Part shown: positions 1 through 64,000 of the stretch, piece after piece
Layout: every line of letters begins with the position of its first letter
Position numbering within the stretch: the stretch's first letter is position 1
Source of the DNA: Defluviitaleaceae bacterium
Lineage (GTDB): Bacteria > Bacillota > Clostridia > Lachnospirales > WRAX01
Direction of reading: 5' to 3'
Assembly: GCA_009785595.1 (NCBI GenBank)
Contig: WQVZ01000001.1
Span: 149 to 64,148, forward strand
Length of the DNA stretch: 64,000 nucleotides
Position numbers and translations under genes: made by a program
The notes under the pieces: model-generated
What the model was told of the DNA's origin: nothing
Databases searched by the model: none
The model's input: only the letters and a program-made list of their open reading frames with translations

Positions 1-445
1 GGCCTTGGTCTATCATGGCCAGCATTTCTTCCTGCGTTGCCCATTTCACCGCCTGCACGTCCTCTTTGGGCATTTTTATGGCGGTTATGTCCACATCAGC
101 CGTCACCACAAAATAATCAATAAAGGCCCCTTCGTTTGTCATGGAGAAATTAGGCCGTTGGCCGGTAAAGTCCATTTGTATGCCCAGCTCTTCGCAAAGC
201 TCGCGACCAGCGGCTACGGCGGATGTTTCGCCGGATTCAACCAGCCCGCCCGCCGTCATTGTCCATTTGCCCGGTGCCCATCTAAGGTGCCCGGCCCGCT
301 GTTGTATCAGCATCTGCCCCGCGGTGTTAAAAATAAGCACCATGGCCACCGTGGCATACTCCCCGGCGGCCTGCTCTTCACCACGGGTGCGTGTTCTGCC
401 TGTTTTTATGCGGTTGCTGTCGTATATATCCCAAATTTCTGTCAT
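1..445 (-). CDS. NUDIX hydrolase, paralog 1 (3' end runs off the window start)
   Basis: Absent from the ORF track because it is open at the window edge. My reverse-strand translation from ATG 445-443 reads MTEIWDIYDSNRIKTGRTRTRGEEQA... and contains the Nudix box GGLVESGETSAVAAGRELCEELGI. GAGGAG lies 7 nt upstream of the ATG. It is collinear with the neighbouring paralog. Confidence 0.75.
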   Translation of the reverse strand, partial: MTEIWDIYDSNRIKTGRTRTRGEEQAAGEYATVAMVLIFNTAGQMLIQQRAGHLRWAPGKWTMTAGGLVESGETSAVAAGRELCEELGIQMDFTGQRPNFSMTNEGAFIDYFVVTADVDITAIKMPKEDVQAVKWATQEEMLAMIDQG

Positions 446-449
446 ATCT

Positions 450-977
450 TTACTCCTCGTCATATTTCAGCGTACTGCGCCTCTCAATAAGGTCAAAGCA
501 CAGGTGTATGGTGCCGTCACGTATAGGCACAAAGCTGCCGTTGGCCATCATATCAAATATCTCGTCTTTTGTGGCCCATTTTACTTGGGCTACTTCTTCA
601 TTGGGTACATTAAGGGCGGCAATATCCACATCTTGGCGCAACAGATAAAAATCGCAAAAAGCGCTGTCGGTATTTATGGTAAAATGCGGGGTGGTGTGGG
701 TAAAATCTGCCGCAATGCCCGTCTCTTCGTAAAGTTCCCTCGCGGCGGCCTGCTGGCTGGTGTCGCCGGATGTGGCCGCCCCGCCCGCTGTAATATCCCA
801 TTTGCCCGCCCAGCCTATTTTGTCGTGCTGGCGTTGCTGTATCAGCATTTGCCCCGCGGTGTTAAACACAGCAACAAAAACCACCAGATGAAACGCCCCA
901 GCGGGTAGTTTTTCGCCTCGCACATGGGTTTCGCCCGTTTTTGCGCGGTTTTTGTCGTATATATCCCAAATTTCCAT
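450..977 (-). CDS. NUDIX hydrolase, paralog 2
   Basis: 175 aa. Nudix box GGAATSGDTSQQAAARELYEETGI (REUXEEXGU present). GGAGG lies 7 nt upstream of the ATG. The stop is only 4 nt before the start of paralog 1. Confidence 0.85.
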   Translation of the reverse strand: MEIWDIYDKNRAKTGETHVRGEKLPAGAFHLVVFVAVFNTAGQMLIQQRQHDKIGWAGKWDITAGGAATSGDTSQQAAARELYEETGIAADFTHTTPHFTINTDSAFCDFYLLRQDVDIAALNVPNEEVAQVKWATKDEIFDMMANGSFVPIRDGTIHLCFDLIERRSTLKYDEE

Positions 978-1064
978 GCCTAGCCCTCCTGTTTACGAGA
1001 TTATAACAAATGGGGCCAAAAATTGCAATAAGTTTACATTTGTACTAAACTTTGCGGAAAACCC

Positions 1065-1092
1065 TTTACATTTCTAATTTTTCGGGTAAAAT
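1065..1092 (+). promoter_or_regulatory. candidate sigma-A promoter for metK
   Basis: TTTACA (1065-1070), 16-nt spacer, TAAAAT (1087-1092). An alternative is TTGCAA 1023-1028 with a 17-nt spacer and TAAACT. Confidence 0.4.
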
Positions 1093-1143
1093 AGATAGTG
1101 CGCAAATTTTGCGCATATTTCCTGCGCAACCAAGGAGGCACCC

Positions 1144-2319
1144 ATGAAAAAACTTTTTACTTCCGAATCTGTCACACGGGGCCATCCCGATAAAATGTGC
1201 GACCAAATATCCGACGCCGTGCTGGACGCTATTTTGGCCCAAGACCCTACGGCGCGTGTGGCTTGCGAGACCATGGCCACCACGGGGCTGGTTTTTGTTT
1301 CTGGCGAAATTACAACCAATTGTTATGTTGATGTGGAAAACATCGTGCGCCAAACAGTGGGCGATATTGGCTATACCCGGGCAAAATACGGTTTTGACTG
1401 CGATTCTTGCGCTGTTATACTATCCATACACGGCCAGTCACAGGACATTGCCCAGGGAGTGGATGTGGCTCTGGAGGCCAAGGCAGATATAAATGGCCAG
1501 GCAGCCATTGGTGCCGGTGACCAAGGTATGATGTTTGGTTATGCCACAGACGAAACCCCGGCTTTTATGCCCTTGCCCATATATCTTTCTCACGAGATTG
1601 TTCGTACACTGGACGAGGCACGCCAATCTGGCCTGTTGCCATATTTGCGACCCGATGGCAAGTCCCAAGTGACTGTGGAATACGATGGCAACACCCCAAA
1701 ACGTGTGCACGCCGTCGTTGTATCGGCACAACATTCTCCTGATGTAGAACACGCCACCATCGAGACCGATATTATTGAAAAAATAGTGCGCTGTGCCATA
1801 CCCGCCCATCTTATGGATGATGCAACGGAATTTTACATAAACCCCACCGGACGCTTCGTAACAGGCGGCCCAAAGGGTGATGTGGGCCTTACCGGGCGCA
1901 AAATTATTGTGGATACCTATGGCGGCTTTGCTCGCCACGGTGGCGGCGCTTTTTCCGGTAAGGACCCCACAAAAGTAGACCGCTCCGCCGCATATGCCGC
2001 CCGCTGGGTGGCAAAAAATATTGTGGCAGCTGGGCTGGCAAAGACCTGCGAAATACAGCTGGCCTACGCCATCGGTGTGGCAAAGCCTGTCAGCGTGGCT
2101 GTAAACACCTTTGGCACAGGCACCATGCCCGATGAAGCTATTTTGGCACTTATCGACGCTAATTTCGACCTTTCAGTCGGTGGCATCATCAGAGATTTAG
2201 ATTTGCGACGCCCTATTTATAAACAAACCGCCGCCTATGGGCATTTTGGCCGCACAGATGTGGATTTGCCATGGGAACAACTTAACAAAGTGGAGGCTTT
2301 GAAGAATGGAAAACCTTAA
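1144..2319 (+). CDS. metK: S-adenosylmethionine synthetase
   Basis: 391 aa. N-terminus [31 protein letters not shown] and the [19 protein letters not shown] segment are typical of MetK. AAGGAGG lies upstream of the ATG. Confidence 0.97.
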
Positions 2320-2728
2320 AGAAACGGTGTTTTACAAGATAATTCATGGCCAGCTGCCCGCATACAAAATATACGAAGACGATGACTTTTTGGTTATCAT
2401 GGACCGCTATCCCAACAACCTGGGCCACTGTCTTATACTACCAAAAATCCCTGCCCGGGATATTTTCGATCTTAACGACAATTGCGCCGCTAGGCTGTAT
2501 CCCCTGGCAAAAAAGATAGCAAGTGCCGTGATGGACGCCACCGGATGCGATGGGATAAATATCATACAAAACAACAGCAAGGCCGCAGGGCAGGTTATAT
2601 TTTACTTTCATCTGCACATTGTACCTCGCTATCACGAAGATGACATGCGCATAGTCTCCCACCAAAAGGACTTTGCGACAGAAAAATTCGAGGATATGGC
2701 GGAAAAACTGAAGAGGGGGCTGCAATAA
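2306..2728 (+). CDS. HIT (histidine triad) family protein
   Basis: 140 aa. Histidine-triad motif HLHIVPR. The start overlaps the metK end by 14 nt, and GGAGG lies 9 nt upstream. Confidence 0.9.
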
Positions 2729-2729
2729 T

Positions 2730-3761
2730 ATGAACAAATCTTTGTTTAAGAAATATATAGCAATTGTGACCTGCCTTATCGGCTCCTTTGCCATAATAGG
2801 CCTGTCGGCGGTTATGGCACACAATTTCACATTGGCTGGACAGACAGGACCGCCAGCTACACAAATCCCAATAAACGGCAATGGTGGCCAAGCCAACCAA
2901 GCAACAGGGCAGGACAATCCGCCGGATGAGCCTGAAGCGCAAGCACTGGATGACCTTAATATATTGGTGTTGGGCCTAGACGACGATAATTTGCCTGATG
3001 TTATTATGATTGTCATGTACGATGGCGAAAACCACGAAATTGACGTAGTTTCTGTGCCTCGTGATACTCAAGTTGTCATGACGCAAACCGAGCGTGACAT
3101 GATGGCCGAAATTGGTAGACGGTTTCCCAGTCATGGTGTAGTGAAAATTAACGAATTGCATGCCCATGCCGGGCGGACCAATGGATACCGCTTGGTCAGT
3201 CACCACTTGGAAAATATGCTGGACATAGAGATTGACTACTATGTAATTATTGAATTAGACGCATTTAAGTACATCGTGGATGCTGTGGGCGGTATATATG
3301 TAGACGTGCCGCCAGGGTTCCGCTATACTGTTACTGGAGGAGCAATTAGAATCGACTTGCCCCCCGGCCGCCAGCGTTTGGATGGCAATATGGCAGAGCA
3401 ATTTGTGCGCAGAAGAAATACGCTTCATGGAGATCTTGACCGTATACGCAATCAGCAGATATTTATGCGTGAATTTTTCACCCAAGTGCTGGGTAGTGAG
3501 GATTTAATGAGTCGTCTACCTGCCTTGGCATCTTCATTTATTACCCATGTGCGTACAGATTTTGGCATATTGAGTGCCCTACGCTATGTAGGTATGGCCG
3601 ATGCCTTAAACCTCGACAGTATCGAATTTCATACATTGCCAGGACATGCCGGCACAGCACTAAACCCTGTAGGTCGTGAGTACAGTTGGTTTTTTGTAGA
3701 TGTAGAGGGATCCAGAGAGCTCATAAGAGAAATTAAAGCCGACAACGCTGCAAATCAATAA
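2730..3761 (+). CDS. LytR-CpsA-Psr (LCP) family cell-envelope protein
   Basis: 343 aa. N-terminal TM segment followed by LNILVLGLDDD...VIMIVMYD...VVSVPRDT and QFVRRR, which is characteristic of the LCP family. Confidence 0.88.
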   Translation: MNKSLFKKYIAIVTCLIGSFAIIGLSAVMAHNFTLAGQTGPPATQIPINGNGGQANQATGQDNPPDEPEAQALDDLNILVLGLDDDNLPDVIMIVMYDGENHEIDVVSVPRDTQVVMTQTERDMMAEIGRRFPSHGVVKINELHAHAGRTNGYRLVSHHLENMLDIEIDYYVIIELDAFKYIVDAVGGIYVDVPPGFRYTVTGGAIRIDLPPGRQRLDGNMAEQFVRRRNTLHGDLDRIRNQQIFMREFFTQVLGSEDLMSRLPALASSFITHVRTDFGILSALRYVGMADALNLDSIEFHTLPGHAGTALNPVGREYSWFFVDVEGSRELIREIKADNAANQ

Positions 3762-3772
3762 ATTTTTATCTA

Positions 3773-3937
3773 CCCTCCCACCAACCCGGCCCCATGACAG
3801 CAAAGCTGTCATGGGGCCGGGTTGGTGGGAGGGCCAGGGGGCCACTTGGGGGCCACCGCGGGCGAAGCCCGCGGTGGCCCCCAAGTGGCCCCCTGGCCCC
3901 AGATTTTTGATGGCCTTCGGCCATCAAAAATCTGGGG
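3773..3937. repeat. triple perfect-palindrome module 1
   Basis: H1 3773-3801/3805-3833 (29 bp, loop AAA). H2 3834-3863/3867-3896 (30 bp, loop GAA, centre GCGAAGC). H3 3897-3915/3919-3937 (19 bp, loop TTC). The hairpins abut with 0 nt between them and have no mismatches (checked by hand). The module lies between convergent genes. Confidence 0.95.
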
Positions 3938-4424
3938 CTTTTAAAAACTTGGTGTGCTTGAGTGCATATCCGGCGATAAGACCTACAAGCACACCAGTAA
4001 GTACTCCGGCTATAATCAGCACAGGAGCATAATAAAACAGGCCCGCGTTTTGCACAATAAGAGCAGCCACTACAATCTGTCCTATATTGTGAAAAACCCC
4101 ACCCCAAACACTTACACCAACCACACCAAAGATTTTCACCCTTTTGGCCAAAACCATGGCAGCATAACTTAAAATACCACCGGACAGACTGTAAGCTACG
4201 CTAAAAGGGGAACCAAAAAGCAACCCTATTGCTACTATGCGCAAGACAGATATGCCAAGAGCCGCTTTGGATCCCATGGCATAAAGGGCCATAACAACTA
4301 TAACATTAGCCAAGCCCAGCTTCACCCCGGGAACAGGTATAGGCATAGGGAAAAGTCTTTCTATATAGGCGGCCACCATAGCCAGCCCGCCCAATATGCC
4401 AAAATATGCTATCTTTTTTGCCAT
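3924..4424 (-). CDS. Gx transporter family membrane protein
   Basis: ORF-track 3924..4466 trimmed to ATG 4424, which has GGGAGAG upstream; the longer start lies inside palindrome module 2. The protein is multi-TM and Gly-rich and resembles the Gx transporter family usually paired with NusG_II proteins. The last codons and the stop lie in the right arm of module 1 hairpin 3. Confidence 0.72.
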   Translation of the reverse strand: MAKKIAYFGILGGLAMVAAYIERLFPMPIPVPGVKLGLANVIVVMALYAMGSKAALGISVLRIVAIGLLFGSPFSVAYSLSGGILSYAAMVLAKRVKIFGVVGVSVWGGVFHNIGQIVVAALIVQNAGLFYYAPVLIIAGVLTGVLVGLIAGYALKHTKFLKAPDF

Positions 4425-4460
4425 CGCGCTCTCCCATTGTTCCACTCTTTTTGTTGATTG

Positions 4461-4631
4461 CCTCAAGGCCGGTTCTACTGTTTCGCGAAGCGAAACAGTA
4501 GAACCGGCCTTGAGGCCTTAGCCCAACCAGAGTGCGCTTTGCGCACTCTGGTTGGGCTAAGGCCTCCCCCTCTCCTCCAGTCATCCCACACCCCCTTTGG
4601 GGGTGTGGGATGACTGGAGGAGAGGGGGAGG
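4461..4631. repeat. triple perfect-palindrome module 2
   Basis: H1 4461-4486/4490-4515 (26 bp, loop GAA, centre GCGAAGC). H2 4516-4537/4541-4562 (22 bp, loop TTT). H3 4563-4595/4599-4631 (33 bp, loop TTT). The hairpins abut and have no mismatches. The module sits between two co-oriented minus-strand genes. Confidence 0.95.
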
Positions 4632-4650
4632 CAAAATTTATATTGCTATA

Positions 4651-5007
4651 TCACGTGCCATTGCGTAATTCCACAATAACGCGGTTTGGCAGGCATGTTA
4701 TGGTTTGCCAAATATTTGAAATCGGCCCCATCCTTATACAATATTGGTCAGGGCAGTCTGCATAAACCATACGCACCCTGCCGCCGCTTATCATTATCTC
4801 ATTATGACCGCGCTCTGTTTTAATACGAAAAATCTCCCCGTCATTTCGCCTGATGTCCACAGCCAAAACCTCCACACCATCTACATGCACCGCCACAACA
4901 GACCCCTCACGTCCGCCTACAATAAGAAAAATAAAAATCAGAGATATGGCCAATAATATGAGTAGCACAATAAGTACCACATCTGCCCGCTTCAAAATCT
5001 CCGCCAC
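4651..5007 (-). CDS. NusG domain II-containing membrane-anchored protein
   Basis: 118 aa with a GTG start. N-terminal TM helix followed by ...CPDQYCIRMGPISNIWQTITCLPNRV, the Cys pattern of NusG_II (former DUF1312) proteins. Confidence 0.75.
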   Translation of the reverse strand: MAEILKRADVVLIVLLILLAISLIFIFLIVGGREGSVVAVHVDGVEVLAVDIRRNDGEIFRIKTERGHNEIMISGGRVRMVYADCPDQYCIRMGPISNIWQTITCLPNRVIVELRNGT

Positions 5008-5071
5008 TGTCGTATTTCCCCCAAGTTTTCATAAACTGATTATACCATACCACAACCCAAGGAGCTTTTCC

Positions 5072-5911
5072 ATGAAAAAATTTGGCCGCTTTCTGTATGC
5101 CCTATACGGTAAAATCAACGAAAATGAGATTTTGCCCCTGGCCACCCAACTTACCTATCGCCTGGTTTTCTCACTGTTCCCATTCATCATCTTTCTAATA
5201 TCCTTGGTAGGTTTTTTTGAAATAGACCCGGAATTTCTATTGGATGAAGTTTCCGGCCTTTTCCCTGCGCAAATAGCCCAGGTGATAAACGATGTTATAT
5301 ATGACGTGGTAGACACCCGCAACCCCAGCATAATGTCCACCAGCTTACTTTTTTATATTTTCACCGTGGCCAGCGGCTTTCGTGCTGTCATGCGAGGCAT
5401 ACACAAGGCCTATGATCAAGAAGACACCCGTAATGCCGTTGTGCGCTGGCTTTACTGTACCTTGCTGGTTATAGCTCTGGCTCTGGCTATTGTCTCTTCC
5501 TTGTTGGTTATCATTTTCGGCGACACCATCTACAGCCTTATTGACCGTTATTTCCACTTCAACGGCTTTTTTGTGGTAATCTTCGGCTTTACCGGGGTGT
5601 TAATAACCATAACCATAATGCTGGCTGTAATTATCCTCATTTATCGCCTATCTTACTCCAAAAAGCAGACCATAATATCCCTGCTGCCGGGTGCTATGTT
5701 TACCCTGGCCGTCTGGGCCATATCCTCTTCGGCCTTTAATTTCTGGGTCAATAACTTCTCGCGCCATTCCCTTATATACGGCTCTATCGCCAGCATTTTC
5801 ATTACCATGCTGTGGCTTAATATCATATCTGCCACAATTTTAATAGGGGCGCAGACCAATGCGTTACTAAGCGTTCATTCGGGCGACCGAGGACGGTCAC
5901 CCCTACAATGA
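5072..5911 (+). CDS. YihY/BrkB family membrane protein
   Basis: ORF-track 4853..5911 trimmed to ATG 5072, which is preceded by AAGGAG. Multi-TM with LTYRLVFSLFPFIIFLISL. The last ~10 codons are encoded by a REP-like hairpin (5881-5908). Confidence 0.8.
   Translation: MKKFGRFLYALYGKINENEILPLATQLTYRLVFSLFPFIIFLISLVGFFEIDPEFLLDEVSGLFPAQIAQVINDVIYDVVDTRNPSIMSTSLLFYIFTVASGFRAVMRGIHKAYDQEDTRNAVVRWLYCTLLVIALALAIVSSLLVIIFGDTIYSLIDRYFHFNGFFVVIFGFTGVLITITIMLAVIILIYRLSYSKKQTIISLLPGAMFTLAVWAISSSAFNFWVNNFSRHSLIYGSIASIFITMLWLNIISATILIGAQTNALLSVHSGDRGRSPLQ
5881..5908 (-). repeat. REP-like hairpin, family copy A1
   Basis: The minus strand reads TTGTAGGGGTGACCGTCCTCGGTCGCCC: an 8-bp stem with one mismatch and a 6-nt loop. 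It overlaps the 3' ends of the convergent yihY-like and comF-like genes. Confidence 0.8.
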
Positions 5912-6571
5912 CGCGACGGCAAAGACGATAAGGCTTACGGACTTTGCCCCGCTGGCTTTCAGCACCCCGACACATTCCGCTACCGTGGCCCCTGTGGTCA
6001 AAATATCATCCACCAGCACCACATCCCTACCCTCCACACAAAAGCCGTCTTTAAGGGCAAAAGCCCCCGCCACATTGGCGGCACGCTGGTGGGGATTAAG
6101 CTCAAACTGTTTTGCCGTGTCCCTTGTGCGCACCATGCCATCATAGGCAGGTAGAGCCATAGGGCCAGAAAGCTCCGCCGCCAGCAAGGCTGCCTGGTTA
6201 AAGCCTCTTTCCTTTATGCGTTTTGAATGCAATGGCACCGGCAGCAAAAAATCCGCATCGATTTTGCCAAAACGGCCAAAAATCAAACCAGCCATAGGGC
6301 GGGCCAGCACCCGCTTGCCTTCGTATTTATACCGAAAAACCGCATGGCGCACCGCCTCGGAATAATCACAAGCGGCGTAAATGCGGCAACCACCTTCGGG
6401 GGCTTTTGTCTCAACACGAGCAGCCATCTCGCAGTCAGCGCACGTAATTTCGGTGGGATTATCCAAAACTTTTCGGCAAAACAGACACTTGTTGGGAAAT
6501 ACCGCCCCATATACCATTTGAAGTGCCACCATTCCGGCGGTTTTTTTAAGCAAGAATTTATCATTCATCAC
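5903..6571 (-). CDS. comFC: ComF family protein (phosphoribosyltransferase domain)
   Basis: 222 aa. N-terminal CxxC...CxxC and C-terminal PRTase motif VVLVDDILTTGAT. The start overlaps the recD2 stop (ATGA). Confidence 0.85.
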   Translation of the reverse strand: MMNDKFLLKKTAGMVALQMVYGAVFPNKCLFCRKVLDNPTEITCADCEMAARVETKAPEGGCRIYAACDYSEAVRHAVFRYKYEGKRVLARPMAGLIFGRFGKIDADFLLPVPLHSKRIKERGFNQAALLAAELSGPMALPAYDGMVRTRDTAKQFELNPHQRAANVAGAFALKDGFCVEGRDVVLVDDILTTGATVAECVGVLKASGAKSVSLIVFAVASL

Positions 6572-8859
6572 ACATCACCATACATCTGCCGGTGTAGCCG
6601 CTCGATACGATATTTTAAGGCGGAATACCTCACACTTTCCCTCACATTGTCCACCATGCGGCGCAATGTACCCGCCACGCCCACAATAACCACCAGCTTT
6701 TTTGCCCGGGTTATAGCAGTGTATAATAAATTGCGGTTTAGCAACATGGGCGGTCCGCTGTGTATGGGCAAAACCACAATGTCATATTCCGATCCCTGGG
6801 ATTTGTGTATGGTTATAGCATATGCCAGCACCAACTCGTCCAGCTGGCTGGTTTCATAATCCACCAGCCTGTCGTCATCAAAGCGCACCTGCACAGCACC
6901 GGCGGTGTCGATGTGGGTTATTATCCCCTCGTCGCCGTTAAACATGCCGCAACCCTCTTCTGCCAAATTCCCCCTATCGTCCATAATACGCCACTGTATG
7001 TTGTAGTTATTTTTTATCTGCATCACTTTGTCTCCCTGGCGAAAAACAAAGCTGCCCATCTGCTTTTCCCCTTTGGCAAATGACGGCGGGTTAAGGGCCT
7101 CTTGCAGCAATATATTAAGATTTGCCACGCCCGCGGCAGACTTTCGCTGGGGCGTAAGCACCTGTATGTCCCGCATAACATCTACCGGCATAAACTTTGG
7201 CAGGCGGCTTGCGGCCAAATCTGCCACGGTGGCCACTGCGCGGTTTATGTCGTGTTCTTGTATAAAGAAAAAGTCCGAATCCTTTTCGTTAAGCATGGGG
7301 TAATCGCCACGATTAACACGATGGGCATTCATAACAATGGCACTTTCGGCACTTTGGCGAAAAATCTCATCCAAATACACCACCCGCACTTTGCCGCTTT
7401 CTATTACATCCCGCAACACATTACCCGCCCCCACCGACGGCAACTGGTTTACATCACCCACCAATATCAGCCGTGTGCCGCGTTTTATACTTTTTAACAG
7501 GCGGAACATCAGCATCACATCCACCATGGAGCTTTCGTCCACAATAACACAGTCCTCTTGTATCATCATGTCGTCGGGCAATTCTTCTTTAGACAGCGGC
7601 CTGTTGCTATCTGTCGTATGGATACCCAAAAGACGATGGATGGTAGACGCAGACATACCCGTGGTCTCGCTCATGCGCTTGGCCGCCCGCCCTGTTGGGG
7701 CGCACAACACAATACGCTGGCCCATTTTGCGCATAATGCGTATGATGGTATTTATGGTAGTTGTTTTGCCCGTACCCGGCCCGCCGGTTATTACCAACAC
7801 GCCATTGGTCAGGGCCTCTTGCACGGCGGTTTTTTGCAGGCGCGCTAGGGTTATGCCGGCTTCGCGCTCGGCTTCGGCTACGTCAGCTTCTACATCGCCT
7901 TGGTCGGTTAGGGCGGTGTTAAGCTCCAAAAGCTTCTTGGCAATATAAATTTCGCCATGGTAGTAGGCAGTAAGGTATATCACAATTTCGGTGTCGTCGT
8001 CAGAAGCCGGGCGATCAGGAACAATCGCCCCTACAATTTTATCCTGCTTGATATCTCCCGCCACTTGCATTTGCAACAGCTGGTTTTCTACCTCTGCCAT
8101 CTCCAAGGCAAGCAACCCCTGTGCTTTCTCCAAAAGCTGTGCCTTTGGCAAATACGTGTGCCCATCACCCAAAGCATCCGACAACACATACTTTACCCCC
8201 GCCCAAATGCGATTAGGTGAAAAATGAGGTATACCCGCCTTGACGGCAATAGCATCTGCAATTTTAAAACCTATGCCAAAAATATCCTCTGCCAGCACAT
8301 ATGGGTTGGTTTTTACCACGTCTATGGCGTGTATGCCATACCGCTTGCAAATTTTATCACTTTGGCCCACGGTAAGCCCCAGACCCTGCAAATACATCAT
8401 GGTATTGCGCTGGGCGGATTTTTCTATAAATTCCTTGCCAATATCCCGCGCCAGCTTCATGGTTATGCCTTTTATCTCTGACAGCCGCTCCGGCTCGTTT
8501 TCTATCACATCAAATGCCGCCAGGCCAAATTTGTCCACAATAAGCTTGGCCCGCTTGGCCCCAACGCCCTTAATAGCACCGCTGGCCAGGTATTTTTCCA
8601 TGCCGGACACGGTTTTGGGCATAATGCGCTCTATTGCCTGCACCTTAAACTGCTGGCCGTAGGTGGGGTGTACAACAAAAAGGCCCGTCAGCCTAACGTC
8701 CTCTCCCTCGTTAACCAGCGTGCCCGCCGTGCAGGTAATTTCCTGCGTTCCATCGCCCTCGTCCAACTCTCGGTTTATCACAAAAACAGAAAAGCCCGTC
8801 GCGTCGCTTTGGTATATTATGTTTTCCACATTACCTTCAATGGTTTCGATTTGCTCCAT
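6568..8859 (-). CDS. recD2: RecD2-type SF1B ATP-dependent DNA helicase
   Basis: 763 aa. Walker A ITGGPGTGKTT, LILVGDVNQLPSVGAG and C-terminal AITIHKSQGSE. Confidence 0.92.
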   Translation of the reverse strand: MEQIETIEGNVENIIYQSDATGFSVFVINRELDEGDGTQEITCTAGTLVNEGEDVRLTGLFVVHPTYGQQFKVQAIERIMPKTVSGMEKYLASGAIKGVGAKRAKLIVDKFGLAAFDVIENEPERLSEIKGITMKLARDIGKEFIEKSAQRNTMMYLQGLGLTVGQSDKICKRYGIHAIDVVKTNPYVLAEDIFGIGFKIADAIAVKAGIPHFSPNRIWAGVKYVLSDALGDGHTYLPKAQLLEKAQGLLALEMAEVENQLLQMQVAGDIKQDKIVGAIVPDRPASDDDTEIVIYLTAYYHGEIYIAKKLLELNTALTDQGDVEADVAEAEREAGITLARLQKTAVQEALTNGVLVITGGPGTGKTTTINTIIRIMRKMGQRIVLCAPTGRAAKRMSETTGMSASTIHRLLGIHTTDSNRPLSKEELPDDMMIQEDCVIVDESSMVDVMLMFRLLKSIKRGTRLILVGDVNQLPSVGAGNVLRDVIESGKVRVVYLDEIFRQSAESAIVMNAHRVNRGDYPMLNEKDSDFFFIQEHDINRAVATVADLAASRLPKFMPVDVMRDIQVLTPQRKSAAGVANLNILLQEALNPPSFAKGEKQMGSFVFRQGDKVMQIKNNYNIQWRIMDDRGNLAEEGCGMFNGDEGIITHIDTAGAVQVRFDDDRLVDYETSQLDELVLAYAITIHKSQGSEYDIVVLPIHSGPPMLLNRNLLYTAITRAKKLVVIVGVAGTLRRMVDNVRESVRYSALKYRIERLHRQMYGDV

Positions 8860-8871
8860 AGTCAGTCCTTA

Positions 8872-8898
8872 TTGTAGAGGCGATCGTCCCGGTCGCCC
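8872..8898 (+). repeat. REP-like hairpin, family copy A2
   Basis: TTGTAGAGGCGATCGTCCCGGTCGCCC: a 7-bp stem including one G:T pair. It lies between the methyltransferase stop and the recD2 start and is antisense to local transcription. Confidence 0.7.
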
Positions 8899-9669
8899 TC
8901 ATAGTTTCCGTGCCTTAAAACAAACCGACAGCGGCAGCATCCTGGCCTTTTTGGACATATAGTTGTCGTCATCCAACGCCTTCATTGTTTCGTCATCGGT
9001 TTGCTCCACCATTTGCTCCATCACAAAGCCCGCCTTGGCCAGGGCATTGATATATGTGGATATTTTGCGGTTGCATAGCAATACTTCCGTACCATCAATG
9101 GGCAATTTAAACCAGCTTTCGTCAAAATAACTTTTGCCAAAAGCCATCACGTCGTTTTCTATCACAATTTTCCGTTCCTCACACGACCATGCCGCACAAT
9201 AATTAAGCGTATGGTGCCAGCTAAATATAAACACACCGTCTTTTTTCAGATAGGACACTATTTTGTTAAAGGTGCCTTGCAGGTCTGTTGTCCAGCCAAT
9301 GCCGTATATGGAATATACATAGTCAAAATAATCGGTGGGTATGTCTGCATCCGCTTCCATGGGCGCGCATATAAATTTTGCCGTGTGGCCATGTTCTTGC
9401 AGATATGCCCGGGCTAATTCTATCTGACTATTGGAAATATCCAACCCCCATAATTCCCCGGCACCTCTATCAGCGTGATATTTTAGCGAATGGCCGCTGC
9501 CGCAGCAAATCTCCAACAATTTTTTGTCGAAAACATCGCCAAACAAGCCCAGGTCATCTTCTGTTGGGAATTTCATGCCGTATATTGGTAATGCTGTCCT
9601 TCTGTCAAGCCAAGCATCTGCATGGGTATCCCAATATGTCTTGTTTGTTTTTAATATATTTTTGTCCAC
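8899..9669 (-). CDS. class I SAM-dependent methyltransferase
   Basis: 256 aa with a GTG start. SAM-binding motif I LLEICCGSGHS. Confidence 0.8.
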   Translation of the reverse strand: MDKNILKTNKTYWDTHADAWLDRRTALPIYGMKFPTEDDLGLFGDVFDKKLLEICCGSGHSLKYHADRGAGELWGLDISNSQIELARAYLQEHGHTAKFICAPMEADADIPTDYFDYVYSIYGIGWTTDLQGTFNKIVSYLKKDGVFIFSWHHTLNYCAAWSCEERKIVIENDVMAFGKSYFDESWFKLPIDGTEVLLCNRKISTYINALAKAGFVMEQMVEQTDDETMKALDDDNYMSKKARMLPLSVCFKARKL

Positions 9670-9675
9670 AAATTA

Positions 9676-10674
9676 TCACCGCTTTTTCTTATCCGTACCC
9701 ATAAATTCCACATACCTGCCGGTGCCAAGCGCCACACAGCTTGCGGCAGACTCCGCAATAACGGCATCAATGCCGATTGTATGCTTAATCAGCTTATCCA
9801 GTCCGTAAAGTAGGGCGCTACCACCGGTCATCACCAAACCTCTGTCGGCAATGTCGCTGGCCAGCTCCGGCGGGGTTTTTTCCAGCACAGAATGTATTGT
9901 CTCCATAATGGCCGCCACAGGTTCTTTAAGGGCTTCCAACATATCGTCAGAACTTACGCTTATGGTGCGGGGCAGGCCCGTCACCAGGTTGCGCCCTCTT
10001 ATCTCCATGCGGGCGTCCCCTTGACGTTTAAATGCCGCCCCCACGTTTATTTTCAGTTCCTCAGCCGTGCGCTCACCTATAAGCAAATTATGCCGCTTGC
10101 GCATAAATCTTATAATAGCTTCGTCAAAATCATCACCGGCTGTTTTGATGGAAGCATTAACAACACAGCCTCCCAGAGATATTACGGCCACATCCGTGGT
10201 GCCACCGCCCATGTCTACTATCATAGAACCTCTGGGTCTTGAAATATCAATGCCGGCACCTATAGCGGCAGCTATGGTTTCTTCGATGATGAAAACCTGC
10301 CGCGCGCCGGCAGATTTTGCGGCATCTTCCACGGCCCGCTTTTCAACTTCCGTCACGCTGGTAGGCACACAAACAGAAACCCGCGGCTTGCGCATTGTGC
10401 CTATGCGCCTGCTGGCTTTTTTAATGAAATATTTAAGCATTTGCTCGGTAATTTCGTAATCAGAAATAACCCCATGCCTCAACGGCCGCACGGCCACTAT
10501 ATTACCCGGTGTGCGCCCCAGCATTTTGCGGGCATCATGCCCCACGGCAATAATGCTGCTGTTGGTTTTGTCCACAGCAACAACAGACGGCTCTTCCAGC
10601 ACAATGCCCTTGCCTTTTATATACACCAGTGTATTGGCTGTACCCAGGTCAATGCCCATATCTTCAGAAAACAT
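9676..10674 (-). CDS. mreB: rod shape-determining protein MreB/Mbl
   Basis: 332 aa. GIDLGTANTLVY... actin-like ATPase signature. AGGAG lies upstream. Confidence 0.93.
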   Translation of the reverse strand: MFSEDMGIDLGTANTLVYIKGKGIVLEEPSVVAVDKTNSSIIAVGHDARKMLGRTPGNIVAVRPLRHGVISDYEITEQMLKYFIKKASRRIGTMRKPRVSVCVPTSVTEVEKRAVEDAAKSAGARQVFIIEETIAAAIGAGIDISRPRGSMIVDMGGGTTDVAVISLGGCVVNASIKTAGDDFDEAIIRFMRKRHNLLIGERTAEELKINVGAAFKRQGDARMEIRGRNLVTGLPRTISVSSDDMLEALKEPVAAIMETIHSVLEKTPPELASDIADRGLVMTGGSALLYGLDKLIKHTIGIDAVIAESAASCVALGTGRYVEFMGTDKKKR

Positions 10675-10772
10675 GCAAAATTCTCCTTATGCGGGACGTT
10701 TATACCTCAATTATACAGTATGTCGGAAAAAAATGAAAGATGTTTTTTGCAACGGCGTTCCGGCCTTCGTCG

Positions 10773-10791
10773 GGGCGACCTGTGGTTGCCC
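10773..10791 (-). repeat. REP-like hairpin, diverged copy
   Basis: GGGCGACC tgt GGTTGCCC: an 8-bp stem with one G:T pair and a 3-nt loop. On the minus strand it begins 3 nt after the aroA stop. Confidence 0.55.
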
Positions 10792-10794
10792 GGT

Positions 10795-12027
10795 TTATCC
10801 CAGTCCCTCCAACACCCCAAAAAACCCCGGAAAACTAACACCAACACAGCCCGCATCTTGTATAACACTATGACCCCGGGCCATCAACGCCGCCACAGCC
10901 AGCGCCATGGCCACCCTATGGTCTTTATGGCTATCAACAGCCGCGCCGTACAAGGGATGCCCCCCATGTATAATCATACCATCCTGTCTGGCCTCTATCT
11001 TAGCTCCCATCTTGCCTAGTTCTCCCGTCATGGCCGCTATGCGGTTGCTTTCCTTTACGGCTAATTCTCCCGCATCTTGTATGATGGTCGCGCCTTCGGC
11101 AAAAAGTGCCGCCACCGCAAAAATCGGCACTTCGTCAATCATACGTGGAACAACATCCCCCGCTACAACCACGCCTTTAAGCACCGATTTTTTCACAAAA
11201 ATATCTCCAACTTCCTCGCCGCACACCACCCTGTGGTTTTTTACCTCAATATGTGCCCCCATACGCCCCAAAGCATCCAAAAGCCCTGTGCGCGTGGGGT
11301 TTACACCCACATTTTCTATGGTCAATCCATCCTCTGCCATCAACACCCCGGCCACAATAAAAAACGCCGCCGAAGAAAAATCACCAGGCACAATAATCTC
11401 CCGCCCTTGCAGATTTCTCCCGCCCATATATTCCATCATAATCTCCGTATGGTTGCGGGTCAGGCCGTATCCCGGCTCCTCTATCCTGGTCTCGCCCTTG
11501 GCATACAGTCCCGCCAGCATTATAGCCGACTTCACCTGGGCACTGTTTATAGGCATTTTGTAATGTATGCCCTGCAATTGTACCCCCGTAATACGTATGG
11601 GCGCAAAATTTCCCTCAATTTTCGCCCCCATTTGCGTCAGGGGCATAACAACCCTGTCCATAGGCCGCCGGCGTATGGACTCGTCCCCATCCAGCACAGA
11701 ATCAAACCGCTGCCCCGCTAACAATCCTGTCAGCAACCTAAGGGTGGTGCCGGAATTCCCCACATCCAGCACACCCTGTGGCGGTCTCATGCTTCGCAAT
11801 CCACGGCCCGTTATACGGGCCGTATTACCATGTATATTAACATCCACACCTAGTTGCCCCAGACAACGGGCGGTGGCCAAACAATCTTCCCCGGGCAAAA
11901 ATCCGGCAATATTCGTCTCGCCCCAGGCAATTGCACCCAAAATAAGTGCCCTATGGGATATAGACTTATCCCCCGGCACCCTGATGCGCCCACCTATGGT
12001 CTTTTTCGGTAAAATTTTCACATTCAT
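10795..12027 (-). CDS. aroA: 3-phosphoshikimate 1-carboxyvinyltransferase (EPSP synthase)
   Basis: ORF-track 10795..12120 trimmed to MNVKILPKK... at 12027, the usual distance before the conserved PGDKSISHRALILGA. There is no SD, and a TGcTATAAT box ends 6 nt upstream (see the promoter feature). Confidence 0.92.
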   Translation of the reverse strand: MNVKILPKKTIGGRIRVPGDKSISHRALILGAIAWGETNIAGFLPGEDCLATARCLGQLGVDVNIHGNTARITGRGLRSMRPPQGVLDVGNSGTTLRLLTGLLAGQRFDSVLDGDESIRRRPMDRVVMPLTQMGAKIEGNFAPIRITGVQLQGIHYKMPINSAQVKSAIMLAGLYAKGETRIEEPGYGLTRNHTEIMMEYMGGRNLQGREIIVPGDFSSAAFFIVAGVLMAEDGLTIENVGVNPTRTGLLDALGRMGAHIEVKNHRVVCGEEVGDIFVKKSVLKGVVVAGDVVPRMIDEVPIFAVAALFAEGATIIQDAGELAVKESNRIAAMTGELGKMGAKIEARQDGMIIHGGHPLYGAAVDSHKDHRVAMALAVAALMARGHSVIQDAGCVGVSFPGFFGVLEGLG

Positions 12028-12033
12028 AGATAT

Positions 12034-12062
12034 ATTATAGCACCGGCGCAGAAAAAACTCAA
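12034..12062 (-). promoter_or_regulatory. promoter of aroA (probable leaderless mRNA)
   Basis: The minus strand reads TTGAGT (12062-12057), a 17-nt spacer, then TGcTATAAT (-10 at 12039-12034). The ATG begins 7 nt after the -10 box. Confidence 0.5.
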
Positions 12063-12071
12063 TAAAGCTCT

Positions 12072-12099
12072 TTGCAAAGCTGACAAAGTGTGCTAAAAT
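12072..12099 (+). promoter_or_regulatory. candidate promoter of the EF-G paralog
   Basis: TTGCAA (12072-12077), 16-nt spacer, TGcTAAAAT (-10 at 12094-12099). It is divergent from the aroA promoter. Confidence 0.45.
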
Positions 12100-12142
12100 A
12101 TAAAGTAATGTATACAACACAAGAATTTTAGGAGGTAGAACG

Positions 12143-14209
12143 ATGAAGGCTTATGCACCGGATGCCATTAGAAACGTAGCAATTTTGGGCCACACAGGGG
12201 CCGGAAAAACCACAATTGCCGAAGCCGCACTCAACATCTGCGGCATTACCAGCCGTTTTGGCAAGGTAGACGAAGGCAACACCGTAAGCGACTACGACCC
12301 CGAGGAAATTAAAAGAAAAATTTCTATAAGCGCATCGCTCATTCCTATAGAATGGAAAAGCAGCAAAATCAACTTTATAGACACACCGGGCTTTTTTGAT
12401 TTTGCCGGCGAAGTGCGTCAGGCTCTTGCCGTGGCAGATTTAGCACTTATCGTTATCAATGCCAAAAGCGGCATAGAAGTTGGCACAGAAAAAGCGTGGG
12501 ATTATGCCACCGAAGCCGGCCTGCCAAAAATGATATTCATTAACAACATGGATGACGAAAACGTAGACTTTGACGCCCTTATCACCTCCCTCAACGAAAA
12601 ATTCGGCAAAAGCATCGCCCCAATACAGGCCCCCATCAAAGAAGGTGGCAAATTTGTGGGTTATGCCAATGCTCTTAAACGCGAAGGCCGCAAATACGGC
12701 GCTAAAGGCGTGGAGGCTTGCCCTATCCCTGCTGACCTTAATGACGAAGTAGAGCATCTCCACGACATGATAAAAGAAGCCGTGGCAGAAACCGACGAAA
12801 ACCTGATGGAAAAATTCTTTGACGGCGAAGATTTTACCGTGGAAGAAATGCAAAACGGCCTTAAAGCCGGCCTGGTGGATGCTTCTGTTACCCCTGTTGT
12901 TGTTGGTGCTGCCCTGCACTCCATGGGCGTTGGTGTTTTGATGGATTATTTGGTGGACCTTTGCCCATCCGCTTCCGTACACAAACCCTTGCCCGCCAAA
13001 GATGCCAAAACCGAAGAAGCCGCGCAATTACCCTGTAAAGAAGACGGCCCATTTGTGGCATTTGTTTTTAAAACCATCGCCGACAGCTTTGGTCGCCAGT
13101 CCGTCTTCCGCGTAATCTCCGGCACCCTTAAAAAAGAAACCCCCCTTTACAATGCCAGCAAAGACAGCACAGAAAAAATAGCCCAGCTTTTTGTCCTGCG
13201 CGGCAAAGAACAAATTGCCGTAAACGAGCTTAAAGCCGGCGATATTGGCGCCATACCAAAGCTGGCCAACACCAGCACATCTGACACCCTATGCACCAAA
13301 GAAAAACCATATATCATCCAAGAAATCAACTTCCCGCAACCCCTGTACTCCATGGGCATCGTCCCTAAAAACAAAGGCGACGAGGATAAAATATCCCAAG
13401 GCATTGCAAAATTCCTTGAAGAAGACAAAACCATTAAATTCCAGGTAAACAGCGAAACCAAACAAAGCGTAATATCCGGCCTGGGCGACGGCCACCTGGA
13501 CGTGCTTGTAAACAAAATGAAAACCCGCAATAAAGTGGAAGTAGAGCTTACCCCGCTGGTTGTACCTTATCGCGAAATGATAAAAGGCAAATCTGACGTG
13601 CAAGGCCGCCACAAAAAGCAATCCGGCGGCTCCGGCCAGTTTGGTGACGTTAAAATGAAATTCGAGCCCTCCGGCGACCTCACCCAACCCTATGTTTTCG
13701 AGCAGCAAATCTTCGGCGGCTCCGTACCGCGCAACTTCTGGCCTGCCGTCGAAAAAGGTATTCGCGAAAGCTGCAAAACCGGCCCGCTGGCAGGATACCC
13801 CGTGGTTGGTCTTAAAGCCATACTTTACGATGGCTCTTACCATGCCGTAGACTCTAACGAGCTGTCCTTTAACCTGGCGGCCCAGCTGGCCTTTAAAGAT
13901 GGCTTTATGAAAGCAAAACCCGTTATTCTGGAACCCATCATGAAAGTAGAAATATATGTGCCTGACGAATACACCGGCGACATTATGGGCGACATCTCCA
14001 AACGTGGCGGCCGCGTGCTGGGTATGACCAAAACCGGTGCCAGACAACAAATATCCGCCCAGGTGCCACATTCTAAAATGACGTCATACTCCATTGACCT
14101 GCGCTCCATAACCCAGGGCCGCGGTGACTATACCATGGAATTTGACCAATACGAAGAGGCCCCCGCCGAAGAAGCCGCAAGAGTAATAGAAGCCCGCAAA
14201 AAAGAATAA
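12143..14209 (+). CDS. elongation factor G family GTPase (EF-G paralog, outside the str operon)
   Basis: 688 aa. G1 AILGHTGAGKTT and G3 DTPGFFDF, with EF-G domain order through the C-terminus. AGGAGG lies upstream. Confidence 0.9.
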   Translation: MKAYAPDAIRNVAILGHTGAGKTTIAEAALNICGITSRFGKVDEGNTVSDYDPEEIKRKISISASLIPIEWKSSKINFIDTPGFFDFAGEVRQALAVADLALIVINAKSGIEVGTEKAWDYATEAGLPKMIFINNMDDENVDFDALITSLNEKFGKSIAPIQAPIKEGGKFVGYANALKREGRKYGAKGVEACPIPADLNDEVEHLHDMIKEAVAETDENLMEKFFDGEDFTVEEMQNGLKAGLVDASVTPVVVGAALHSMGVGVLMDYLVDLCPSASVHKPLPAKDAKTEEAAQLPCKEDGPFVAFVFKTIADSFGRQSVFRVISGTLKKETPLYNASKDSTEKIAQLFVLRGKEQIAVNELKAGDIGAIPKLANTSTSDTLCTKEKPYIIQEINFPQPLYSMGIVPKNKGDEDKISQGIAKFLEEDKTIKFQVNSETKQSVISGLGDGHLDVLVNKMKTRNKVEVELTPLVVPYREMIKGKSDVQGRHKKQSGGSGQFGDVKMKFEPSGDLTQPYVFEQQIFGGSVPRNFWPAVEKGIRESCKTGPLAGYPVVGLKAILYDGSYHAVDSNELSFNLAAQLAFKDGFMKAKPVILEPIMKVEIYVPDEYTGDIMGDISKRGGRVLGMTKTGARQQISAQVPHSKMTSYSIDLRSITQGRGDYTMEFDQYEEAPAEEAARVIEARKKE

Positions 14210-14272
14210 TAAAAAACAACATTATCAGGCGGCCTATATGGGTCGCCTGTTTCATAAAAGGAGGAATCCCCC

Positions 14273-14593
14273 ATGGAATTACTATTAATCACCACCATCC
14301 CCATATTTTTACTGCTTGTGGCCATTGGCATAACCTTAATCCGCGGCAAAGGCGGCTGGCTGCTTGCCGGCTGGAACACCATGAGCCCAGAAAAGCGTGC
14401 AAAATACAACCAAAAGAGCCTTTTCCGCTTTGCAGGCTGCCTGATAATCCTCTCCGGCGTCTTTGTCGTCATAACAATGGTGGTGGCATATTTCGAAAAC
14501 CATACCGCAGCCATCGCATCAATCATAACCTTCATGGTGGTGCTTGTGGCCGGCGTTATATATGCCAATACCAGCAAGCGTTTTCGGGTGTAA
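14273..14593 (+). CDS. small membrane protein (DUF3784-like)
   Basis: 106 aa with three predicted TM segments. GWNTMSPEKRAKYN resembles the DUF3784 signature. AAGGAGG lies upstream. Confidence 0.6.
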   Translation: MELLLITTIPIFLLLVAIGITLIRGKGGWLLAGWNTMSPEKRAKYNQKSLFRFAGCLIILSGVFVVITMVVAYFENHTAAIASIITFMVVLVAGVIYANTSKRFRV

Positions 14594-14637
14594 CAACTGG
14601 CGCACAGTGTGCGGCCTTATATTCTTCATTGCACACA

Positions 14638-14667
14638 AAAAGCCGAGGCCACAAAGCCCCGGCTTTT
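14638..14667. terminator. bidirectional intrinsic terminator candidate
   Basis: AAAAGCCG ... CGGCTTTT: an 8-bp stem flanked by an A-run and a T-run, between convergent genes. Confidence 0.5.
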
Positions 14668-14683
14668 ATATGTTCAAAATATG

Positions 14684-15814
14684 CTACGACAGCGGATGTT
14701 CAGTAAATCTAAAAGCCAGATATGCGGTAAAAGGCACATCATCAGGAGCCTCGGAACCAGGCGCAGCCATAATGTGCACAAATTCGCCCACTTCTTCCGG
14801 GGTAAGCTGCACTGTAAAGCTGGCACCCGGAGCCACTGTGACCACTACAGGGTCTGGGCCATCGGCAAGCACAAAAAGATCGAGATAATAATCACTGGTG
14901 TTAACCAGGAAGATATTTAGGCGCGCGCCTTCAATTTCGCTAAACAGCATCACCATGGCATATAGTGCCTCAATGTCCATGGCAAAACGTTCTTCAAGAT
15001 TGTATTCGTCAATTTCAAAAGTCTCGATGAAGATAAGGTCAAGCGCGGTGCTAACAGCCGTAAGTGCGCCAAGCATCTCCACAATATCATCCATATGCTC
15101 CATCATCACTTCGGCCATAAACCCACCAATAAGCTCGCCCAGCAGCTCGAAACGCTCGTTGGTGTCCAGAGCCAGCAGTTCTTCCACGGTTCCTTCGCCA
15201 AAGAAGTAATCCATTTCGGCAAACAGGCTGTATTCAAATTCTTCACTTGCCAGATCGCTCATTATTTCTTCGACAAGCTCTTCAATGGTCAGACCGTCTT
15301 CAAGAGCAGCTTCCACAATAGACCCTATCAAAAGCTGCATAAACCAGCCGTCCATTATGTCCAACATAATTTCTTCGGTCAAAAGTTCTGTTATCTCAGC
15401 CATAACAGGTATTTCGGCCAAAATACCCAAAACGCGCTCCGCCGAAACAGCCGGAAGGCCATCAAGCTCCATGCCCATCTCTTCAAAAAGACCGGCAAAT
15501 AACTCCTGCACCCACTCCATTTGTTGGGCCATAGACATGTCTTCCAGGTCGGCTATCATTTCCGCAAGCTCTTCGTCAAGATCTTCCAGCAGCAAGGCTT
15601 CCAGCTCTTCCATGGTTTCCACGCCATGCATTTCCAATAACATTTGGTTCATGGCTTCTTCAAGCTCTGTTGCTCCATCGGCAAAACCCGCATCCATGGC
15701 CAAGGCAAAGCGTTCTTGAGGCGACACGCCGTCATAATCCACCGGCACGGACAAAGTCACCAAAGACCCCATTAAAAGAACCACCAGCAAAAATTGCAGC
15801 ATTCTGTCCATCAT
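14684..15814 (-). CDS. hypothetical secreted hyper-acidic, lysine-free protein
   Basis: ORF-track 14684..15865 trimmed to ATG 15814, with GGAGG 11 nt upstream. Signal-peptide-like MMDRMLQFLLVVLLMGSLVTLSVPV. By my count it has 84 D/E, 7 R and 0 K in 376 aa. No family recognised. Confidence 0.6.
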   Translation of the reverse strand: MMDRMLQFLLVVLLMGSLVTLSVPVDYDGVSPQERFALAMDAGFADGATELEEAMNQMLLEMHGVETMEELEALLLEDLDEELAEMIADLEDMSMAQQMEWVQELFAGLFEEMGMELDGLPAVSAERVLGILAEIPVMAEITELLTEEIMLDIMDGWFMQLLIGSIVEAALEDGLTIEELVEEIMSDLASEEFEYSLFAEMDYFFGEGTVEELLALDTNERFELLGELIGGFMAEVMMEHMDDIVEMLGALTAVSTALDLIFIETFEIDEYNLEERFAMDIEALYAMVMLFSEIEGARLNIFLVNTSDYYLDLFVLADGPDPVVVTVAPGASFTVQLTPEEVGEFVHIMAAPGSEAPDDVPFTAYLAFRFTEHPLS

Positions 15815-15873
15815 AATATGTATTACCTCCGATAAGTGTATTTGTTGCATTACACATAATATCACATGCGCAA

Positions 15874-15900
15874 CAAAAAAGCAAGCCCGGCGGGCCTGCT
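15874..15900 (-). terminator. intrinsic terminator after the yabE-like gene
   Basis: The minus strand reads AGCAGGCCC gcc GGGCTTGCT: a 9-bp stem with one mismatch and a 3-nt loop, followed by TTTTTT. Confidence 0.55.
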
Positions 15901-15922
15901 TTCGTTATCACAATGCAACATT

Positions 15923-16966
15923 TTAATCCAAAATCCAAACCCGTATATGCTGGCGGCCAAACTGCAAGGCCTCGGCCCGGGTGTCAAAAAACAGGTCAAT
16001 TTTGTTGCCGCGTATGGCACCACCCCTGTCACCGGCCACGGCAAAGCCATAACCTTCTATATACAGGCGGGTGTGAAAAGGTATCACATTGGTATCCACC
16101 GCCACAACACCCACCTGGGCCTGCATACCGCTGGCGGTTATGCCAAACCATGGGTCGCCGGGGCGGCGGCCGGTACATTCGAAGCTAAGGGTATATGCCG
16201 TGGCTTCCATTATAAGCGTACGGGCATAGCTAAACATCTCGCCGCAAGCAGATGTGGCGTGGTTTGGCGGTATGGCTGTGCCAACATGCATTATGGTGCT
16301 TACCGGCACCGCCAAAACCTCTTCGTGCACCTGGGTGCGGCTGCTTTCCCGGCCGCCAATATGCACTATTTCTGTTGTAATCAAATGTCTGCCCGGCGTG
16401 CCTTCGCGATAAAGCTCCGTCTCGCCCAAATATACCTGATCACTGTCTACATATTCCCGACCATACGGGGTTTCGTGTACATCCTGCACAGACATACGCC
16501 TTACAGACCTTACATCCACAATATCTCCCGCAGAAATCCGTCTGTGCCAACCTGCGCTGTCAAATACAAATTCCGATTCGGTATATCTGCTAAATTCATT
16601 AACAAACACAGATAAAATATTGCCTGGCCTGGCGCGGAAGGGTATAAGCTCTTCACTGCCATCTATCCGTACATAGGCGGGTATAGAGCGGGTAATGCGT
16701 ATGTTCATGCCCTGGGTTATCATATTATCAATGCTCGGGGTTATAATATCTCTGTCATACAGAGTGATACCCATGTTTTCCAAAAGCTCCGCAATGGTGT
16801 CCGCGGCGGTTGGCAGCGATATCACGCCATCTCCATCCCTTATTGTTACATCGTGCATTAGCCCTTCATTTGTTTCGCGGGTTGTACCCTCATACGCATT
16901 AACTGTGGTAATTAGCAGCGCAAGCACTATCACCAAACCAGCCATCGCATGATAAAATTTCTTCAT
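15923..16966 (-). CDS. yabE: YabE-like cell-wall protein (DUF348/G5/3D domains)
   Basis: 347 aa. N-terminal anchor and C-terminal 3D-domain pattern ATAYT...GITASG...VAVD...RLYIEGYG...GDRGGAIRGNKIDLF. Conserved metG-tatD-yabE synteny. Confidence 0.8.
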   Translation of the reverse strand: MKKFYHAMAGLVIVLALLITTVNAYEGTTRETNEGLMHDVTIRDGDGVISLPTAADTIAELLENMGITLYDRDIITPSIDNMITQGMNIRITRSIPAYVRIDGSEELIPFRARPGNILSVFVNEFSRYTESEFVFDSAGWHRRISAGDIVDVRSVRRMSVQDVHETPYGREYVDSDQVYLGETELYREGTPGRHLITTEIVHIGGRESSRTQVHEEVLAVPVSTIMHVGTAIPPNHATSACGEMFSYARTLIMEATAYTLSFECTGRRPGDPWFGITASGMQAQVGVVAVDTNVIPFHTRLYIEGYGFAVAGDRGGAIRGNKIDLFFDTRAEALQFGRQHIRVWILD

Positions 16967-17107
16967 TGATATAAGTCCTCCTTAAAAATTCACAGCCAAG
17001 ATGTGTCAACACACCCTGTTCAAATTTTTGTAACATTTGCCTTTAAATTATTGGCGTTATTTTCCGGTTTTAAACGCAGGGGCCACAAAACCCTTGCATT
17101 TGTGTTA

Positions 17108-17144
17108 AAAAAATAAAGAACATGCTGTTGATGGCATACTCTTT
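17108..17144 (-). terminator. intrinsic terminator downstream of tatD
   Basis: Minus-strand RNA reads AAAGAGUAUGC-caucaaca-GCAUGUUCUUU: 11 bp including two G:U pairs, followed by AUUUUUUU. Confidence 0.6.
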
Positions 17145-17234
17145 ATTAACAACTATTTCATATCTTAACACATTCGTAACAAAATGTCAACCCTTTTGGG
17201 CAAATCTGTTTTGTACATGGTAAAATGTGCATGA

Positions 17235-18008
17235 TTATAATATCCCGAACAGTTTTTTTGCATTGCTTTTGGTTGTGTGCGCCACATCGCGGCCGGAAGT
17301 TCCTACAATTTCACCAATTTTTTCCGCAATATGGCTCAAATTTTGTGAATTATTACGGTGGCCACGGTTGGGTTCCGGGGCAAGATATGGGCAATCTGTC
17401 TCAAGCACCAGGTGTTCCAGGGGTGTGTTTTCTACTACTTCGCGCAATTTTCCCGCGTTTTTATATGTTACCACGCCGCCAATGCCTATGTAAAAACCCA
17501 TGTCCACATATTTTTTGGCCATATCGGCCGTGCCCGAAAAACAATGCAACACTCCGCCCACCTTTTCGCCTATGCGTCCCTGGCACAGTATTTCATATAC
17601 ATCGTCATCCGCTTCGCGGCAATGCACCAACACCGGCAATCCAGCACTTTCGGCTACTTTTAGTTGCTCAACAAACCGCTTGCGTTGTACATCTTTGGGC
17701 GCATAATCGTAATGATAGTCCAGCCCAATCTCCCCAATGGCCACCACTTTGGGCTCTTTTGCCAGTTCTTCCAATATGGCCGCGTCCCCGTCTTTCATTT
17801 CATGGGCATTATGGGGATGAAAACCCACAGCAGCATATATATAGTTGTATTTTTTAGCTAGATCTATACAAGCTCGGCTGGCTTTTATGTTGATGCCAGC
17901 GTTAATTAAGCTGCTAATGCCAAACTCCGGCAAAGCCGTGCCAAGCAAGTAGTCTCTGTCTTGGTCGTACTGTTTAAAGTCATAATGACAATGGGTGTCA
18001 AAATACAC
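17235..18008 (-). CDS. tatD: TatD family metal-dependent hydrolase
   Basis: 257 aa with a GTG start and GGAGG upstream. YFDTHCHYDF N-terminal His motif and ...LVLETDCPYLAP. Confidence 0.92.
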   Translation of the reverse strand: MYFDTHCHYDFKQYDQDRDYLLGTALPEFGISSLINAGINIKASRACIDLAKKYNYIYAAVGFHPHNAHEMKDGDAAILEELAKEPKVVAIGEIGLDYHYDYAPKDVQRKRFVEQLKVAESAGLPVLVHCREADDDVYEILCQGRIGEKVGGVLHCFSGTADMAKKYVDMGFYIGIGGVVTYKNAGKLREVVENTPLEHLVLETDCPYLAPEPNRGHRNNSQNLSHIAEKIGEIVGTSGRDVAHTTKSNAKKLFGIL

Positions 18009-18051
18009 TAAATTACCTCCAAAAGCCTGTCTATATACAGGTTGTTAAGCC

Positions 18052-18075
18052 GAGCGGCAAAATACCACCCCTACA
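18052..18075 (-). repeat. REP-like hairpin, degenerate copy B4
   Basis: The plus strand reads GAGCGGCAAAATACCACCCCTACA, a 21/24 match to the 37717 and 46079 copies. All three differences are G-to-A. It lies between the metG stop and the tatD start. Confidence 0.65.
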
Positions 18076-18077
18076 AT

Positions 18078-27734: not shown

Positions 27735-29048
27735 ATGTCAGACAACACCCAAACACCCGCCGTTTTGGAGCATATCGAAGAAAATTTAGTCAAAATTACC
27801 CTTACCATTTCGCCCCAGCGCTTTGAAGAGGGCCTACACCACGCCTATTTAAAAAATAGAAACCAAATAGCCTTGCCCGGCTTTAGAAAAGGCCGCGCAC
27901 CACGTAAAATGATAGAAATGCAATTTGGCCGTGAGATTTTTCACGAAGACGCTCTGGACTTTGTTTTTCCCGATGCATACGATGCCGCTATTACAGAGCA
28001 TGACCTGGACGTTGTGTCTGCACCCCAAGTAGACTTTGAAGAAAAAGACGGCGGAGCCATTATATTTGCGGAGGTACACACCCGCCCGCAGCCCGATATT
28101 GAGGATTACACCGGCATAACATATACAAAAACCGATATAGAAGTAACCGACGAAGAAATTGACACGGAAATTGACAGAGACAGACAAAAAAACGCCAGAG
28201 TAACCACCGTAACAGACCGTGCCGTGCAAGACAGCGACATTGCCGTTATCGACTTTGAAGGTTTTATTGACGACGTGGCCTTTAACGGCGGCAAAGGCGA
28301 AAAATTTGAGCTAGCAATAGGCTCAAAATCCTTCATAGATGGTTTTGAAGAGCAAATTATCGGCAAAAATATCAATGACGAATTTGATGTAAGTGTTTCC
28401 TTCCCCACGGAATATCATGCCGAGGAGCTGGCCGGCAAACCAGCTGTCTTTAAGGTAAAAATTCACGAAATTAAGCACAAAGAGCTGCCCGTGGCCGATG
28501 ACGAATTTGCCCAGGAAGTATCAGAATTTAATACCCTGGCGGAATATAAAGCCGACATAAAGGAAAAAATAACCAAGCAAAAAACAATGGCGGCTGACAG
28601 AGAAATAGAAAATCAATTGGTAAAGGGCCTGTGCGACAGGATAACCGTCAACATACCCAAGCCCATGATAGATAACGAAACAGACCGTCTGCTACGTGAA
28701 TTTGCTAACAGAATCCAATCTCAGGGCATGGATTTTGGCAAATATATGGAAATGACAGGCATGGACGTGACCAATTTGCGTAATATGTATCAAGAGCAGG
28801 CCAATATTAATGTAACAAGCCGCCTGGCCATTGATGCCGTGGTGCGCAAAGAAGTCGTAGAGATAAGCGACGAAGAATATAGCGCAGAAATTGACCGCCT
28901 GGCCAAAATGTATAGCATCCAGCGTGAAAAACTGGAGGAATCCATAGGCGTGGACGAAGCCGCGGCCCTTAGACTGGACATAAAGGCCCGCAAAGCTCTT
29001 GATATGGTAAAAGCGGCGGCGGTTGCCGTTGCAGAAGAAGCGAAATAA
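27735..29048 (+). CDS. tig: trigger factor
   Basis: 437 aa. N-terminal ribosome-binding GFRKGRAPRKMIE and a central FKBP-type PPIase region. tig-clpP-clpX synteny. Confidence 0.95.
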   Translation: MSDNTQTPAVLEHIEENLVKITLTISPQRFEEGLHHAYLKNRNQIALPGFRKGRAPRKMIEMQFGREIFHEDALDFVFPDAYDAAITEHDLDVVSAPQVDFEEKDGGAIIFAEVHTRPQPDIEDYTGITYTKTDIEVTDEEIDTEIDRDRQKNARVTTVTDRAVQDSDIAVIDFEGFIDDVAFNGGKGEKFELAIGSKSFIDGFEEQIIGKNINDEFDVSVSFPTEYHAEELAGKPAVFKVKIHEIKHKELPVADDEFAQEVSEFNTLAEYKADIKEKITKQKTMAADREIENQLVKGLCDRITVNIPKPMIDNETDRLLREFANRIQSQGMDFGKYMEMTGMDVTNLRNMYQEQANINVTSRLAIDAVVRKEVVEISDEEYSAEIDRLAKMYSIQREKLEESIGVDEAAALRLDIKARKALDMVKAAAVAVAEEAK

Positions 29049-29060
29049 GGGAGGTTTGAT

Positions 29061-29675
29061 ATGGATAACTTCGATTATAAAAACAGAGTGGATATGGCCC
29101 TGGTGCCTATGGTTGTGGAGCAATCAAACCGGGGCGAGCGTGCCTACGACATATATTCCCGCCTGCTAAAAGACGGCATAATCTTTTTAGGCGATCCTGT
29201 TATGGACGTCACCGCCAATTTGGTGGTGGCCCAGATGTTGTTTTTGGCGGCAGAATATCCCGACCGAGACATTAGCTTCTACATCAACAGCCCCGGCGGC
29301 TCTGTGTCTGCCGGCATGGCTATTTATGATACCATGCAGTTTATAAAACCCGATGTTTCCACCATTTGCGTGGGCATGGCGGCGTCTATGGGGGCGTTTT
29401 TGCTGGCGGGCGGCACAAAGGGCAAGCGTTTTGCTCTGCCCAATGCAGAAATTATGATACACCAGCCATCCGGCGGTGCCCGCGGCCAGGCTTCCGATAT
29501 ACAGATCCATGCCGAACACATCTTAAAAACCAAAGAAAAACTGAACAAAATGCTGGCAGAGGCAACAGGCCAGCCCTATAAAAAAATTGTGCAAGACTCT
29601 GACCGAGACAACTTTATGTCTGCCGAGGAGGCCAAGGCCTACGGTCTGATAGACGAAATTATTACCAAAATATAA
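29061..29675 (+). CDS. clpP: ATP-dependent Clp protease proteolytic subunit
   Basis: 204 aa. [27 protein letters not shown], catalytic Ser in [11 protein letters not shown] and His in IMIHQP. GGGAGG lies upstream. Confidence 0.96.
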
Positions 29676-30127
29676 TGCTGATAAAAAGGCATTTTTTTGC
29701 AGCAGTTGTTGTGTTGTTTATTTTTGCGGCCTGCACAACAGCATCGGATATTTATATTGAGCCTGACCCAATACCAACCTCGGCACCACCAAACACTGTA
29801 TTTAACGGACCCATAGAGGCATTTGCCGCCGGAAGAGAAGCCAGCTTTATATTGCGTCCCGACGGCACTTTATGGGCCTGGGGCTGGAATAGCTACGGAC
29901 AAGTCGGAAATGGACAGGTTGATTATTTACAAACGGATTCAGGCCACATGACCAACCCAAATCCCACAATGATAATGGAAAATGTTGCCCATGTCTCGGC
30001 AGGAGATGGGCACGTGCTGGCTATGACAACAGACGGCCGCCTTTGGGCCTGGGGAAACAACAATAGCGGCCAGCTTGGAGACGGCACGCAAGATAATAGG
30101 TTTTTTCCAGTTCTGATTGTCGAATAA
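29675..30127 (+). CDS. small RCC1-repeat lipoprotein
   Basis: 150 aa. Signal peptide with a lipobox-like FAAC. Two RCC1-type repeats ([15 protein letters not shown] and [15 protein letters not shown]). The ATG overlaps the clpP TAA (TAATG). Confidence 0.7.
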
Positions 30128-30155
30128 AACGATTGCAATATTAAGGAGGATTTAC

Positions 30156-31433
30156 GTGTCAAAAGACAAGGATGACGAAAGACAGGTGTTTTGCAGTTTT
30201 TGCGGCAAGCCCAGGGAAAACAACCGGCGCTTTGTGGCCGGCCCCGGCGGCGTGTTTATTTGCAACGAATGTATTGACCTGTGCAATGATATATTTTATG
30301 ACAGCCCCACGGAATATGAGCCCGAAGGGGACGAGGACTACAAAATATACAAACCCAAGGAGATTTGCGCCTATTTGGACCAATACGTAATAGGCCAATA
30401 CGCGGCTAAAAAAGCTCTGTCCGTGGCGGTTTATAACCACTATAAGCGCATTGTAAAACGAGAGCAGGAAGAAAACGCCGGGGTAGAGCTGCAAAAAAGC
30501 AATGTGCTGCTGCTGGGCCCAACGGGCGTGGGCAAAACCTTTTTGGCTCAAACCCTGGCCCGCTTGCTTGATGTACCCTTTGCCGTGGCCGACGCCACCA
30601 GTCTCACAGAGGCCGGATACGTGGGCGAAGATGTAGAAAATATCCTGCTGCGATTGATACAAGCCGCCGATGGTGATGTACACCGGGCAGAACGGGGCAT
30701 CATATATATCGACGAAATTGACAAAATAGCCAGAAAGTCCGAAAACCCCTCTATTACCCGAGATGTTAGCGGTGAAGGGGTACAGCAGGCCCTGCTTAAA
30801 ATTTTGGAAGGCACGGTGGCATCCGTACCACCTCAGGGTGGCCGCAAGCATCCCCACCAGGAATTTATACAGATGGACACCACCAACATCCTCTTCATCT
30901 GTGGCGGTGCTTTTGACGGCATTGACAAAATCATCGAACAACGTCTTAACAAAAAAATCATAGGCTTTGGGGCAGAATTTCGCGACAAAAACGACAAGGC
31001 CACAGATGCACTGTTAAGCCAAGTAATCACCAAAGATTTGCAGAAATTCGGCCTTATCCCGGAGATTATCGGTCGTCTGCCCATAATTGTGTCTTTGGAT
31101 TCTCTGGACGAGCAAGCCCTAATATCTATCCTTACAGAGCCTAAAAACGCCCTTATCAAACAGTATCAGCATCTGTTCTCTTTAGATGATGTGGTGCTGG
31201 AATTTGACGAAGAAGCCATTGCTACCTCTGCCAAATTAGCCATCGAAAGAAAAATGGGCGTGCGGGGTCTGCGCTCTGTTATAGAGGCCTTTATGATAGA
31301 TATTATGTACGAAATACCCTCTGTAGAAAATATCGAAAAGGTGGTTGTAACCCAAGACACTGTGGAAAGAACCGCCCCGGCAAAAATCATATACAAGGCA
31401 AAAGAGGACGAAACACCCAAAGAAGCATCTTAA
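30156..31433 (+). CDS. clpX: ATP-dependent Clp protease ATP-binding subunit ClpX
   Basis: Start set to GTG 30156, 6 nt after AAGGAGG. Zinc finger CSFCGK...CNEC and Walker A GPTGVGKT. Confidence 0.96.
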
Positions 31434-31449
31434 TAACATCATATACCAA

Positions 31450-31483
31450 TTGCAGGGGCGACCGTCCTCGGTCGCCCGTTTTT
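31450..31483 (+). terminator. clpX intrinsic terminator, formed by REP-like copy A4
   Basis: TTGCAGGGGCGACCGTCCTCGGTCGCCC: a perfect 8-bp stem and a 6-nt loop, followed by GTTTTT. Confidence 0.7.
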
Positions 31484-31501
31484 ACTTAGGGAGGGGACAA
31501 T

Positions 31502-33148
31502 ATGAAAGAAAATACACCAAGCAGTTTTATACACCATGCTATTTCAGAAGACCTTGGAGACAACACCAACCGGCTTATAACCAGATTTCCTCCCGAGCCC
31601 GCCGGATATCTCCATATAGGCCACGCAAAGGCTATTTGCATAAATTTTGGCCTGGCCGAACATTATGGCGGCCTTTGCAACCTGCGCTTTGACGAGACCG
31701 ACCCAACCAAAAAAGACATGGAGTACTACGTAGAATCCATCAAAGACACCATACGTTGGCTGGGCTTTCAATGGAACGAGCTTTGCTATGCTTCCAATTA
31801 CTTTGAGCAATTTTATGAATATGCAGTGCTGCTGATTAAAAAAGGTGTGGCCTATGTTTGTGACCTTTCTGCCGAGGAAACGCGTCAATATCGCGGCACC
31901 TTAAACGAGCCCGGCAAAAACAGCCCGTATCGCAACAGAAACATAGACGAAAATCTGGATTTATTCGAAAAAATGAAAGCCGGAGAGTTCCCCGATGGTG
32001 CGCGAACCCTTAGGGCAAAAATAGATATGGCCAGCCCAAACATAAACATGCGTGACCCTATAATATACCGCATAATTCACGCTCCTCATTACAATACCGG
32101 TGACAAGTGGTGCGTATATCCAACATACGACTATGCCCATCCCCTGGAAGACGCCATCGAGGGTGTGACCCATTCCCTATGCGGTGTGGAATTTGAAGAC
32201 CACCGCCCGCTGTATGACTGGTTTGTAAACCAAATTGGTTTTGACCCCGCGCCGCGTCAAATAGAATTTGCCGAGCTGCATCTTTCCAACACTGTTTTAG
32301 GCAAGCGTCACATCCGTAAGCTCATTGAAGACGGAATTGCAGACGGATGGGACGACCCGCGGCTTATGACTCTGCCAGGTTTGCGCCGCCGGGGCTATAC
32401 CCCAACGGCTATACGTGATTTTATCGAGCGCATTGGCCTTAGCAAGGCACAAAGCACTGTTGATATTGGTTTTCTGGAGCACTGCCTGCGGGAGGACATA
32501 AGTCTGTCCTCCAAGGTTGTAATGGCTGTGCTGGATCCCATCAAGCTAATTATCACAAATTATCCCGAAAGCCAAACAGAAATGGTAGAAATGCCTAATA
32601 ATCCCAAAAATCTCGACCTAGGCACGCGGCAAATGCCCTTCTCCCGTGAAGTTTATATCGAGCGCAGTGACTTTGAAGAAATCGCGCCGCCAAAATATCA
32701 CAGGCTCTATCCCGGCAACGAAGTGCGACTTGCGGGAGCATATTTTGTGACATGTACGGATTTTGTAAAAGATGAGTCCGGGCGGATTGTGGAGGTTCAT
32801 GCTACATATGACCCGGCTACAAAAAGCGGTTCCGGCTTTAGCGAGCGTAAAGTAAAAGGCACCATACATTGGGTAAGTTGTGCCCAGGCCGTCAAAATCC
32901 GCTGTAATTTATATGATTATCTGTTTTTTGACGACGATACCCAGGAATCTGGCTTTCGCTTCAATGAAAATTCTCTTGTGGTAGCAGAAAATGCCGTGGC
33001 CGAGCCATCTATAATAAATGCCGGGCAAGAAGACCGCTTCCAGTTTATGCGCAATGCATATTTTTGCCTGGACAGCAAAACGTCATCTCCGAACAACCCG
33101 GTATTTAACCGCATCGTAGAAATAAAAAGCTCTTATAAGCCAACATAA
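31502..33148 (+). CDS. glnS: glutamine--tRNA ligase
   Basis: 548 aa. Class I HIGH motif (YLHIGHAKA), with the GlnRS catalytic and anticodon-binding regions collinear. GGGAGGGG lies upstream. Confidence 0.95.
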   Translation: MKENTPSSFIHHAISEDLGDNTNRLITRFPPEPAGYLHIGHAKAICINFGLAEHYGGLCNLRFDETDPTKKDMEYYVESIKDTIRWLGFQWNELCYASNYFEQFYEYAVLLIKKGVAYVCDLSAEETRQYRGTLNEPGKNSPYRNRNIDENLDLFEKMKAGEFPDGARTLRAKIDMASPNINMRDPIIYRIIHAPHYNTGDKWCVYPTYDYAHPLEDAIEGVTHSLCGVEFEDHRPLYDWFVNQIGFDPAPRQIEFAELHLSNTVLGKRHIRKLIEDGIADGWDDPRLMTLPGLRRRGYTPTAIRDFIERIGLSKAQSTVDIGFLEHCLREDISLSSKVVMAVLDPIKLIITNYPESQTEMVEMPNNPKNLDLGTRQMPFSREVYIERSDFEEIAPPKYHRLYPGNEVRLAGAYFVTCTDFVKDESGRIVEVHATYDPATKSGSGFSERKVKGTIHWVSCAQAVKIRCNLYDYLFFDDDTQESGFRFNENSLVVAENAVAEPSIINAGQEDRFQFMRNAYFCLDSKTSSPNNPVFNRIVEIKSSYKPT

Positions 33149-33154
33149 ACATCC

Positions 33155-33178
33155 ACCGGCCGAATAGGCCGGTTTTTT
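33155..33178 (+). terminator. glnS intrinsic terminator
   Basis: ACCGGCC gaata GGCCGGT followed by TTTTT. Confidence 0.8.
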
Positions 33179-33230
33179 ATTTGGATAAAATCTTGCCCAT
33201 TAGAACAGACTATTTTATAACTTTATAAGT

Positions 33231-33414
33231 GGCCCACACTCCACTCCCACCCACCCATTTGGCGGCAAAGCCGCCAAATGGGTGGGTGGGAGTGGAGTGT
33301 GGGCCTGGGGCCGGAGCCCTGGGAGCCGCTGGGGCGCGTAGCGCCCCAGCGGCTCCCAGGGCTCCGGCCCCAGGCCCCGTGGAGAGCAAGCCTACGGCTT
33401 GCTCTCCACGGGGC
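33231..33414. repeat. triple perfect-palindrome module 4
   Basis: H1 33231-33266/33270-33305 (36 bp, loop AAA). H2 33306-33337/33341-33372 (32 bp, loop GTA, centre GCGTAGC). H3 33374-33392/33396-33414 (19 bp, loop TAC). No mismatches. There is one unpaired g between H2 and H3. Confidence 0.95.
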
Positions 33415-33440
33415 ACATCATATAGAAATGTGGTGCCTTT

Positions 33441-34157
33441 ATGATTACGAAAACATTGTTGTGTGCTTGTCTGCTTCTCATTCCCGCCACCTTAGAATAT
33501 ATAAAAGAAGCCCCGATTATCGCCGAAATTACGGAAAGTTGTAAAATATACAGCGACAAAGACCGTAATTTTCCCATTGGCGACCTTGCTGCAGGTTGCC
33601 ACGCAGAGATTTTAGAAGATTTTTCTGCAGAGGTGTATAAAATTAATGCTAGTGGTGCATTGGGTTGGGTTGAAGCCGAATTTTTGAACATTCCTCCTGA
33701 TAGCCCAACGGACAAAAGTATCTTAACAATGGAGCAATTGGAGGATTTTGTCGCAAAAAGCAGCTACACAAGCAAAACAGACTTTCTTATTTTAACAGAC
33801 ATAGGCCGCCAAAAAACCCATATCTTCAAGGCATCCGACCCAGGCTGGTCTTTATTAAAAACCTTCGATTGCTCTACCGGCACAAACACTTCGCCCACCA
33901 CCCGGGGCATCTTTACCATATCCGAACGAGGCCTGTGGTTTTATTCCCAACGCCTATCCTCCGGCGCAAAATATTGGATGCGTTTTAATGGCCAGTATCT
34001 CTTCCATTCCATCCCCATGGACTCAAACAAAAACATCATCCCCGGCGAAGATATTGTGGGCGAAAAACGCTCCAGCGGCTGCGTACGTCTAATGCCTAAT
34101 GACGCAAAGTGGTTGTACGAAAATATCCCGGACGGATCCACCGTTGTCATTATATAG
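33441..34157 (+). CDS. L,D-transpeptidase (YkuD domain) with N-terminal SH3-like region
   Basis: 238 aa. Signal peptide and catalytic motif FHSIP...SSGCVRL. Confidence 0.85.
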   Translation: MITKTLLCACLLLIPATLEYIKEAPIIAEITESCKIYSDKDRNFPIGDLAAGCHAEILEDFSAEVYKINASGALGWVEAEFLNIPPDSPTDKSILTMEQLEDFVAKSSYTSKTDFLILTDIGRQKTHIFKASDPGWSLLKTFDCSTGTNTSPTTRGIFTISERGLWFYSQRLSSGAKYWMRFNGQYLFHSIPMDSNKNIIPGEDIVGEKRSSGCVRLMPNDAKWLYENIPDGSTVVII

Positions 34158-34220
34158 GGACGCACCATTCCTACTCCCTTAGAATAAACTGGTCTACAGT
34201 CTTTATTTTGAAGGGATGTC

Positions 34221-35045
34221 ATGATATTGCTTGGAAACAATTTTTTTAATAGAGCCGGCCGCAATAACTACAATTATCAACACCACGGCCAATTTCAACA
34301 AGGCCCTCAAGGTGGATGCAACGGACAAAATTGCTGTGGCAGACAGGGCACATCCCGCGGAATGCCGCCAAATTATCCGCAACAGCCCAATAATCCGCAA
34401 TTTGGCAATTTTGGCGGATGGGGCAGACAACAACAGCCAAATATGCCAATGCCATCACAAAACATGCCGCCTATGATGCAACCACCCCAAGGTGCTCCCC
34501 GCGGAAATATGCAAAACCCACATATGCCGCCCACGCATATGCCTGCCACCAATGACCCCAATGTGCGTTTCGAACCTGTGCCGCCGGAATTGCTGCCACC
34601 AGGCAAGCAATCCATAGGGCAGCCTGACCTTGGTGCGCCTTCAGGCCAAGGTCCTATAGGCGGACTGGCCGCCCAATTATCCACCCTTACCCAAGGCGAA
34701 AGCAACAGCATAGCGTATTACGAAAAATTGGTGGGCGTACCGGGCATTTCGGAAAGGGATAAAGGGCTTGTTTTGGAATTGGTCGAAAATAAAAAACGCC
34801 AAATACACAGTGTTACAGGGTTGTACAGAGATATGGCCAGGGCGGATTGGACGGCCCAAGATATGCAGGTGGAGACTGCGGCAAATTTTAGAGCCGGCCT
34901 TTCCTATGCATTGCTTCAAGAGTCCAGACTGCTACGTGAGGCTTCCGGCATACACGCCAACTTAACCGACGGCCCTCAACGCAGAGTGATGGACATAGCA
35001 CTACATCATAAAATTGCGGATATAGCCCATTTGATGGCAATATAG
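34221..35045 (+). CDS. hypothetical protein with Q/P/N/M-rich low-complexity N-terminal half
   Basis: 274 aa. Residues ~10-130 are dominated by Q, P, N, G and M (PQQPNNPQFGNFGGWGRQQQPNMPMPSQNMPPMMQPPQG). The C-terminal ~130 aa look helical. No family recognised with confidence. Confidence 0.55.
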   Translation: MILLGNNFFNRAGRNNYNYQHHGQFQQGPQGGCNGQNCCGRQGTSRGMPPNYPQQPNNPQFGNFGGWGRQQQPNMPMPSQNMPPMMQPPQGAPRGNMQNPHMPPTHMPATNDPNVRFEPVPPELLPPGKQSIGQPDLGAPSGQGPIGGLAAQLSTLTQGESNSIAYYEKLVGVPGISERDKGLVLELVENKKRQIHSVTGLYRDMARADWTAQDMQVETAANFRAGLSYALLQESRLLREASGIHANLTDGPQRRVMDIALHHKIADIAHLMAI

Positions 35046-35054
35046 ACACAAAAA

Positions 35055-35075
35055 GAGCGGCCCGCGTGGCCGCCC
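35055..35075. terminator. bidirectional terminator candidate
   Basis: GCGGCC cgcgt GGCCGC flanked by AAAAA on the left, which gives a T-run for the minus-strand gene. It lies between convergent genes. Confidence 0.5.
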
Positions 35076-35082
35076 TTGCATT

Positions 35083-35928
35083 TTATCCCTGTTTTCGCGC
35101 ATTAAACTCCTCTGCCAACAATCCATAAAGGTGCTCATCCCAATAGCGCCCCTTATGAAACACCTGCTGACGCCTTGTTCCCTCCAATTTAAAGCCTAAT
35201 TTCACAAATACAGGCTGATAAATCGTGTCGTTTTCGATAAAGCCTGTATGACAGTTGTTAAGCCGTCGCTCATCGAAAGCATATTCAAGCATCAATTTCG
35301 CCCCTGCAATGGCGTAGCGTTCATCATCAGCGTAAACGTACATACCAAATGTGCCGTGCCGTTCGTCAACACCGTGGAGATTGCCGCCGCCTACATACTC
35401 TCCTGCGTGAGATTCAAAGATAAAAATGATATGCTCATCGCTGTTCCAGTTTGCTTTGATGTAGTTTTCCCAATTTTCTTTCCTTGTTTCTTCGTCCCAC
35501 GGCAATTCTTGTTCGTAATCCGTAAAAAACCTATCTTCGCTGAAGTAGAGGTTATGGTAATTATGTCTCCAGTCCTCGGGCTTTGCTCGGCGCACCCGCA
35601 CCAAGTCGTTTTGCCAAAAATACTTGCTATAATCAATTCCCTCCGACTTCATTGCGTCATCCCCTTTTTTGTAGACAATTTTTTTCACCGCGTCTTCCGA
35701 AATAAAGTATTCTTCGCTTAGGCTTTCCAGATTAACCCCGCGTGAAAACTGATTTCGGATATCCGAATTTCGCTGAAAATATAATGTCCTGGCACCCGTA
35801 CCCATACCCCAGGATTCTCGCTTAATCTTTGGAATATACAGCATTTTGCCCTGGGCGTATTTTTGCAGCTCTTTCAGCAACTGCGGTGGCAATAATTCTG
35901 ATGCGTTACGGTATTTCATGGGCATCAA
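35083..35928 (-). CDS. fusion of a CD3324/Mor-like HTH N-terminal domain with a GNAT N-acetyltransferase
   Basis: 281 aa. The N-terminal ~90 aa (ELLPPQLLKELQKYAQGKMLYIPK...) resemble small CD3324-family regulators. The C-terminal half has a RimJ/RimL-like GNAT pattern. Confidence 0.65.
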   Translation of the reverse strand: MMPMKYRNASELLPPQLLKELQKYAQGKMLYIPKIKRESWGMGTGARTLYFQRNSDIRNQFSRGVNLESLSEEYFISEDAVKKIVYKKGDDAMKSEGIDYSKYFWQNDLVRVRRAKPEDWRHNYHNLYFSEDRFFTDYEQELPWDEETRKENWENYIKANWNSDEHIIFIFESHAGEYVGGGNLHGVDERHGTFGMYVYADDERYAIAGAKLMLEYAFDERRLNNCHTGFIENDTIYQPVFVKLGFKLEGTRRQQVFHKGRYWDEHLYGLLAEEFNARKQG

Positions 35929-35992
35929 TCCTCATGTCGGTGATACTATCACGATAGTCGCAAGCTATTAAAAGCACAAGGGAAAGAATTAT

Positions 35993-36826
35993 TTATAAAA
36001 AATTTTGTTGTAGCACAAACTTCTCAATAACCTCGGCCACGGCACCATTGGAGCAATCTCTAGCCGTAACATAATCCGCAACCTCTTTAGCAGCATCCAC
36101 GGCATTGGCAACAGCAACACCTAGGCCAGCCTGCTTTATCATACTTATGTCGTTGTAATTATCTCCTATGGCAATGACTTCCGCGGGGTTTATGCCCAGC
36201 TTTTGGCACAGCCACATAATGCCATCGCCCTTGCTGCGCCCCTTTGGCCCTGCCTCCAACAGATATTCTGCCGAAAAACATATGCCAACATCACGGCCAA
36301 AGGCGTCTTCCAGCTCTTTTTCAAAGGTCTTTAAAGTGCTATTTTCTCCTATAAAAATTATCTTGGCAATGGACTCCAACTCCCGGGCCGCGGACACAAT
36401 ATCCGTTGTCTCCAGCCAGTCTACATTGGATATGCGCTGATATTTATGGGCATACACCGCGTTTTTTTCAAACAAAACCCGCTCGCCATCCAGATATATC
36501 ACAATCTCCATATCCAGGGCCGCGGCCTTGTACAGCTTTACAATTTCCACGGCTACATCCTTGGGCAAATCGTCTTTTCGCACAACAACGCCGTCATAGG
36601 GGTCGTAAATAATGCCGCCGTTAAAGCCGATGATATAACTGCCCCGGGTGATGATGCCAAGCTCCTGGGCAAAAACCCTTAAGCTTTTGTAAGAACGCCC
36701 GGAGCACAGGGTAAATATAATACCCGCATCCCTGGCCTTGGTTATGGCGTCTTTATCTATTTGGGACAGTGTAAAGCTGTCGTCCAACAGCGTGCCGTCC
36801 ATGTCACATGCAATTAATTTATACAT
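35993..36826 (-). CDS. Cof-type HAD-IIB family hydrolase
   Basis: ORF-track 35993..37018 trimmed to MYKLIACDMDGTLLDD at 36826; the upstream extension runs antisense through the TPP riboswitch. HAD motifs DMDGTLL and GDNYNDISM. Confidence 0.88.
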   Translation of the reverse strand: MYKLIACDMDGTLLDDSFTLSQIDKDAITKARDAGIIFTLCSGRSYKSLRVFAQELGIITRGSYIIGFNGGIIYDPYDGVVVRKDDLPKDVAVEIVKLYKAAALDMEIVIYLDGERVLFEKNAVYAHKYQRISNVDWLETTDIVSAARELESIAKIIFIGENSTLKTFEKELEDAFGRDVGICFSAEYLLEAGPKGRSKGDGIMWLCQKLGINPAEVIAIGDNYNDISMIKQAGLGVAVANAVDAAKEVADYVTARDCSNGAVAEVIEKFVLQQNFL

Positions 36827-36842
36827 TTTTTCACACTCGCTA

Positions 36843-36871
36843 TTGACAAAGTTATAAAACCGGGTTATTAT
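36843..36871 (+). promoter_or_regulatory. promoter of the TPP riboswitch-thiT unit
   Basis: TTGACA (36843-36848), 17-nt spacer, TATTAT (36866-36871). Confidence 0.55.
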
Positions 36872-36892
36872 GGTCTTAACAAAAAATATTAG

Positions 36893-37034
36893 TTTGGCTA
36901 GGGGTGCTTTTTGTGTGGTTTGCAAAGGGCTGAGATAATACCCTTTAACTTGATCCGGATAATGCCGGCGAAAGGAAGTTACAGCTAGGTAGTTTTTCTC
37001 TGCCGCCCTCCTTGCCATTCAATTAAAAAGGAGG
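36893..37034 (+). promoter_or_regulatory. TPP (THI-box) riboswitch with SD-sequestering expression platform
   Basis: GGGGTGC ... GGGCTGAGATAATACCC ... ACTTGATCCGGATAATGCCGGCGAAAGGAAG matches the conserved TPP aptamer core. Downstream, CCTCCTT (37007-37013) can pair with the SD AAGGAGG (37028-37034). Confidence 0.88.
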
Positions 37035-37041
37035 ATTTTTT

Positions 37042-37710
37042 ATGGCTTTTTTTGAGCAATTTGCCAGCCTGATCAACACAGACCTAGGCAGATTTATCAC
37101 CTTGTTGATTGCGGCACTGTTGTTTATTGTTGTTGTGGGCCGTTTTTTCAAAAAGGCTAAGTTTACAACCGCCACATTGGCCTATGTGGGCTTGGCACTA
37201 GCCATCGCCTTTGTGTTATCTTATTTTAGGCTGTATCAGTTCCCCTGGGGCGGCTCTGTTACATTTATGAGCATGTTTTTTGTCGTGTTGATAGGTCTGT
37301 GGTTTGGCCCAACTGTCGGCCTGGTGTCGGCTTTTGCTTATGGTTTGCTACAATTAGCCCAAAACCCCATGATATTCTATCCCTTACAGCTTATTTTAGA
37401 TTACCCCTTGGCCTTTGGTGCCTTGGGTCTGGCGGGCTTTTTCCGCAAAATGAAAGGCGGTATGTACATAGGTTTTGTTGTGGCCGTTTTCGGTCGTTGG
37501 GTTTTCCACACCTTATCGGGATATTTCTTTTTCTCCCAATGGGCATGGGAAGGTTGGAACGCACTGCCGTACGCCATGGCCTATAACGCCATTTATCTTG
37601 GCGCAGAAATGATACTCACATTGGTTATCATATCCATTCCCGTCATGCGTCATGCTTTGGATCATGTAAAAAATCGTGTGGTAACGGCCGGGGCCGCCAC
37701 AGCAAGGTAG
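37042..37710 (+). CDS. thiT: thiamine transporter ThiT (ECF S component / YuaJ family)
   Basis: 222 aa with six predicted TM segments. It lies directly behind the TPP riboswitch, and its sequence pattern is consistent with the ThiT family. Confidence 0.8.
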   Translation: MAFFEQFASLINTDLGRFITLLIAALLFIVVVGRFFKKAKFTTATLAYVGLALAIAFVLSYFRLYQFPWGGSVTFMSMFFVVLIGLWFGPTVGLVSAFAYGLLQLAQNPMIFYPLQLILDYPLAFGALGLAGFFRKMKGGMYIGFVVAVFGRWVFHTLSGYFFFSQWAWEGWNALPYAMAYNAIYLGAEMILTLVIISIPVMRHALDHVKNRVVTAGAATAR

Positions 37711-37740
37711 TAAAACGGGCGGCAAAATGCCGCCCCTACA
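37711..37740 (-). terminator. parB terminator formed by REP-like copy B1
   Basis: The minus strand reads TGTAGGGGCGGCATTTTGCCGCCC: a 7-bp stem and a 5-nt loop, followed by GTTTTA. 25 nt are identical to the copy at 46078-46102. Confidence 0.6.
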
Positions 37741-37775
37741 GAAATTGCGAAACCTGGGGTAGCTTCTTGCTGCCC

Positions 37776-38660
37776 CTACTTTTTTGACTTTTTCACAATA
37801 TCTATAATACGGTTAAGATCTTCTGCAGAAAAATAATTTATCTCTATTTTTCCGCCGCCGCCGGTTTTGTTGTCGCGTATATTTACCCGTGTGCCAAGAA
37901 TGCCGCGCAAATCCATTTGAAAGCTCGTGTATTTTTCTTTGCTTTCGGCAGCAAGCTTTGGCTTTTCTTCTTCCGGCACCTGGCCATCGGCCAGTTTTTT
38001 TGCAAGCTCTTCGGCCGTGCGCACACTAAGGCCCTCTTCCACAATCTTTGCGGCCAGCAGGGTTTGGGCCTCTTGGTCGTCAACAGACAGCAGGGTTTTT
38101 GCGTGACCCATAGAAAGCTCGCCATTTATGATAAAGTCCTGCACCGGGGCTTGCAACCGCAAAAGTCTGATGCAGTTGGTAATATGGCTTCTGCTTTTGC
38201 CCACTTTTTTCGCAATTTCCTCTTGGGTCAAAGAAAATTCTTCGTTAAGCTTTTTGTAGCAATTGGCTTCTTCTATAGGGTTAAGGTCTTCCCGCTGGAT
38301 ATTCTCTATTAGGGCAATTTCCAAAACCTCTATGCCAGAATACTCCCGCACAATCACGGGTATTTTTCCCAGCCCCAGGTGCTGCGCCGCTCGCCATCTG
38401 CGCTCGCCCGCCACAATTACATAATTATCTCCAAATTGTGTCACAATGATGGGCTGTATTATGCCAAATTCTTTTACGGACTCCGCCAGTTCCTCTATGT
38501 GGCTACGGTCAAAGCGTTTTCTGGGTTGGTCGGGATTAGGGTTAATTTTCCCAATTTCCACTTCCAAAACCCCGCCGCTCACCGGTTCGTCATTGGCCTC
38601 GTTATAAGCTATCAATGCGTCAAGGCCTTTGCCCAGGCCTTTTCCTAAGCCTTTTTTCAT
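37776..38660 (-). CDS. parB: chromosome partitioning protein ParB/Spo0J
   Basis: 294 aa. GLGKGLDALI, IIQPIIV and GERRWRAA motifs. Confidence 0.93.
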   Translation of the reverse strand: MKKGLGKGLGKGLDALIAYNEANDEPVSGGVLEVEIGKINPNPDQPRKRFDRSHIEELAESVKEFGIIQPIIVTQFGDNYVIVAGERRWRAAQHLGLGKIPVIVREYSGIEVLEIALIENIQREDLNPIEEANCYKKLNEEFSLTQEEIAKKVGKSRSHITNCIRLLRLQAPVQDFIINGELSMGHAKTLLSVDDQEAQTLLAAKIVEEGLSVRTAEELAKKLADGQVPEEEKPKLAAESKEKYTSFQMDLRGILGTRVNIRDNKTGGGGKIEINYFSAEDLNRIIDIVKKSKK

Positions 38661-38682
38661 GGATATTACCCCCTATTGTTTT

Positions 38683-39450
38683 TTATATCTGCCTTTTCGC
38701 AATAACTTCATGAGCCAAGGCCACATACGCCTCGCAACCCTTAGATTTAGGGTCGTACATGGTTATGGGAAGTCCATGACTGGGTGCCTCACCAAGCCTA
38801 ACATTCCGCGGTATGATGCTTCTGTACACGCTGTCCTCCAGATGAGATTTTACTTCTTCTACCACCTGGGCGGACAGATTTGTGCGAGAATCGTACATAG
38901 TAAAAACCACGCCCTCCAGCTCCAGCCGCTTGTTAAGCCGCTTTTTCACCAATTCTATGGTATACATCAGCTGGCTTAGCCCCTCCAGGGCAAAGTATTC
39001 GCATTGTATGGGCACCAGTATCGAATCCGATGCCGTAAGAGCATTAACCGTAAGCAGGTTAAGGGACGGCGGGCAGTCTATCAAAATATAATCGTAAATG
39101 TACTTCATGTCCACCAATATGCGTTTTAATATGTACTCTCTGTCAGTAAAATTTATCAGCTCTATCTCTGCTCCGGCAAGCTCCACAACAGCTGGCATAA
39201 GGCTTAAATTTTCCACAATGGTAGGTATAATAACCTCATCGGCCCTTTTGGTGCCCAAAAGCAAATCGTATACCGATGCCGCCGTGGCGCGCTTGTCCAC
39301 CCCAAGGCCGCTTGTGGTGTTGGCTTGGGGGTCGGTGTCAATAACCAGCACCTTTTTGCCCTCCAAGGCAAGGCAAGCCGCCAGGTTTATGGTGGTTGTG
39401 GTTTTGCCCACACCACCTTTTTGGTTTGCTACAGAAATAATCCTTCCCAT
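38683..39450 (-). CDS. soj: chromosome partitioning ATPase ParA/Soj
   Basis: 255 aa. Deviant Walker A NQKGGVGKTTTTINLA. Confidence 0.95.
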   Translation of the reverse strand: MGRIISVANQKGGVGKTTTTINLAACLALEGKKVLVIDTDPQANTTSGLGVDKRATAASVYDLLLGTKRADEVIIPTIVENLSLMPAVVELAGAEIELINFTDREYILKRILVDMKYIYDYILIDCPPSLNLLTVNALTASDSILVPIQCEYFALEGLSQLMYTIELVKKRLNKRLELEGVVFTMYDSRTNLSAQVVEEVKSHLEDSVYRSIIPRNVRLGEAPSHGLPITMYDPKSKGCEAYVALAHEVIAKRQI

Positions 39451-39714
39451 GAAATACCTACTTTCTCATACTAGACTTGTTCCAAAACCCATGTTGAAGC
39501 AATTTTTCCGAACCTTACGCTTTTGCCTTGCAAAAGCACTGGATTTATGCGTCACACCCACAGGGTACAGGATGCGTAGCAAATTTTGCGCGGCGAAGGT
39601 CCATTACGCCTATAACGCAACCAAGTGAAGGACTGATTGTGCTTTGCGCAATCATATTGTGTGAAACAGGTTTTGGAAAAGGTCTACTGTCCTGTGCATT
39701 GTTTCCATTTTAGC

Positions 39715-39774
39715 ACAAAAAAACAGATTCTGCAAATTTATTGTTCCACGTGGAACATATATGCAGAATCTGTT
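39715..39774 (-). terminator. compound terminator-like hairpin enclosing parS
   Basis: 13-bp arms AACAGATTCTGCA (39722-39734) and TGCAGAATCTGTT (39762-39774) enclose the parS palindrome. The minus strand continues with a T-run (39721-39717). The structure starts 17 nt after the stop of the 39791..40357 gene. Confidence 0.5.
39742..39757. other. parS: parS centromere-like site
   Basis: TGTTCCACGTGGAACA is a perfect 16-bp palindrome matching the Firmicutes parS consensus TGTTNCACGTGAAACA. It lies ~290 bp upstream of soj-parB. Confidence 0.85.
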
Positions 39775-39790
39775 GAATTATCAGACATAA

Positions 39791-40357
39791 TTATTTGTTG
39801 CTGTCTTCTTGGTTGCCGCCACCCCTGCGCTTGCCTATAATTCCCCGGAAATAACATACAGCCACAATGCCCAAAACCAACCAGGCATACCAAGGCAAGG
39901 CCGAAACAATATTAATAGCCAAAGACACAACCACAATAACTATCAGCACCGCCAGCAAGCTTTTGTTTTTGCCCAGCGGGCCTATGTTAGGAATAACATC
40001 CTTTACCTCTTTGCCCATGATGATGTCACGCCTTATGCCAAAGGCCTCAAAAAAGGACACGGCATAAAGGGCAGCTATGGAAAATCCGGTAAAAATGGCC
40101 ACTGGGGCAAAAATGGGTATAACCATAACCTTAAAGAAAATTACAAGGGCCAAGGCCGAAATGTAAAACAGGCCTCTGCGTATCAATCCCAGGTAAATAT
40201 GGCCAAGCCCCGGCAAAACCGACAGGATAAAAATCCAAAACCTGCTGGGACGCCGCGCAGGCGGTGGGTATGCATAATGGGGATGCGGCGGCGCAGATGG
40301 TGCCGCGCCGTCCAGCCTAATATCTTTTTTATAGTCGTCGTTTCCGTTATAGCTCAT
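39791..40357 (-). CDS. hypothetical membrane protein with proline-rich N-terminus
   Basis: ORF-track start trimmed to MSYNGNDDYKK at 40357, with AGGAG 8 nt upstream. Four predicted TM segments. No family recognised. Confidence 0.55.
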   Translation of the reverse strand: MSYNGNDDYKKDIRLDGAAPSAPPHPHYAYPPPARRPSRFWIFILSVLPGLGHIYLGLIRRGLFYISALALVIFFKVMVIPIFAPVAIFTGFSIAALYAVSFFEAFGIRRDIIMGKEVKDVIPNIGPLGKNKSLLAVLIVIVVVSLAINIVSALPWYAWLVLGIVAVCYFRGIIGKRRGGGNQEDSNK

Positions 40358-40465
40358 AAAATCCGCTCCTTTGGGCATTCGTTTTGCATTTCTTATACCC
40401 AAATACGCAAAGGTTTTCAAAAAGTTTGTTGGCCGGTTAATTTTTTATTTTGTATATCCCAAGGC

Positions 40466-42163
40466 CTACATCACATCCGGTGCCTTTATGCCCAGCAAGC
40501 CCAGCGCAACCGCAATGACATCTTTTGTGCATTTGGTCAGCATCAGCCGGGCCTTTTGCACATCCTCATCCGCCCGCAAAATGGGGTTGTCGTGATAAAA
40601 TTTATTATATGCCCGGGCCACCTGCATAACGTAGCGGGATATTATGAAGGGTTCGTATTTTGCGGCGGCTTCGGCCACTTTTTCCGAAAAGATATGCAGG
40701 GTTTTTATCAGCTCAAATTCCTCGCCGGTGGCTAATTTGGCTGGGTCGGCATCGGCATAGTCCATTTGGGCTTTGTTTAGCACAGAACTACAGCGGGCGT
40801 GGGTATATTGCACATAGGGGCTGGTTTCGCCGTCAAAAGCAAAAATTCTGTCCCAAGAAAACACTGTGTCCTTGATGCGGGTGTTATACAGTGCGCTAAA
40901 CACAATTGCTCCTGTGCCAACCTGTTCGGCTACGGTCTCTTTGTCTGCCAGGCCGGGGTTTTTCTCGCTTATTATGCCCAAAACCTTTTCGGCGGCCTGG
41001 TCAAACAAATCTGCCAGAATAAGGGTGTTGCCTTTGCGGGAGGAAAGGTTGTCCCCTTCAAAGCTAAGCAATCCATAAGGCACATGAACCATATCGTTTT
41101 CCCACGGGTATCCCATCAGCCCAATAACCTTAAAAAATTGCGCAAAATGAAGGCTTTGCCGCATGTCTGTTACATATAGAGACTTATGAAAGTCATACAT
41201 TTGCTTGCGGTCAAAAGCGGCGGCAATATCCCGCGTGGGGTACAACGTGCCGCCATCCGAGCGCAAAATAAGGCATGGCGGCATCTTGTATTCCTCAAGG
41301 TCAACAATCATCGCGCCTTCGCTTTCTTTCAACAACCCTTTGTCCCGTATTTCATCAACAACCGCACCCATTTTGTCGTTGTAATAACTTTCTCCGCGAT
41401 AGGAATCAAATGGTATATTCAGCCGCTTGTACATCTTTTCGTATTCTGTTATGGATATTTCCTTAAACCACTCCCATAGACGCAGGGCTTCTTCGTCACC
41501 TTTTTGCATACGCAGCATCCAGGCCCGTGCATCGGCTTCCAATTGTGGATTTGCTTCAACCTCCACATGGAATTTTACATAAAGCCGTTCCAGTTCTTCA
41601 ACGCCGCCCTGTACCACGTCTTCCTCTTTGCCCCAGGATTTAAACGCCACAATGAGCTTGCCAAATTGTGTGCCCCAGTCACCAAGATAGTTTATGCCCA
41701 CAACATTATAGCCCAAATGATTGTTAATTCTATTTAGTGCCGCACCAATAACCGTGGAGTATAAGTGGCCGATGTGCATACGCTTGGCAATGTTTGGTGA
41801 AGAATAGTCCATAACAATTGTTTTGCCGGCACCAATGTCAGAACTGCCATATTTATCGCCCTTGGCGGTTATCTCTGAAAGAACCGCCTTGGCGAAAGCA
41901 GCGCGCTTTACAAAAAAATTAAGGTATGGGCCGGCAATGTCGGTTTTCTCAAGAAATTCTGGCATATCAGGCTCTATTTTTGATGCTATGTCTTTTGCGA
42001 TAACAGGCGGGGCTTGCCGTAGCTCTTTGGCCAGCTTAAAGCATGAAAAAGCAAAATCGCCCATGGTTGGATCCGGCGGGATTTTTAGGGCATCTGCCAC
42101 CTCTTGTACGTCCGCATTTATGGCCGCGCTTATTAGCTTTGCTATCTCCATTTTAAAATCCAT
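40466..42163 (-). CDS. argS: arginine--tRNA ligase
   Basis: 565 aa. Class I motif SPNIAKRMHIGHL and a C-terminal DALR-type anticodon-binding region ending ...GIKAPDVM. GGAGG lies upstream. Confidence 0.95.
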   Translation of the reverse strand: MDFKMEIAKLISAAINADVQEVADALKIPPDPTMGDFAFSCFKLAKELRQAPPVIAKDIASKIEPDMPEFLEKTDIAGPYLNFFVKRAAFAKAVLSEITAKGDKYGSSDIGAGKTIVMDYSSPNIAKRMHIGHLYSTVIGAALNRINNHLGYNVVGINYLGDWGTQFGKLIVAFKSWGKEEDVVQGGVEELERLYVKFHVEVEANPQLEADARAWMLRMQKGDEEALRLWEWFKEISITEYEKMYKRLNIPFDSYRGESYYNDKMGAVVDEIRDKGLLKESEGAMIVDLEEYKMPPCLILRSDGGTLYPTRDIAAAFDRKQMYDFHKSLYVTDMRQSLHFAQFFKVIGLMGYPWENDMVHVPYGLLSFEGDNLSSRKGNTLILADLFDQAAEKVLGIISEKNPGLADKETVAEQVGTGAIVFSALYNTRIKDTVFSWDRIFAFDGETSPYVQYTHARCSSVLNKAQMDYADADPAKLATGEEFELIKTLHIFSEKVAEAAAKYEPFIISRYVMQVARAYNKFYHDNPILRADEDVQKARLMLTKCTKDVIAVALGLLGIKAPDVM

Positions 42164-42182
42164 ATTTAAATACCTCCGGCTT

Positions 42183-42208
42183 ATAAAACGGGCGGCATAT
42201 CGCCGCCC
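42183..42208 (-). terminator. REP-like copy B3 / terminator-like hairpin directly upstream of argS
   Basis: The minus strand reads GGGCGGC gatat GCCGCCC followed by GTTTTAT. It starts 3 nt after the stop of the upstream gene and ends ~10 nt before the argS SD. Confidence 0.5.
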
Positions 42209-42211
42209 TCG

Positions 42212-42763
42212 CTATCTTTCATCGTCAATACGAATTTCTTTTCTGTTGTGGTACAGCTCCTCCAGCACATTGCGGTAAAAATTCTCAACATCCCGGGCTT
42301 TGTTAACTTGGTCTTCCAATGTAGTTTTAAGCAGGTCGTCCATATCACGAAAGATACCGTCAACATATTGGGCGGCAGAAAATTTAAATTCACTGGTTTC
42401 TTTGTTGGCGTTTTCTACAATTTCTTTTGCCGTCATTTTGGCTTGCGTGGTAATTTCGTGGGCACTTACCATCTCATTAGCCTGAGCTTCAGCGGCTTTA
42501 ATAATCATCTCCGCCCTGCTGCGGGCTTCGCTAAGGTGGCTGTCTTTGTCGTGCAGCACCCGCTTTGCCTGGTTTATTTCGGAAGGCAGCCCTTTTCGCA
42601 TTTCATACATAATGGCCCTAGCTTCGTCAATTAAACCAAACAGGGCTTCTTTTTCTATACTTATCTTGGCAGAAAAGGGCACCGAGCGGGCCGTGTCAAT
42701 CACTTCATCCATCTTTGCCAACAGATCTTCAATTCTGTCAATATGCGACGTAATAAGTTCCAT
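42212..42763 (-). CDS. hypothetical coiled-coil protein
   Basis: 183 aa. Charged, heptad-like helical sequence. GGGAGG lies upstream. Function not recognised. Confidence 0.6.
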   Translation of the reverse strand: MELITSHIDRIEDLLAKMDEVIDTARSVPFSAKISIEKEALFGLIDEARAIMYEMRKGLPSEINQAKRVLHDKDSHLSEARSRAEMIIKAAEAQANEMVSAHEITTQAKMTAKEIVENANKETSEFKFSAAQYVDGIFRDMDDLLKTTLEDQVNKARDVENFYRNVLEELYHNRKEIRIDDER

Positions 42764-42792
42764 TATAAAGTACGCCTCCCTAACATTCGTAT

Positions 42793-43296
42793 TTATATAA
42801 CCGGGCCAGCACAGCTCGCCCCTACTATTTTCTTCATCAATCTGACCCTTACGGCGGCAGGCACCATATAATCCACATTACCGCCCAAAATAGCCACTTC
42901 TTTCACGATAGAGGATGAAAGATAGGAATATTGGGGGCTGGTTGATATAAACAGGGTTTCAATGCTGTCGTTAAGGCTTCTGTTTGTTTGAGCCATTTGA
43001 AATTCATATTCAAAGTCCGTAACAGCCCGCAAGCCCCGTATAACGGCATTTGCTCCGGCGGCGGCGGCAAAATCCACCAGCAAACCGGAAAAAGCGGCAA
43101 ATTCTATGTTTTTAATATGGCCGCAGGTTTCTTCAAGTATAGCCAGGCGGTCGTCCACACTAAACATGGCAGGTGTTTTTGATGAATTATTAAGCACCGC
43201 CACAATCAATTTATCCGCAATTTTTGATGCTCGCGTTATTATGTCCAAATGTCCATTGGTTAAGGGGTCAAAACTGCCCGGGTATACAGCTGTCAT
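42793..43296 (-). CDS. coaD: phosphopantetheine adenylyltransferase
   Basis: 167 aa. AVYPGSFDPLTNGHLDII signature. Confidence 0.93.
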   Translation of the reverse strand: MTAVYPGSFDPLTNGHLDIITRASKIADKLIVAVLNNSSKTPAMFSVDDRLAILEETCGHIKNIEFAAFSGLLVDFAAAAGANAVIRGLRAVTDFEYEFQMAQTNRSLNDSIETLFISTSPQYSYLSSSIVKEVAILGGNVDYMVPAAVRVRLMKKIVGASCAGPVI

Positions 43297-43304
43297 ATGC
43301 TCTC

Positions 43305-43874
43305 CTATTCGTCATCCCGGACTATACCCGGGATATCCATAAAAACCAGCCGTGTGCCAGAATATTCTTTTTCCTTGAACACCGTCAGCCCACCAAGCCG
43401 TGGCACGGCCTCGTGTTTACTCATCTCCAGGATAATATAACCGTCACGGGCCAAAATATCCTTATGTACAATGGCTTGCAGCACATTATCGACAAAATCC
43501 CCGAAATACGGCGGATCCAAAAATATTATGCCAAATTTTTGGCCCTGGGCGGCAAGCTTTTCAATAGCATTGGTTGCGTCCGCTTTAATAACCACAGCCT
43601 TGTCTTTAAGCCTGGTTTTTTCCAAATTACGCTGCACCAAGGCCACGCATTTTTGTGATGCATCCACAAATGTGGCAGAATTTGCTCCACGACTAAGGGC
43701 TTCTATGCCCACAGCCCCGGAACCTGCAAACAGATCTAAAAAATCAACACCATACACATCATCCCGAATAATATTGAAGATATTTTCTTTAACAAAATCG
43801 GAAGTGGGGCGGGTTGCATCGCCCCGGGGAGAAAAAAGCACAGTACCCCTTGCAGAACCGGCGATAACGCGCAT
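43305..43874 (-). CDS. rsmD: 16S rRNA (guanine966-N2)-methyltransferase RsmD
   Basis: ORF-track start trimmed to MRVIAGSARG at 43874, with GGGAGGG upstream. FAGSGAVGIEALSRGA and IIFLDPPY motifs. Confidence 0.9.
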   Translation of the reverse strand: MRVIAGSARGTVLFSPRGDATRPTSDFVKENIFNIIRDDVYGVDFLDLFAGSGAVGIEALSRGANSATFVDASQKCVALVQRNLEKTRLKDKAVVIKADATNAIEKLAAQGQKFGIIFLDPPYFGDFVDNVLQAIVHKDILARDGYIILEMSKHEAVPRLGGLTVFKEKEYSGTRLVFMDIPGIVRDDE

Positions 43875-44001
43875 ACTTTTGCCCTCCCTTGGCATTTTAT
43901 CTATTATACCCAATATCTGTCGAAATGTAAATAATTAAAGGGAAACTTTTTTTGAAAATTTTCGCAACGGCTTTCGTATGGGTGGCATTTTGCCGCCTGG
44001 T

Positions 44002-46059
44002 TTACAAACCTATGCCGCCGCCAAACCTTCCCAAAATCTGCGCTATCCGGTCTTTCAGCCCTCGGTGTTCTGTTTTTAACAGCTGTGGATCCCCCTCAAA
44101 AACCTTTAAAACAGCACCTTTCGCTTCCTCCAGCGCCACCATATCTTTATACAAATTAGCCAGACGCATTTGCGGTACACCGTGCTGCATGGTGCCAAAA
44201 AATTCCCCCGGGCCACGCAATTCCAAGTCCAGCTCCGACAGCACAAAGCCGTCGTTCGTATCTGCCATGGCCTCCATGCGCTTTTTAGTCACGGCATTAT
44301 CAGCATCCGTCACCAGGATACAATAAGATTTTTTATCAGAACGCCCCACCCGGCCCCGCAGTTGGTGCAGTTGCGATAGGCCAAAGCGCTCGGCATTTTC
44401 AATCAAAATAACCGTGGCATTGGGCACATTTATACCCACTTCTATCACCGTGGTGGATACCAGAATTTTGGTGTCACCCGCGGCAAAAGACGCCATTATG
44501 CGGTTTTTTTCCTCGGGTTTCATGCGGCCATGCAAAATCTCCAAGGATATATCCGCAAAAACCCCATTTCTAAGCTGTTCCGCGAACTTTGTCACAGAAT
44601 TTATATCTTCAAAACCCTCGGCCTCGCTTTCCTCCACCAGTGGGCAAATAATATACGCCTGACGGCCTTTTTCTATCTCGCCAAACATAAACCTAAAAAT
44701 TCTCTGGTGATAAGAGCTGGCCACGGCATAGGTGTCAATTTTTTGCCGCCCCGGAGGCAGCTGGTTTATGGTAGAAATATCCATATCTCCATACAGCACC
44801 ATGGCCAAGCTGCGGGGTATGGGTGTGGCCGTCATCACCAGCACATGGGGGTGGTTGCCTTTTTCGTTAAGTCGCCCCCGCTGGCGCACCCCAAAGCGAT
44901 GCTGCTCGTCTGTGATAACCAGACCCAGGTTGGCAAATTCTACGCTGCTTTGTATCAAGGCATGTGTGCCAATAATTATGTCAATTTCACCGTTTTTCAG
45001 CCGGCGGCGCACATCTGTTTTGTCCTTGGCTTTTAGCGAGCCCACAAGCAACTCGCACCTTACACCCAGCGGCCCAAAAATCTCTGCAAAAGAGATATGG
45101 TGCTGGGTTGCCAGTGTTTCTGTAGGGGCCATCAATGCGGCTTGGGTGCCGTTTTTTACCGCCAAAAAGCACATTATCATGGCCACGGCAGTTTTGCCGC
45201 TGCCCACATCCCCCTGTATCAGCCGGTTTGCCGCATACCCCGATGACAAATCCACCGATATCTCTCCCACAACCTTTTGCTGGTCGGGCGTAAGCTGATA
45301 CGGCAGGGCGGCTAGAATTTCCGCGGCGTCAAGATGCTCAAAAACACAGCCGCGGGCCTGTCTAAAGTATCCTTTGGCCCACATTAACGCCCCTTGCATT
45401 AAAAAAAGCTCCTCGAAAACAAGGCGGCGGCGCGCGGTGTAATATGCCTGGCTGTTTTCGGGGAAGTGTATGTTTTTTACTGCAAAATCTCTGCAACACA
45501 GGCCATGGGCCTCCAAAATATTAGGCGGCAAAAAATCGTCAATTCCCTCTGTCAATCCATCCAGTGCCTGGCTCATAAGCCCCCGCAGCACCTTCTGCGA
45601 AACCCCGGCAGTCAAAGAATATATAGGCACAATGCGCCCGGCAGACAGGGCCGCATCGGACACACTCTCCCATTCCGGGTTTTCTATGGTCAGCCGCCCC
45701 ATCTTGCGCACAACTCTACCAGATATAAAATATTCCGTGCCTTTTTGGAAATTGCGCCCCATGTACGGCTGATTAAACCACGTCAAATCCACATATCCCG
45801 CGCCGTCCCCAAAGGTCATTTTGGTGATGTTTATGCGGCCCTTGTTCAGCGTCTGCGGTGGACCAGCCAAAACAGCTGCAATAGTGGCCATTTGTCCATC
45901 TTGCAGCTGATCTATTTTATATATACGACTGCGGTCCAAATAGTCCCGGGGAAAGTATTCCACCAGGTCGCCAATGGTATGTATATCCATTTTTGCCAGC
46001 AGTGCGGCGCGCTGTCCACCCACGTTTTTAAGGGTTTGTATGTTGTCGGTTAATTGCAT
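44002..46059 (-). CDS. recG: ATP-dependent DNA helicase RecG
   Basis: 685 aa. Wedge/OB N-terminal region, Walker A GDVGSGKT and DEQHRFG. Confidence 0.95.
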   Translation of the reverse strand: MQLTDNIQTLKNVGGQRAALLAKMDIHTIGDLVEYFPRDYLDRSRIYKIDQLQDGQMATIAAVLAGPPQTLNKGRINITKMTFGDGAGYVDLTWFNQPYMGRNFQKGTEYFISGRVVRKMGRLTIENPEWESVSDAALSAGRIVPIYSLTAGVSQKVLRGLMSQALDGLTEGIDDFLPPNILEAHGLCCRDFAVKNIHFPENSQAYYTARRRLVFEELFLMQGALMWAKGYFRQARGCVFEHLDAAEILAALPYQLTPDQQKVVGEISVDLSSGYAANRLIQGDVGSGKTAVAMIMCFLAVKNGTQAALMAPTETLATQHHISFAEIFGPLGVRCELLVGSLKAKDKTDVRRRLKNGEIDIIIGTHALIQSSVEFANLGLVITDEQHRFGVRQRGRLNEKGNHPHVLVMTATPIPRSLAMVLYGDMDISTINQLPPGRQKIDTYAVASSYHQRIFRFMFGEIEKGRQAYIICPLVEESEAEGFEDINSVTKFAEQLRNGVFADISLEILHGRMKPEEKNRIMASFAAGDTKILVSTTVIEVGINVPNATVILIENAERFGLSQLHQLRGRVGRSDKKSYCILVTDADNAVTKKRMEAMADTNDGFVLSELDLELRGPGEFFGTMQHGVPQMRLANLYKDMVALEEAKGAVLKVFEGDPQLLKTEHRGLKDRIAQILGRFGGGIGL

Positions 46060-46077
46060 TTGCCATCACACTCTAAT

Positions 46078-46102
46078 CGGGCGGCAAAATGCCGCCCCTA
46101 CA
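46078..46102 (-). repeat. REP-like hairpin, copy B2
   Basis: The plus strand reads CGGGCGGCAAAATGCCGCCCCTACA, 25/25 identical to 37716-37740. It lies between the DAK2 gene and recG. Confidence 0.85.
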
Positions 46103-46159
46103 CATAATTCGTCATCCCGGACTTGATCCGGGATCCTGTTGCGAGTTTATCTCCCAACC

Positions 46160-47824
46160 TTACTCTGCTGATAAGATATAATAATAAACCGCCTGGCCGC
46201 CGTATGCTATTTCAAATTCGCAGCCGCCGTAATTTTGCACCACAAAGGCTTCTATCTCTGCATTGGCATCCTCGTTGCCTTTGGCTTCTTCACCAATATA
46301 CACCGTCAGCACATCGGGTTCGCTCGCCATCATTTCGGTAACAAGCTTTTTGGCGGTTACGTCCATTTTCTCATGGGTGCACACAATCTTGCCGTTTAAT
46401 ATGCCGATGTAATCCCCTTCGCGCACCTCTTGCCCATCCATGGTGGTGTCACGCACCGCATATGTTACCTGGCCTGTGGCCACCGTATCAAGGGCTTCTG
46501 TCATGGCCTGGGCATTTTCATCCAGGTCGCCTTCGGGCATGTAATTTATAAGGGCAGAAATACCCTGGGGCATAGATTTTGACCCCACTACAGCCACATT
46601 TATGCCCTCGCAAAGATACACCGCTTGCTGGGCTGCCAGCACGATATTTTTGTTATTTGGTAGCACAATTACGTTTTTGGCATTTATCTGTTTTATGCCC
46701 CGGGCAATGTCCTCGGCAGATGGATTCATGGTTTGGCCGCCTTCTATAACATAATCCGCGCCCAGCCCTATAAAAATCTCTCTAAAGCCTTCGCCGGAGG
46801 ACACCGCAACAATACCAAGCTCTTTTTCCTCCACGGCTTGGGCCGCGATGGGGCTTTCTTGGGTAATTTCCTGGTGTTGCGACCGCATGTTGTCAATCTT
46901 TATATTATCCAACGGTCCTATAAGCATGGCTTTTTCCATAACAGCACCGGGATGGTCTGTGTGTATATGCACCTTTACGATCTCATCATCAGCCACCAAG
47001 GCGATGGAGTCTCCCATGGTTTCTAGGTATGCTTTAAACCTTGTCTCTGCCGCCCCGCCAAAGTTTTGGGCGGTAATGAAAAATTCGGTGCAATAACCAA
47101 AGGTGATGTCTTCAGGATTAATAGCCCCAAGGGTAGAAAAATCTGCGGTCACTTCTTGCGATTGAGCAGCATTGGCGTCAACCCGCGGATTTTCTGCGTG
47201 CATACCTTCTATGGCGCCCTGCAAAAAACACAGCAGCCCTTCACCGCCAGAATCCACCACACCGGCTTGCTTAAGCACCGGCAGCATATCCGGGGTTTTT
47301 TGCAACACCACATTGCCTTCGGTAAGTATGTCGTTAAGAAAAGTTTCTATATCTCTGGTTTTTGCGGCATTGGCTTCGGCATATTCCCCCATGCATCGTG
47401 CCACAGTAAGCATTGTGCCCTCCTGCGGACGCATAACGGCCTTGTATGCTGTTATTGATGCACCAACAAAGCCCTGGGCTATGTCAACACATCCCGCCGT
47501 CTTTTTGCCGTCTAAGGCCTTAGAAAAACCCCGAAATAACTGAGAAAATATAACGCCGGAATTACCCCGGCCGCCACGCAGTGCACCAGATGCCGCCGCC
47601 TTGGATACATCAAAAATATCGTCGGTGTCCAGTTTTTCTACCTCGCGGGCAGCGGCCAAAACCGTAAGGGACATGTTTGTACCTGTGTCGCCATCCGGCA
47701 CGGGGTACACATTAAGGGCATCTATGCGCACTTTGTTGGCCGTCAGTTTGTTGGCCCCGGCAATTATCATGGCGCGCAAAGTTCTGCCGTCTATCTTGGT
47801 AATACGCTGCTCGTTAGCCATCAA
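46160..47824 (-). CDS. yloV: DAK2 domain fusion protein YloV
   Basis: 554 aa. N-terminal DAK2 domain (PDGDTGTNM). Conserved yloU-yloV-recG order. Confidence 0.9.
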   Translation of the reverse strand: MMANEQRITKIDGRTLRAMIIAGANKLTANKVRIDALNVYPVPDGDTGTNMSLTVLAAAREVEKLDTDDIFDVSKAAASGALRGGRGNSGVIFSQLFRGFSKALDGKKTAGCVDIAQGFVGASITAYKAVMRPQEGTMLTVARCMGEYAEANAAKTRDIETFLNDILTEGNVVLQKTPDMLPVLKQAGVVDSGGEGLLCFLQGAIEGMHAENPRVDANAAQSQEVTADFSTLGAINPEDITFGYCTEFFITAQNFGGAAETRFKAYLETMGDSIALVADDEIVKVHIHTDHPGAVMEKAMLIGPLDNIKIDNMRSQHQEITQESPIAAQAVEEKELGIVAVSSGEGFREIFIGLGADYVIEGGQTMNPSAEDIARGIKQINAKNVIVLPNNKNIVLAAQQAVYLCEGINVAVVGSKSMPQGISALINYMPEGDLDENAQAMTEALDTVATGQVTYAVRDTTMDGQEVREGDYIGILNGKIVCTHEKMDVTAKKLVTEMMASEPDVLTVYIGEEAKGNEDANAEIEAFVVQNYGGCEFEIAYGGQAVYYYILSAE

Positions 47825-48170
47825 CCCGCATCCCCTCTACAAAAACATTAACACGGCCAATGGCAAGGCCGCAGCTTTCTTCCACCCTATACTTCACCGT
47901 GCTCATGATAGATTCGCAGATAGCAGTGATATTTGTGCCATATTCAACAATAACATGCAGGTCAATATTTATGCTTTTTTCATTTGCGGCCAGTTTTACG
48001 CCTTTGGTTAGGCTTTCAATTTTTAACAGATGCACAATGCCGTCCTTTACACTTTTGGCGGCCATGCCCACAATGCCATAGCACCCAATGGCGGCCATGC
48101 CGGCTATGCGCGCCACAACTTCGTTTTCTATGCGTATAATGCCGTGTGTCGTCTTAATTTTGCAAGACAT
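47814..48170 (-). CDS. yloU: Asp23/Gls24 family envelope stress protein (YloU)
   Basis: ORF-track 47814..48482 trimmed to ATG 48170, 7 nt after GGAGG. IENEVVARIAGMAA...VNVFVEGMRV is typical of Asp23. Confidence 0.88.
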   Translation of the reverse strand: MSCKIKTTHGIIRIENEVVARIAGMAAIGCYGIVGMAAKSVKDGIVHLLKIESLTKGVKLAANEKSINIDLHVIVEYGTNITAICESIMSTVKYRVEESCGLAIGRVNVFVEGMRVDG

Positions 48171-48372
48171 ATCCATTCCTCCCTGTTGCTTAGTTTTTTC
48201 AAAAATTATTGTACCATTATTTTCCGCAGAAAGCAAGGCACGATGAAAAATTTCGGGCAGCCCGTTGTTTTTTGCGCCGTCAAATATTTTTTCTGTACAA
48301 CTCCCCAAAAATTTTGTATAATATTGTTGCAGCTGACCGGTTGCATTGCTCCACGAAAGGACGGAATAGCTT

Positions 48373-49863
48373 TTGACCATGTTTGGGCAGATAATTACCC
48401 TGCTTATGCAGTTCGCCCCATTTATCAATATTTTCTTCGCCGCCGTGGTTATTTTTTCAGAGCGGCGCAACCCCGCCGTCACCTGGGCCTGGCTTATGGT
48501 GGTGCTTTTGATACCCTATATTGGCTTTATTTTATATTTGCTTGTGGGCATAGAAGGCCGCAAGTACCGTACATTTGCCAGCAAGGCCCGCCAAAACCAG
48601 CAAATGCTGCAAGAGGTAGAAAATAAAGACTTTGACGGCCTGGCTTTCGCACGCAACCCCGCCAGAGAAGAAAATATGGCAGCTTTTAAGAAAATGCTGT
48701 CATCCCGCCATATTGCAGACCTTTTGCACCTTAATTTTGCCAGCGGCGGCGGGTATCTTACCCAAAATGATGATGTGGAGTTACTGCTGGATGGCGACAC
48801 CAAGTTTTCCCGCCTGCTTGAGGACATAAAAAACGCCAAAAGCTTTATACACATACAGTACTATATTTTTAGGGGCGATGCCACGGGCCGCAAAATAGTG
48901 GCAGCTTTGGCAGAAAAAGCCCGCCAGGGCGTAGAGGTAAAGCTGCTGATAGACGGCTGCGGCAATTTCCCCATTGCCTATCGTAATTTTAAGTCCCTTA
49001 TAGCCGCCGGCGGCCAACTGGGTGTGTTTTTACCACCACGGTTTTTTCGTATGAATTTTCAAAACCACCGCAAAATATGTGTAATAGACGGTGATGTGGG
49101 TTACATTGGCGGCTTTAATGTAGGGGACGAATATATGGGCCACGTAAAGCGCTTTGGCACCTGGCGAGACATGCACATACGTATCCGAGGCGATGCCGCA
49201 AAGGAAATGGGCCTGCATTTTATAATGGACTGGAATTTTGCCGTGCCCAAGCAAAAAATAGAGATGGACGAGAAATATTTTCCGCTTGTACCAAAAACAG
49301 ATTATGCTAAAAACGGTCATCTTATACAAATAGTTTCCAGCGGTCCCGATACCAAATGGCCCAATGTATACAATGGCATATCTAAAATGATAAACGAAGC
49401 CAACGAAACCATATACATCCAAACCCCGTACTTTGTCCCGGACGAAAATATCTTCGAATCCCTCAAGATAGCGGCCCTGTCCGGCATAGATGTGCGCATT
49501 GTAATACCCGGCAACCCAGACCATTTTTTTGTAAAATGGTGCTCTATGTCATATCTTGGTGACCTTTTACAGGCCGGGGTAAAATGCTATGAATATACCG
49601 AAGGTTTTATACATTCCAAGCTCATCATCATCGACGACTTTGCCACATCCATAGGCACCACCAATATGGACATACGCAGCTTTAAGCTTAATTTCGAGAT
49701 AAACGCCTTTATATACGACCAACACCTTACCCGGCAGTTTAAAGAGCAGTTTAATTACGACCTGGCCGACAGCCGGGAAATTACCATAGAAGAATACGAA
49801 AACCGCAGCATGACGCAAAAAGCAAAGGAGGCATTTAGCCGTTTGCTTTCGCCGTTGTTGTAA
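48373..49863 (+). CDS. cls: cardiolipin synthase
   Basis: 496 aa. Two N-terminal TM segments and two HKD motifs (HRKICVIDG and HSKLIIIDD). Confidence 0.92.
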   Translation: MTMFGQIITLLMQFAPFINIFFAAVVIFSERRNPAVTWAWLMVVLLIPYIGFILYLLVGIEGRKYRTFASKARQNQQMLQEVENKDFDGLAFARNPAREENMAAFKKMLSSRHIADLLHLNFASGGGYLTQNDDVELLLDGDTKFSRLLEDIKNAKSFIHIQYYIFRGDATGRKIVAALAEKARQGVEVKLLIDGCGNFPIAYRNFKSLIAAGGQLGVFLPPRFFRMNFQNHRKICVIDGDVGYIGGFNVGDEYMGHVKRFGTWRDMHIRIRGDAAKEMGLHFIMDWNFAVPKQKIEMDEKYFPLVPKTDYAKNGHLIQIVSSGPDTKWPNVYNGISKMINEANETIYIQTPYFVPDENIFESLKIAALSGIDVRIVIPGNPDHFFVKWCSMSYLGDLLQAGVKCYEYTEGFIHSKLIIIDDFATSIGTTNMDIRSFKLNFEINAFIYDQHLTRQFKEQFNYDLADSREITIEEYENRSMTQKAKEAFSRLLSPLL

Positions 49864-49933
49864 CATTAATATAATTGGACACACGCCGCTCAATGGTGTA
49901 AAATATATCGAATAACGAAAACCTGGAGGAATT

Positions 49934-50434
49934 ATGGCTATTTATGAAAAATGGGTGCAAGGCGCCTACGACAACCAGGGCAATGTGGTTAAAAAAATGT
50001 GGGACACATATCTGCCCCTGGAGCAAAAAATTTACGAAAACATGCTGGCCGCAAAAGACCCTGTTATATCCGGCACCGTGGCCCAGCTAGCCGAAAAACA
50101 CGGCATGACCGCCGAATTTATAGCAGGCTTTTTGGATGGTATTTCCGGCGCCATTGATATTGAAATTGATATGGAAACCCTGGCGGAAGACACCCAAGTA
50201 GACGCCAAGGTGGATTTTGAAGCCCTGTATAAGCAAATGGTAGAGCTTAAAGCCGACCATTTGGCCAATCTGCCCCAGTGGGACAATGTGTACACCCCGG
50301 AAGAGCGCCAGCGTATGTATAAGGAACAAAAAGCCTCCGGCACTGTGGTGCGCGAAGGGGCAAAGGTAGGCCGCAACGACCCTTGCCCCTGCGACAGCGG
50401 CAAAAAATATAAAAAGTGCTGTGGTGCGGCATGA
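49934..50434 (+). CDS. SEC-C metal-binding motif protein
   Basis: 166 aa. C-terminal [24 protein letters not shown] lies upstream. Confidence 0.75.
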
Positions 50435-51414
50435 GAACCGTCCTAAAACATAGCAGCACCCCTGATGCTATAGAACAAGCCGCCCGTATTATAAAGGACG
50501 GCGGCCTTGTGGCTTTTCCCACCGAAACTGTATACGGCTTGGGGGGCAATGCCCTATGTTCCGCCGCTTGCGCCAAAATATATGCCGCAAAGGGGCGCCC
50601 GTCGGATAATCCCCTAATTTCTCATATTTCTGATGCGGCCCAGCTGGCAGAGCTTGTCAGTCATGTGCCAGCAAAGGCGCAAAAGCTGATAGATGCCTTT
50701 TGGCCGGGACCGCTTACTATAATTTTTCCGTGCAAAAACACGCCTGGGCAAACCATCGGCATACGTATGCCTCAAAACCCCGTGGCCTTAGCACTTATCA
50801 CCCATGCCGGTGTACCCATAGCCGCCCCATCTGCTAACATTTCCGGGCGGCCAAGCCCCACAACAGCCGCCCATGTTTTGACCGACCTAGATGGTAAGGT
50901 GGATATGATTTTAGATGGTGGCATGTGCCAGCACGGGCTGGAATCTACCGTAATTGACTGCACTGTGGAGCCGCCAACCATTTTGCGGCCGGGCTCCGTC
51001 ACCAAAGAGATGATTGAGGCCCACATAGGGCCGGTTAATGTGACAACAGAAGCCGGGGCCGATGAAGCACCAAAAGCCCCCGGCATGAAATATAAACATT
51101 ATGCACCACAGGCCGTGCTTACTGTGGTAAGGGGCCGGGCGGAGGACGTGCGTACGGCCATAACACGACTGGCCAAAGACTCAACCGCCAAAAGTGTGGG
51201 CATTATGGCCACGTCCTCATACGAAGGCTTTACCACACTGCTGATGGGCAATACCACGGAGGAAATAGCTGCCGGTTTGTTTGCCCTGTTGCGCAAATGT
51301 GACGAAATGGGGCTGGCTGAGGTTTTTGTAGAAGGTGTGGACGAGGCCGGTCTGGGCGCAGCCATTATGAACCGACTGGAGAAAGCGGCGGCATATAATA
51401 TTGTGGAGGTGTGA
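50431..51414 (+). CDS. tsaC: L-threonylcarbamoyladenylate synthase (Sua5/YwlC/TsaC)
   Basis: Start set to ATG 50431, overlapping the preceding stop. [15 protein letters not shown] and [11 protein letters not shown] motifs, plus a C-terminal Sua5 domain. Confidence 0.9.
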
Positions 51415-51420
51415 CGCAAG

Positions 51421-51843
51421 GTGCAAAAAGTGCTTTTTGTTTGCACGGGCAATACCTGCCGCAGCCCCATGGCAGCGGCCATTGCCAATGATGCTTTTAA
51501 AGACCGTGGCATGGCTTTTTGGGCGACATCCTGTGGGGTTTTTGCTGTGGATGGAACCACAGCATCACCCCACGCGTTAATTACAATGTCTGACCGCGGC
51601 CTTGATATCTCTGCCCACAAAGCCAAAATGGTACAGACCGAAGAAGTATCGGCAGCGTATATTATTCTTGCCATGACACGTGGCCATAAAGACCACCTGA
51701 CAGCCCTTTTCCCGGAACATAAGGACAAAATACATGTTATGAATGTGGACGACCCTTTTGGCGGCTCTCGGAAGCTGTATGAAGCCTGTGCGGACCAAAT
51801 GAAGCAGTATATTGAAGCGTTTAACTGGGAGGAATACATATGA
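51421..51843 (+). CDS. ywlE: low-molecular-weight protein arginine/tyrosine phosphatase
   Basis: 140 aa with a GTG start. CX5R motif VCTGNTCRS. Synteny with sua5 and rpiB. Confidence 0.88.
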   Translation: MQKVLFVCTGNTCRSPMAAAIANDAFKDRGMAFWATSCGVFAVDGTTASPHALITMSDRGLDISAHKAKMVQTEEVSAAYIILAMTRGHKDHLTALFPEHKDKIHVMNVDDPFGGSRKLYEACADQMKQYIEAFNWEEYI

Positions 51844-52277
51844 TTGCCTTGGGATGCGACGGCGCAGGCTATGACCTTATGCAGACCGTAAAAGCCCACC
51901 TGGATAAAAGAAATACACCCTATATGTGCTTTGGCGCGGAAAGCAACGGTCCCAGCGATTTTCCCCTGTTTGCCCAACATGTGGCGGCGGCGGTGCTGGA
52001 CGGCCGATGCGACAAAGGCATAGTAATATGCGGCACGGGCATTGGTATTTCCATTGCCGCCAACCGCTTTGGTAGTATACGTTGCGCACTGTGTCACGAC
52101 GTATTTTCCGCAAAAGCCACACGAGAGCATAACAATTCCAATATGCTGGCAATGGGCGGACGGGTTATCGGCCCCGGCCTTGCTTGCGAAATTGTGGACG
52201 CTTGGCTGGATACGCAGTTTTCCCACGCAGAGCGCCACCAACGCCGCATTGATATGATTGAGGTGACAAATGCTTAA
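51840..52277 (+). CDS. rpiB: ribose-5-phosphate isomerase B
   Basis: 145 aa. IALGCDGAGYDL...ICGTGIGISIAANR. Confidence 0.93.
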   Translation: MIALGCDGAGYDLMQTVKAHLDKRNTPYMCFGAESNGPSDFPLFAQHVAAAVLDGRCDKGIVICGTGIGISIAANRFGSIRCALCHDVFSAKATREHNNSNMLAMGGRVIGPGLACEIVDAWLDTQFSHAERHQRRIDMIEVTNA

Positions 52278-53346
52278 CGACTATATAGAACACTATTGGC
52301 TGCTGTACGTCATCATTTTCGGCGTCGGTTTCGGCATTGCCCTGTTTTTGACGCCCTGGTCCAGGGTGATAAGCATCGCCCTTGGGGCCGTGGCAAAGCC
52401 ATCCCCACGTGGTATGCACAAAAAACCCATACCGCGCATGGGCGGCCTGGCTATTGTACTGGGCTTTATGGCCGCTATGGTTGTTGCCCTGTTTTTTATG
52501 GAAGAACTGCGCACCCTGCAATTTGCCGGCTTCATCGTGGGCGGCATAATCATCGTCGGTCTGGGTATGTTAGATGATATTTACGAGCTTAAAGCCGGCA
52601 TAAAATTTGCCGTACAAATTGTAGCGGCCCTGGTTGTGGTTTTTACCGACACCCGTATCATCTTTGTGGGTTGGCCCCTTCAGGAAGTTTTTACTACATT
52701 TTCCATACCCATCACCATTTTGTGGATCGTGGGCATCATCAACGCACTTAACCTTATTGATGGCGTAGACGGCCTAGCAGCAGGCGTGACGTCTATTGCG
52801 GCACTGTTTCTCACCGTATTATGCATCATGACAGGCAGCCCCCTGGCTGTGGTGTTTGCGGCGGCTCTGGCCGGATCCTGCCTGGGCTTTTTGCCTCGCA
52901 ACTTTAGCCCGGCGGATGTGATAATGGGAGACACCGGCTCTACTTTCCTGGGTTATGTGCTTGCAGTATCCAGTATTATCGGCGTATACAAAAGCTATGC
53001 CGCGCTGTCGGTGGTTATTGTGGTCTTTGCCTTGGCCCTGCCCATACTGGACACAGTTTTTGTGTCCATACGCCGGGTGTTAAGCGGCAAAGCCCCATGG
53101 CGGCCGGATAGGGGCCATTTGCACCACAAACTTATAGACAGAGGCTATTCTCAAAAACAAACAGTGGTAATACTGTATATTGTCAGCATAATTGCCGGTG
53201 GCATCGCCATACTTATTGCCGTACAAGACATTCGTGCCGTCATTATTGGCCTGGTGCTTATGCTGGTGCTGTTTTCCATAATTTATGCCTATAGAAAGAG
53301 GGTGGGCGACCGTGACAAATCAGGTAAATCAGACGAATCAGAATAA
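52270..53346 (+). CDS. glycosyltransferase family 4 (MraY/WecA/TagO-like undecaprenyl-phosphate sugar-phosphate transferase)
   Basis: 358 aa with ~10 TM segments. MLDDIYELK, NLIDGVDGLA and MGDTGS motifs. Confidence 0.88.
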   Translation: MLNDYIEHYWLLYVIIFGVGFGIALFLTPWSRVISIALGAVAKPSPRGMHKKPIPRMGGLAIVLGFMAAMVVALFFMEELRTLQFAGFIVGGIIIVGLGMLDDIYELKAGIKFAVQIVAALVVVFTDTRIIFVGWPLQEVFTTFSIPITILWIVGIINALNLIDGVDGLAAGVTSIAALFLTVLCIMTGSPLAVVFAAALAGSCLGFLPRNFSPADVIMGDTGSTFLGYVLAVSSIIGVYKSYAALSVVIVVFALALPILDTVFVSIRRVLSGKAPWRPDRGHLHHKLIDRGYSQKQTVVILYIVSIIAGGIAILIAVQDIRAVIIGLVLMLVLFSIIYAYRKRVGDRDKSGKSDESE

Positions 53347-54088
53347 ATTCAACCTAAACTTCCGCGTGGGTCTAAACAGTCTGCTGCCAGACAACACCAT
53401 GGCCCTGCCCGGACTGATGGACTATGTGCAAGAAGTCAGTTATTTTCACACGCATTCCATAGACGGCTTGTTTGAATATTACGACCGCATGAACCTTGTA
53501 TGGGTGCTTACCCACTGGCATGTGGAGGTGGCCCGCCAACCCCGTGTGGGCGAGCATATAAACATATCCACATGGCCGGTACAGTTTAAAGGATATTTTG
53601 GCGAACGGGGCTTTGCGGCCACGGATAGTGCTGGCGAAACCATATTGCGCGCCAATTCCAATTGGCTTATGCTGGACCGAAATGTCTTAAAGCCTGCACG
53701 AGCATCAGAAGAACTTATTGCAAAATACGGCCCACCGTACCCTTTTCCAATAGAGAAAAACTTCGCCCTGCCTAAGCCGGACGGCTTTGCGACACTATCC
53801 ACCCACAAATACACTCCCACACGTAGGGATATCGACACCAATAACCATGTAAATAATGTAAGATATCTGGAATGGGTTTGCTGCCACATCCCCGATGATA
53901 TATATCACAACTACCGGGCACAATCCCTAAAGGTGGCCTATAAAAAAGAAACCCTGCTGGGAGATGATCTGGAAATTAAGCTGATGCGGCGGGATTGCGG
54001 CCATGATGGCATAGAAATTTTGGCCATTATCGAGAAAAATGGCCAAACTGCCACGGAAGTTTATACCAAATGGCAGAGCATACAATAA
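53312..54088 (+). CDS. acyl-ACP thioesterase
   Basis: Double hot-dog pattern (LVWVLTHWHVEV...TNNHVNNVRYLEW). The start is uncertain: GTG 53312 behind GAGGGTGGG, or ATG 53285. It overlaps the preceding gene. Confidence 0.8.
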   Translation: MTNQVNQTNQNKFNLNFRVGLNSLLPDNTMALPGLMDYVQEVSYFHTHSIDGLFEYYDRMNLVWVLTHWHVEVARQPRVGEHINISTWPVQFKGYFGERGFAATDSAGETILRANSNWLMLDRNVLKPARASEELIAKYGPPYPFPIEKNFALPKPDGFATLSTHKYTPTRRDIDTNNHVNNVRYLEWVCCHIPDDIYHNYRAQSLKVAYKKETLLGDDLEIKLMRRDCGHDGIEILAIIEKNGQTATEVYTKWQSIQ

Positions 54089-54104
54089 ATATACTATTAA
54101 TCCA

Positions 54105-54136
54105 CGGGGCGCGCACTATGCGCCCCGATATTTTTT
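54105..54136 (+). terminator. intrinsic terminator
   Basis: CGGGGCGC gcactat GCGCCCCG followed by ATATTTTTT. Confidence 0.7.
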
Positions 54137-54214
54137 ACGACAAAACAAATTTGTTGTAATCCCCACAGTTTTTTGGTAAAATAAACACTGATTACTCAAC
54201 ACGAGAGGACAAAT

Positions 54215-56014
54215 ATGCAAAACATACGTAATTTTTCGATAATTGCCCATATTGACCACGGCAAGTCTACCCTGGCGGATAGGCTTATACAAAATTCCGG
54301 CCTGCTGACAGAGCGTGAAATGCAGGACCAAGTGCTGGACAATATGGATTTGGAGCGGGAGAGGGGCATAACCATTAAGGCCCAGGCGGTGCGACTGATA
54401 TATAGGGCCAAAGACGGGCAGGAGTACGTCCTTAACCTTATAGACACTCCCGGCCATGTAGATTTTAATTATGAGGTAAGCCGGTCGCTGGCCGCCTGCG
54501 AAGGGGCCATACTGGTGGTGGATGCCGCCCAGGGGGTGGAAGCCCAAACTCTGGCCAATGTGTATTTGGCCATTGACGAGGGACTGGAAATCGTACCCGT
54601 AATCAATAAAATAGATCTGCCTGCCGCCGACCCACCGCGAGTTATTAAGCAAATAGAGGACATCATTGGCATTGTGGCCAGTGATGCACCCCTTATATCC
54701 GCAAAAACCGGCGTGGGCATAGAGGATGTTTTTGAAAAAATAATCAAAGACGTACCTCCCCCCAGCGGTGATGCAAACGGCACCCTACGGGCACTTATTT
54801 TTGACAGTCTTTTTGATTCGTACAAGGGCGTTATTGTTTTTGTACGGGTTTTTGACGGCGTGCTTAAAAAAGGCGAAAAAATACGCTTTGTGGGCAGTGC
54901 CAAGGACTATGAAGTGGTGGAAGTGGGTATGTTTGCCCCGGGTAATTTTATACCCACAGACCAATTGACCACCGGCGAAGTTGGGTACTTTACCGCATCA
55001 ATTAAAAATGTTGCGGACACACTGCCGGGGGACACCGTTACCACGACGCATAACCCTACCGACAGACCCTTTCCGGGATATAAAAAAGCCACACCTATGG
55101 TGTTTTCGTCTATTTTTCCGGCTGACCGTTCACGATATACAGACTTGCGGGATGCCCTGGATAAATTGGTACTTAACGATGCATCACTCTTCTTCGAGCC
55201 CGTAACATCCGTGGCCTTGGGTTTTGGTTTTAACTGCGGCTTTTTGGGGCTTTTGCATCTGGAAATTATCCAAGAACGGCTGGAGCGTGAATATAATCTG
55301 GACTTGGTTTGCACAGCACCTTCGGTTGTTTACAAAATATACACCACAGATGGCCAGAACAAGGAGATCTCTAATCCCGCGGATTTTCCCGACCCTACAT
55401 TGATAGTGAAAATGGAGGAGCCCATTGTAAAGGCAGAAATTATACTGCCCAGCGGCTATATCGGGGCCATAATGGAAATTTGCCAGGGGCGCCGGGGCGT
55501 TTTCGTGTCTATGGATTATATCGAGGCCGACCGGGCCCGCCTGATATACGAAATGCCCCTTAATGAGATTATCTACGACTTTTTTGACGCCCTAAAGTCC
55601 CGCAGCCAGGGTTATGCCTCTTTTGATTATGAGCTGACAGGCTACAAAGAAAGCGCATTGGTGAAGCTGGACACATATATTAACAGGGAGGTTGTGGATG
55701 CCCTGTCCTTTATCGTCCACAAAGACTCCGCCATAGAGCGCGGCCGCAAGATTGTAGAAAAACTTAAAAAAGAGGTGCCCCGCCACCAGTTTGAAATACC
55801 CATACAAGCCGGCGTGGGTAGCAAAATTGTGGCCCGCGAAACCGTATCAGCCCTGCGCAAGGACGTACTTTCCAGATGCTACGGCGGTGATGTCACCCGT
55901 AAAAAAAAGTTGCTGGAAAAGCAAAAAGAGGGCAAGAAGCGCATGCGGCAAATTGGCAGTGTAGAGCTGCCGCAATCGGCGTTCCTATCTGTACTAAAGC
56001 TGGATGAAGACTAA
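54215..56014 (+). CDS. lepA: translation elongation factor 4 (LepA)
   Basis: 599 aa. [11 protein letters not shown] and DTPGHVDF, with the LepA-specific C-terminal domain. Confidence 0.96.
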
Positions 56015-56026
56015 TCGCTTCGCATG

Positions 56027-56131
56027 CCACGGTTCGTTTACGAACCGTGGACACCCACGCTTTGTTTACAAAGCGTGAAGAAGTACGCTGCGTTAACGCA
56101 GCGTAAAACCCACGGAGCGTTAACGCTCCGT
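56027..56131 (+). repeat. array of four tandem short hairpins (28-29 nt period)
   Basis: u1 56027-56050 CCACGGTTCG-TTTA-CGAACCGTGG. u2 56056-56077 CACGCTTTG-TTTA-CAAAGCGTG. u3 56084-56105 TACGCTGCG-TTAA-CGCAGCGTA. u4 56112-56131 ACGGAGCG-TTAA-CGCTCCGT. Spacers are 5-6 nt. Confidence 0.9.
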
Positions 56132-56155
56132 CATCGCAGGAGTGCCCTATCACCC

Positions 56156-57274
56156 ATGATGCCGTTATCTATTTACATCCATATTCCGTTTTGCGTGACC
56201 AAGTGCGGCTATTGTGATTTTCTGTCCTTTTGCGGAAGGCTGGAGGCCCACGAACCCTATGCGGAAGCCATTATAGCCGATATCGCCGCCTGTGCCAAGG
56301 ATTTTACTGGGCATGAAGTTGTCACGGTGTTTTTCGGCGGCGGCACTCCTACGGTTTTGGCCGCTGGGCAACTGGGGCGTATTTTGGGTACCATTATGGA
56401 TAATTATACTTTGGCCGATGACGCTTCCATAACCACCGAAGCTAATCCCGACACAATAGATGACGCATACTTGACTGTACTCCGCCACGCTGGCTTTAAT
56501 CGTATAAGCTTTGGGGTGCAAAGCTTTAATGACGATTTGCTGGCAAAAATAGGCCGTATTCATAATGCTGAAAAAGCCGTCCGGGCTGTGCATTTGGCCG
56601 CTCGGGCAGGTTTTGACGATATAAATATAGACCTTATGTTTGCCCTGCCCCACCAGAGCATTTCTGATTTTGAGCAATCCGTTGATGTTGCCGTAAAATT
56701 GCCCGTCACCCATATTTCCTGCTACGCCCTGTCGGCGGAAGATGGCACGCCCTTGGCCACCAACAAAGACTTGTTGCGAGCCATGCCGGATGACACTGCC
56801 GACCGAGCCATGTATCATTTGGCCGCCCAAAAGCTGTCCGCCCATGGTTTTGAGCATTACGAAATATCCAATTGGGGCCGCCCTGGCCGCCATTGCAACC
56901 ACAACATAGGCTACTGGACACGGCGGGAATATATAGGCTTTGGCCTTGGTGCCCATTCGCTGGTGCAAGACCGCCGCTTTTGCAGAACAACCAATCTCGA
57001 AGACTATATTAAAGGCAATTTTTTCCCAATACATCTGGAGGACATAACCCACCAGGCCGCCATGGCAGAATTTGTTATACTGGGCTTGCGCCTTGTGCGG
57101 GGCATTGATGTCAATAATTTTAGGCAATGCTTCGGCCAAAACATAGAACATGTTTTTGGGCACCAATTAGAAAAATTTGTTAAAAATGGGCTGCTTGCAA
57201 TAGACAGCCCCAACATTAAACTGACAAAGCATGGGCGGGACCTGTCCAACGCAGTTTTTGCCGATTTTATATAA
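56156..57274 (+). CDS. hemW: radical SAM heme chaperone HemW (HemN-like)
   Basis: ORF-track 56024..57274 trimmed to MMPLSIYIHIPFCVTKCGYCDF at 56156; the upstream extension merely translates the hairpin array. CxxxCxxC radical-SAM motif. lepA-hemW synteny. Confidence 0.9.
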   Translation: MMPLSIYIHIPFCVTKCGYCDFLSFCGRLEAHEPYAEAIIADIAACAKDFTGHEVVTVFFGGGTPTVLAAGQLGRILGTIMDNYTLADDASITTEANPDTIDDAYLTVLRHAGFNRISFGVQSFNDDLLAKIGRIHNAEKAVRAVHLAARAGFDDINIDLMFALPHQSISDFEQSVDVAVKLPVTHISCYALSAEDGTPLATNKDLLRAMPDDTADRAMYHLAAQKLSAHGFEHYEISNWGRPGRHCNHNIGYWTRREYIGFGLGAHSLVQDRRFCRTTNLEDYIKGNFFPIHLEDITHQAAMAEFVILGLRLVRGIDVNNFRQCFGQNIEHVFGHQLEKFVKNGLLAIDSPNIKLTKHGRDLSNAVFADFI

Positions 57275-57296
57275 AACAAGCAGCGAGGTGCAAATT

Positions 57297-59027
57297 ATGG
57301 AATATATGAAGCGATATCAGACCTGGCGTGACAATGACGCCTTTGATGAGGCCACGCGGGCAGAGCTTGCCGCAATTGCCGAAAACAGTGCGGAAATCGA
57401 AGAGAGGTTCCACCAAGACTTGGAATTTGGCACAGGCGGCCTGCGGGGCGTTCTTGGTGCGGGCACAAACCGCATGAATGTATATACTGTGCGCCGGGCC
57501 AGCCAAGGCCTTGCGGACTATATTCTGGCTAATTCGCATGATGGCAGAGAGCGCGGCGTTGTGGTGGCCCACGACAGCCGCCGTTTTTCCCGTCAATTTG
57601 CCCTGGAAGCCGCCCTTGTCATGGTACAAAACGGCATACGTGCCTATATTTTTAAAGACCTGCGCCCCACACCCCAGCTTTCCTTCACCCTTCGCCGCTT
57701 GGGCTGCATTGCCGGTGTGATGATAACCGCCAGCCACAACCCGCCGGAATACAACGGATACAAGGCATATTGGACCGATGGCGGCCAGTTTGTGCCGCCC
57801 CAAGACGCCGAAGTTATTGCCTGTGTTAATAAAATTGAGGATTTAACCGGGTTAAAGGCCGCCGACGAGGTCGAGGCCATACGCTCCGGAATGCTGACAA
57901 TTTTGGACGAAAGTTTTGACGACGAATACAAACAAACCGTGCTGGCCCAAATCCTTAACCCGGGCACCATACAGGCCATGTCGGATGATTTTACCATAGT
58001 ATACACCCCCCTAAACGGCGCGGGCAATATGCCTGTGCGCTGTGCGCTAACCGATGCAGGCTTTAAGCACATACATGTGGTGACCCAACAGGAGCAACCC
58101 GACCCCAATTTTACCACCCTGTCTTATCCCAATCCCGAAGATCCGGCGGCCTTTGCCTTGGCAGCGACCCTAGCGCAAGAAAAAAACGCCGATATCATAA
58201 TCGCCACAGACCCCGATGCCGACCGCATGGGGGCCATGGTGCGGGATGCTAACGGCGAATATCAACTGCTAAGCGGCAATATTACCGGGGTGTTAATGGC
58301 AGAGTATGTAATGTCCCAACAGCAGCAAAAAGGCATACTGCCCGCCAATGCCGCCATTGTGTCCACCATTGTGTCCACCAAACTTACCCGGAAAATTGCA
58401 AAACATTACAACGCCGCATATTACGAGGTGTTGACGGGCTTTAAATTTATTGCCGAAAAAATACACCAGTGGGACACAAACGGCCAGCACACCTTTGTGT
58501 ACGGATTCGAGGAAAGCTACGGCTATCTGGCAGGCCACGCCGCACGGGATAAAGACGCCATTATAGCCTGTGTGCTTATTTGTGAAATCGCCGCCTGGTA
58601 CAAATCCCGCGGCATGAGCATTTTTGATGGCATTGATGAAATTTATCGCAAATACGGCTATTTTAAAGACAGCGTGCGCTCCGTTACCCTAAAAGGCCTT
58701 GAAGGCCTGGCAAAAATACGTGGCATTATGGCTAATTTGCGGGAGAATATCCCCGCTTCCATAGCCGGCATCGGCCTGGAGGAGTTTCGCTGCTACAAAA
58801 CCTCCACCACCCACAATCTTATCACCGGCAACACGAGCCAAATAACCCTACCAACCAGCGATGTGCTGTATTACACCCTGGCGGACGGCAGTTGGTTTTG
58901 CGTACGCCCATCGGGCACCGAACCTAAGATAAAAATATATATGGGCGTAGCGGGGGATTGCGGCAAAACAGCCCAGGCCAAGCTGGATGCCCTGTCACAC
59001 GCCGTGGCTGATTTGATAGGAGTATAA
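57297..59027 (+). CDS. phosphoglucomutase/phosphomannomutase family protein
   Basis: Start trimmed to MEYMKRYQTW at 57297, with GAGGTG upstream. Active-site loop TASHNPPEYNGYK. Confidence 0.9.
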   Translation: MEYMKRYQTWRDNDAFDEATRAELAAIAENSAEIEERFHQDLEFGTGGLRGVLGAGTNRMNVYTVRRASQGLADYILANSHDGRERGVVVAHDSRRFSRQFALEAALVMVQNGIRAYIFKDLRPTPQLSFTLRRLGCIAGVMITASHNPPEYNGYKAYWTDGGQFVPPQDAEVIACVNKIEDLTGLKAADEVEAIRSGMLTILDESFDDEYKQTVLAQILNPGTIQAMSDDFTIVYTPLNGAGNMPVRCALTDAGFKHIHVVTQQEQPDPNFTTLSYPNPEDPAAFALAATLAQEKNADIIIATDPDADRMGAMVRDANGEYQLLSGNITGVLMAEYVMSQQQQKGILPANAAIVSTIVSTKLTRKIAKHYNAAYYEVLTGFKFIAEKIHQWDTNGQHTFVYGFEESYGYLAGHAARDKDAIIACVLICEIAAWYKSRGMSIFDGIDEIYRKYGYFKDSVRSVTLKGLEGLAKIRGIMANLRENIPASIAGIGLEEFRCYKTSTTHNLITGNTSQITLPTSDVLYYTLADGSWFCVRPSGTEPKIKIYMGVAGDCGKTAQAKLDALSHAVADLIGV

Positions 59028-59029
59028 GT

Positions 59030-59725
59030 ATGATACGCAATTATGACGATTTTTTACAAAACTTGCTGTCCGCCGGTTTTTCCATGGGCGGCGGCAATGA
59101 TGATGGCATTTACGCCATTATACCATGGGGCTGGAACCAAGTGCCAACCCACGACACCCCCATAGCCTGGCACACCGGCAACCCGGACACCGACCCGTGG
59201 GAGTGGCGTATGCGGGTGCTGGATGAGCGCAATGACATTGCCTATGCCAAGGTATTTTTCAAAAAAAGCGGCTTCATTACAACCCAATGGTATCCATATT
59301 TTCTGGCAGCCCGCCGTGAGGGCAACACCTTTGCGGAAGCCTATGCCGATGGCACCATGAGCCATACCGCCAAACGCATTTATGATGTAGTGGCCAAAAG
59401 CGGCACTTTGCCGGTAGAAGCTATTAAGCAGCTGGCAGGCTTTGGCAGAGAGGACAAAGCCGCTTTTGACAGGGCGCTGACAGAGCTGCAAATGGGTTTG
59501 TTCATCACCATGTGCGGTAGCCGGCAAAAAATATCCCAAAAAGGTGAGGAGTACGGCTGGTCATCCACAGTATTTTGCACCACAGAAAGCTTTTTTGACC
59601 AAGAAATCTTCGCAAAAGCCGCAGAAATAGGCCCCACCGAAGCCCATGCAGCCATTAGAGAGCAGATTTTAAAACTAAACCCGCAAGCCCAAGATAAGAA
59701 GATAAGTAAATTTATATTAGGATGA
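59030..59725 (+). CDS. conserved hypothetical protein
   Basis: 231 aa. AGGAG lies upstream, and the gene is tightly coupled to the preceding gene by a 2-nt gap. No confident family assignment. Confidence 0.6.
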   Translation: MIRNYDDFLQNLLSAGFSMGGGNDDGIYAIIPWGWNQVPTHDTPIAWHTGNPDTDPWEWRMRVLDERNDIAYAKVFFKKSGFITTQWYPYFLAARREGNTFAEAYADGTMSHTAKRIYDVVAKSGTLPVEAIKQLAGFGREDKAAFDRALTELQMGLFITMCGSRQKISQKGEEYGWSSTVFCTTESFFDQEIFAKAAEIGPTEAHAAIREQILKLNPQAQDKKISKFILG

Positions 59726-59730
59726 CACAA

Positions 59731-59761
59731 ATACAGGGGCGGCCAACGGCCACCCCTGTAT
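59731..59761. terminator. long triloop hairpin between convergent genes
   Basis: ATACAGGGGCGGCC aac GGCCACCCCTGTAT: 14 bp with one mismatch and a 3-nt loop. Confidence 0.45.
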
Positions 59762-59813
59762 AACTATTTTGTCATCTCATTCGACACACATAGCTAAAAA
59801 TCCATATGATTCA

Positions 59814-60413
59814 TCATGTTCTGGCAAGGGTTGTTGTCGTAATTTCGCCCCAAGAATCCATAATTAAAACCAAGGTGTCACCGTTTATTTCGGCGGTCAT
59901 AACCACATTATCCCAGGGGCTGTCGCCAAATATCATGCGCAGGTCGGCTCCTTCGGCCCGCCAGGTGGCATTTTCCGTTGCGCCATCCTCAATCAAAACA
60001 AGATTGCCACCGGTCAAAAACTCGAAATAGGCATCTTCGAAATATTCCACATGCCTTTCATTTAAGCCCGGATGTGTCATTTCCACGGACACCATGCGCC
60101 ATTTGCCCAGCAATTGGGTGGTGTCAATGGGTTTACGACCTATATATACCGTGTTGGTATCATCGTCCCAGTCCACAGGAAGATCCAGGGCGTAGGCCAC
60201 ACCGCGGACGGGTAGGTATGTGCGGTCGTTGGATATAAAGGGGCGCATGTCCGGCGCAAAGTTAACAGCTCGGCCATTGACCACTATATTCACGCCATAA
60301 AGCACTTCCCGCATGGTACCGGGGTTGGCCACCACCACGGCGGCAGAAGATATTATCGTGGCCAGTACAAAACCCAGTACAAAGCCTTTCATTCTTTCTT
60401 TGGATTTTTTCAT
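59814..60413 (-). CDS. secreted protein with copper amine oxidase N-terminal-like (stalk) domain
   Basis: 199 aa. Signal/anchor sequence, then ...NIVVNGRAVNFAPDMRPFISNDRTYLPVRGVAYAL, typical of the stalk domain. GGAGGAG lies upstream. Confidence 0.65.
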   Translation of the reverse strand: MKKSKERMKGFVLGFVLATIISSAAVVVANPGTMREVLYGVNIVVNGRAVNFAPDMRPFISNDRTYLPVRGVAYALDLPVDWDDDTNTVYIGRKPIDTTQLLGKWRMVSVEMTHPGLNERHVEYFEDAYFEFLTGGNLVLIEDGATENATWRAEGADLRMIFGDSPWDNVVMTAEINGDTLVLIMDSWGEITTTTLART

Positions 60414-60543
60414 TTTTTTAACTCCTCCTTTGTCGCCCCCATTTTATCACATGCCAACCCGCAATGCAACCGCAAACACATGGCAAAAACCACGGAAAAT
60501 TTCACAAAGATTTATAAATACAGTAAAAACGAGGAGGCCTTTT

Positions 60544-62199
60544 ATGAAAATCCAAACCAAGCTTGCGGCACTAAGTCTTGCATTGACCTTTGCCACCAGC
60601 ACCATCAGCTTTCCTGTGCTTGCGGACACCACACAAGTTTCAAGAAGTTTCGAAATCGCAAATCCCTATGAAAATGTGGACTGGGATACTTTCGGACAAT
60701 TCAAAGCCGCCCACCATACCCACACCACTTTTTCGGACGGCAGCAACACCCGCAGAGACATGTTGTTGGACAAGTATGCAAAAGGCTTTGACATCGTTGC
60801 CATTACCGACCACGATACCACCACACCTGCCTGGAATTTGCCTCCCGGGCCCGGCAGCCGGAACGATAATTGGAACAACATAGGTACGGCGATTTTAGGC
60901 TCACTGGAGCTTTTAGCAACGGAAGCGGGGTTAGGCGCAGGCCATGCTCTTTCACCCGGCACATACAGAGGCATACGCCAACAAGCCAACGGAATGATTG
61001 GCATAAGCTATTCCAACGAAATCGCTGTACAGCGCGGCTTTTTAAATGAAGACGGCACTACCGTATACCGCGGCTATCACATCAATTCTTTTTGGGCAGA
61101 TGTGCCTGGCAACATTGGTAGCGGCAGGACGATGCAAGAAGTTATCCGGGCAGTTCAAGACGCCGGCGGCATCACCCATCTTAACCACCCCGGCCGTTAC
61201 ACAGGCGCGCAACATAACGCAGCGTTATCCAAAGACCCCGCCCACATAAACAGACACGTATCTTTGTTCATGGAATTTCCGTCCTTAATAGGCATGGAGA
61301 TCATTAACAAATGGGATGGCGAGTCCATAAACGACAGAATTTTGTGGGACCAAATATTAATGCAAACCATGCCGCAAGGCAGACCGGTTTGGGGCTTCTC
61401 TAACGATGACTCCCATTCGTTGTCTGGCAACGGCCATGCATGGAATGTAATGCTTATGCCCGAACTTACCGAAGCAGCCACCCGCATCTCCATGGAAACC
61501 GGCGCATTTTATGGTGTAAGCCGTGTTGACCGCGTACACGGAATTAACACTGTGATAAATGGTGTAAATGTCCCCGGCGCACCCGCTCAAACCACAAACA
61601 CTGCAACTCAACATACAGGCGGTGCGCACAATGAGATGGCTCTGGCAATGCTTGCCCAGCCCGATGCTCCAAGCATCTCAAACATCGTGGTTGGTTACAA
61701 CACCATTACCATCAGCGGCGCAGATTTTAACAGAATAGAATGGATTGCCGACGGTGTGGTTGTGTATACCGGAACCTCTATTGATGTGAGCGCAGTTGCT
61801 GGAATAAATAGCTATATCCGCGCCGAATTAATAGGCACATACGGCGTCGCGTACACTCAGCCTTTTGGGATAACGGCTCCTGCCCCTAAATTTAGTCTTA
61901 ACATCTTCAACAACGGAAACTCTAACAATGCATCTTTGGCTAATTTGGGTGTTATCCGTATGTGGGCTCAACTTGACGGCACAAATGCCTTGGCACCGTA
62001 TGCCAGCCTTGAAATAACCGCCGAATTAACCTGCGGAGCCGATGCAAAGGAGTTTGTCCGCATCAACCGCGCTTGGAACAACACATCTTATGTCAACCTA
62101 ATTGATGTACGAAAAACCCGGGATTGGCAGCAAATAAACTTTACAGCAACCCTCTTCGGCCAAACCATAAATGTGCTTCTTGTCAATGACACATTATAG
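60544..62199 (+). CDS. secreted PHP-domain phosphoesterase-like protein
   Basis: ORF-track start trimmed to MKIQTKLAALSLAL at 60544, with GAGGAGG upstream. Signal peptide and PHP His motifs (AAHHTHTTFSDGS, VAITDHD). Confidence 0.7.
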   Translation: MKIQTKLAALSLALTFATSTISFPVLADTTQVSRSFEIANPYENVDWDTFGQFKAAHHTHTTFSDGSNTRRDMLLDKYAKGFDIVAITDHDTTTPAWNLPPGPGSRNDNWNNIGTAILGSLELLATEAGLGAGHALSPGTYRGIRQQANGMIGISYSNEIAVQRGFLNEDGTTVYRGYHINSFWADVPGNIGSGRTMQEVIRAVQDAGGITHLNHPGRYTGAQHNAALSKDPAHINRHVSLFMEFPSLIGMEIINKWDGESINDRILWDQILMQTMPQGRPVWGFSNDDSHSLSGNGHAWNVMLMPELTEAATRISMETGAFYGVSRVDRVHGINTVINGVNVPGAPAQTTNTATQHTGGAHNEMALAMLAQPDAPSISNIVVGYNTITISGADFNRIEWIADGVVVYTGTSIDVSAVAGINSYIRAELIGTYGVAYTQPFGITAPAPKFSLNIFNNGNSNNASLANLGVIRMWAQLDGTNALAPYASLEITAELTCGADAKEFVRINRAWNNTSYVNLIDVRKTRDWQQINFTATLFGQTINVLLVNDTL

Positions 62200-62200
62200 C

Positions 62201-63001
62201 CTATTGTGGTTGCACGCCGTCCAGCGGTATCTGCCGCCCTGCATGGTCCAGCTTGTAATTTTCACGGTATATCAGCTCCGACACCGGCACAAAACTATAA
62301 CCCCGCCCGCGCAGCTCCGAAAGTATGCGCCGCAAGGCCACCGGTGTTTCTGCCAGGTCGTTGTGGAACAGCAATATAGACCCATTCTGTAAATTCTTGT
62401 GGTCAAGCACCGTTTTAACCATATGGTCTGCCCCCAACTTCTTCCAATCCAGGCTGTCCACATCCCATTGTATCACATAATATCCCTGACTTTCGGCAGC
62501 ACTGATGACGGTATTGTTATACTCGCCATAGGGCGGCCGATACAAATCCATATCCAGCCCCAGCAGGTTTTTTACCTTTTGGTGGGCACCTGCCACCTCT
62601 GCAACGTTTTGGTCATAGTTAAGCTGGGCCACATGGGCATGTTTGTCGCCATGGTTGGCTATGTCGTGGCCCGCTTTGTAGAACTTCACCACATCATCAG
62701 AAAATTCCTCCACCCAATATCCACATATAAAAAAAGTGGCCCGGGCATTGTGCTCCTTTAAAATCTCCAGCAAAATATCCGTATCACTGGCACCCCAGGC
62801 TGCATCAAATGTAATGGCTACCACTTTTTCTTGTGTTTCCACAGAATATATGGGTAGCTTTCTTTCGGCACCAAACACCACATTAACACTGGGCAAGGCA
62901 AAAATAAGGGCCAGTATAGCCAAAGCCGCCAGCAGCATAAATTTTGTGGCCGGTATGGGGTTAAAGCCGGGGCCGTCTTTAAAAATGTCTTTAATCTTCA
63001 T
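62201..63001 (-). CDS. polysaccharide deacetylase (NodB homology domain)
   Basis: 266 aa. TM anchor, with TFDAAWG, ATFFICGYW and HGDKHAH motifs. Confidence 0.88.
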   Translation of the reverse strand: MKIKDIFKDGPGFNPIPATKFMLLAALAILALIFALPSVNVVFGAERKLPIYSVETQEKVVAITFDAAWGASDTDILLEILKEHNARATFFICGYWVEEFSDDVVKFYKAGHDIANHGDKHAHVAQLNYDQNVAEVAGAHQKVKNLLGLDMDLYRPPYGEYNNTVISAAESQGYYVIQWDVDSLDWKKLGADHMVKTVLDHKNLQNGSILLFHNDLAETPVALRRILSELRGRGYSFVPVSELIYRENYKLDHAGRQIPLDGVQPQ

Positions 63002-63239
63002 ATCTCCACCTCGAAGTTACGACTTGTTCCATTATTATTCCGTAACATCGATATTTTATGACAGGTTTTACTTATGCGGTTCTGCGCTCTGTTGTTTCAC
63101 CCAAAACGACACCTTCCTTCTTACGCGCTCAATTGCGCCGCATGTTATATCATCTGACATAATAAATGCCAAGAGAACATACACAAATATGCACAATTTT
63201 GTGGTGCAAATGTCACCAATATTTGTGCAATATTTCCAA

Positions 63240-63268
63240 TTGTGCTTTTCATTAAAATATGCTAGTAT
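63240..63268 (+). promoter_or_regulatory. candidate promoter for the 63341 gene
   Basis: TTGTGC (63240-63245), 17-nt spacer, TGcTAGTAT (-10 at 63263-63268). Confidence 0.35.
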
Positions 63269-63340
63269 TACGATAGAAATTGTTGTAAATGAAAAAAGCA
63301 GGGTGCAGACCCTGTATCCTACCAAGGAGGTGTTTAGAAA

Positions 63341-64000
63341 GTGAAGAAATTTAAGCCGCGCAAAGCGGTGGCAATATTGACAGCACTGACTTTTATATTA
63401 TCCAGTCTTGCCATGCCTGCCGCCGTATTTGCCAACGAACCCCAGCTGAATGCTCCAGCCGGCCTGGTTTTAAACCGAGGCCATGTGGAAACCCTGGCCT
63501 TTGGCGGCCCAATAGGGCTTTCCTGGGACGAGGTTGAAGACGCGGCAACTTACACTGTGTTTGCTTTCCAAGGTGATGCAGACGAGGCTTATGCCTATGT
63601 CAGCGGTATAGATGCCCTTTATTTGGACATTAACACCGCGTTTGATGCCGACCTTACCGACGGACCATTTTGGTTCCGTGTACAGGCAGTGGCGGATGAC
63701 TTTGCCGCTTCTGACCTAAGCCCGGCCATCGGCCCGTTTTGGAACACACTACATAGTGATGAGTTTGCTGACAACCCCCAAGGCAGCTTTGCCATTTTCG
63801 AAAATCCGGACGTGCCTGTCCTGGTTATCGACACTCGCAGACCTGTAGAAAGAGAAACCCAAGGCAATGTTGTGGGTGATGTGCATGTTATCTGGCCAAA
63901 TGCTTTGGCCGTGGAGGAGGGCATTGCAACCCACGCAAGTTTCCAGGCTGGTGTACTGGCCGCATGGCAAAATTTCATAGCCAATGACCTTACAGATGCC
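63341..64000 (+). CDS. secreted protein, possibly with a rhodanese-like domain (3' end beyond the window)
   Basis: Absent from the ORF track because it is open-ended. GTG 63341 lies 9 nt after AAGGAGG. My translation reads VKKFKPRKAVAILTALTFILSSLAMPAAVFA (signal peptide) ... VLVIDTRRPVERETQGNVVGDVHVIWPN, with no stop to the window end. Confidence 0.6.
   Translation, partial: MKKFKPRKAVAILTALTFILSSLAMPAAVFANEPQLNAPAGLVLNRGHVETLAFGGPIGLSWDEVEDAATYTVFAFQGDADEAYAYVSGIDALYLDINTAFDADLTDGPFWFRVQAVADDFAASDLSPAIGPFWNTLHSDEFADNPQGSFAIFENPDVPVLVIDTRRPVERETQGNVVGDVHVIWPNALAVEEGIATHASFQAGVLAAWQNFIANDLTDA

Follow-up and report, generated by a model that had tools for sequence, protein, structure and literature searches.

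How are long inverted repeats of dissimilar sequence kept free of mismatches, and why do they stand in threes between the genes of one bacterium? Four modules (M1 to M4) in a 64-kb stretch of DNA, referred to here as the window, raise this question. The window comes from a MAG, apparently of termite-gut origin, of an uncultured Defluviitaleaceae bacterium.

Geometry and assembly support of the modules

The 12 perfect inverted repeats described in the earlier note were all reproduced as four abutting triplets, with arms that were 100% complementary (Table 1). The 3-nt spacing between the arms was exact in 12/12 hairpins, and each loop was closed by a 5'-C..G-3' pair (12/12). Recounting gave an arm G+C content of 72% (71% had been claimed), and the stop-to-module gaps of 11, 19, 5 and 82 nt were correct. 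The arm lengths given previously (29/30/19 etc.) equal the non-overlapping partition of the MFE fold, but the maximal arms are longer, at 19-50 nt. Likewise, the hairpins abut as described, but neighbours in fact overlap by 3-5 nt, because one foot word per module is common to its three hairpins, in alternating orientation.

Table 1. Positions, settings and structure of the four modules and their hairpins
Feature	Position	Strand	Description
M1	3773..3938	+	Three overlapping perfect palindromes; RNA MFE -181 kcal/mol; between convergent LytR-family gene (+, stop 3759-3761) and HepS-I-like gene (-, 3924-4424)
M1-H1	3773..3833		29-bp arms, AAA loop, C-rich 5' arm (G 4, C 17)
M1-H2	3831..3899		33-bp arms, GCGAAGC centre, 85% G+C
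M1-H3	3896..3938		20-bp arms, TTC loop, 55% G+C; TTTT directly after
M2	4460..4632	-	Inverted order; fills 173/226 nt of a normally short spacer; between NusG_II-domain gene (-, stop 4651-4653) and HepS-I-like gene (-, start 4424)
M2 first hairpin, module order	4562..4632		34-bp arms, TTT loop (+ strand), C-rich 5' arm (G 2, C 22)
M2 middle hairpin	4512..4566		26-bp arms, TTT loop on + strand
M2 last hairpin, module order	4460..4516		27-bp arms, GCGAAGC centre on + strand
M3	26305..26525	+	Fills 221/232 nt between two stop codons; RNA MFE -254 kcal/mol; between convergent RidA (+, stop 26298-26300) and M23 peptidase (-, stop 26533-26535) genes
M3-H1	26305..26371		32-bp arms, TTT loop, C-rich 5' arm
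M3-H2	26368..26470		50-bp arms, TTT loop
M3-H3	26467..26525		28-bp arms, TTT loop
M4	33231..33414	+	Between sequence blocks conserved in relatives; between GlnRS (+, stop at 33148) and YkuD (+, start 33441) genes
M4-H1	33231..33305		36-bp arms, AAA loop, C-rich 5' arm
M4-H2	33301..33377		37-bp arms, GCGTAGC centre, 86% G+C
M4-H3	33374..33414		19-bp arms, TAC loop

Neither wobble (G-U) pairs nor bulges occurred among the 371 arm pairs. All 12 centres have the form [G/C]C-NNN-G[C/G], and the loop reads R-N-A on one strand in all 12, the strand varying. Mini-hairpins of the d(GCGAAGC) type, i.e. GNA triloops closed by C-G, are exceptionally stable; the claimed centres GCGAAGC (x2) and GCGTAGC (x1) were all found and fit this motif. 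It is, however, a biophysical motif and not a genetic element, and 7/12 module loops are AAA or TTT, not GNA. Within the modules the order of hairpins is fixed: C-first, then G-first, then unskewed. The interior of M1-H2 holds a 9-nt direct repeat (GGGGGCCAC x2), mirrored in both arms. A search for internal tandem duplication in the arms gave a weak signal (p = 0.014-0.03 against mononucleotide-shuffled and 0.13-0.2 against dinucleotide-shuffled sequence). For the GC-rich arm sequence no source was found in the window, and there was no viral match. Beyond the 12, the 64-kb window contained no further perfect hairpin of at least 12 bp; its perfect-hairpin stems were bimodal, with 7-10 bp or 19-50 bp. 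Loci of more distantly related Clostridia, about 1.4 Mb in all, contained no hairpin cluster and only four isolated perfect hairpins of at least 14 bp with a 3-nt loop.

Only short-read metagenome assemblies were analysed. Such data are known to fail at palindromes, where contigs break, and the modules might be assembly or library artefacts (fold-back chimeras). This was judged very improbable. Three assemblies (window source, MEGAHIT k141 and Logan k31), which represent at least two strains about 0.09% apart, agreed base for base; the second assembly, at ~99.9% identity, contained all four modules with equal lengths. The modules are internal, with syntenic genes on both flanks, and homologous hairpins stand at the same sites in relatives. 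The k=31 Logan contigs end at 3860 and 33260, just short of the centres of hairpins with arms of >31 nt, and a real palindrome whose arms exceed k predicts exactly such breaks. One uncompensated SNP was present in M3-H2 of the other strain (at 26406), and a hairpin of the relative L172 showed a C7/C8 run-length bulge near its tip; mismatches therefore do arise. The modules are genuine and intergenic, far longer than the ordinary terminators of this genome and distinct from them.

Gene context and RNA-level readings

The modules could be purpose-built RNA elements: terminators that need no U-tract and work in both directions between convergent genes, sites of RNase III processing and 3'-end protection, or a combination of these, kept perfect by selection for RNA stability. 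U-tract-free termination has been proposed for clusters of hairpins spaced by less than 15 nt (PMC8355165), and the modules resemble such hairpin-cluster or 'I-shaped' terminators in placing several hairpins at this spacing soon after a stop codon. Three of the four modules begin 5-19 nt past one. M1 and M3 fill gaps between convergent genes, and in the relative L163 a hairpin fills exactly the same RidA/M23 gap as M3. Relative to the upstream gene, the G-rich core is on the sense strand. The predicted folds are extremely stable, with an RNA MFE of -180 to -254 kcal/mol per module, and as RNA the modules would form very stable stacked hairpins.

We nevertheless consider this origin unlikely. 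The orientation-aware 3'-end element proposed in the earlier note was supported only in part. The two genes that M2 separates are direct neighbours in the same orientation in 152 other loci; only 36 nt lie between M2 and the start of the HepS-I-like gene, with no evident promoter there. M4 follows a canonical terminator, the ordinary GlnRS terminator at 33155-33173 with its T-run, and ends 26 nt before the next start codon, with the conserved RBS block of the YkuD gene just downstream. Polarity relative to transcription, also claimed before, is definable in 2/4 modules and undefined in M1 and M3, which lie between convergent genes. The roles suggested in that note, as an RNase III site, a substrate of an HUH enzyme or a G4 insulator, are candidates. 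At M1 the last four codons and the stop (3924-3926) of the minus-strand gene lie inside M1-H3, which is the one hairpin of the 12 with a T-run. Ordinary T-run terminators occur elsewhere in the window, and one of them (35053-35077) contains a G-T pair.

The pairing itself also counts against selection on RNA. Wobble pairs and bulges would be tolerated at that level, yet none were seen; a triloop is not the preferred RNA loop; and loop orientation varies relative to transcription. Perfect inverted repeats 3' of bacterial genes mostly have 4-5-nt spacers (PMC13155455). Described hairpin-cluster terminators consist of imperfect RNA hairpins with 4-14-bp stems and 5-10-nt loops (PMC8355165), whereas the module stems are perfect, 2-5 times longer and capped by triloops, and 2/4 modules do not stand at an operon end. 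The absence of wobble pairs, R-N-A on either strand and the uniform C..G closure are a DNA-level and not an RNA-level signature.

Module sites in related genomes

In related Defluviitaleaceae the module sites hold short GC-rich hairpins or none. Relatives with hairpins at these sites show GlnRS identities of only about 75-79%. The M3 and the M4 site of L163 each hold one perfect hairpin. The one at the M4 site (17 bp, 11712-11748) is homologous to M4-H3, with 15/17 positions identical plus two 1-nt indels (permutation p = 0.0005). The first hairpin after GlnRS in L172, which is followed by a second hairpin cut off by the contig end, is homologous to M4-H1 (permutation p = 0.001). Substitutions and indels between the paired hairpins are mirrored in both arms, and the members of both pairs are all perfect. 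The alignments show that related hairpins hold the same sites in long-diverged genomes, both arms having changed in step. These cross-species changes back the proposal of the earlier note that the two arms are actively homogenised. Same-site hairpins that changed in sequence and yet stayed perfect point to arm-to-arm copying at the DNA level, not to ordinary terminator evolution. A recent origin, the other option of the earlier note, is less likely provided that divergence took place in situ: lineages whose GlnRS is only about 75-77% identical have related hairpins at one and the same site. Repeated site-specific insertion of related elements is a possible alternative to such divergence.

Insertion would be expected of non-autonomous mobile palindromes, moved or budded by an enzyme specific for single-strand structures (a RAYT/Y1-HUH transposase, for instance). 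The enzyme would recognise the shape of a hairpin and not its sequence, and new hairpins would land beside or inside old ones, rebuilt from one arm each time. Occupancy of the M4 site departs from GlnRS similarity: it is filled in L163, and empty between conserved flanks in L165 and in L164, the closest relative of L163. Hairpins pile up side by side with a common foot word. The appearance of a 30-bp hairpin of L163, with its TTAC tail and retained REP foot (GGGCGAG/CTCGCCC), is that of a REP-like hairpin whose loop has received a palindrome. Short GTAG-footed REP-like hairpins in the clade (five copies in L174, others in the window) suggest that a RAYT may be present, and M2-H3 has GGCCTCAAG in common with the L163 hairpin (p = 0.007, uncorrected for multiple tests). 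Mobility was still rated improbable. With correction for the 210 comparisons made, the 12 arms formed no sequence family. Terminal inverted repeats do not exceed 3-5 nt, target duplications are lacking, and no GTAG/CTAC stands at the module feet. No transposase or HUH gene was found in the 73 kb examined. TnpA-REP of E. coli requires GTAG and a stem mismatch (PMC3333891), and the modules have neither.

The definition of the modules by architecture and not by common sequence was upheld, as was their distinction from this genome's short REP-like hairpins. That no arm resembles another is statistically true inside the window but does not extend to relatives, where same-site hairpins are significantly similar. 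The clean separation from REP/BIME was overstated, because GTAG-footed REP-like hairpins or multicopy short-hairpin clusters occupy the same sites in relatives. At the M2 site, L174 has a cluster of five 6-8-bp hairpins, two of which recur elsewhere in that locus. At the M23 stop, L164 has a hairpin with the same stem and ACA loop as the GTAG-footed ones, without the CTAC tail.

A proposed reading: arm copying in REP/BIME-like clusters

The reading we prefer, at slightly less than an even chance, is that the modules are lineage-specific, hypertrophied REP/BIME-like palindrome clusters in which intrastrand template switching keeps the two arms of a hairpin identical. With REP/BIME sequences the modules share a high G+C content, a strictly extragenic location, either at the 3' ends of genes or between genes transcribed together, and head-to-tail clustering. 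Short hairpins with a canonical GTAG foot are present in the same clade and in the window, and in relatives the M2 and M3 sites are taken up by REP-like hairpins or multicopy clusters. A REP is an imperfect palindrome of 30-40 nt that has a common consensus, a 5' GTAG and linkers and occurs in hundreds of copies (PMC3333891). The modules differ in their perfect 19-50-bp arms, which overlap without linkers, in lacking GTAG and a consensus, and in always forming threes. The putative link to REP-like repeats rests on these common sites and on short foot similarities, such as that of the M3-H2 foot GGCACGAGC to the REP-like foot GGGGCGAGC (7/9, p = 0.02). Tried as REP, MITE, CRISPR or classical terminator, the modules failed the defining tests.

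GC-rich hairpins are also known from organelles, namely yeast mitochondrial GC clusters, double-hairpin elements, and the repetitive hairpins of sponges and placozoans. These are intergenic in an AT-richer genome, often tandem and of fast turnover, as are the modules. They form recognisable sequence families, and to our knowledge perfect triplets have not been described among them.

For arm copying, the following steps are proposed. Once the DNA is single-stranded or extruded, a hairpin would nucleate at its very stable triloop, whose centre, [G/C]C-RNA-G[C/G], is of the d(GCGAAGC) type. The nascent strand would then fold back and copy its own other arm (intrastrand template switching, or quasipalindrome correction), and a substitution or indel in one arm would thereby be written into the other. 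The loop may be trimmed down to 3 nt, the steric minimum, and the stems could lengthen. If copying ran a few bases too far at the middle hairpin, beyond its foot, the common foot word would be written and neighbours would overlap. Inverted repeats arise, expand and are repaired through template switching, and quasipalindrome correction perfects imperfect ones by one-step, multi-base 'compensatory' changes, with longer arms (PMC8794818, PMC13100816, PMC7202029). The mirrored substitutions and indels between orthologous hairpins match this process. Several points count against arm copying. The fixed hairpin order is not predicted by a purely mutational process. Mismatches do arise, as in M3-H2 of the other strain and in L172, and the GC-rich arm sequence has no source in the window. 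One-arm regeneration during transposition would produce mirrored differences equally well.

What is known of quasipalindrome correction is sporadic mutation at scattered positions; its action as a standing state, upholding whole sets of 40-100-bp palindromes in a lineage of bacteria, is undescribed. Under arm copying the modules would not act as classical U-tract terminators. Their RNA would block 3' exonucleases, and also 5' decay where the module forms a leader; it would offer long perfect duplexes to RNase III, and read-through may be slowed.

Anatomy and verification of the hairpin modules

The search of the window for inverted repeats returned exactly 12 perfect repeats with arms of at least 12 nt, all with three unpaired central bases and arranged in four blocks of three (modules M1 to M4, hairpins H1 to H3 in each). 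The triplets, the 12 perfect hairpins, the 3-nt loops and their C..G closure, as described in the earlier note, were all reproduced. Hairpins spanned 41-103 nt, their arms were 100% complementary, and the G+C content of the arms was 72% compared to 48.5% for the window. The loops were closed by 5'-C..G-3' in all 12 hairpins, followed by a G-C pair in nine; read on one or the other strand, they were AAA (n=7), GAA (n=3) or GTA (n=2). Perfect GC-rich hairpins in the window fell into two classes, 7-10 bp and 19-50 bp, with none between. A single foot word at the hairpin base, in alternating orientation, is common to all hairpins of a module, so that neighbours overlapped by 3-5 nt. In each module, a C-first hairpin (5'-arm skew -0.5 to -0.8) was followed by a G-first hairpin of highest GC content and then by an unskewed one, an order by which the sense strand of the gene upstream carries a G-rich core of 60-80 nt. 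All modules folded in the expected way, at -180 to -254 kcal/mol under RNA parameters and at -112 to -160 kcal/mol under DNA parameters.

Positions of the modules and other features in the window and in related contig loci
Feature	Sequence	Position	Maximal arms (nt)	Foot word	Setting or remark
M1	window	3773-3938	29/33/20	CCC/GGG/GCCC	between convergent LytR-family and HepS-I-like genes
M2	window	4460-4632	27/26/34	GCCTC/GAGGC	flanked by NusG_II-domain and HepS-I-like genes, minus-strand pair
M3	window	26305-26525	32/50/28	TGCC/GGCA	221/232 nt between stop codons of convergent RidA and M23 peptidase genes
M4	window	33231-33414	36/37/19	GGCCC/GGGCC/GCCC	behind normal glnS terminator (33155-33173 plus T-run); ends 26 nt before ykuD start
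HepS-I-like gene end	window	3924-3938			last four codons and stop codon, inside M1-H3
Short REP-like hairpins	window	37717-37735, 46079-46097, 42803-42821			CTAC tail present
Short REP-like hairpin	window	10773-10791
Short REP-like hairpins	L174	7357-7375, 15084-15102, 15347-15365, others
Five-hairpin cluster	L174	13315-13424			M2 site (NusG_II/HepS-I spacer)
Inverted copy of first two units	L174	8600-8638			4.7 kb away, upstream of PFK gene
Ordinary terminator	window	35053-35077			one G-T pair
RCC1-repeat protein gene	window	29675-30127			150 aa; between clpP and clpX
TPP riboswitch	window	36890-36993			Rfam RF00059, 66.8 bits
ThiT/YuaJ-type thiamine transporter gene	window	37042-37710			downstream of TPP riboswitch
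Four tandem palindromes	window (= L176 16871-16975)	56027-56131			20-24 bp; between lepA and radical-SAM hemW/hemN-like gene
Single hairpin	L176	6239-6277			19 bp, 1-nt loop; about 2.8 kb past window end

A MEGAHIT contig of 87 kb from ENA sample ERZ27257300 (about 99.9% identity to the window, 37 differences in 40.2 kb) contained all four modules with unchanged lengths. One of the 37 differences lay inside a module (about 0.7 expected by length): M3-H2 had a T to G change at 26406 and an unaltered pairing partner. Logan contigs from SRR10512955 were identical to the ENA strain, not to the window. They broke off at 3860 and at 33260 of the window, each time shortly ahead of a hairpin centre, that of M1-H2 with arms of 33 nt and that of M4-H1 with arms of 36 nt. 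A k=31 graph is bound to stop in this way where the arms of a genuine palindrome exceed k; M1-H1, with arms of 29 nt, was read through. Two strains and three assemblers agree, and an assembly artefact is therefore very unlikely. With the modules kept in a second strain and breaks that fit true palindromes, an origin as assembly or library artefacts is nearly excluded.

Genes of the window were ordinary housekeeping genes (metK, recD2, mreB, murA-like, fusA-like, metG, prfA, tig-clpP-clpX, glnS, parAB, argS, recG, lepA and others). The encoded GlnRS was named in one source as the Defluviitaleaceae MAG protein MCL2396463.1. All close matches found came from metagenome assemblies or MAGs, which we take from their sample codes to be termite-gut metagenomes.

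All 12 hairpins are intergenic and lie in four clusters, with the sole exception of 15 nt of M1-H3 that overlap the end of the HepS-I-like (Hpre_diP_synt_I) gene. The terminal APDF of this protein and its stop codon are encoded by the palindrome, and its C-terminal tail differs among relatives. The gene pair around M2 recurred in 152 other loci, again side by side and in the same direction, with mostly 19-90 nt between the two genes. The M2 spacer measured 226 nt, 173 nt of which were module, and the start codon downstream followed the module after only 36 nt. M4 was located directly upstream of the block GAAATGTGGTG, which is conserved in relatives. The placement just downstream of stop codons claimed in the earlier note was found for three modules, but not for M4 with its position behind the glnS terminator and near the ykuD start. 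A description as mere operon-end elements does not fit the modules; for the genes behind M2 and M4 to be expressed, transcription has to pass through the module or the module has to serve as a leader. No convincing or conserved promoter was found before M4 or M2 by eye and by scan.

Several further features were recorded. The RCC1-repeat gene was absent from L163, L164 and L171 (contig loci of relatives), in which clpX directly follows clpP. The four palindromes next to lepA are perfect, centred on GTTTAC or GTTAAC (e.g. TACGCTGCGTTAACGCAGCGTA) and spaced by 5-7 nt; an operator array is conceivable, as is a further type of hairpin cluster. On L176, the contig locus of the window genome that reaches beyond the window end, the additional 9 kb contained a single long perfect hairpin, CACAAATACCGGGCGGCCA G TGGCCGCCCGGTATTTGTG, between convergent histidine kinase and HTH genes.

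Comparison with known classes of elements

The modules are distinct from ordinary terminators. Classical intrinsic (Rho-independent) terminators close a transcription unit with a short GC-rich stem and an adjoining U-tract. A T-run 3' of the hairpin was present only after M1-H3 (TTTT), and no module hairpin was among the terminator-like sites of a consensus scan. The modules do not qualify as classical terminators, and are unlikely to be efficient as such, because M2 is inside a conserved gene pair and M4 is behind a canonical terminator. Hairpin-cluster terminators are groups of at least two hairpins that are separated by less than 15 nt, lie no more than about 50 nt from the stop codon and have stems of mostly 4-14 bp (Gupta and Pal 2021; PMC8355165). 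The modules agreed in spacing (4/4) and distance (3/4), with stems of 19-50 bp, not 4-14 bp. As RNA, the modules would be strong exonuclease barriers and good substrates of RNase III. A dedicated terminator or processing element acting at the RNA level is considered rather unlikely. No module matched a known structured RNA in Rfam 15; the TPP riboswitch was the only match in the window.

Flanking direct repeats or target-site duplications typical of MITE or IS elements were absent from all modules, whose ends shared only the 3-5-nt foot word in place of terminal inverted repeats, and similar copies of the modules were not found in the window. Likewise, there was no constant direct repeat between unique spacers as in a CRISPR array, each unit being its own inverted repeat. 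The earlier note had also set the modules apart from MITE and CRISPR families. Genes for transposases, HUH enzymes, reverse transcriptases or Cas proteins were absent from the 73 kb seen. A mobile palindrome recognised by its shape would explain the kept perfection by repeated site-specific insertion; this explanation is given a low probability.

REP elements are defined as imperfect palindromes of 30-40 nt with a GTAG and a stem mismatch required by TnpA-REP (PMC3333891). In this comparison, the modules shared with REP/BIME their extragenic and clustered occurrence, but failed the definition. The flanks of all four modules, read on both strands, had no GTAG 5' of the hairpin foot and no CTAC 3' of it, and neither the stem mismatch nor the consensus or linker of REP was found in the modules. 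No pair of arms within the window survived 210 all-against-all alignment tests with shuffles, and a RAYT (Y1 HUH) gene was not present within the 73 kb of genome seen.

Short REP-like hairpins were present in the window and in L174. They have GC stems of 8-9 bp, an AAA or ACA loop and a tail CTAC(A/G/T), to be read on the opposite strand as the canonical GTAG foot. The copies at 37717 and 46079 were identical (GGGCGGCAAAATGCCGCCC followed by CTACA). L174 contained five copies in 21 kb of GGGGCGAGC-ACA-GCTCGCCCC, followed by TACGA, again the GTAG foot on the other strand. The stem and ACA loop of this repeat recurred, with the CTAC tail absent, in the hairpin at the M23 stop codon of L164. A short REP-like family common to Defluviitaleaceae contigs suggests a RAYT-type system in the clade. 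A 30-bp hairpin of L163 has kept the foot GGGCGAG/CTCGCCC and a TTAC tail and looks like a REP-like hairpin with an expanded interior. The foot of M3-H2 (GGCACGAGC) matched the REP-like foot at 7/9 positions (p = 0.02). These possible links of the modules to REP-like hairpins, by the L163 foot, the M3-H2 foot and the short family, are suggestive rather than proven. The separation from REP/BIME in the earlier note holds for the definition, but was drawn too sharply.

REP/BIME, hairpin-cluster terminators and template-switch-maintained inverted repeats are the closest known kinds. The literature searched contained no description of long, perfect palindromes that are capped by triloops, come in threes and form no sequence family.

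Arm sequences and mirrored changes in relatives

Exact IMG/VR searches of two long arms, performed with regard to a foreign or captured origin, gave no viral match. Matches of 12-mers from the arms elsewhere in the window were at chance level (8 seen, about 5 expected) and did not indicate a local source. One exact 15-nt match (CCCCATGACAGCAAA) connected the inner arm and loop of M1-H1 (window 3790-3804) to an APH-like coding region (L174 15770-15784); there is no hairpin at that site and the match is probably due to chance. A hidden arm family was dismissed as well: the likeness of M1-H1 to M4-H1 (p = 0.013) and of M2-H1 to M3-H1 (p = 0.06) did not survive multiple testing and is mostly a matter of C-rich composition. 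Repeated k-mers in the arms were enriched compared to mononucleotide shuffles, but not to dinucleotide shuffles, which is only a hint of arm growth by internal tandem duplication.

From the window genome 73 kb were covered, and from close relatives about 120 kb. GlnRS identity within the Defluviitaleaceae radiation was 75-79% in a star-like pattern. The relatives closest by MetK (L173 and L175, 82% identity) were non-syntenic short contigs and uninformative on the modules. No such modules or clusters were present in more distant Clostridia, for which 160 loci (1.4 Mb) surrounding the HepS-I-like gene were taken from JGI metagenomes and GTDB genomes (identities of 52-61% at best).

Among the close relatives, the RidA/M23 gap of L163 was exactly filled by the single perfect 30-bp hairpin, with centre GCGTAGC, and its M4 site contained a single perfect 17-bp hairpin with loop GAA. 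L172 had a 25-bp hairpin 37 nt past glnS, followed by the first bases of another one at the contig end. In L164, the hairpin at the M23 stop codon was perfect (12 bp) and the M4 site was empty. The M4 site of L165 and the M1 site of L174 were also empty. At the M2 site of L174, five tandem perfect GC hairpins of 6-8 bp with 3-4-nt loops were found; the first two units, GCCGGCTAAAGCCGGC and CCGACTGGAAGTCGG, recur inverted elsewhere on the contig, and the cluster is a BIME-like multicopy element.

In the alignment of M4-H3 (GCCCCGTGGAGAGCAAGCC) with the hairpin at the M4 site of L163 (GCCCGGTGCGGCAAGCC), 15 positions were identical, two were substituted and two were gaps of one base (p = 0.0005, shuffling). 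Significant similarity, despite large indels, was also found between M4-H1 and the hairpin of L172 (p = 0.001). In both pairs, each difference was exactly complemented in the other arm and all four hairpins were perfect, the sole irregularity being a C7/C8 run-length bulge near the L172 tip. No G-T pair was present across 15 long hairpins from three genomes (about 440 pairs); an ordinary terminator of the window (35053-35077) contained one.

The arms have thus evolved in mirror image. Hairpin perfection need not reflect youth; if the compared hairpins are orthologues that diverged in situ, perfection was upheld during sequence drift. Independent mutation and selection could yield mirrored indels only with difficulty; intrastrand template switching produces them (PMC8794818, PMC13100816, PMC7202029). 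The pattern of mirrored substitutions and indels known from template-switch-maintained inverted repeats was found in both pairs. Active homogenisation of the two arms, as suggested in the earlier note, is in line with these comparisons; as a pattern, and not the process itself, they are indirect evidence.

Possible mechanism and significance

Mini-hairpins of the d(GCGAAGC) type are exceptionally stable. In the mechanism judged most likely, the constant 3-nt loop with C-G closure and an R-N-A sequence would be the best nucleus for DNA fold-back. A nascent strand may fold there and copy its own other arm, by which asymmetry would be erased and the loop trimmed to its minimum. Copying of a few bases past the foot of the middle hairpin would render the end of the first hairpin complementary to the start of the third, and would therefore produce the shared foot word and the observed overlap. 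The source of the GC-rich arm sequence and the fixed C-first, G-first and unskewed order are not explained by fold-back copying.

A more far-reaching reading is a sequence-independent, self-perpetuating palindrome system, in which shape-only recognition and fold-back copying or nicking propagate the architecture and not the sequence; we regard it as quite improbable. Recognition would act on a long perfect stem capped by an R-N-A triloop with C-G closure, and a dedicated fold-back copying or nicking activity could lengthen a hairpin and bud off new neighbours. The order of C-first, G-first and neutral hairpins would give polar function at gene boundaries, and the modules could represent a novel type of DNA, either selfish or domesticated.

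Modules of this kind are missed by repeat finders, Rfam and terminator scans. For the control of mRNA stability or processing, stacks of three perfect hairpins within an operon and within a 5' leader are strong candidates. If arm-templated maintenance is true, REP-like hairpins can escape sequence-family recognition, and fragmentation of assemblies of such genomes at specific intergenic sites would be accounted for. The lineage would then keep whole sets of palindromes of 40-100 bp flawless over long evolutionary time, and arm-to-arm templated correction, hitherto studied as rare mutations in reporter genes, would be seen at work as a standing evolutionary force in a bacterium.

Follow-up and report, generated by a model that had tools for sequence, protein, structure and literature searches.

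Perfect three-hairpin palindromes in the intergenic spacers of an uncultured Defluviitaleaceae bacterium: a structure-defined class of elements possibly maintained by within-strand copying

Module 1, a block of three contiguous and perfectly paired hairpins between two convergent genes of an uncultured gut bacterium, is tentatively explained here as one copy of a lineage-specific, structure-defined class of extragenic palindromes whose stems would be kept perfect by within-strand copying. The preliminary description of this DNA had handled the block as a local oddity, whereas it proves to belong to a class that has four members and a fixed architecture. The modules are real and rule-bound, are absent from the nearest relatives sampled, and are distinct from both the terminators and the GTAG-tagged REPs of their host. 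They occupy transcribed spacers just past stop codons. The analysis covers about 73 kb of a single source genome, centered on a stretch of 64,000 nucleotides (contig WQVZ01000001.1), referred to below as the window.

An inverted-repeat search places module 1 at positions 3773-3938 of the window and resolves it into three inverted repeats, each 100% complementary and each with a 3-nt spacer. Read on the plus strand, hairpin 1 (3773-3833; arms 3773-3801 and 3805-3833) has a stem of 29 bp, the loop AAA and a C-rich 5' arm (17 C vs 4 G). Hairpin 2 (3831-3899; arms 3831-3863 and 3867-3899) has a stem of 33 bp and the loop GAA; its apex reads GCGAAGC, and its G-rich 5' arm contains the tandem repeat GGGGGCCAC. 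Hairpin 3 (3896-3938; arms 3896-3915 and 3919-3938) has a stem of 20 bp, the loop TTC and a GC content of 55%, and is followed by TTTTAAAAA, that is, by four T and then A5. Extended as far as they will pair, the stems overlap by GGG (3 nt) between hairpins 1 and 2 and by GCCC (4 nt) between hairpins 2 and 3. The loops and the structures had been read correctly before, but the stem lengths of 29, 30 and 19 bp with 0 nt between hairpins ignored this overlap, and the end of the module moves from 3937 to 3938. Module 1 has a predicted RNA folding energy of -182.5 kcal/mol, with z = -19 relative to dinucleotide shuffles, and a predicted DNA folding energy of -113.7 kcal/mol. Upstream lies a LytR-CpsA-Psr (LCP) gene (2730-3761, plus strand; PF03816), the stop codon of which precedes the module by 11 nt, as had been reported. 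The ORFs 3766-4107 (minus) and 3811-4032 (plus) had been taken for mirror translations of the palindromes, and they are indeed not real genes: both are missing from the gene calls of the record and overlap a Pfam-supported gene for a Gx transporter.

The window contains 12 perfect hairpins with a stem of at least 12 bp, with stem lengths of 19-50 bp, and all of them fall into four triplets. Five shuffles of the window gave 0 such hairpins, and a chance origin is excluded. A search for decayed copies in the window (at least 14 pairs with at most three mismatches) returned nothing beyond the same 12. Module 2 (M2; 4460-4632, minus strand) consists of hairpins at 4562-4632 (34 bp), 4512-4566 (26 bp) and 4460-4516 (27 bp), with junctions of 5 nt, GCCTC/GAGGC, common to the neighbors. 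It begins 18 nt past the NusG_II stop codon and ends 35 nt ahead of the ATG of the Gx-transporter gene, and thus likely sits inside the spacer of a NusG_II-Gx operon. Module 3 (M3; 26305-26525, plus strand) consists of hairpins at 26305-26371 (32 bp), 26368-26470 (50 bp) and 26467-26525 (28 bp), all with the loop TTT. It fills the gap between the convergent genes for RidA and an M23 peptidase, beginning 4 nt after the stop codon of the former and ending 7 nt before that of the latter. Module 4 (M4; 33231-33414, plus strand) consists of hairpins at 33231-33305 (36 bp), 33301-33377 (37 bp) and 33374-33414 (19 bp), with the loops AAA, GTA and TAC. It begins 82 nt past the stop codon of a GlnS-type tRNA synthetase gene, downstream of the canonical terminator of that gene (33155-33173, with a T-run), and ends 26 nt before the ATG of a YkuD gene. 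All four modules are therefore intergenic and begin 4-82 nt past the stop codon of the upstream gene on the same strand. M1 and M2 are 520 nt apart and have opposite orientations, which indicates that orientation tracks transcription and not replication.

The modules obey common rules. Each has exactly three hairpins (4/4), and across the 371 bp of the 12 stems there are 0 mismatches and 0 G·T pairs. In all four, adjacent hairpins have their basal 3-5 nt in common (P~2e-9 by chance), giving the layout a-X-loop-X'-a'-Y-loop-Y'-a-Z-loop-Z'-a'. Every one of the 12 loops has 3 nt and is closed by C-G, and the loop sequences are AAA, GAA, GTA or their complements, which form the R-N-A class (P~6e-8 by chance). 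The apices include GCGAAGC and GCGTAGC, which are instances of a hyper-stable DNA mini-hairpin motif; GCGNAGC mini-hairpins are known in vitro as a structural motif of extraordinary stability (PMC13037366). In three of the four modules the loops follow the pattern sense/sense/antisense. The composition of the arms is ordered as well: the 5' arm of the first hairpin is C-rich and G-poor (17-22 C vs 2-6 G), that of the second is G-rich in three of four modules, and the third hairpin is shorter in three of four and lower in GC on average.

Sequence, by contrast with geometry, appears to be free. The arms have 55-86% GC, compared with 45-53% in the surrounding genome region, and are of low complexity, with many G-runs and C-runs and a modest enrichment in internal short repeats (p=0.02). 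Arm-to-arm alignment revealed no similarity between modules that is significant beyond composition (best p~0.008 of 18 tests), and global, arm-wise and base-versus-apex alignments against shuffles put homology between modules at a marginal level, with a hint of relatedness between the hairpin bases of M2 and M3 (Fisher p=0.026). The possibility that the arms are captured foreign sequence was rejected: BLAST searches with all four modules found no match in phage and plasmid collections, and two arms had no exact match in IMG/VR.

Comparison with relatives suggests that the class is specific to this lineage. The nearest sequences in the protein collection have about 73% amino-acid identity, for both the Gx transporter and the M23 peptidase. 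The loci compared comprise 2 from GTDB and 26 from JGI, together with 9 loci of relatives and 8 of the source organism obtained by exact-protein look-ups, with ENA and Logan among the sources. Long perfect GC-rich triplets number 0 in about 357 kb around the orthologs in relatives, although the density of the window predicts about 20 (P~3e-9). The GlnS-YkuD spacer that holds M4 measures 292 nt in the window and 59 nt in one relative (L045). The relatives do carry palindromes of other kinds. Classical GTAG-tagged REPs are present, for example GTAG-GGGCGAGC-tgt-GCTCGCCC, and several recognizable copies of a multi-hairpin MITE, which has the terminal inverted repeat GGGGAGTGCCGGCTRAAGCCGGCTGAAG, are dispersed there; one of these copies lies in the NusG_II-Gx spacer, the home of M2, in three relatives (L011, L003 and L040). 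The window contains no copy of this MITE but does contain GTAG-tagged REPs at 37717-37739, 37756-37779 and 46079-46101, minus strand. The lineage is thus prone to extragenic palindromes, of which the triplets are its own extreme form.

At one end of module 1 the palindrome enters coding sequence. The Gx-transporter gene (3924-4424, minus strand; Pfam Hpre_diP_synt_I / Gx transporter, E=4e-39) has its true start at the ATG at 4424, since the product on record has 166 aa, and its TGA stop codon (3924-3926) lies inside the right arm of hairpin 3. The placement of the APDF codons and the TGA within this arm, already described from the sequence, is borne out by the ORF translation, which ends in KAPDF and the stop. 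The suggestion that the APDF tail might be specific to the lineage also held when 17-18 homologs were aligned: similarity stops right after the last membrane helix, and the tails beyond it vary in length and sequence, none of them with APDF. The overlapped codons are thus lineage-specific and unconstrained. The palindrome had been thought either to have been recruited into coding sequence or to have replaced the original end of the gene. The original end of the Gx gene may have been overwritten, or it may plausibly have templated the left arm of hairpin 3. The second option draws its plausibility from a single perfect hairpin of 18 bp just outside the window (L009, 6239-6277), in which 10 AT-rich base pairs, all perfect, continue a REP-like GC core, GGGCGGCC-AGT-GGCCGCCC, on its outer side. 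That hairpin looks like a case of stem growth through inverted copying of the flank. A separate proposal, that hairpin 3 is an ancestral terminator, found no support; the corresponding spacer of the relatives has DnaA-box-like repeats and no hairpin.

What process could produce stems of this kind? The absence of G·T in 371 bp, where selection on RNA only would tolerate G·U, indicates a Watson-Crick constraint on both strands. The constraint is therefore on the DNA or on the copying process and not on RNA alone, as RNA would allow mismatches and would not need stems of 50 bp. We infer that stems may be perfected and lengthened at the DNA level, either by template switching across the folded hairpin (quasipalindrome correction) or by conversion from arm to arm. 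A change in one arm would then be either erased or transferred to the other, so that arms could diverge freely between modules but never inside a hairpin. Loops would contract to the minimal stable triloop, and stems would grow until they met a neighboring hairpin or constrained sequence, leaving basal nucleotides common to neighbors. Modules would in this way fill the available neutral space up to gene ends, or slightly into them; in module 1, growth would have gone 15 nt into the unconstrained Gx tail, so that the palindrome came to include the final codons of that gene and its stop. Slippage in one arm, once copied across to its partner, could yield internal short repeats, which fits the enrichment seen in the arms.

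Several observations appear to favor such conversion: all 12 of the long hairpins are perfect, no decayed copies are seen, and the resulting all-or-none pattern resembles that of palindromes in the mitochondrial DNA of Nematomorpha. For that all-or-none perfection, Mikhailov et al. (PMC6649704) argue for active conversion of arms by template switching. In bacteria, template switching that turns quasipalindromes into perfect ones is an established mutational mechanism (PMC7202029). Two points weigh against conversion. Copying of AT-rich flanks cannot yield arms of 55-86% GC, which leaves the origin of the arm sequences unexplained, and purely local growth predicts neither the three hairpins nor the C-rich/G-rich order nor the sense/sense/antisense loops. 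The three-hairpin count, the C-rich-then-G-rich order and the loop pattern suggest that the modules share an origin or are the product of a dedicated process. The first two, together with the source of the GC-rich arms, keep two other accounts alive, namely a mobile element and de novo synthesis.

Whatever their origin, the modules would have consequences at the RNA level. In module 1 a transcript of either strand would fold into a block of about -180 kcal/mol, which could act as a barrier to exonucleases and as a damper of read-through between the convergent genes. More generally, the modules would plausibly stand as very stable blocks at the 3' ends of upstream mRNAs, serving as exonuclease barriers or read-through dampers in the way proposed for REPs; M2, and perhaps M4, would also stand in 5' leaders. 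Such an effect may be tolerated only, rather than selected.

Of the alternatives to maintenance by copying, transposition survives best, although we regard it as doubtful. According to this explanation, the modules would be non-autonomous mobile elements, similar to REPINs/BIMEs or MITEs, moved by a transposase that acts in trans and recognizes the structure of the single-stranded hairpin. The candidate enzymes would be RAYT or a Y1 transposase of the IS200/IS605 type, and perfect stems would reflect recent copying. A three-part architecture and orientation common to four copies are what such an element would show, and the GTAG-tagged REPs in the same genome make a RAYT plausible. Neither target-site duplications nor consistent flanking inverted repeats are seen in the sequence around the modules; the former are also lacking around elements of the IS200/IS605 type. 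The multi-hairpin MITE of the relatives, with its copy in the very spacer that houses M2, and the weak hint of conserved bases between M2 and M3 point in the same direction. The copies, however, have essentially no sequence in common, the module ends bear no GTAG/CTAC tag, and their terminal inverted repeats measure just 3-5 nt. The age of the copies poses a further difficulty, as recent copying would leave near-identical copies and old copies would show decayed stems, and neither is seen. Nor was any mobile-element gene found in the ORFs scanned. Among 47 of about 60 ORFs of the window, Pfam identified housekeeping genes only, including those for MetK, HIT, LCP, RecD2, MreB, EF-G, MetRS, RF1, trigger factor, ClpP/X, ParA/B, ArgRS and RecG, and no transposase, RAYT-type match, reverse transcriptase or primase. 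The ORFs scanned are those outside 141-908, 22647-22895 and 52270-64000; for the last 12 kb of the window, the record's own Pfam calls contain no transposase and no RAYT-type match.

A second alternative, which we consider improbable, is that sequential fold-back (snap-back) DNA synthesis created each module de novo, with one cycle repeated three times. In each cycle a 3' end would fold on a GC-RNA-GC mini-hairpin and copy its own strand back; copying would halt once it had invaded the frayed base of the preceding hairpin by 3-5 bp, after which new sequence would be added. The attraction of this scheme is that it gives one account of the perfect stems, the C-G-closed R-N-A triloops, the junctions of 3-5 nt and the unrelated arms, and that low-complexity arms of G-runs and C-runs are what reiterative or untemplated synthesis might yield. 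The lack of matches to the arms in phage, plasmid and viral collections is consistent with it. The conversion model covers the same features, though, and fold-back synthesis has no enzyme candidate in view and needs an extra assumption for the position-specific composition, C-rich and then G-rich. We know of no bacterial process that inserts such products into chromosomes. We give little credence to the broader claim that the bacterium writes new DNA into intergenic gaps by self-primed fold-back synthesis, with fresh sequence rich in G/C runs in every cycle and each event leaving a three-hairpin module of unique sequence.

A third alternative takes module 1 for a terminator between convergent genes, either an intrinsic one that works in both directions with unusual strength or one of the 'cluster-hairpin' type. 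The setting invites this explanation, as does the TTTT directly after hairpin 3, and contiguous clusters of hairpins have been proposed as terminators that act independently of a U-tract (PMC8355165). The definition of these clusters, however, spans stems of 2-10 bp. Canonical intrinsic terminators in the window, such as those at 31456-31477, 33155-33173, 35053-35077 and 37717-37735, have stems of 7-10 bp and T-runs, and thus differ from the modules, which are not the ordinary terminators of this genome. Hairpin 3 had been singled out as a conventional bidirectional terminator, but with only T4 before A5 it is a weak candidate, and the terminator scan passed over it. We agree with the earlier view that the two longer hairpins of module 1 are surplus to termination. 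M2-M4 have no T-run on the sense strand, and none of the modules fits the canonical form, in which a stem of about 5-14 bp with a loop of 3-8 nt is immediately followed by a U-tract. At Rfam gathering thresholds only a TPP riboswitch is recognized in the window, and permissive E-values add, for the modules, nothing but generic matches to miRNA-precursor hairpins below threshold. The lack of a T-run in M2-M4, together with the failure of the scan to call hairpin 3, indicates that the modules are a separate class and that termination can hardly be their general role. Location argues the same, since M2 lies between the probably co-transcribed NusG_II and Gx genes, where termination would silence Gx, and M4 comes after a canonical terminator. 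Zero G·U pairs and stems of 50 bp are also unnecessary for a function in RNA. Termination is, in sum, a quite improbable explanation of module 1.

The window lies in a MEGAHIT metagenome contig (ENA ERZ27257300 k141_366381, 87,098 bp), and palindromes are familiar trouble spots for assembly graphs of the de Bruijn type. Independent Logan contigs (k=31, run SRR10512955) contain the same genes, and one of them (L016) includes hairpin 1 of M1 complete. The Logan contig through M1 breaks at the apex of hairpin 2, where the arm of 33 nt exceeds k, and another (L018) breaks in M3, where it reaches the apex of the 32-bp first hairpin. A de Bruijn graph is expected to break in this manner at true palindromes. 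With breaks where arms exceed k and hairpin 1 intact, an artefact specific to MEGAHIT is excluded. That an imperfect palindrome was 'perfected' by graph fold-back or bubble-popping, or by some other fault of assembly or sequencing of this MEGAHIT contig, is highly improbable, given that both arms of hairpin 1 stand in unique k-mer context in the Logan assembly, that IMG carries a version of the same contig of 87,079 bp, that the four modules sit exactly in intergenic gaps with intact flanking genes, and that the arms are not copied from flanking sequence.

Extragenic palindromes are usually accounted for by the transposition of a sequence family. In the modules it is the geometry that is conserved, as three perfect hairpins, junction bases and minimal triloops, while sequence is free. 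This pattern would imply either continuous copying from arm to arm or de novo self-templated synthesis on a bacterial chromosome. With a small though not negligible probability, the modules report a new self-templating process of DNA writing; fold-back writing, if true, would be a mechanism that generates sequence de novo and is neither transposition nor duplication. If confirmed, the modules would offer a natural system for the creation, upkeep and tolerance of perfect palindromes (up to 103 nt) in spite of hairpin-cleaving nucleases, as well as for the overwriting of gene ends and for a transposase-free origin of REP-like elements. They also bear on the annotation of MAGs, as they break short-k assemblies and create spurious ORFs.

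Among known systems, REP/BIME clusters are the closest in several respects. They too consist of GC-rich stem-loops outside genes, arranged in head-to-tail or inverted clusters downstream of stop codons or in the gaps of convergent gene pairs, with an occasional overlap into the end of a gene, and their proposed roles are protection of mRNA 3' ends and termination. The modules share this location, as 4/4 are extragenic and lie 4-82 nt past a stop codon. REPs, however, are units of 20-40 nt and imperfect, whereas the hairpins of the modules measure 41-103 nt and are 100% complementary. REPs also form high-copy sequence families with a GTAG or CGTC tag, whereas none of the 12 stem ends bears either tag and arm alignments stay at the level of chance after correction for multiple testing, in the roughly 73 kb of genome covered. 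REPINs, which are thought to move as single-stranded DNA, resemble the modules in forming a long hairpin from extragenic palindromic DNA. They differ in that a REPIN population is a quasispecies of nearly identical members centered on one master sequence, and in the bulges of their stems; the modules have no master and no bulges, and form strict triplets.

The multi-hairpin MITE of the relatives occupies the same NusG_II-Gx spacer and likewise has several GC-rich hairpins in tandem, but its stems are of 6-8 bp, its sequence is conserved and its terminal inverted repeats are clear. A MITE is expected to have terminal inverted repeats of at least 10 bp, a target-site duplication and alignable copies; the ends of the modules match over 3-5 nt, no direct repeat flanks them, and the copies cannot be aligned. 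Cluster-hairpin terminators (Gupta and Pal, 2021; PMC8355165) are contiguous hairpins less than 15 nt apart past a stop codon, for which a U-tract is not needed; by definition two or more of them lie in an inter-operon region, at a 3' end mapped by RNA-seq. The modules are contiguous in the same way, but their stems of 19-50 bp exceed the short, imperfect RNA stems of 2-10 bp in that class, and M2 is probably intra-operonic; the perfection, the triloops and the junctions would be left unexplained. The palindromes of Nematomorpha mitochondria (PMC6649704) are, like the modules, long, perfect in an all-or-none manner, unrelated in sequence, subject to dynamic gain and loss, and able to overlap coding sequence, and their authors propose template switching or conversion as the cause and consider that the palindromes may be parasitic. 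These palindromes differ in being mitochondrial and intragenic, in not being GC-rich relative to the host, and in not forming triplets that share bases.

Two further systems bear on parts of the structure. Template switching at quasipalindromes in E. coli (PMC7202029) could supply the mechanism by which stems are perfected, and GCGNAGC mini-hairpins (PMC13037366) offer a physical reason for R-N-A triloops closed by C-G. The former is known as a mechanism of point-mutation hotspots and not as a generator of genomic modules of 160-220 nt, and the latter likewise is not known as a source of such modules. In the literature searched, we came across no account of long perfect hairpins arranged in strict triplets with common junctions. 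The modules work most like REP/BIME clusters yet lack the defining features of that family, and are best classed as structure-defined extragenic palindromic elements that fit no described repeat family.

In several relatives, the spacer between the convergent LCP and Gx-transporter genes contains clustered DnaA-box-like 9-mers (TGTGGATAA, TGTGGAAAA and TTTTCCACA), located at ~11040-11160 in locus L003, ~10600-10645 in L007 and ~10550-10585 in L011. The corresponding spacer of the window has no DnaA-box-like 9-mers, because the gap is occupied by module 1. The NusG_II-Gx spacer carries module 2 in the window, and in relatives one copy of a MITE-like element with several hairpins, whose TIR is GGGGAGTGCCGGCTRAAGCCGGCTGAAG. 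This element is dispersed in the relatives (L011, 9852-9990 and 14640-14690 on the minus strand; L046, 14962-15100; L003, 11650-11740; L040, 1100-1150), and its stems show compensatory changes between species.

The modules make up 1.2% of the window sequence and hold 8 of its 14 G-quadruplex-type motifs (four runs of G3+; for example 3813-3833, 26384-26416 and 33280-33303). Relative to composition, the module arms are also rich in GGCC (12 occurrences, expectation 4.5) and in CCWGG (5 occurrences, expectation 1.2), while CCGG and GCGC show no such enrichment there.

The palindromes complicate both gene calling and assembly. They give rise to spurious ORFs at 3766-4107 and 26015-26479 on the minus strand and at 3811-4032 and 26287-26619 on the plus strand. 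The mechanical ORF of the Gx gene (3924-4466) extends into module 2 through a TTG start at 4466; the recorded product (3924-4424) starts at an ATG at 4424 preceded by GGGAGA. Where a hairpin arm exceeds k, short-k assembly breaks exactly at the apex, as seen in contigs L016 and L018 of the Logan assembly (k=31) of run SRR10512955. Genes beside such modules consequently land on tiny contigs, and elements of this kind may be hidden in public short-k assemblies.

Upstream of YkuD, a possible promoter (TTGCCC, 17 nt, TATAAC) lies at 33193-33221. Transcription from this predicted promoter could begin a few nucleotides from the first base of module 4, in which case the YkuD mRNA would carry the module at its very 5' end.

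Other palindromes occur on the source contig. The LepA-HemN spacer (56084-56131) has two fully palindromic 20-mers in tandem, ACGCTGCGTTAACGCAGCGT and ACGGAGCGTTAACGCTCCGT; a dinucleotide change, with compensation in each arm, separates the two. About 2.7 kb past the window end, a single perfect 18-bp hairpin lies between convergent genes (6239-6277 of L009, the source contig reaching beyond the window). It has a REP-like GC core (GGGCGGCC-AGT-GGCCGCCC) prolonged by 10 perfectly paired AT-rich bp, as if the stem had grown outward through inverted copying of flanking sequence.

A Thia_YuaJ thiamine transporter gene has a TPP riboswitch (66.8 bits) upstream of it, and ParB/ParA genes lie alongside (36890-36993 and 37776-39450). 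Their proximity suggests that this chromosomal region is close to the origin.

REP-like hairpins of the classical, GTAG-tagged type (for example GTAGGGGCGGCATTTTGCCGCCC) are found in the window at 37717-37739, 37756-37779 and 46079-46101, all on the minus strand, and at 42190-42208. They are thus present in this Clostridia-class lineage as well as in its relatives, where loci L011, L023, L032 and L046 have them at many sites. A survey of GTAG REPs gives only Proteobacteria, Cyanobacteria, Chloroflexi and the PVC group as hosts (PMC3733652); judged against it, their occurrence in Firmicutes may be previously unreported.

Follow-up and report, generated by a model that had tools for sequence, protein, structure and literature searches.

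In this Defluviitaleaceae genome, a block of perfect G+C-rich hairpins that we call M2 lies between a gene for a NusG_II-domain protein and a gene for a Gx transporter (Table 1), both read from the minus strand of a 64-kb window, by which we mean the entire 64,000-nt stretch of DNA that was analysed. M2 begins 18 nt past the NusG_II stop codon (4651-4653) and ends 35 nt ahead of the Gx ATG (4424), and the SD for Gx lies in that remaining gap, as a preliminary description of the locus had said. The same description took the two genes to be normally adjacent, and this is borne out by 154 of 159 evaluable loci, a set made up of species-representative genomes and metagenome contigs together with three closer relatives retrieved through protein look-up, in which a NusG_II ORF on the same strand stands directly upstream of Gx. 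The spacer between the two genes has a median length of 35 nt in this set versus 226 nt here, the second longest, and its MFE is -182 kcal/mol here versus -63.5 kcal/mol at best elsewhere in the 159-locus set.

Our scans found no promoter-like site in M2 or in the 35 nt that separate it from the Gx ATG, and called no terminator-like site in 4425-4650. On the mRNA strand, the first two hairpins of M2 continue directly into the next stem and the last is followed by AAUCAACAAAAAG, which is not U-rich; a T-run follows none of the three. With neither a U-tract nor a promoter-like site, a plain terminator does not fit, and the suspicion that such an explanation would be awkward was well placed. Because the genes are so consistently adjacent, and because a promoter before Gx and a U-tract were both absent from the scanned sequence, we infer that Gx must be transcribed through M2.

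Table 1. Features of the NusG_II-Gx locus and positions of the sister modules, numbered from the first letter of the window
Feature	Positions	Strand	Description
Gx transporter gene	3924..4424	-	PF07456, E 3e-39; 166 aa, full Pfam coverage
SD for Gx, GGGAGAG	4429..4435	-	24 nt downstream of M2; unpaired in the predicted fold
M2 hairpin 3	4460..4516	-	27-bp perfect stem; minus-strand loop TTC
M2 hairpin 2	4512..4566	-	26-bp perfect stem; minus-strand loop AAA; GAGGC/GCCTC common to both neighbours
M2 hairpin 1	4562..4632	-	34-bp perfect stem; minus-strand loop AAA; first on the transcribed strand
NusG_II-domain gene	4651..5007	-	PF07009, E 1e-26; 118 aa from GTG start; gene caller start 4995
Candidate extended -10 of the NusG_II-Gx unit, TGGTATAAT	5039..5047	-	Seen by eye; lacks a -35 and so escaped the scan
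M1	3773..3938	+	Stems 29, 33 and 20 bp; fills the gap between the convergent LCP and Gx genes
M3	26305..26525	+	Stems 32, 50 and 28 bp; in the convergent gap between the RidA and M23 peptidase genes, 4 + 7 nt remaining
M4	33231..33414	+	Stems 36, 37 and 19 bp; past the glnS terminator, 26 nt ahead of the L,D-transpeptidase ATG

A repeat finder applied to the region 4300-4800 resolves M2 into three abutting perfect hairpins that span 4460-4632 (173 nt), with arm pairs at 4460-4486/4490-4516, 4512-4537/4541-4566 and 4562-4595/4599-4632. The arms, of 27, 26 and 34 nt, are 100% complementary within each pair and separated by 3 nt, and adjoining hairpins overlap by 5 nt, with GCCTC and GAGGC alternating at each boundary. 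The module had been described as spanning 4461-4631 with stems of 26, 22 and 33 bp. The module and its hairpins stand, but those ends are one base short on each side, and those lengths, which approximately count the shared bases once, give way to 27, 26 and 34 bp. The loops had been read correctly on both strands (GAA, TTT and TTT on the plus strand; AAA, AAA and TTC on the minus strand). Hairpin 1 has a C-rich 5' arm (22 C, 2 G); hairpin 3 has the lowest G+C in M2 (0.58), with AATCAACAAAAAG next and no U-tract. The MFE of M2 is -189 kcal/mol as RNA (z = -23.9) and -112 kcal/mol as DNA (z = -24.4). The predicted mRNA fold consists of three perfect duplexes of 34, 26 and 27 bp, and in this fold each offers the ~20 bp or more of uninterrupted dsRNA expected of an RNase III substrate; perfect duplexes of 26-34 bp are ideal substrates for this enzyme.

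M2 is not alone. The window holds four such triplets, M1 to M4, and thus 12 hairpins with stems of 19-50 bp, whose 371 bp of stem contain neither a mismatch nor a G-T pair. Every one of the 12 has a 3-nt loop with two G:C pairs around it, in the form GC-NNN-GC in nine and CC-NNN-GG in three. All eight internal junctions share 3-5 nt, and within each module every hairpin ends with one short word or its complement (GCCTC, GAGGC, TGCC, GGCA, GGGCC, GCCCC and CCCTC across the four modules). The arms are of low complexity with short internal repeats, and some carry short tandem duplications that are mirrored exactly by the partner arm, such as GGGGGCCAC twice in the second hairpin of M1. No further perfect hairpin of at least 12 bp was found in the 64-kb window, where the next candidates are two imperfect ones with 13 pairs. 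Chance is excluded as an origin, since 100 shuffles of the window produced no perfect hairpin of at least 12 bp with a 3-nt loop, against the 12 observed. When the sequence is folded in sliding 100-nt segments, the four modules reach -90 to -105 kcal/mol, compared with a window mean of -22 ± 9 kcal/mol.

The hairpin order and loops of M2 match those of its sister modules. As had been noticed from M2, the C-rich hairpin comes first in each module: H1 has a 5' arm rich in C and poor in G, while the corresponding arm of H2 is G-rich in three of the four. The shorter hairpin H3 is the least G+C-rich in M1, M2 and M3, but the rule that the least G+C-rich hairpin comes last breaks down in M4 (0.67 in H1, 0.71 in H3). 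The orientation of the loops varies across modules, AAA in some and TTT in others. In all four modules the C-rich hairpin adjoins the stop codon of the incoming gene; as the informative cases here are limited to M2 and M4, the orientation pattern is weak evidence. Nevertheless, the placement of the C-rich hairpin together with the common composition pattern of a C-rich arm, G-rich arms and a mixed hairpin hints at some constraint beyond neutrality.

The genomic contexts of the four modules are unrelated. M2 is intra-operonic, M4 follows a terminator and precedes a gene start, and M1 and M3 occupy convergent gaps, which they nearly fill (~11 nt of other spacer remaining). All are intergenic, except that the last 15 nt of the Gx ORF lie within M1, and both chromosome orientations are represented; M2 and M4 are co-oriented with transcription. 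M1 and M3 may be the sole bidirectional barriers or terminators between their convergent genes, and M4 lies downstream of a canonical terminator of glnS (33155-33173). Upstream of M4 a sigma-70-like promoter, TTGCCC-17-TATAAC, can be seen by eye; the scan did not call it, and we regard it as a weak lead. Taken as a group, the sister modules argue against a single RNA function.

The window is the reverse complement of an 87,098-bp MEGAHIT contig, k141_366381 (ENA ERZ27257300), assembled from short reads of an uncultured organism, which the NCBI entry for its Gx protein gives as a Defluviitaleaceae bacterium, and exact matches to its proteins are confined to this assembly and to Logan contigs of two samples (SRR10512955 shown), circumstances in which an assembly or library artefact deserves consideration. 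As an independent check we used Logan contigs from SRR10512955, which were built by a different assembler at k=31 and carry identical genes. At true palindromes, a k=31 graph passes through arms shorter than k and breaks inside arms of at least 31 nt. One Logan contig (L171) runs from NusG_II into the first arm of M2 and ends after 30 of its 34 nt; another (L169) extends from RidA to the exact last base of the first M3 arm; and a third (L174) contains the whole first hairpin of M1, whose 29-bp arms are shorter than k, followed by the GGG that adjoining hairpins share and by 29 of the 33 nt of the next arm. Because a second assembler reproduces the gene-module junctions, one complete hairpin and one shared junction, and breaks only in arms of at least 31 nt, the palindromes are not a product of MEGAHIT and an artefact is very unlikely. 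The four modules moreover sit precisely in intergenic DNA, and the deposited Gx protein ends with residues encoded by M1. A hairpin-adapter artefact of library construction was dropped as an explanation, the sequences being unique, intergenic and reproduced by the second assembler. In sum, we give an assembly or library origin almost no credence.

The modules have also altered the ends of genes, both at NusG_II and at Gx. In an alignment, the source NusG_II lacks a C-terminal tail of 9-14 residues that is kept in all five family-level relatives. Their proteins run 9-14 residues past ...ELRGG to end in (M/V)D(I/V)(I/V)xH/Q; the source protein ends ...ELRNGT, and the tail is not encoded in the 18 nt before M2. 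As the lost tail is conserved in five of five relatives, the insertion did damage. At the other gene, the last four codons of Gx (APDF) and its stop lie inside the third hairpin of M1, which thereby supplies the stop codon.

The closest match to Gx is 55% identical among species-representative genomes, a set that lacks the source species, and 73% identical in a large protein collection, and the relative with the 73% match has a MetK that is 75% identical. Across six family-level lineages whose Gx proteins are 61-73% identical to that of the source, three carry hairpins in the NusG_II-Gx spacer and three do not. The structured spacers differ from one another: one (L082) has a single perfect 17-bp stem with an 11-nt loop, beginning at the stop codon; one (L172) has, in 115 nt, four small hairpins within an 18-bp outer inverted repeat (-63.5 kcal/mol); and one, represented by two independent assemblies (L175/L176), has 156 nt holding five small hairpins, perfect and G+C-rich, whose loops are of 3-4 nt (-75 kcal/mol). 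In L172 and L175 the spacer is the most stable 100-nt window in the 20-kb locus. None of these relatives' structures has a U-tract or an Rfam match. We found no hairpins in the spacers of L084 (21 nt), L177/L178 (12 nt) or L086 (106 nt, unstructured). A comparison with relatives whose genes are contiguous had been proposed, and these three lineages, with spacers of 12-106 nt lacking structure, provide it; the pattern of presence and absence agrees with the earlier view that the module was added to an existing gene pair.

In one of these relatives, L175, the small hairpins of the NusG_II-Gx spacer belong to repeat families dispersed over different intergenic spacers of the same 20 kb. There are four such families: GCCGGC-TWWA-GCCGGC in three copies, CGACT-NNN-AGTCG in two with the loop flipped, GGCGAGC-TGY-GCTCGCC in four and GGCGRCC-TGY-GGYCGCC in two, and the core of the last of these reappears in the middle of a perfect 18-bp hairpin at another place on the source contig. 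Dispersed families of this kind are the hallmark of repetitive palindromes of the REP/BIME type, here within this bacterial family.

The twelve hairpins of the window showed no such repetition. We found no k-mer longer than 9 common to any of them, arm-by-arm alignment against shuffles gave no significant similarity (best z = 2.4 in 18 comparisons), and a multiple alignment of the four modules was uninformative. M1 and M4 resemble each other at the start of H2 (GGGCCAGGGGGCC versus GGGCCTGGGGCC), at the start of H3 (GCCCC in both) and in their loops (AAA/GAA/TTC versus AAA/GTA/TAC), and M2 resembles M3 at the stem bases (GCCTCAAGGCC versus TGCCAAAGGCC); these likenesses are not significant alone and may be taken as weak hints. 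Searches beyond the window were equally negative. An exact-arm search of viral contigs and a blastn search of the module against plasmids and phages gave no match, and thus nothing that points to an origin in phages or mobile elements. For M2, Rfam returned only sub-threshold matches to eukaryotic miRNA precursors (mir-4716 at 54.6 bits, versus a gathering score of 76), and nothing for the L175 spacer or for the lepA-hemW array. Long perfect G+C-rich hairpins were found at none of the 80 loci from a Gx search of species-representative genomes, nor at any of the 80 loci from a scan of metagenome contigs (best 61% identity), and a protein search with the open frame crossing M3, aimed at modules miscalled as genes, found nothing. 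The flanks of the four modules show neither a target-site duplication nor a common target, and are alike only in being A+T-rich. No transposase or RAYT was seen among the Pfam-annotated genes of the fetched contig parts; the portion of the source genome examined amounts to 73 kb of one uncultured genome.

The structure of M2, its reality, its place within an operon, its absence from some relatives, the damage to gene ends and the lack of a U-tract or promoter lead us to favour, with about even confidence, the reading that M2 is a lineage-specific palindromic DNA insertion, kept perfect by template switching at the DNA level and transcribed through within its operon. According to this reading, M2 would be a single representative of a class of G+C-rich modules, each of three hairpins, that colonise the A+T-rich intergenic spacers of this Defluviitaleaceae genome, and would have landed in the short NusG_II-Gx spacer, removing the last 9-14 codons of NusG_II. 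Its arms would have been homogenised at the DNA level, by intrastrand template switching or arm-to-arm conversion during replication, a process that would copy changes into the other arm and could both lengthen arms and flip loops; their perfection would not be maintained by selection at the RNA level. A promoter upstream of NusG_II would drive transcription through M2, yielding an mRNA with three very stable stem-loops between its cistrons, from which Gx would still be translated, its SD being free. Any resulting change in the NusG_II:Gx ratio, whether by pausing, RNase III cutting or 3'-end protection of the upstream cistron, would be a by-product. Arrival by insertion, homogenisation as DNA and read-through are the parts of this reading that we infer.

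The stems themselves are informative about mechanism. Selection at the RNA level alone would tolerate G-U pairs, and so flawless Watson-Crick stems without one G-T pair point to a DNA-level mechanism and away from RNA-level selection. The mirrored tandem duplications and the presence of both loop orientations likewise fit homogenisation of the arms by template switching during replication. Template switching is known to create and repair perfect stems (PMC8794818), to homogenise arms and invert spacers (PMC8604942), and to be able to expand inverted repeats (PMC13100816). Against the insertion reading, the 12 hairpins share composition but not sequence, and we saw no target-site duplication or conserved target, nor a transposase or RAYT in the annotated parts of the contig. 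A repeat family moved by a transposase normally shows identical copies. Perfect palindromes with arms of 19-50 bp are, in addition, normally unstable in bacteria. SbcCD-type nucleases of E. coli cut stems of 8-16 bp, according to work cited in PMC3733652; stems of 19-50 bp lie well above this size, and their persistence needs explaining.

The preliminary description had left two alternatives, that the module uncouples the two genes or that it is a tolerated selfish insertion. Of the two, the second gains more from the presence and absence of structure in relatives, the dispersed families of L175, the lost NusG_II tail and the varied contexts of the sister modules. The first would make M2 a selected intercistronic RNA device that sets the NusG_II:Gx expression ratio, through pausing or partial termination of RNA polymerase, through RNase III acting on dsRNA, or through hairpins that serve as caps against 3' exonucleases and 5' decay. 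A selected RNA role is kept alive by the recurrence of strong hairpins lacking U-tracts at the NusG_II-Gx spacer in three other lineages, in two of which, as noted, no part of the locus is more stable. It would also suit the co-orientation of M2 and M4 with transcription, the unpaired SD in the predicted fold, a Gx gene intact across its full Pfam model and duplexes so well matched to RNase III, and works cited by PMC3733652 report that REP and Correia elements stabilise or process mRNAs. However, three relatives manage with short unstructured spacers, an RNA device is hard to square with 371 bp devoid of G-U pairs, and a module is also present where intercistronic control is needless, as at M4 after a complete terminator. 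A conserved protein tail was lost to the insertion, and no Rfam family scored above threshold. Weighing these points, we consider a selected RNA device rather unlikely. We judge it highly improbable that M2 is an ordinary, though overbuilt, intrinsic terminator at which the NusG_II transcript stops, with Gx relying on its own promoter. G+C-rich stems starting 18 nt past a stop codon, M1 and M3 as probably the sole structures between convergent genes, and the proposal that hairpin clusters near stop codons act as termination units even without U-tails (PMC8355165) would be in keeping with termination. Yet none of the three hairpins has a T-run after it or was called as terminator-like, only 35 nt including the SD, with no promoter-like site, separate M2 from the Gx ATG, and such an arrangement would divide a pair that is adjacent in nearly all evaluable loci at a median spacing of 35 nt. 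This genome, furthermore, has canonical terminators elsewhere, such as that of glnS. M2 was accordingly set aside as a Rho-independent terminator on the basis of prediction, a stem being present without a U-rich tract or a downstream promoter-like site.

A different origin for the insertion is also conceivable, in which the hairpins arose de novo by self-templating, with no master element to copy. In that case, a single-stranded 3' end would be extended with biased low-complexity sequence, snap back on a mini-hairpin of two G:C pairs and a 3-nt loop, and copy itself to the base; fraying 3-5 bp into the previous stem would then allow the cycle to repeat, and the three-hairpin product would become fixed in the chromosome, perhaps during break repair. 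Several regularities would be expected from such a process: the uniform centres of all 12 hairpins, the overlaps of 3-5 nt at all eight internal junctions, a common composition order among modules that lack homology to one another, arms of low complexity with short internal repeats, and A+T-rich flanks without target duplication. We nonetheless think it quite improbable, given that the contig offers no enzyme candidate, that the weak hints of common descent between M1 and M4 (in their H2 and H3 starts and loops) favour a diverged family, and that the relatives have ordinary repeated small hairpins. We also know of no bacterial process that gives exactly three units. A broader version strikes us as doubtful, in which the triplets are an undescribed bacterial element class defined by architecture rather than sequence, and each copy is generated or rewritten by a fold-back, self-templating cycle of synthesis, in DNA or from RNA to DNA, that takes the place of copying a master sequence.

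Within 64 kb there are four triplets, one of them inside a conserved operon in which transcription has to cross the module to reach the downstream gene. Should the modules turn out to be numerous and sequence-unique across the genome, the REP/BIME concept would reach Clostridia-type Firmicutes, it would be clear that a class of palindromic elements can be defined by structure alone, and there would be a natural system in which to study how template switching of DNA builds and maintains long RNA stems. Were the triplets indeed built anew by self-templating synthesis, bacteria would have a source of structured DNA that arises de novo, lacks homology and is inserted into operons. For genome annotation, the modules are a warning that such blocks can rewrite gene ends, with NusG_II truncated and Gx given a new C-terminus, and that k-mer assemblies can break within them, in places that can be foreseen. 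With regard to gene expression, they provide a ready test of how much perfect secondary structure is tolerated between cistrons.

Several types of element were considered in placing M2 among known systems. A CRISPR array was rejected because 4300-4800 contains no direct-repeat families. Integron attC sites are imperfect hairpins with extrahelical bases and R/L boxes, borne in a cassette array by an integron integrase; the stems of M2 are perfect and without bulges, and its annotated neighbours include no cassette array or integrase. A protelomerase site was dropped in view of the asymmetric 3-nt centres and the 12 sites, as was a riboswitch or leader, there being no conservation and no counterpart in relatives. 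Correia elements and other MITEs resemble the modules in lying next to or between genes, in being co-transcribed and in forming long duplexes that RNase III can cut, but the modules show none of the terminal inverted repeats, target-site duplications and conserved sequence that characterise MITEs; with no target-site duplication and no family sequence at any of the four modules, we rejected this class. Clusters of hairpins acting as intrinsic terminators also show some likeness, consisting of at least two hairpins a few bases apart soon after a stop codon with an optional U-tail (PMC8355165), although they have ordinary short stems and are found at operon ends, whereas M2 lies inside a conserved operon and has no downstream promoter-like site. 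Mutagenesis by template switching at quasipalindromes, as set out in PMC8794818, PMC8604942 and PMC13100816, explains perfect arms, simultaneous two-sided changes, spacer inversion and arm growth; it is a mechanism and not an element class, and by itself leaves unexplained the fixed three-unit architecture and the G+C-rich content within A+T-rich spacers.

Hairpin elements of mitochondria, namely the GC clusters of yeast, the double-hairpin elements of fungi and the RHEs of sponges (PMC2800124), offer another parallel, for they too are G+C-rich hairpins that invade A+T-rich spacers, sometimes as doubles or triples, are lineage-specific and are left in transcripts. Their conserved stems and variable loops (PMC2800124) may be likened to the modules; they differ in belonging to organelle genomes, in having stems of 8-18 bp within elements of up to ~84 bp, and in forming repeated families.

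The closest parallel is with REP/BIME elements, which are G+C-rich intergenic palindromes found alone or grouped in twos and threes, point either way, commonly lie between co-transcribed genes or where the ends of genes converge, and are transcribed within mRNAs, with reported effects on mRNA stability and attenuation. The modules are likewise extragenic, clustered, present in both orientations and variable in presence between relatives, and those relatives carry small dispersed hairpin families at the same NusG_II-Gx spacer. REPs, however, have imperfect stems of 5-13 bp with a conserved unpaired GTAG or CGTC tag and form high-copy sequence families that are often RAYT-linked (PMC3733652), whereas the modules have flawless stems of 19-50 bp, no GTAG or CGTC tag, units that abut with shared bases and without linkers, 12 units without a common sequence and no RAYT seen. 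We did not assign them to REP/BIME, since no conserved sequence is repeated among the 12 hairpins in 64 kb (73 kb examined). Having departed from REP in tag, stem size and repeated sequence, and likewise from MITEs, attC sites, CRISPR arrays and intrinsic terminators, M2 falls outside the named families. The size of the hairpins and the lack of a common sequence among the twelve set the modules apart from every described family. We thus file M2 as a palindromic intergenic element of no named family, closest in behaviour to REP/BIME, while being far larger and unique in sequence.

The spacer between the Gx transporter and LCP genes is organized differently in the source genome and in the relatives L082, L084 and L172. 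These relatives carry a conserved non-coding block there with three tandem DnaA-box-like motifs (TGTGGATAT, TGTGGATAA and TGTGGAAAA), where the source genome has a spacer filled by M1, a triplet of abutting perfect hairpins, and no comparable cluster of such motifs occurs anywhere in the 64-kb window. At the neighboring module, M2, which separates the NusG_II and Gx genes, the source NusG_II is 9-14 residues shorter than in all five relatives and is missing the terminal (M/V)D(I/V)(I/V)xH/Q motif that these five conserve. A flagellar gene block running from flgM to csrA lies upstream of the BrkB-like gene in four relatives; in two of them (L082 and L084) it sits between the ComF-like and BrkB-like genes, whereas in the source genome these two genes adjoin without flagellar genes in between.

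Within the modules, the second hairpins of M1 and M4 have arms built partly of short tandem repeats that recur every ~10-11 nt. In M1 the arm has GGGGGCCAC twice, in M4 it has GGAGCC/CTGGG repeats, and in both cases the partner arm mirrors the repeats exactly. Immediately upstream of M4 stands a promoter-like TTGCCC-17-TATAAC, which our promoter scan did not call because the final -10 base is not T. Should this be a genuine promoter, the L,D-transpeptidase mRNA would have the 184-nt triple hairpin of M4 as its 5' leader.

Hairpins also occur in other arrangements. The 142-nt spacer between lepA and a hemN/hemW-like gene holds a tandem array of small hairpins whose units have a common frame, CACG..CG-TTWA-CG..CGTG, with a mid-stem that varies from unit to unit on both sides; an Rfam search with this array returned no match. 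It is a second hairpin array inside an operon in the same genome as M2. Two lone hairpins, each centred on GGCC-NNN-GGCC with a loop of 3 nt, are in the style of the modules' third hairpins; they may be the terminators that this genome ordinarily uses, or else relatives of the modules that consist of a single unit.

Coordinates of the features discussed
Feature	Sequence	Position	Details
Flagellar block region	L082	773-8535
	L084	932-8701
	L172	51-6745
	L175	1-6418
Source region compared with the flagellar block	window	~5900-6570
DnaA-box-like block	L082	~10596-10640
	L084	~10600-10650
	L172	~10529-10583
NusG_II 3' end	window	4651-4680
M1 second-hairpin arm	window	3831-3863
M4 second-hairpin arm	window	33301-33337
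Promoter-like site	window	33193-33221
lepA-hemN/hemW-like array	window	56027-56131	4 perfect hairpins; period ~28 nt; loops TTTA, TTTA, TTAA, TTAA
Single hairpin 1	window	59731-59761	13 bp, one mismatch; 3' of a gene end
Single hairpin 2	L166 (source contig, beyond window)	6239-6277	18 bp, perfect; between convergent genes
Hairpin-family sites	L175	7920-7944, 8187, 14554, 14651, 14673, 15351, 15914, 9864-9975

Dispersed hairpins are also found in the relative L175, whose Gx is 66% identical to that of the source and whose ENA and JGI assemblies are concordant. Short perfect hairpins, rich in G+C and with loops of 3-4 nt, occur in its intergenic spacers and make up at least four dispersed families, within which copies vary through paired changes and flipped loops. 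The literature we searched contained no description of REP/BIME-like elements (repetitive extragenic palindromes and their clusters, known from other bacteria) in Defluviitaleaceae, and the L175 families look like such elements in this family.

Follow-up and report, generated by a model that had tools for sequence, protein, structure and literature searches.

The glnS-YkuD locus

The window analysed in this study is a 64-kb stretch of DNA (64,000 nucleotides) from the metagenome-assembled genome (MAG) of an uncultured Defluviitaleaceae bacterium from termite gut. Its positions 33231-33414 are occupied by three abutting, perfect and GC-rich hairpins, here termed module 4. The locus contains the following features:

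31502-33148, plus strand: glnS, encoding glutamine--tRNA ligase, upstream of module 4 (ORF; Pfam tRNA-synt_1c domains)
33155-33179, plus strand: canonical intrinsic terminator of glnS (terminator scan)
33183-33229, plus strand: conserved promoter-like block (six-species alignment)
33231-33305, no strand: module 4 hairpin 1 (arms 33231-33266 and 33270-33305), 36 bp, loop AAA
33301-33377, no strand: module 4 hairpin 2 (arms 33301-33337 and 33341-33377), 37 bp, loop GTA, 86% GC
33374-33414, no strand: module 4 hairpin 3 (arms 33374-33392 and 33396-33414), 19 bp, loop TAC
33425-33435, plus strand: Shine-Dalgarno (SD) block GAAATGTGGTG of the YkuD gene (identical 11-mer in relatives)
33441-34157, plus strand: YkuD-family L,D-transpeptidase gene (Pfam PF03734; glnS-ykuD synteny in relatives)

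A GlnS protein identical to that of the window is deposited at NCBI as MCL2396463.1, a Defluviitaleaceae MAG protein. The protein collection searched contains no closer relative, and the next GlnS is 78% identical. As had been stated in the initial annotation of this DNA, glnS has a classical terminator of its own. It is called by the terminator scan and consists of a 7-bp stem (33155-33173, six of seven pairs being GC) with a 5-nt loop, followed by TTTTTT, and orthologous glnS terminators are found in the relatives L086 and L095. Module 4 begins 52 nt past this terminator, ends 10 nt ahead of the SD block and, again as described before, 26 nt before the ATG of the YkuD gene (33414 to 33441). 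Relatives share the N-terminus and the SD, which supports this start codon. The 11-mer GAAATGTGGTG is identical in the window, L085, L086 and L098 and is located 5-6 nt ahead of the ATG.

The block between the glnS terminator and module 4 comprises GGATA (33183-33187), 18 nucleotides of any kind and CAGACTA (33206-33212), with the pattern GGATAwAw...CATT-G-rCA conserved in six species; the conserved upstream block reads GGATAAAA...CATT.... Judged by its sequence, this block may function as a promoter. It also holds TTGCCC (33193-33198), a 17-nt spacer and TATAAC (33216-33221), which had been proposed as the promoter of the YkuD gene. Hexamers and spacing are indeed present, but this candidate is weak and is not called by the sigma-70 scan, since the final position of its -10 hexamer is not a T. 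A hairpin predicted by RNAfold at 33416-33435, which together with an AU closing helix would sequester the SD, is not conserved in L085 or L086 and was discarded.

Geometry and authenticity of the hairpins

The stems of 36, 32 and 19 bp with the loops AAA, GTA and TAC that had been reported for module 4 are all in place, the 32 bp of hairpin 2 being its 37 bp minus the five pairs that it has in common with hairpin 1. Hairpin 2 overlaps with hairpin 1 by 5 nt and with hairpin 3 by 4 nt, so that 32 bp are not shared with hairpin 1, and the minimum-free-energy structure of the module 4 RNA likewise consists of stems of 36, 32 and 19 bp. All three stems are 100% complementary and each loop comprises 3 nt. 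The 5' arm of hairpin 1 is C-rich, and its 3' arm carries the G-runs noted earlier, present as GGGTGGGTGGGAGTGGAGTGTGGG. A G-quadruplex switch is nevertheless unlikely, since the G-run would be held in a perfect 36-bp duplex stem.

The fold energy of the module 4 RNA is -222.8 kcal/mol, compared to -101 ± 5.3 kcal/mol for shuffled sequences (z = -23), and the single hairpins folded as DNA reach z-values of -10 to -16. By our own arithmetic, chance would produce approximately 2e-7 perfect stems of 19 bp with a 3-nt loop in 64 kb. The hairpins of module 4 are thus far beyond chance expectation.

The arrays are real and no assembly artefact. The contig of the MEGAHIT assembly at ENA is identical in sequence to the window at module 4, and two Logan contigs (run SRR10512955) enter the arms from the true flanks and end inside hairpins 1 and 2, as would be expected where a stem exceeds the k-mer size of the assembler (about 31). 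That fold-back chimeras arose in the library and were joined by the assembler is hardly conceivable. It is true that every hairpin-bearing contig examined stems from a MEGAHIT assembly of a termite-gut metagenome and that short-k assemblies break at the hairpins. However, the arms are unique GC-rich sequence instead of neighbouring genes copied in inverted form, and past each module the contig continues with the flank expected from synteny. In addition, the second assembler enters the arms from both sides, hairpins are present at the same site in three species, and they are placed flush against stop codons and SD regions.

Palindrome arrays in the rest of the window

Of perfect stems that reach 17 bp, the window contains exactly 12, all of them in four triple modules. 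The other three modules and the genes next to two of them are:

3773-3938, no strand: module 1, three perfect hairpins of 29, 33 and 20 bp with loops AAA, GAA and TTC
3924-4424, minus strand: Hpre_diP_synt_I / Gx-transporter gene (Pfam PF07456; start ATG 4424 from homologue alignment)
4460-4632, no strand: module 2, three perfect hairpins of 27, 26 and 34 bp with loops GAA, TTT and TTT
4651-5007, minus strand: NusG_II-domain gene, upstream partner in the module 2 operon (tblastn and ORF)
26305-26525, no strand: module 3, three perfect hairpins of 32, 50 and 28 bp, each with loop TTT

Module 1 is located between the convergent LytR_cpsA_psr and Gx-transporter genes, and its hairpin 3 holds the final four codons and the stop codon of the minus-strand gene. 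Module 3 fills the gap between the convergent RidA and M23-peptidase genes; the orthologous site carries one perfect hairpin of 30 bp in L085 and one of 12 bp in L086. Module 2 lies within the pair of NusG_II and Gx-transporter genes, 18 nt past the NusG_II stop codon and 35 nt before the ATG at 4424, so the Gx-transporter gene carries two arrays, module 2 in the leader and module 1 at the 3' end. Searches by tblastn with the NusG_II proteins of three relatives (E-values of 1e-30 to 1e-34) identified an intact minus-strand gene at 4651-5007. Module 2 is therefore intercistronic, and its interpretation as a divergent promoter region was abandoned. The two genes are also adjacent in L090, L092 and L094, with spacers of 21-115 nt. 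The 35 nt between module 2 and ATG 4424 contain an SD, and no minus-strand promoter is called there. Since it sits inside a conserved two-gene operon, module 2 provides the stronger evidence for a leader location.

Probable location of module 4 in the leader of the YkuD gene

The comparison of the region downstream of glnS in relatives, which had been recommended as a check, speaks for a leader location. In the hairpin-less L086 and L098, the conserved upstream block and the SD block are contiguous, whereas they are split by hairpins in three species, namely by three hairpins in the window, one in L085 and at least one in L100. The 26 nt before the YkuD ATG contain the conserved SD block only, and the scan calls no promoter in them. 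Since hairpins split the two blocks and the SD block alone lies downstream, any transcript reaching the YkuD gene must include module 4. The earlier proposal that module 4 is part of the YkuD 5' UTR thus holds as far as the conserved blocks flanking the hairpins are concerned, but not for the weak promoter on which it had been based. That module 4 belongs to the YkuD 5' leader is supported by this comparison of sequences; the transcription start site, read-through and cleavage at module 4 are what we infer. A sigma-70-type promoter that passes the scan is present at this locus neither in the window nor in L085 or L100.

Hairpin 3 of module 4 occupies the same position as the single 17-bp hairpin of L085, its positional orthologue, and the distance from hairpin to ATG is 26 nt in the window and 27 nt in L085. 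Hairpin 1 of L100 and hairpin 1 of the window are orthologous in position only, as their similarity is not significant (p = 0.19).

No T-run follows any of the four modules, module 4 being followed by ACATCATATA, and the scan that detected the glnS terminator called none of the modules. As there is no U-tract behind any array, the arrays appear to be transcribed through rather than to act as terminators. Module 4 shares the GC-rich stem-loop with intrinsic terminators, in the form of three perfect stems. However, it does not mark the end of a transcription unit, since it is situated after an existing terminator and before an SD, and module 2 lies within a gene pair. That the modules can occur independently of a terminator role, as suggested earlier for this locus, is borne out even more strongly by module 2 inside its conserved gene pair. 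No glnS terminator was found in the hairpin-bearing L085 and L100, where the hairpins may also mark the 3' end of glnS or be intercistronic; for this reason, the two roles are inseparable at the glnS-YkuD locus. The locus illustrates that strong hairpins 3' of a gene need not be terminators.

Proposed maintenance of the perfect stems

All 12 hairpins of the window and both hairpins of L085 are 100% Watson-Crick paired, with neither a mismatch nor a G:T pair among the 371 + 47 stem pairs, and degenerate long hairpins were not found. The GC content amounts to 72% in the stems and 24-40% in the flanks, while only 5 of 36 loop nucleotides are G or C. The loops of all array hairpins measure 3 nt, compared to 5-6 nt in the ordinary terminators of this DNA. 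Hairpin 3 of module 4 and its positional counterpart in L085 (similarity p ~0.01) differ by two substitutions and two indels, and every one of these differences is mirrored in the opposite arm. In module 1, a hairpin arm overwrites the final codons of a gene.

The absence of mismatches and G:T pairs, the AT-rich loops and the mirrored differences between orthologues point to a copying of one arm from the other at the DNA level. Such copying might proceed by intrastrand template switching or by arm-to-arm conversion and would probably be GC-biased; the 3-nt tip, as the sole part that cannot pair, would then drift towards AT. The same process could let adjacent palindromes grow together, which would result in the shared junctions of 3-5 nt. 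Maintenance of the stems at the DNA level is suggested by these sequence statistics, and precedents for both routes exist. Template switching can create or perfect an entire hairpin in a single event (bioRxiv 10.1101/2023.04.19.537475; PMC7202029), and conversion between palindrome arms keeps them identical and is GC-biased (10.1101/2021.04.21.440828).

However, arm-to-arm copying leaves the origin of the GC-rich arms unexplained. Template switching cannot account for it, as it copies pre-existing adjacent sequence, and no half-arm is present at the site in the hairpin-less relatives. Why every module comprises three hairpins, and why the loops come from a restricted set (AAA, GAA, GTA and their complements), is likewise unexplained.

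Comparison to known elements

The arms do not form a sequence family: 105 pairwise local alignments compared to shuffled sequences gave nothing beyond p = 0.01, and no significant similarity was detected among the 12 arms or within 73 kb of the host genome. A blastn-short search of the arms against the window and approximately 1.1 Mb of loci returned only the arms themselves and their partners. A foreign origin of the arms was rejected as well, since there were no meaningful matches to plasmids or phages. In Rfam, module 4 yields only sub-threshold, strand-symmetric matches to generic miRNA hairpin models, and no known RNA family was found for it; across the window, the gathering score is reached only by a TPP riboswitch at another location. 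Termini shared within a module comprise only 3-5 nt and the flanks are not direct repeats, unlike in MITEs or Correia elements. Integron attC sites, which are imperfect hairpins with extrahelical bases and R''/R' core sites (RYYYAAC...GTTRRRY) beside gene cassettes, do not fit either: the array stems have no imperfections, such core sites cannot be seen, and the neighbours are housekeeping genes. Literature searches for bacterial hairpin arrays that are perfect, tandem or GC-rich retrieved no description matching these arrays, and the unique-sequence hairpin array is apparently of a kind undescribed so far. The genomic comparison covered a single genome of the species and about 143 kb from relatives in the clade.

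The closest resemblance is to the REP/BIME elements of Proteobacteria, which are also GC-rich extragenic hairpins, occur in head-to-tail clusters at intergenic or intercistronic positions and are transcribed within operons. They have been reported to stabilise mRNA, to act in termination and insulation, and to bind proteins (PMC3333891). The arrays are extragenic and clustered; REP clusters alternate in orientation, which for perfect palindromes is definable by the loop only. However, REPs are imperfect palindromes of 20-40 nt with one conserved sequence in hundreds of copies, whereas each array stem is different, perfect and up to 50 bp long, and multiple copies of one conserved palindrome were not found among the 12 arms and 73 kb of genome. 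The GTAG-like 5' tetranucleotide of REPs is missing as well; the array stems, of 19-50 bp, start with GGCC, GCCC, GCCTC or TGCC. In addition, neighbouring array hairpins overlap, whereas those of REP/BIME clusters are joined by linkers. REPs are tied to a Y1 transposase (RAYT), and neither a RAYT nor any other transposase was found among the genes of the 64-kb window scanned with Pfam.

Stabilising or processing hairpins are known from the 5' leaders of ompA, aprE and ermC and from the RNase III sites of phage T7. Like module 4, such 5' stabilisers are stable leader hairpins upstream of an SD that is not occluded, and intercistronic placement as in module 2 also occurs among them. Those known are, however, single, short, imperfect and selected at the RNA level, whereas the arrays consist of perfect DNA palindromes of 19-50 bp. 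Intrinsic terminators, including tandem and 'I-shaped' ones, resemble modules 1 and 3 as GC-rich hairpins just past stop codons, but the arrays are devoid of a U-tract, and downstream of two of the four there are genes whose expression requires read-through.

GC-rich hairpin elements of organelles, such as double-hairpin elements and the repetitive elements of sponge mitochondria that form hairpins (PMC2800124), also spread in clusters through AT-rich intergenic regions of compact genomes; they form sequence families, in contrast to the unique sequences of the arrays in a bacterial genome. Template-switch or quasipalindrome mutation resembles the proposed upkeep in that a whole hairpin becomes perfectly paired in one event (10.1101/2023.04.19.537475; PMC7202029). 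However, template switching and arm conversion are mutational processes and not elements, and they have been described in E. coli reporters and primate genomes.

Possible function and alternative explanations

We tentatively favour a joint reading, to which we would give slightly less than an even chance, in which module 4 is a lineage-specific array of unique GC-rich palindromes that is located in a leader, maintained at the DNA level and acts as a barrier at RNA ends. Arrays of this type would occupy transcribed intergenic DNA. Module 4, past the glnS terminator and the promoter-like block and ending just outside the ribosome-binding region, would be read through, and three stacked helices (about -220 kcal/mol) in the mRNA would form an exonuclease barrier and possibly an RNase III processing site. 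Such a barrier could stabilise the YkuD message or set its 5' end, and likewise set the 3' end of glnS read-through transcripts. The effect on RNA, be it a decay barrier or a processing site as for REP/BIME elements (mRNA stabilisers, but also terminators and insulators; PMC3333891), is the least certain part of this reading. Module 4 has the features of a 5' stabiliser, namely a stable leader hairpin and a free SD, and its perfect helices of 19-37 bp exceed or approach the length of about 20 bp or more of double-stranded RNA that RNase III needs. Stabilisation of mRNA by 5' stem-loops is known in Firmicutes. Perfect double-stranded RNA of 19-37 bp should also be a substrate of RNase III, which could destabilise the message rather than stabilise it.

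A more far-reaching version, which we consider somewhat unlikely, is that the arrays represent a new kind of genomic element, 'structure-only' palindromes without a sequence family. These would arise and grow by fold-back or template-switch synthesis starting at a C-NNN-G mini-hairpin tip, while GC-biased arm copying would keep them perfect and make them GC-rich. They would have colonised transcribed sites (5' leaders, intercistronic spacers and convergent 3' ends) in one termite-gut Defluviitaleaceae clade, where they would have been co-opted as modular protectors of RNA ends with three hairpins each.

Several other explanations have to be weighed against the favoured reading. The arrays might be a functionless by-product, produced by a palindrome-forming and self-perfecting mutational process of this lineage or by a selfish structural element, and be transcribed and tolerated without a selected role. 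This is unlikely. In its favour, every arm is unique, neither a family nor a target-site duplication nor an associated enzyme gene was found, relatives have between 0 and 3 hairpins at one and the same site, and the leaders of L086 and L098 work without any. Furthermore, hairpins at orthologous sites are mostly unrelated in sequence, as for L100 and hairpin 1 of the window (p = 0.19), and one arm extends into the final codons of a gene. On the other hand, a by-product does not readily explain why hairpins recur at one leader position and at one convergent site, each in three species, why they end just before SD regions (26, 27 and 35 nt) and why the layout of three hairpins is regular, with loop types in recurrent order. 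Less probable still is a function as strong, bidirectional terminators without a U-tract that back up or insulate against glnS read-through. In favour of this, modules 1 and 3 occupy the spaces between convergent genes, 'I-shaped' terminators devoid of a U-tract have been proposed for other phyla, L085 and L100 carry hairpins but no canonical glnS terminator, and REP elements can terminate (PMC3333891). However, this genome uses canonical terminators of hairpin and T-run, and no module is followed by such a run. Moreover, efficient termination would silence the genes downstream of modules 2 and 4: the former belongs to a conserved operon and is followed after 35 nt by an intact gene, and the latter lies between a promoter-like block and an SD.

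The arrays could also act as DNA, with cruciforms or single-stranded hairpins that bind gyrase, an IHF-like protein or a hairpin-specific nuclease or recombinase, or that serve as topological insulators. The Watson-Crick symmetry, perfect on both strands, and the AT-rich flanks would fit this idea, as would the 3-nt GNA-type loops closed by C:G (GCGAAGC, GCGTAGC), which form the most stable DNA mini-hairpins (PMC13037366), and the binding of gyrase, Pol I and IHF by BIMEs (PMC3333891). Since half of the loops are AAA or TTT and not GNA, nothing beyond loop and closing pair is conserved for a protein to recognise, and no candidate protein was found among the window genes scanned, we regard such a role as improbable. 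A promoter of the YkuD gene in or after hairpin 3, which would turn module 4 into an untranscribed spacer, is very improbable. Weak hexamers can be read at 33399-33404 (TTGCTC) and, after 16 nt, at 33421-33426 (TATAGA), but only 7 of 12 positions match, the final T is absent and the scan makes no call. The implied start site (~33433) would lie inside the conserved SD block, and L085 has no equivalent.

If the arrays are indeed transcribed through and self-perfecting, bacterial UTRs are open to invasion by large structural elements. The arrays would also constitute a natural bacterial example of palindrome arms evolving in concert at the DNA level, and would allow a test of whether GC-biased conversion is able to lift a local GC content of about 30% to about 85%. 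As a set of extremely stable modular hairpins, they would permit direct measurements of how such hairpins influence translation, mRNA decay and processing by RNase III. Elements of this type would be invisible to repeat finders and family models, since every copy is unique; short-k assemblers break at them, and gene callers may turn them into spurious ORFs. An ORF at 33229-33444 spans module 4 and overlaps with the YkuD start in an ATGA. A coding role was rejected for it, as it lacks an SD and its product would be of low complexity; such an ORF is unremarkable, since stop-poor GC-rich sequence is expected to yield it.

Structure and assembly of module 4

Module 4 (M4, 33231-33414), one of four arrays of three perfect hairpins in the window, lies between glnS and the YkuD L,D-transpeptidase gene (33441..34157, +). 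It consists of three inverted repeats, whose arms are 100% complementary and separated by exactly 3 nt in each case:

33155-33173: glnS terminator, canonical, 7-bp stem followed by T6
33231-33266 / 33270-33305: M4 hairpin 1, 36 bp, loop AAA
33301-33337 / 33341-33377: M4 hairpin 2, 37 bp, loop GTA
33374-33392 / 33396-33414: M4 hairpin 3, 19 bp, loop TAC

Neighbouring hairpins overlap by 5 nt (hairpins 1 and 2) and 4 nt (hairpins 2 and 3), and because of these shared nucleotides the initial annotation had given the middle stem as 32 bp. The minimum-free-energy fold of the M4 RNA likewise has stems of 36, 32 and 19 bp, with an energy of -222.8 kcal/mol versus -101 ± 5.3 for dinucleotide shuffles (z = -23); folded as DNA, the single hairpins reach z-values of -10 to -16. 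The three perfect hairpins stand as first described, and so do the classical glnS terminator (found by the terminator scan), the distance of 26 nt between M4 and the ATG at 33441 and the G-run in the 3' arm of hairpin 1.

It is very unlikely that M4 is an assembly artefact. The window lies within an 87-kb MEGAHIT contig (ENA ERZ27257300, k141_366381) and encodes a GlnS identical to that of a Defluviitaleaceae MAG (NCBI MCL2396463.1); the nearest genomes are Defluviitaleaceae MAGs from termite gut (cf. PMC7024585). The M4 arms are GC-rich and unique in sequence, and after each module the contig regains its syntenic flank. Two contigs of an independent Logan assembly of run SRR10512955 run into M4 from the true flanks; one ends 30 nt inside hairpin 1 and the other just past the loop of hairpin 2, with hairpin 3 (19 bp) read straight through. 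Since a short-k de Bruijn graph (we take k to be about 31 for Logan) stops at palindromes longer than k, these breaks fit real palindromes. In the Logan contigs L082 and L084 of this run, the assembly is broken exactly at long palindromes, and systematic assembly breaks are to be expected at the intergenic sites carrying them in genomes rich in such elements.

An ORF (33229-33444, +) spans M4 and overlaps the YkuD start in an ATGA. Spurious ORFs run across every module (also 4458-4613, 4532-4765 and 26287-26619), because GC-rich palindromes are stop-free, and could be mis-annotated as genes.

Module 4 as a probable part of the YkuD leader

The glnS-ykuD pair is kept in relatives, and the alignment of the spacers from six species revealed two conserved blocks. 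The upstream block reads GGATAwAw...CATT-G-rCA; the downstream block (GAAATGTGGTG) lies 5-6 nt before the ATG and is read as the Shine-Dalgarno (SD) sequence, since it can pair with the 3' end of the 16S rRNA. The related loci L086 and L098 lack a long hairpin, and both blocks directly adjoin each other there (...CAACATACCAAAAAAGAAATGTGGTG...ATG). Perfect or near-perfect hairpins separate the blocks in three species, namely three hairpins in the window, one of 17 bp in L085 (GAA loop, 27 nt between its end and the ATG) and at least one of 25-26 bp in L100, where the contig stops 6 nt later in CGGGGG. This difference between contiguous and split blocks supports, at the level of sequence comparison, the 5' UTR placement proposed in the initial annotation. 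The L100 hairpin (3761-3823; GlnS 75% identical) is the first after the promoter-like block and has G7 versus C8 in its arms, reflecting either a bulge of 1 nt or an error in the homopolymer; the contig breaks off as though the assembly had met a second palindrome.

In the 26 nt between M4 and the ATG, the scan called no promoter and only the SD block is found. The promoter therefore probably lies upstream, and M4 is likely to belong to the YkuD transcript as part of its 5' leader. The best hexamers close to the ATG (TTGCTC, 16 nt, TATAGA) would put the start site inside the SD. The upstream promoter proposed initially is doubtful: TTGCCC and TATAAC are indeed present, 17 nt apart, but failed the sigma-70 scan. 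The gene could be transcribed from these hexamers, from the conserved GGATA-N17/18-CAnnnTA motif or by read-through from glnS. GGATA-N17-CATTATA occurs upstream of ykuD in L085 (11652-11680) and L100 (3725-3753), and the counterpart in the window (33183-33212) is GGATA-N18-CAGACTA. We take this motif to resemble forespore sigma F/G-type promoters; ykuD of B. subtilis is a sporulation gene. Since M4 stops 10 nt upstream of the SD block, translation initiation should stay possible.

Four modules of similar design

The window contains exactly 12 perfect stems of at least 17 bp, all with 3-nt loops and arranged as four modules of three:

3773-3938: M1, between the convergent LytR_cpsA_psr and Gx-transporter genes
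4460-4632: M2, between the NusG_II and Gx-transporter genes
26305-26525: M3, occupying the gap between the convergent RidA and M23-peptidase genes
33231-33414: M4, between the glnS terminator and the YkuD ATG

The minus-strand gene at M1 takes its last four codons and its stop codon from the last arm of that module. Module stems have a GC content of 72%, compared to 24-40% in the 40-nt flanks and 48% in the whole window. The loops are limited to AAA/TTT, GAA/TTC and GTA/TAC, the closing pair is always C:G and the tips are mostly GC-NNN-GC. Each of the eight internal junctions is an overlap of 3-5 nt between neighbouring hairpins, and therefore a short word and its reverse complement alternate along the module (GCCTC/GAGGC in M2, TGCC/GGCA in M3, GGCCC/GGGCC in M4). 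Read in sense orientation, M1, M2 and M4 share a recurrent order: first comes a long hairpin that has a C-rich 5' arm and an AAA loop, then another long one with loop RWA, and last a shorter one with loop TWC.

Long hairpins with mismatches are absent from the window, the next-best being ordinary hairpins of 11-13 pairs. The module arms show no similarity to each other and no matches in 73 kb of the window genome, in relatives, plasmids or phages, and Rfam gave only sub-threshold, strand-symmetric matches to generic miRNA hairpin models.

The density of perfect stems of 17 bp or more is 18.8 per 100 kb in the window, 4.2 in clade relatives and 1.1 in a set of 78 glnS loci from further afield, in which such stems are classic terminators flanked by A/T tracts. 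Among the clade relatives, L090 (9929-9973), L092 (7935-7992) and L098 (14834-14885) have further long perfect hairpins of 17-25 bp, whose loops are larger and whose GC content is lower; one of them lies in the same NusG_II-to-Gx-transporter spacer as M2. Perfect stems seem to be a clade-wide trait. Two smaller hairpins between convergent genes, at 59731-59761 (13/14 bp, loop AAC) and about 2.7 kb past the window end (L096 6239-6277, perfect 18 bp, loop AGT), may represent the ordinary, uninflated state of the module elements. Cell-envelope genes (LytR_cpsA_psr, NusG_II/Gx transporter, M23 peptidase, YkuD) lie next to three of the four modules, which may be coincidence with n = 4.

Modules and termination

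That modules occur independently of a terminator role, as the initial annotation held for M4, is borne out by M2, which lies between paired genes without a T-run. M2 (173 nt) begins 18 nt past the NusG_II stop and ends 35 nt before the ATG (4424) of the intact and conserved Gx-transporter gene; this gap holds a good SD (GGGAGAG) and no promoter was called in it. Since M2 precedes an intact gene with an SD and without a promoter call, the arrays cannot be efficient terminators. None of the four modules is followed by a T-run, and ordinary hairpin-plus-T terminators are used in the same genome. The arrays are probably not terminators.

A location of M2 between divergent genes is ruled out by the intact minus-strand NusG_II gene (4651-5007), detected by tblastn with the NusG_II proteins of three relatives (E 1e-30 to 1e-34). 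In relatives, NusG_II is followed by the Gx-transporter gene after 21 nt (L092), 70 nt (L090) or 115 nt (L094). A long BrkB ORF (4853-5911, +) is over-extended at its 5' end and masks the NusG_II gene on the opposite strand; its BrkB domain begins only at residue 90.

A canonical glnS terminator is present in the window, L086 and L095 and absent in the hairpin-bearing L085 (11645-11711) and L100 (3721-3760), where the hairpins may be intercistronic or mark the glnS 3' end. Because of this absence, the separation from the terminator role rests on the window and M2.

Maintenance and possible role

Selection for RNA pairing tolerates G:U pairs and occasional mismatches, and tetraloops are typical of selected RNA hairpins. 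Among 371 pairs in the window and 47 in L085 there is neither a mismatch nor a G:U pair, both strands of the stems are equally perfect, and all loops have the sterically minimal 3 nt instead of four. M4 hairpin 3 (GCCCCGTGGAGAGCAAGCC) resembles the hairpin of L085 (GCCCGGTGCGGCAAGCC), with p ~0.01 against shuffles; they differ by two substitutions and two indels of 1 nt, all of which have their mirror change in the opposite arm. At the M3 site, the hairpin is 12 bp long in L086 and 30 bp long in L085, and the window has three; the sequences are essentially unrelated. On balance, these patterns argue for stems maintained at the DNA level by arm-to-arm copying. One arm would be copied from the other by intrastrand template switching or quasipalindrome correction, which can perfect or create a whole hairpin in one event (PMC7202029; 10.1101/2023.04.19.537475). 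A GC bias in this copying, as reported for primate X-chromosome palindrome arms (10.1101/2021.04.21.440828), would yield stems of 72-86% GC beside loops of 14% GC, and a palindrome that grows into its neighbour and is then symmetrised would leave shared junction words.

However, arm copying does not explain where the arm sequences came from (no half-arm is seen in relatives without hairpins), why the number of hairpins per module is always three, why their order recurs in M1, M2 and M4 and why so few loop types occur. Among DNA mini-hairpins, GCGAAGC and GCGTAGC are the classic ultra-stable ones (PMC13037366), but half of the module loops are AAA/TTT and fall outside this type. On the RNA side, a stack of three perfect helices, placed at the 5' end of the YkuD message or close to it, might impede exonucleases, and so might the M2 block between two cistrons and the M1 and M3 blocks at convergent 3' ends; RNase III could also cut each block. 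In this way the modules would determine the termini of the flanking messages and their relative stability. The 5' stabiliser stem-loops of Firmicutes behave likewise. REP/BIME elements act on mRNA ends and stability in this way (PMC3333891). By this analogy, an RNA-stability role is the likeliest function, though held at well below an even chance. The main rival, that the arrays are tolerated by-products without a selected role, accepts the transcribed position, the non-terminator character and the DNA-level maintenance, and we consider it unlikely. The layered explanation, which adds RNA stability to these three, is held tentatively as a whole, at a little below an even chance.

Comparison with known elements

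REP/BIME elements are closest in their way of working, but they form a repeated sequence family of imperfect 20-40-nt units with a conserved 5' tetranucleotide, unlike the arrays; a Y1 transposase is absent among the window genes. The arrays differ from intrinsic terminators by the missing U-tract and the wrong position and from MITEs by the lack of shared ends or target duplication; membership tests for attC sites were negative, and they belong to no Rfam family. Literature searches turned up no account of bacterial arrays built from perfect hairpins of unique sequence. The nearest structural analogue are the hairpin elements of organelle genomes, which form sequence families, unlike the arrays (PMC2800124). 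The arrays appear akin to extragenic palindromic hairpin clusters, and there is a real chance that they are something more distinct.

Other features of the window

A 150-aa RCC1-repeat ORF (29675-30127, +) lies exactly between clpP (29061-29675) and clpX (30117-31433); in L085, L086 and L098, clpX follows clpP directly. A TPP riboswitch (36890-36993, +; Rfam RF00059, 66.8 bits) is located upstream of a Thia_YuaJ thiamine-transporter gene (37042-37710).
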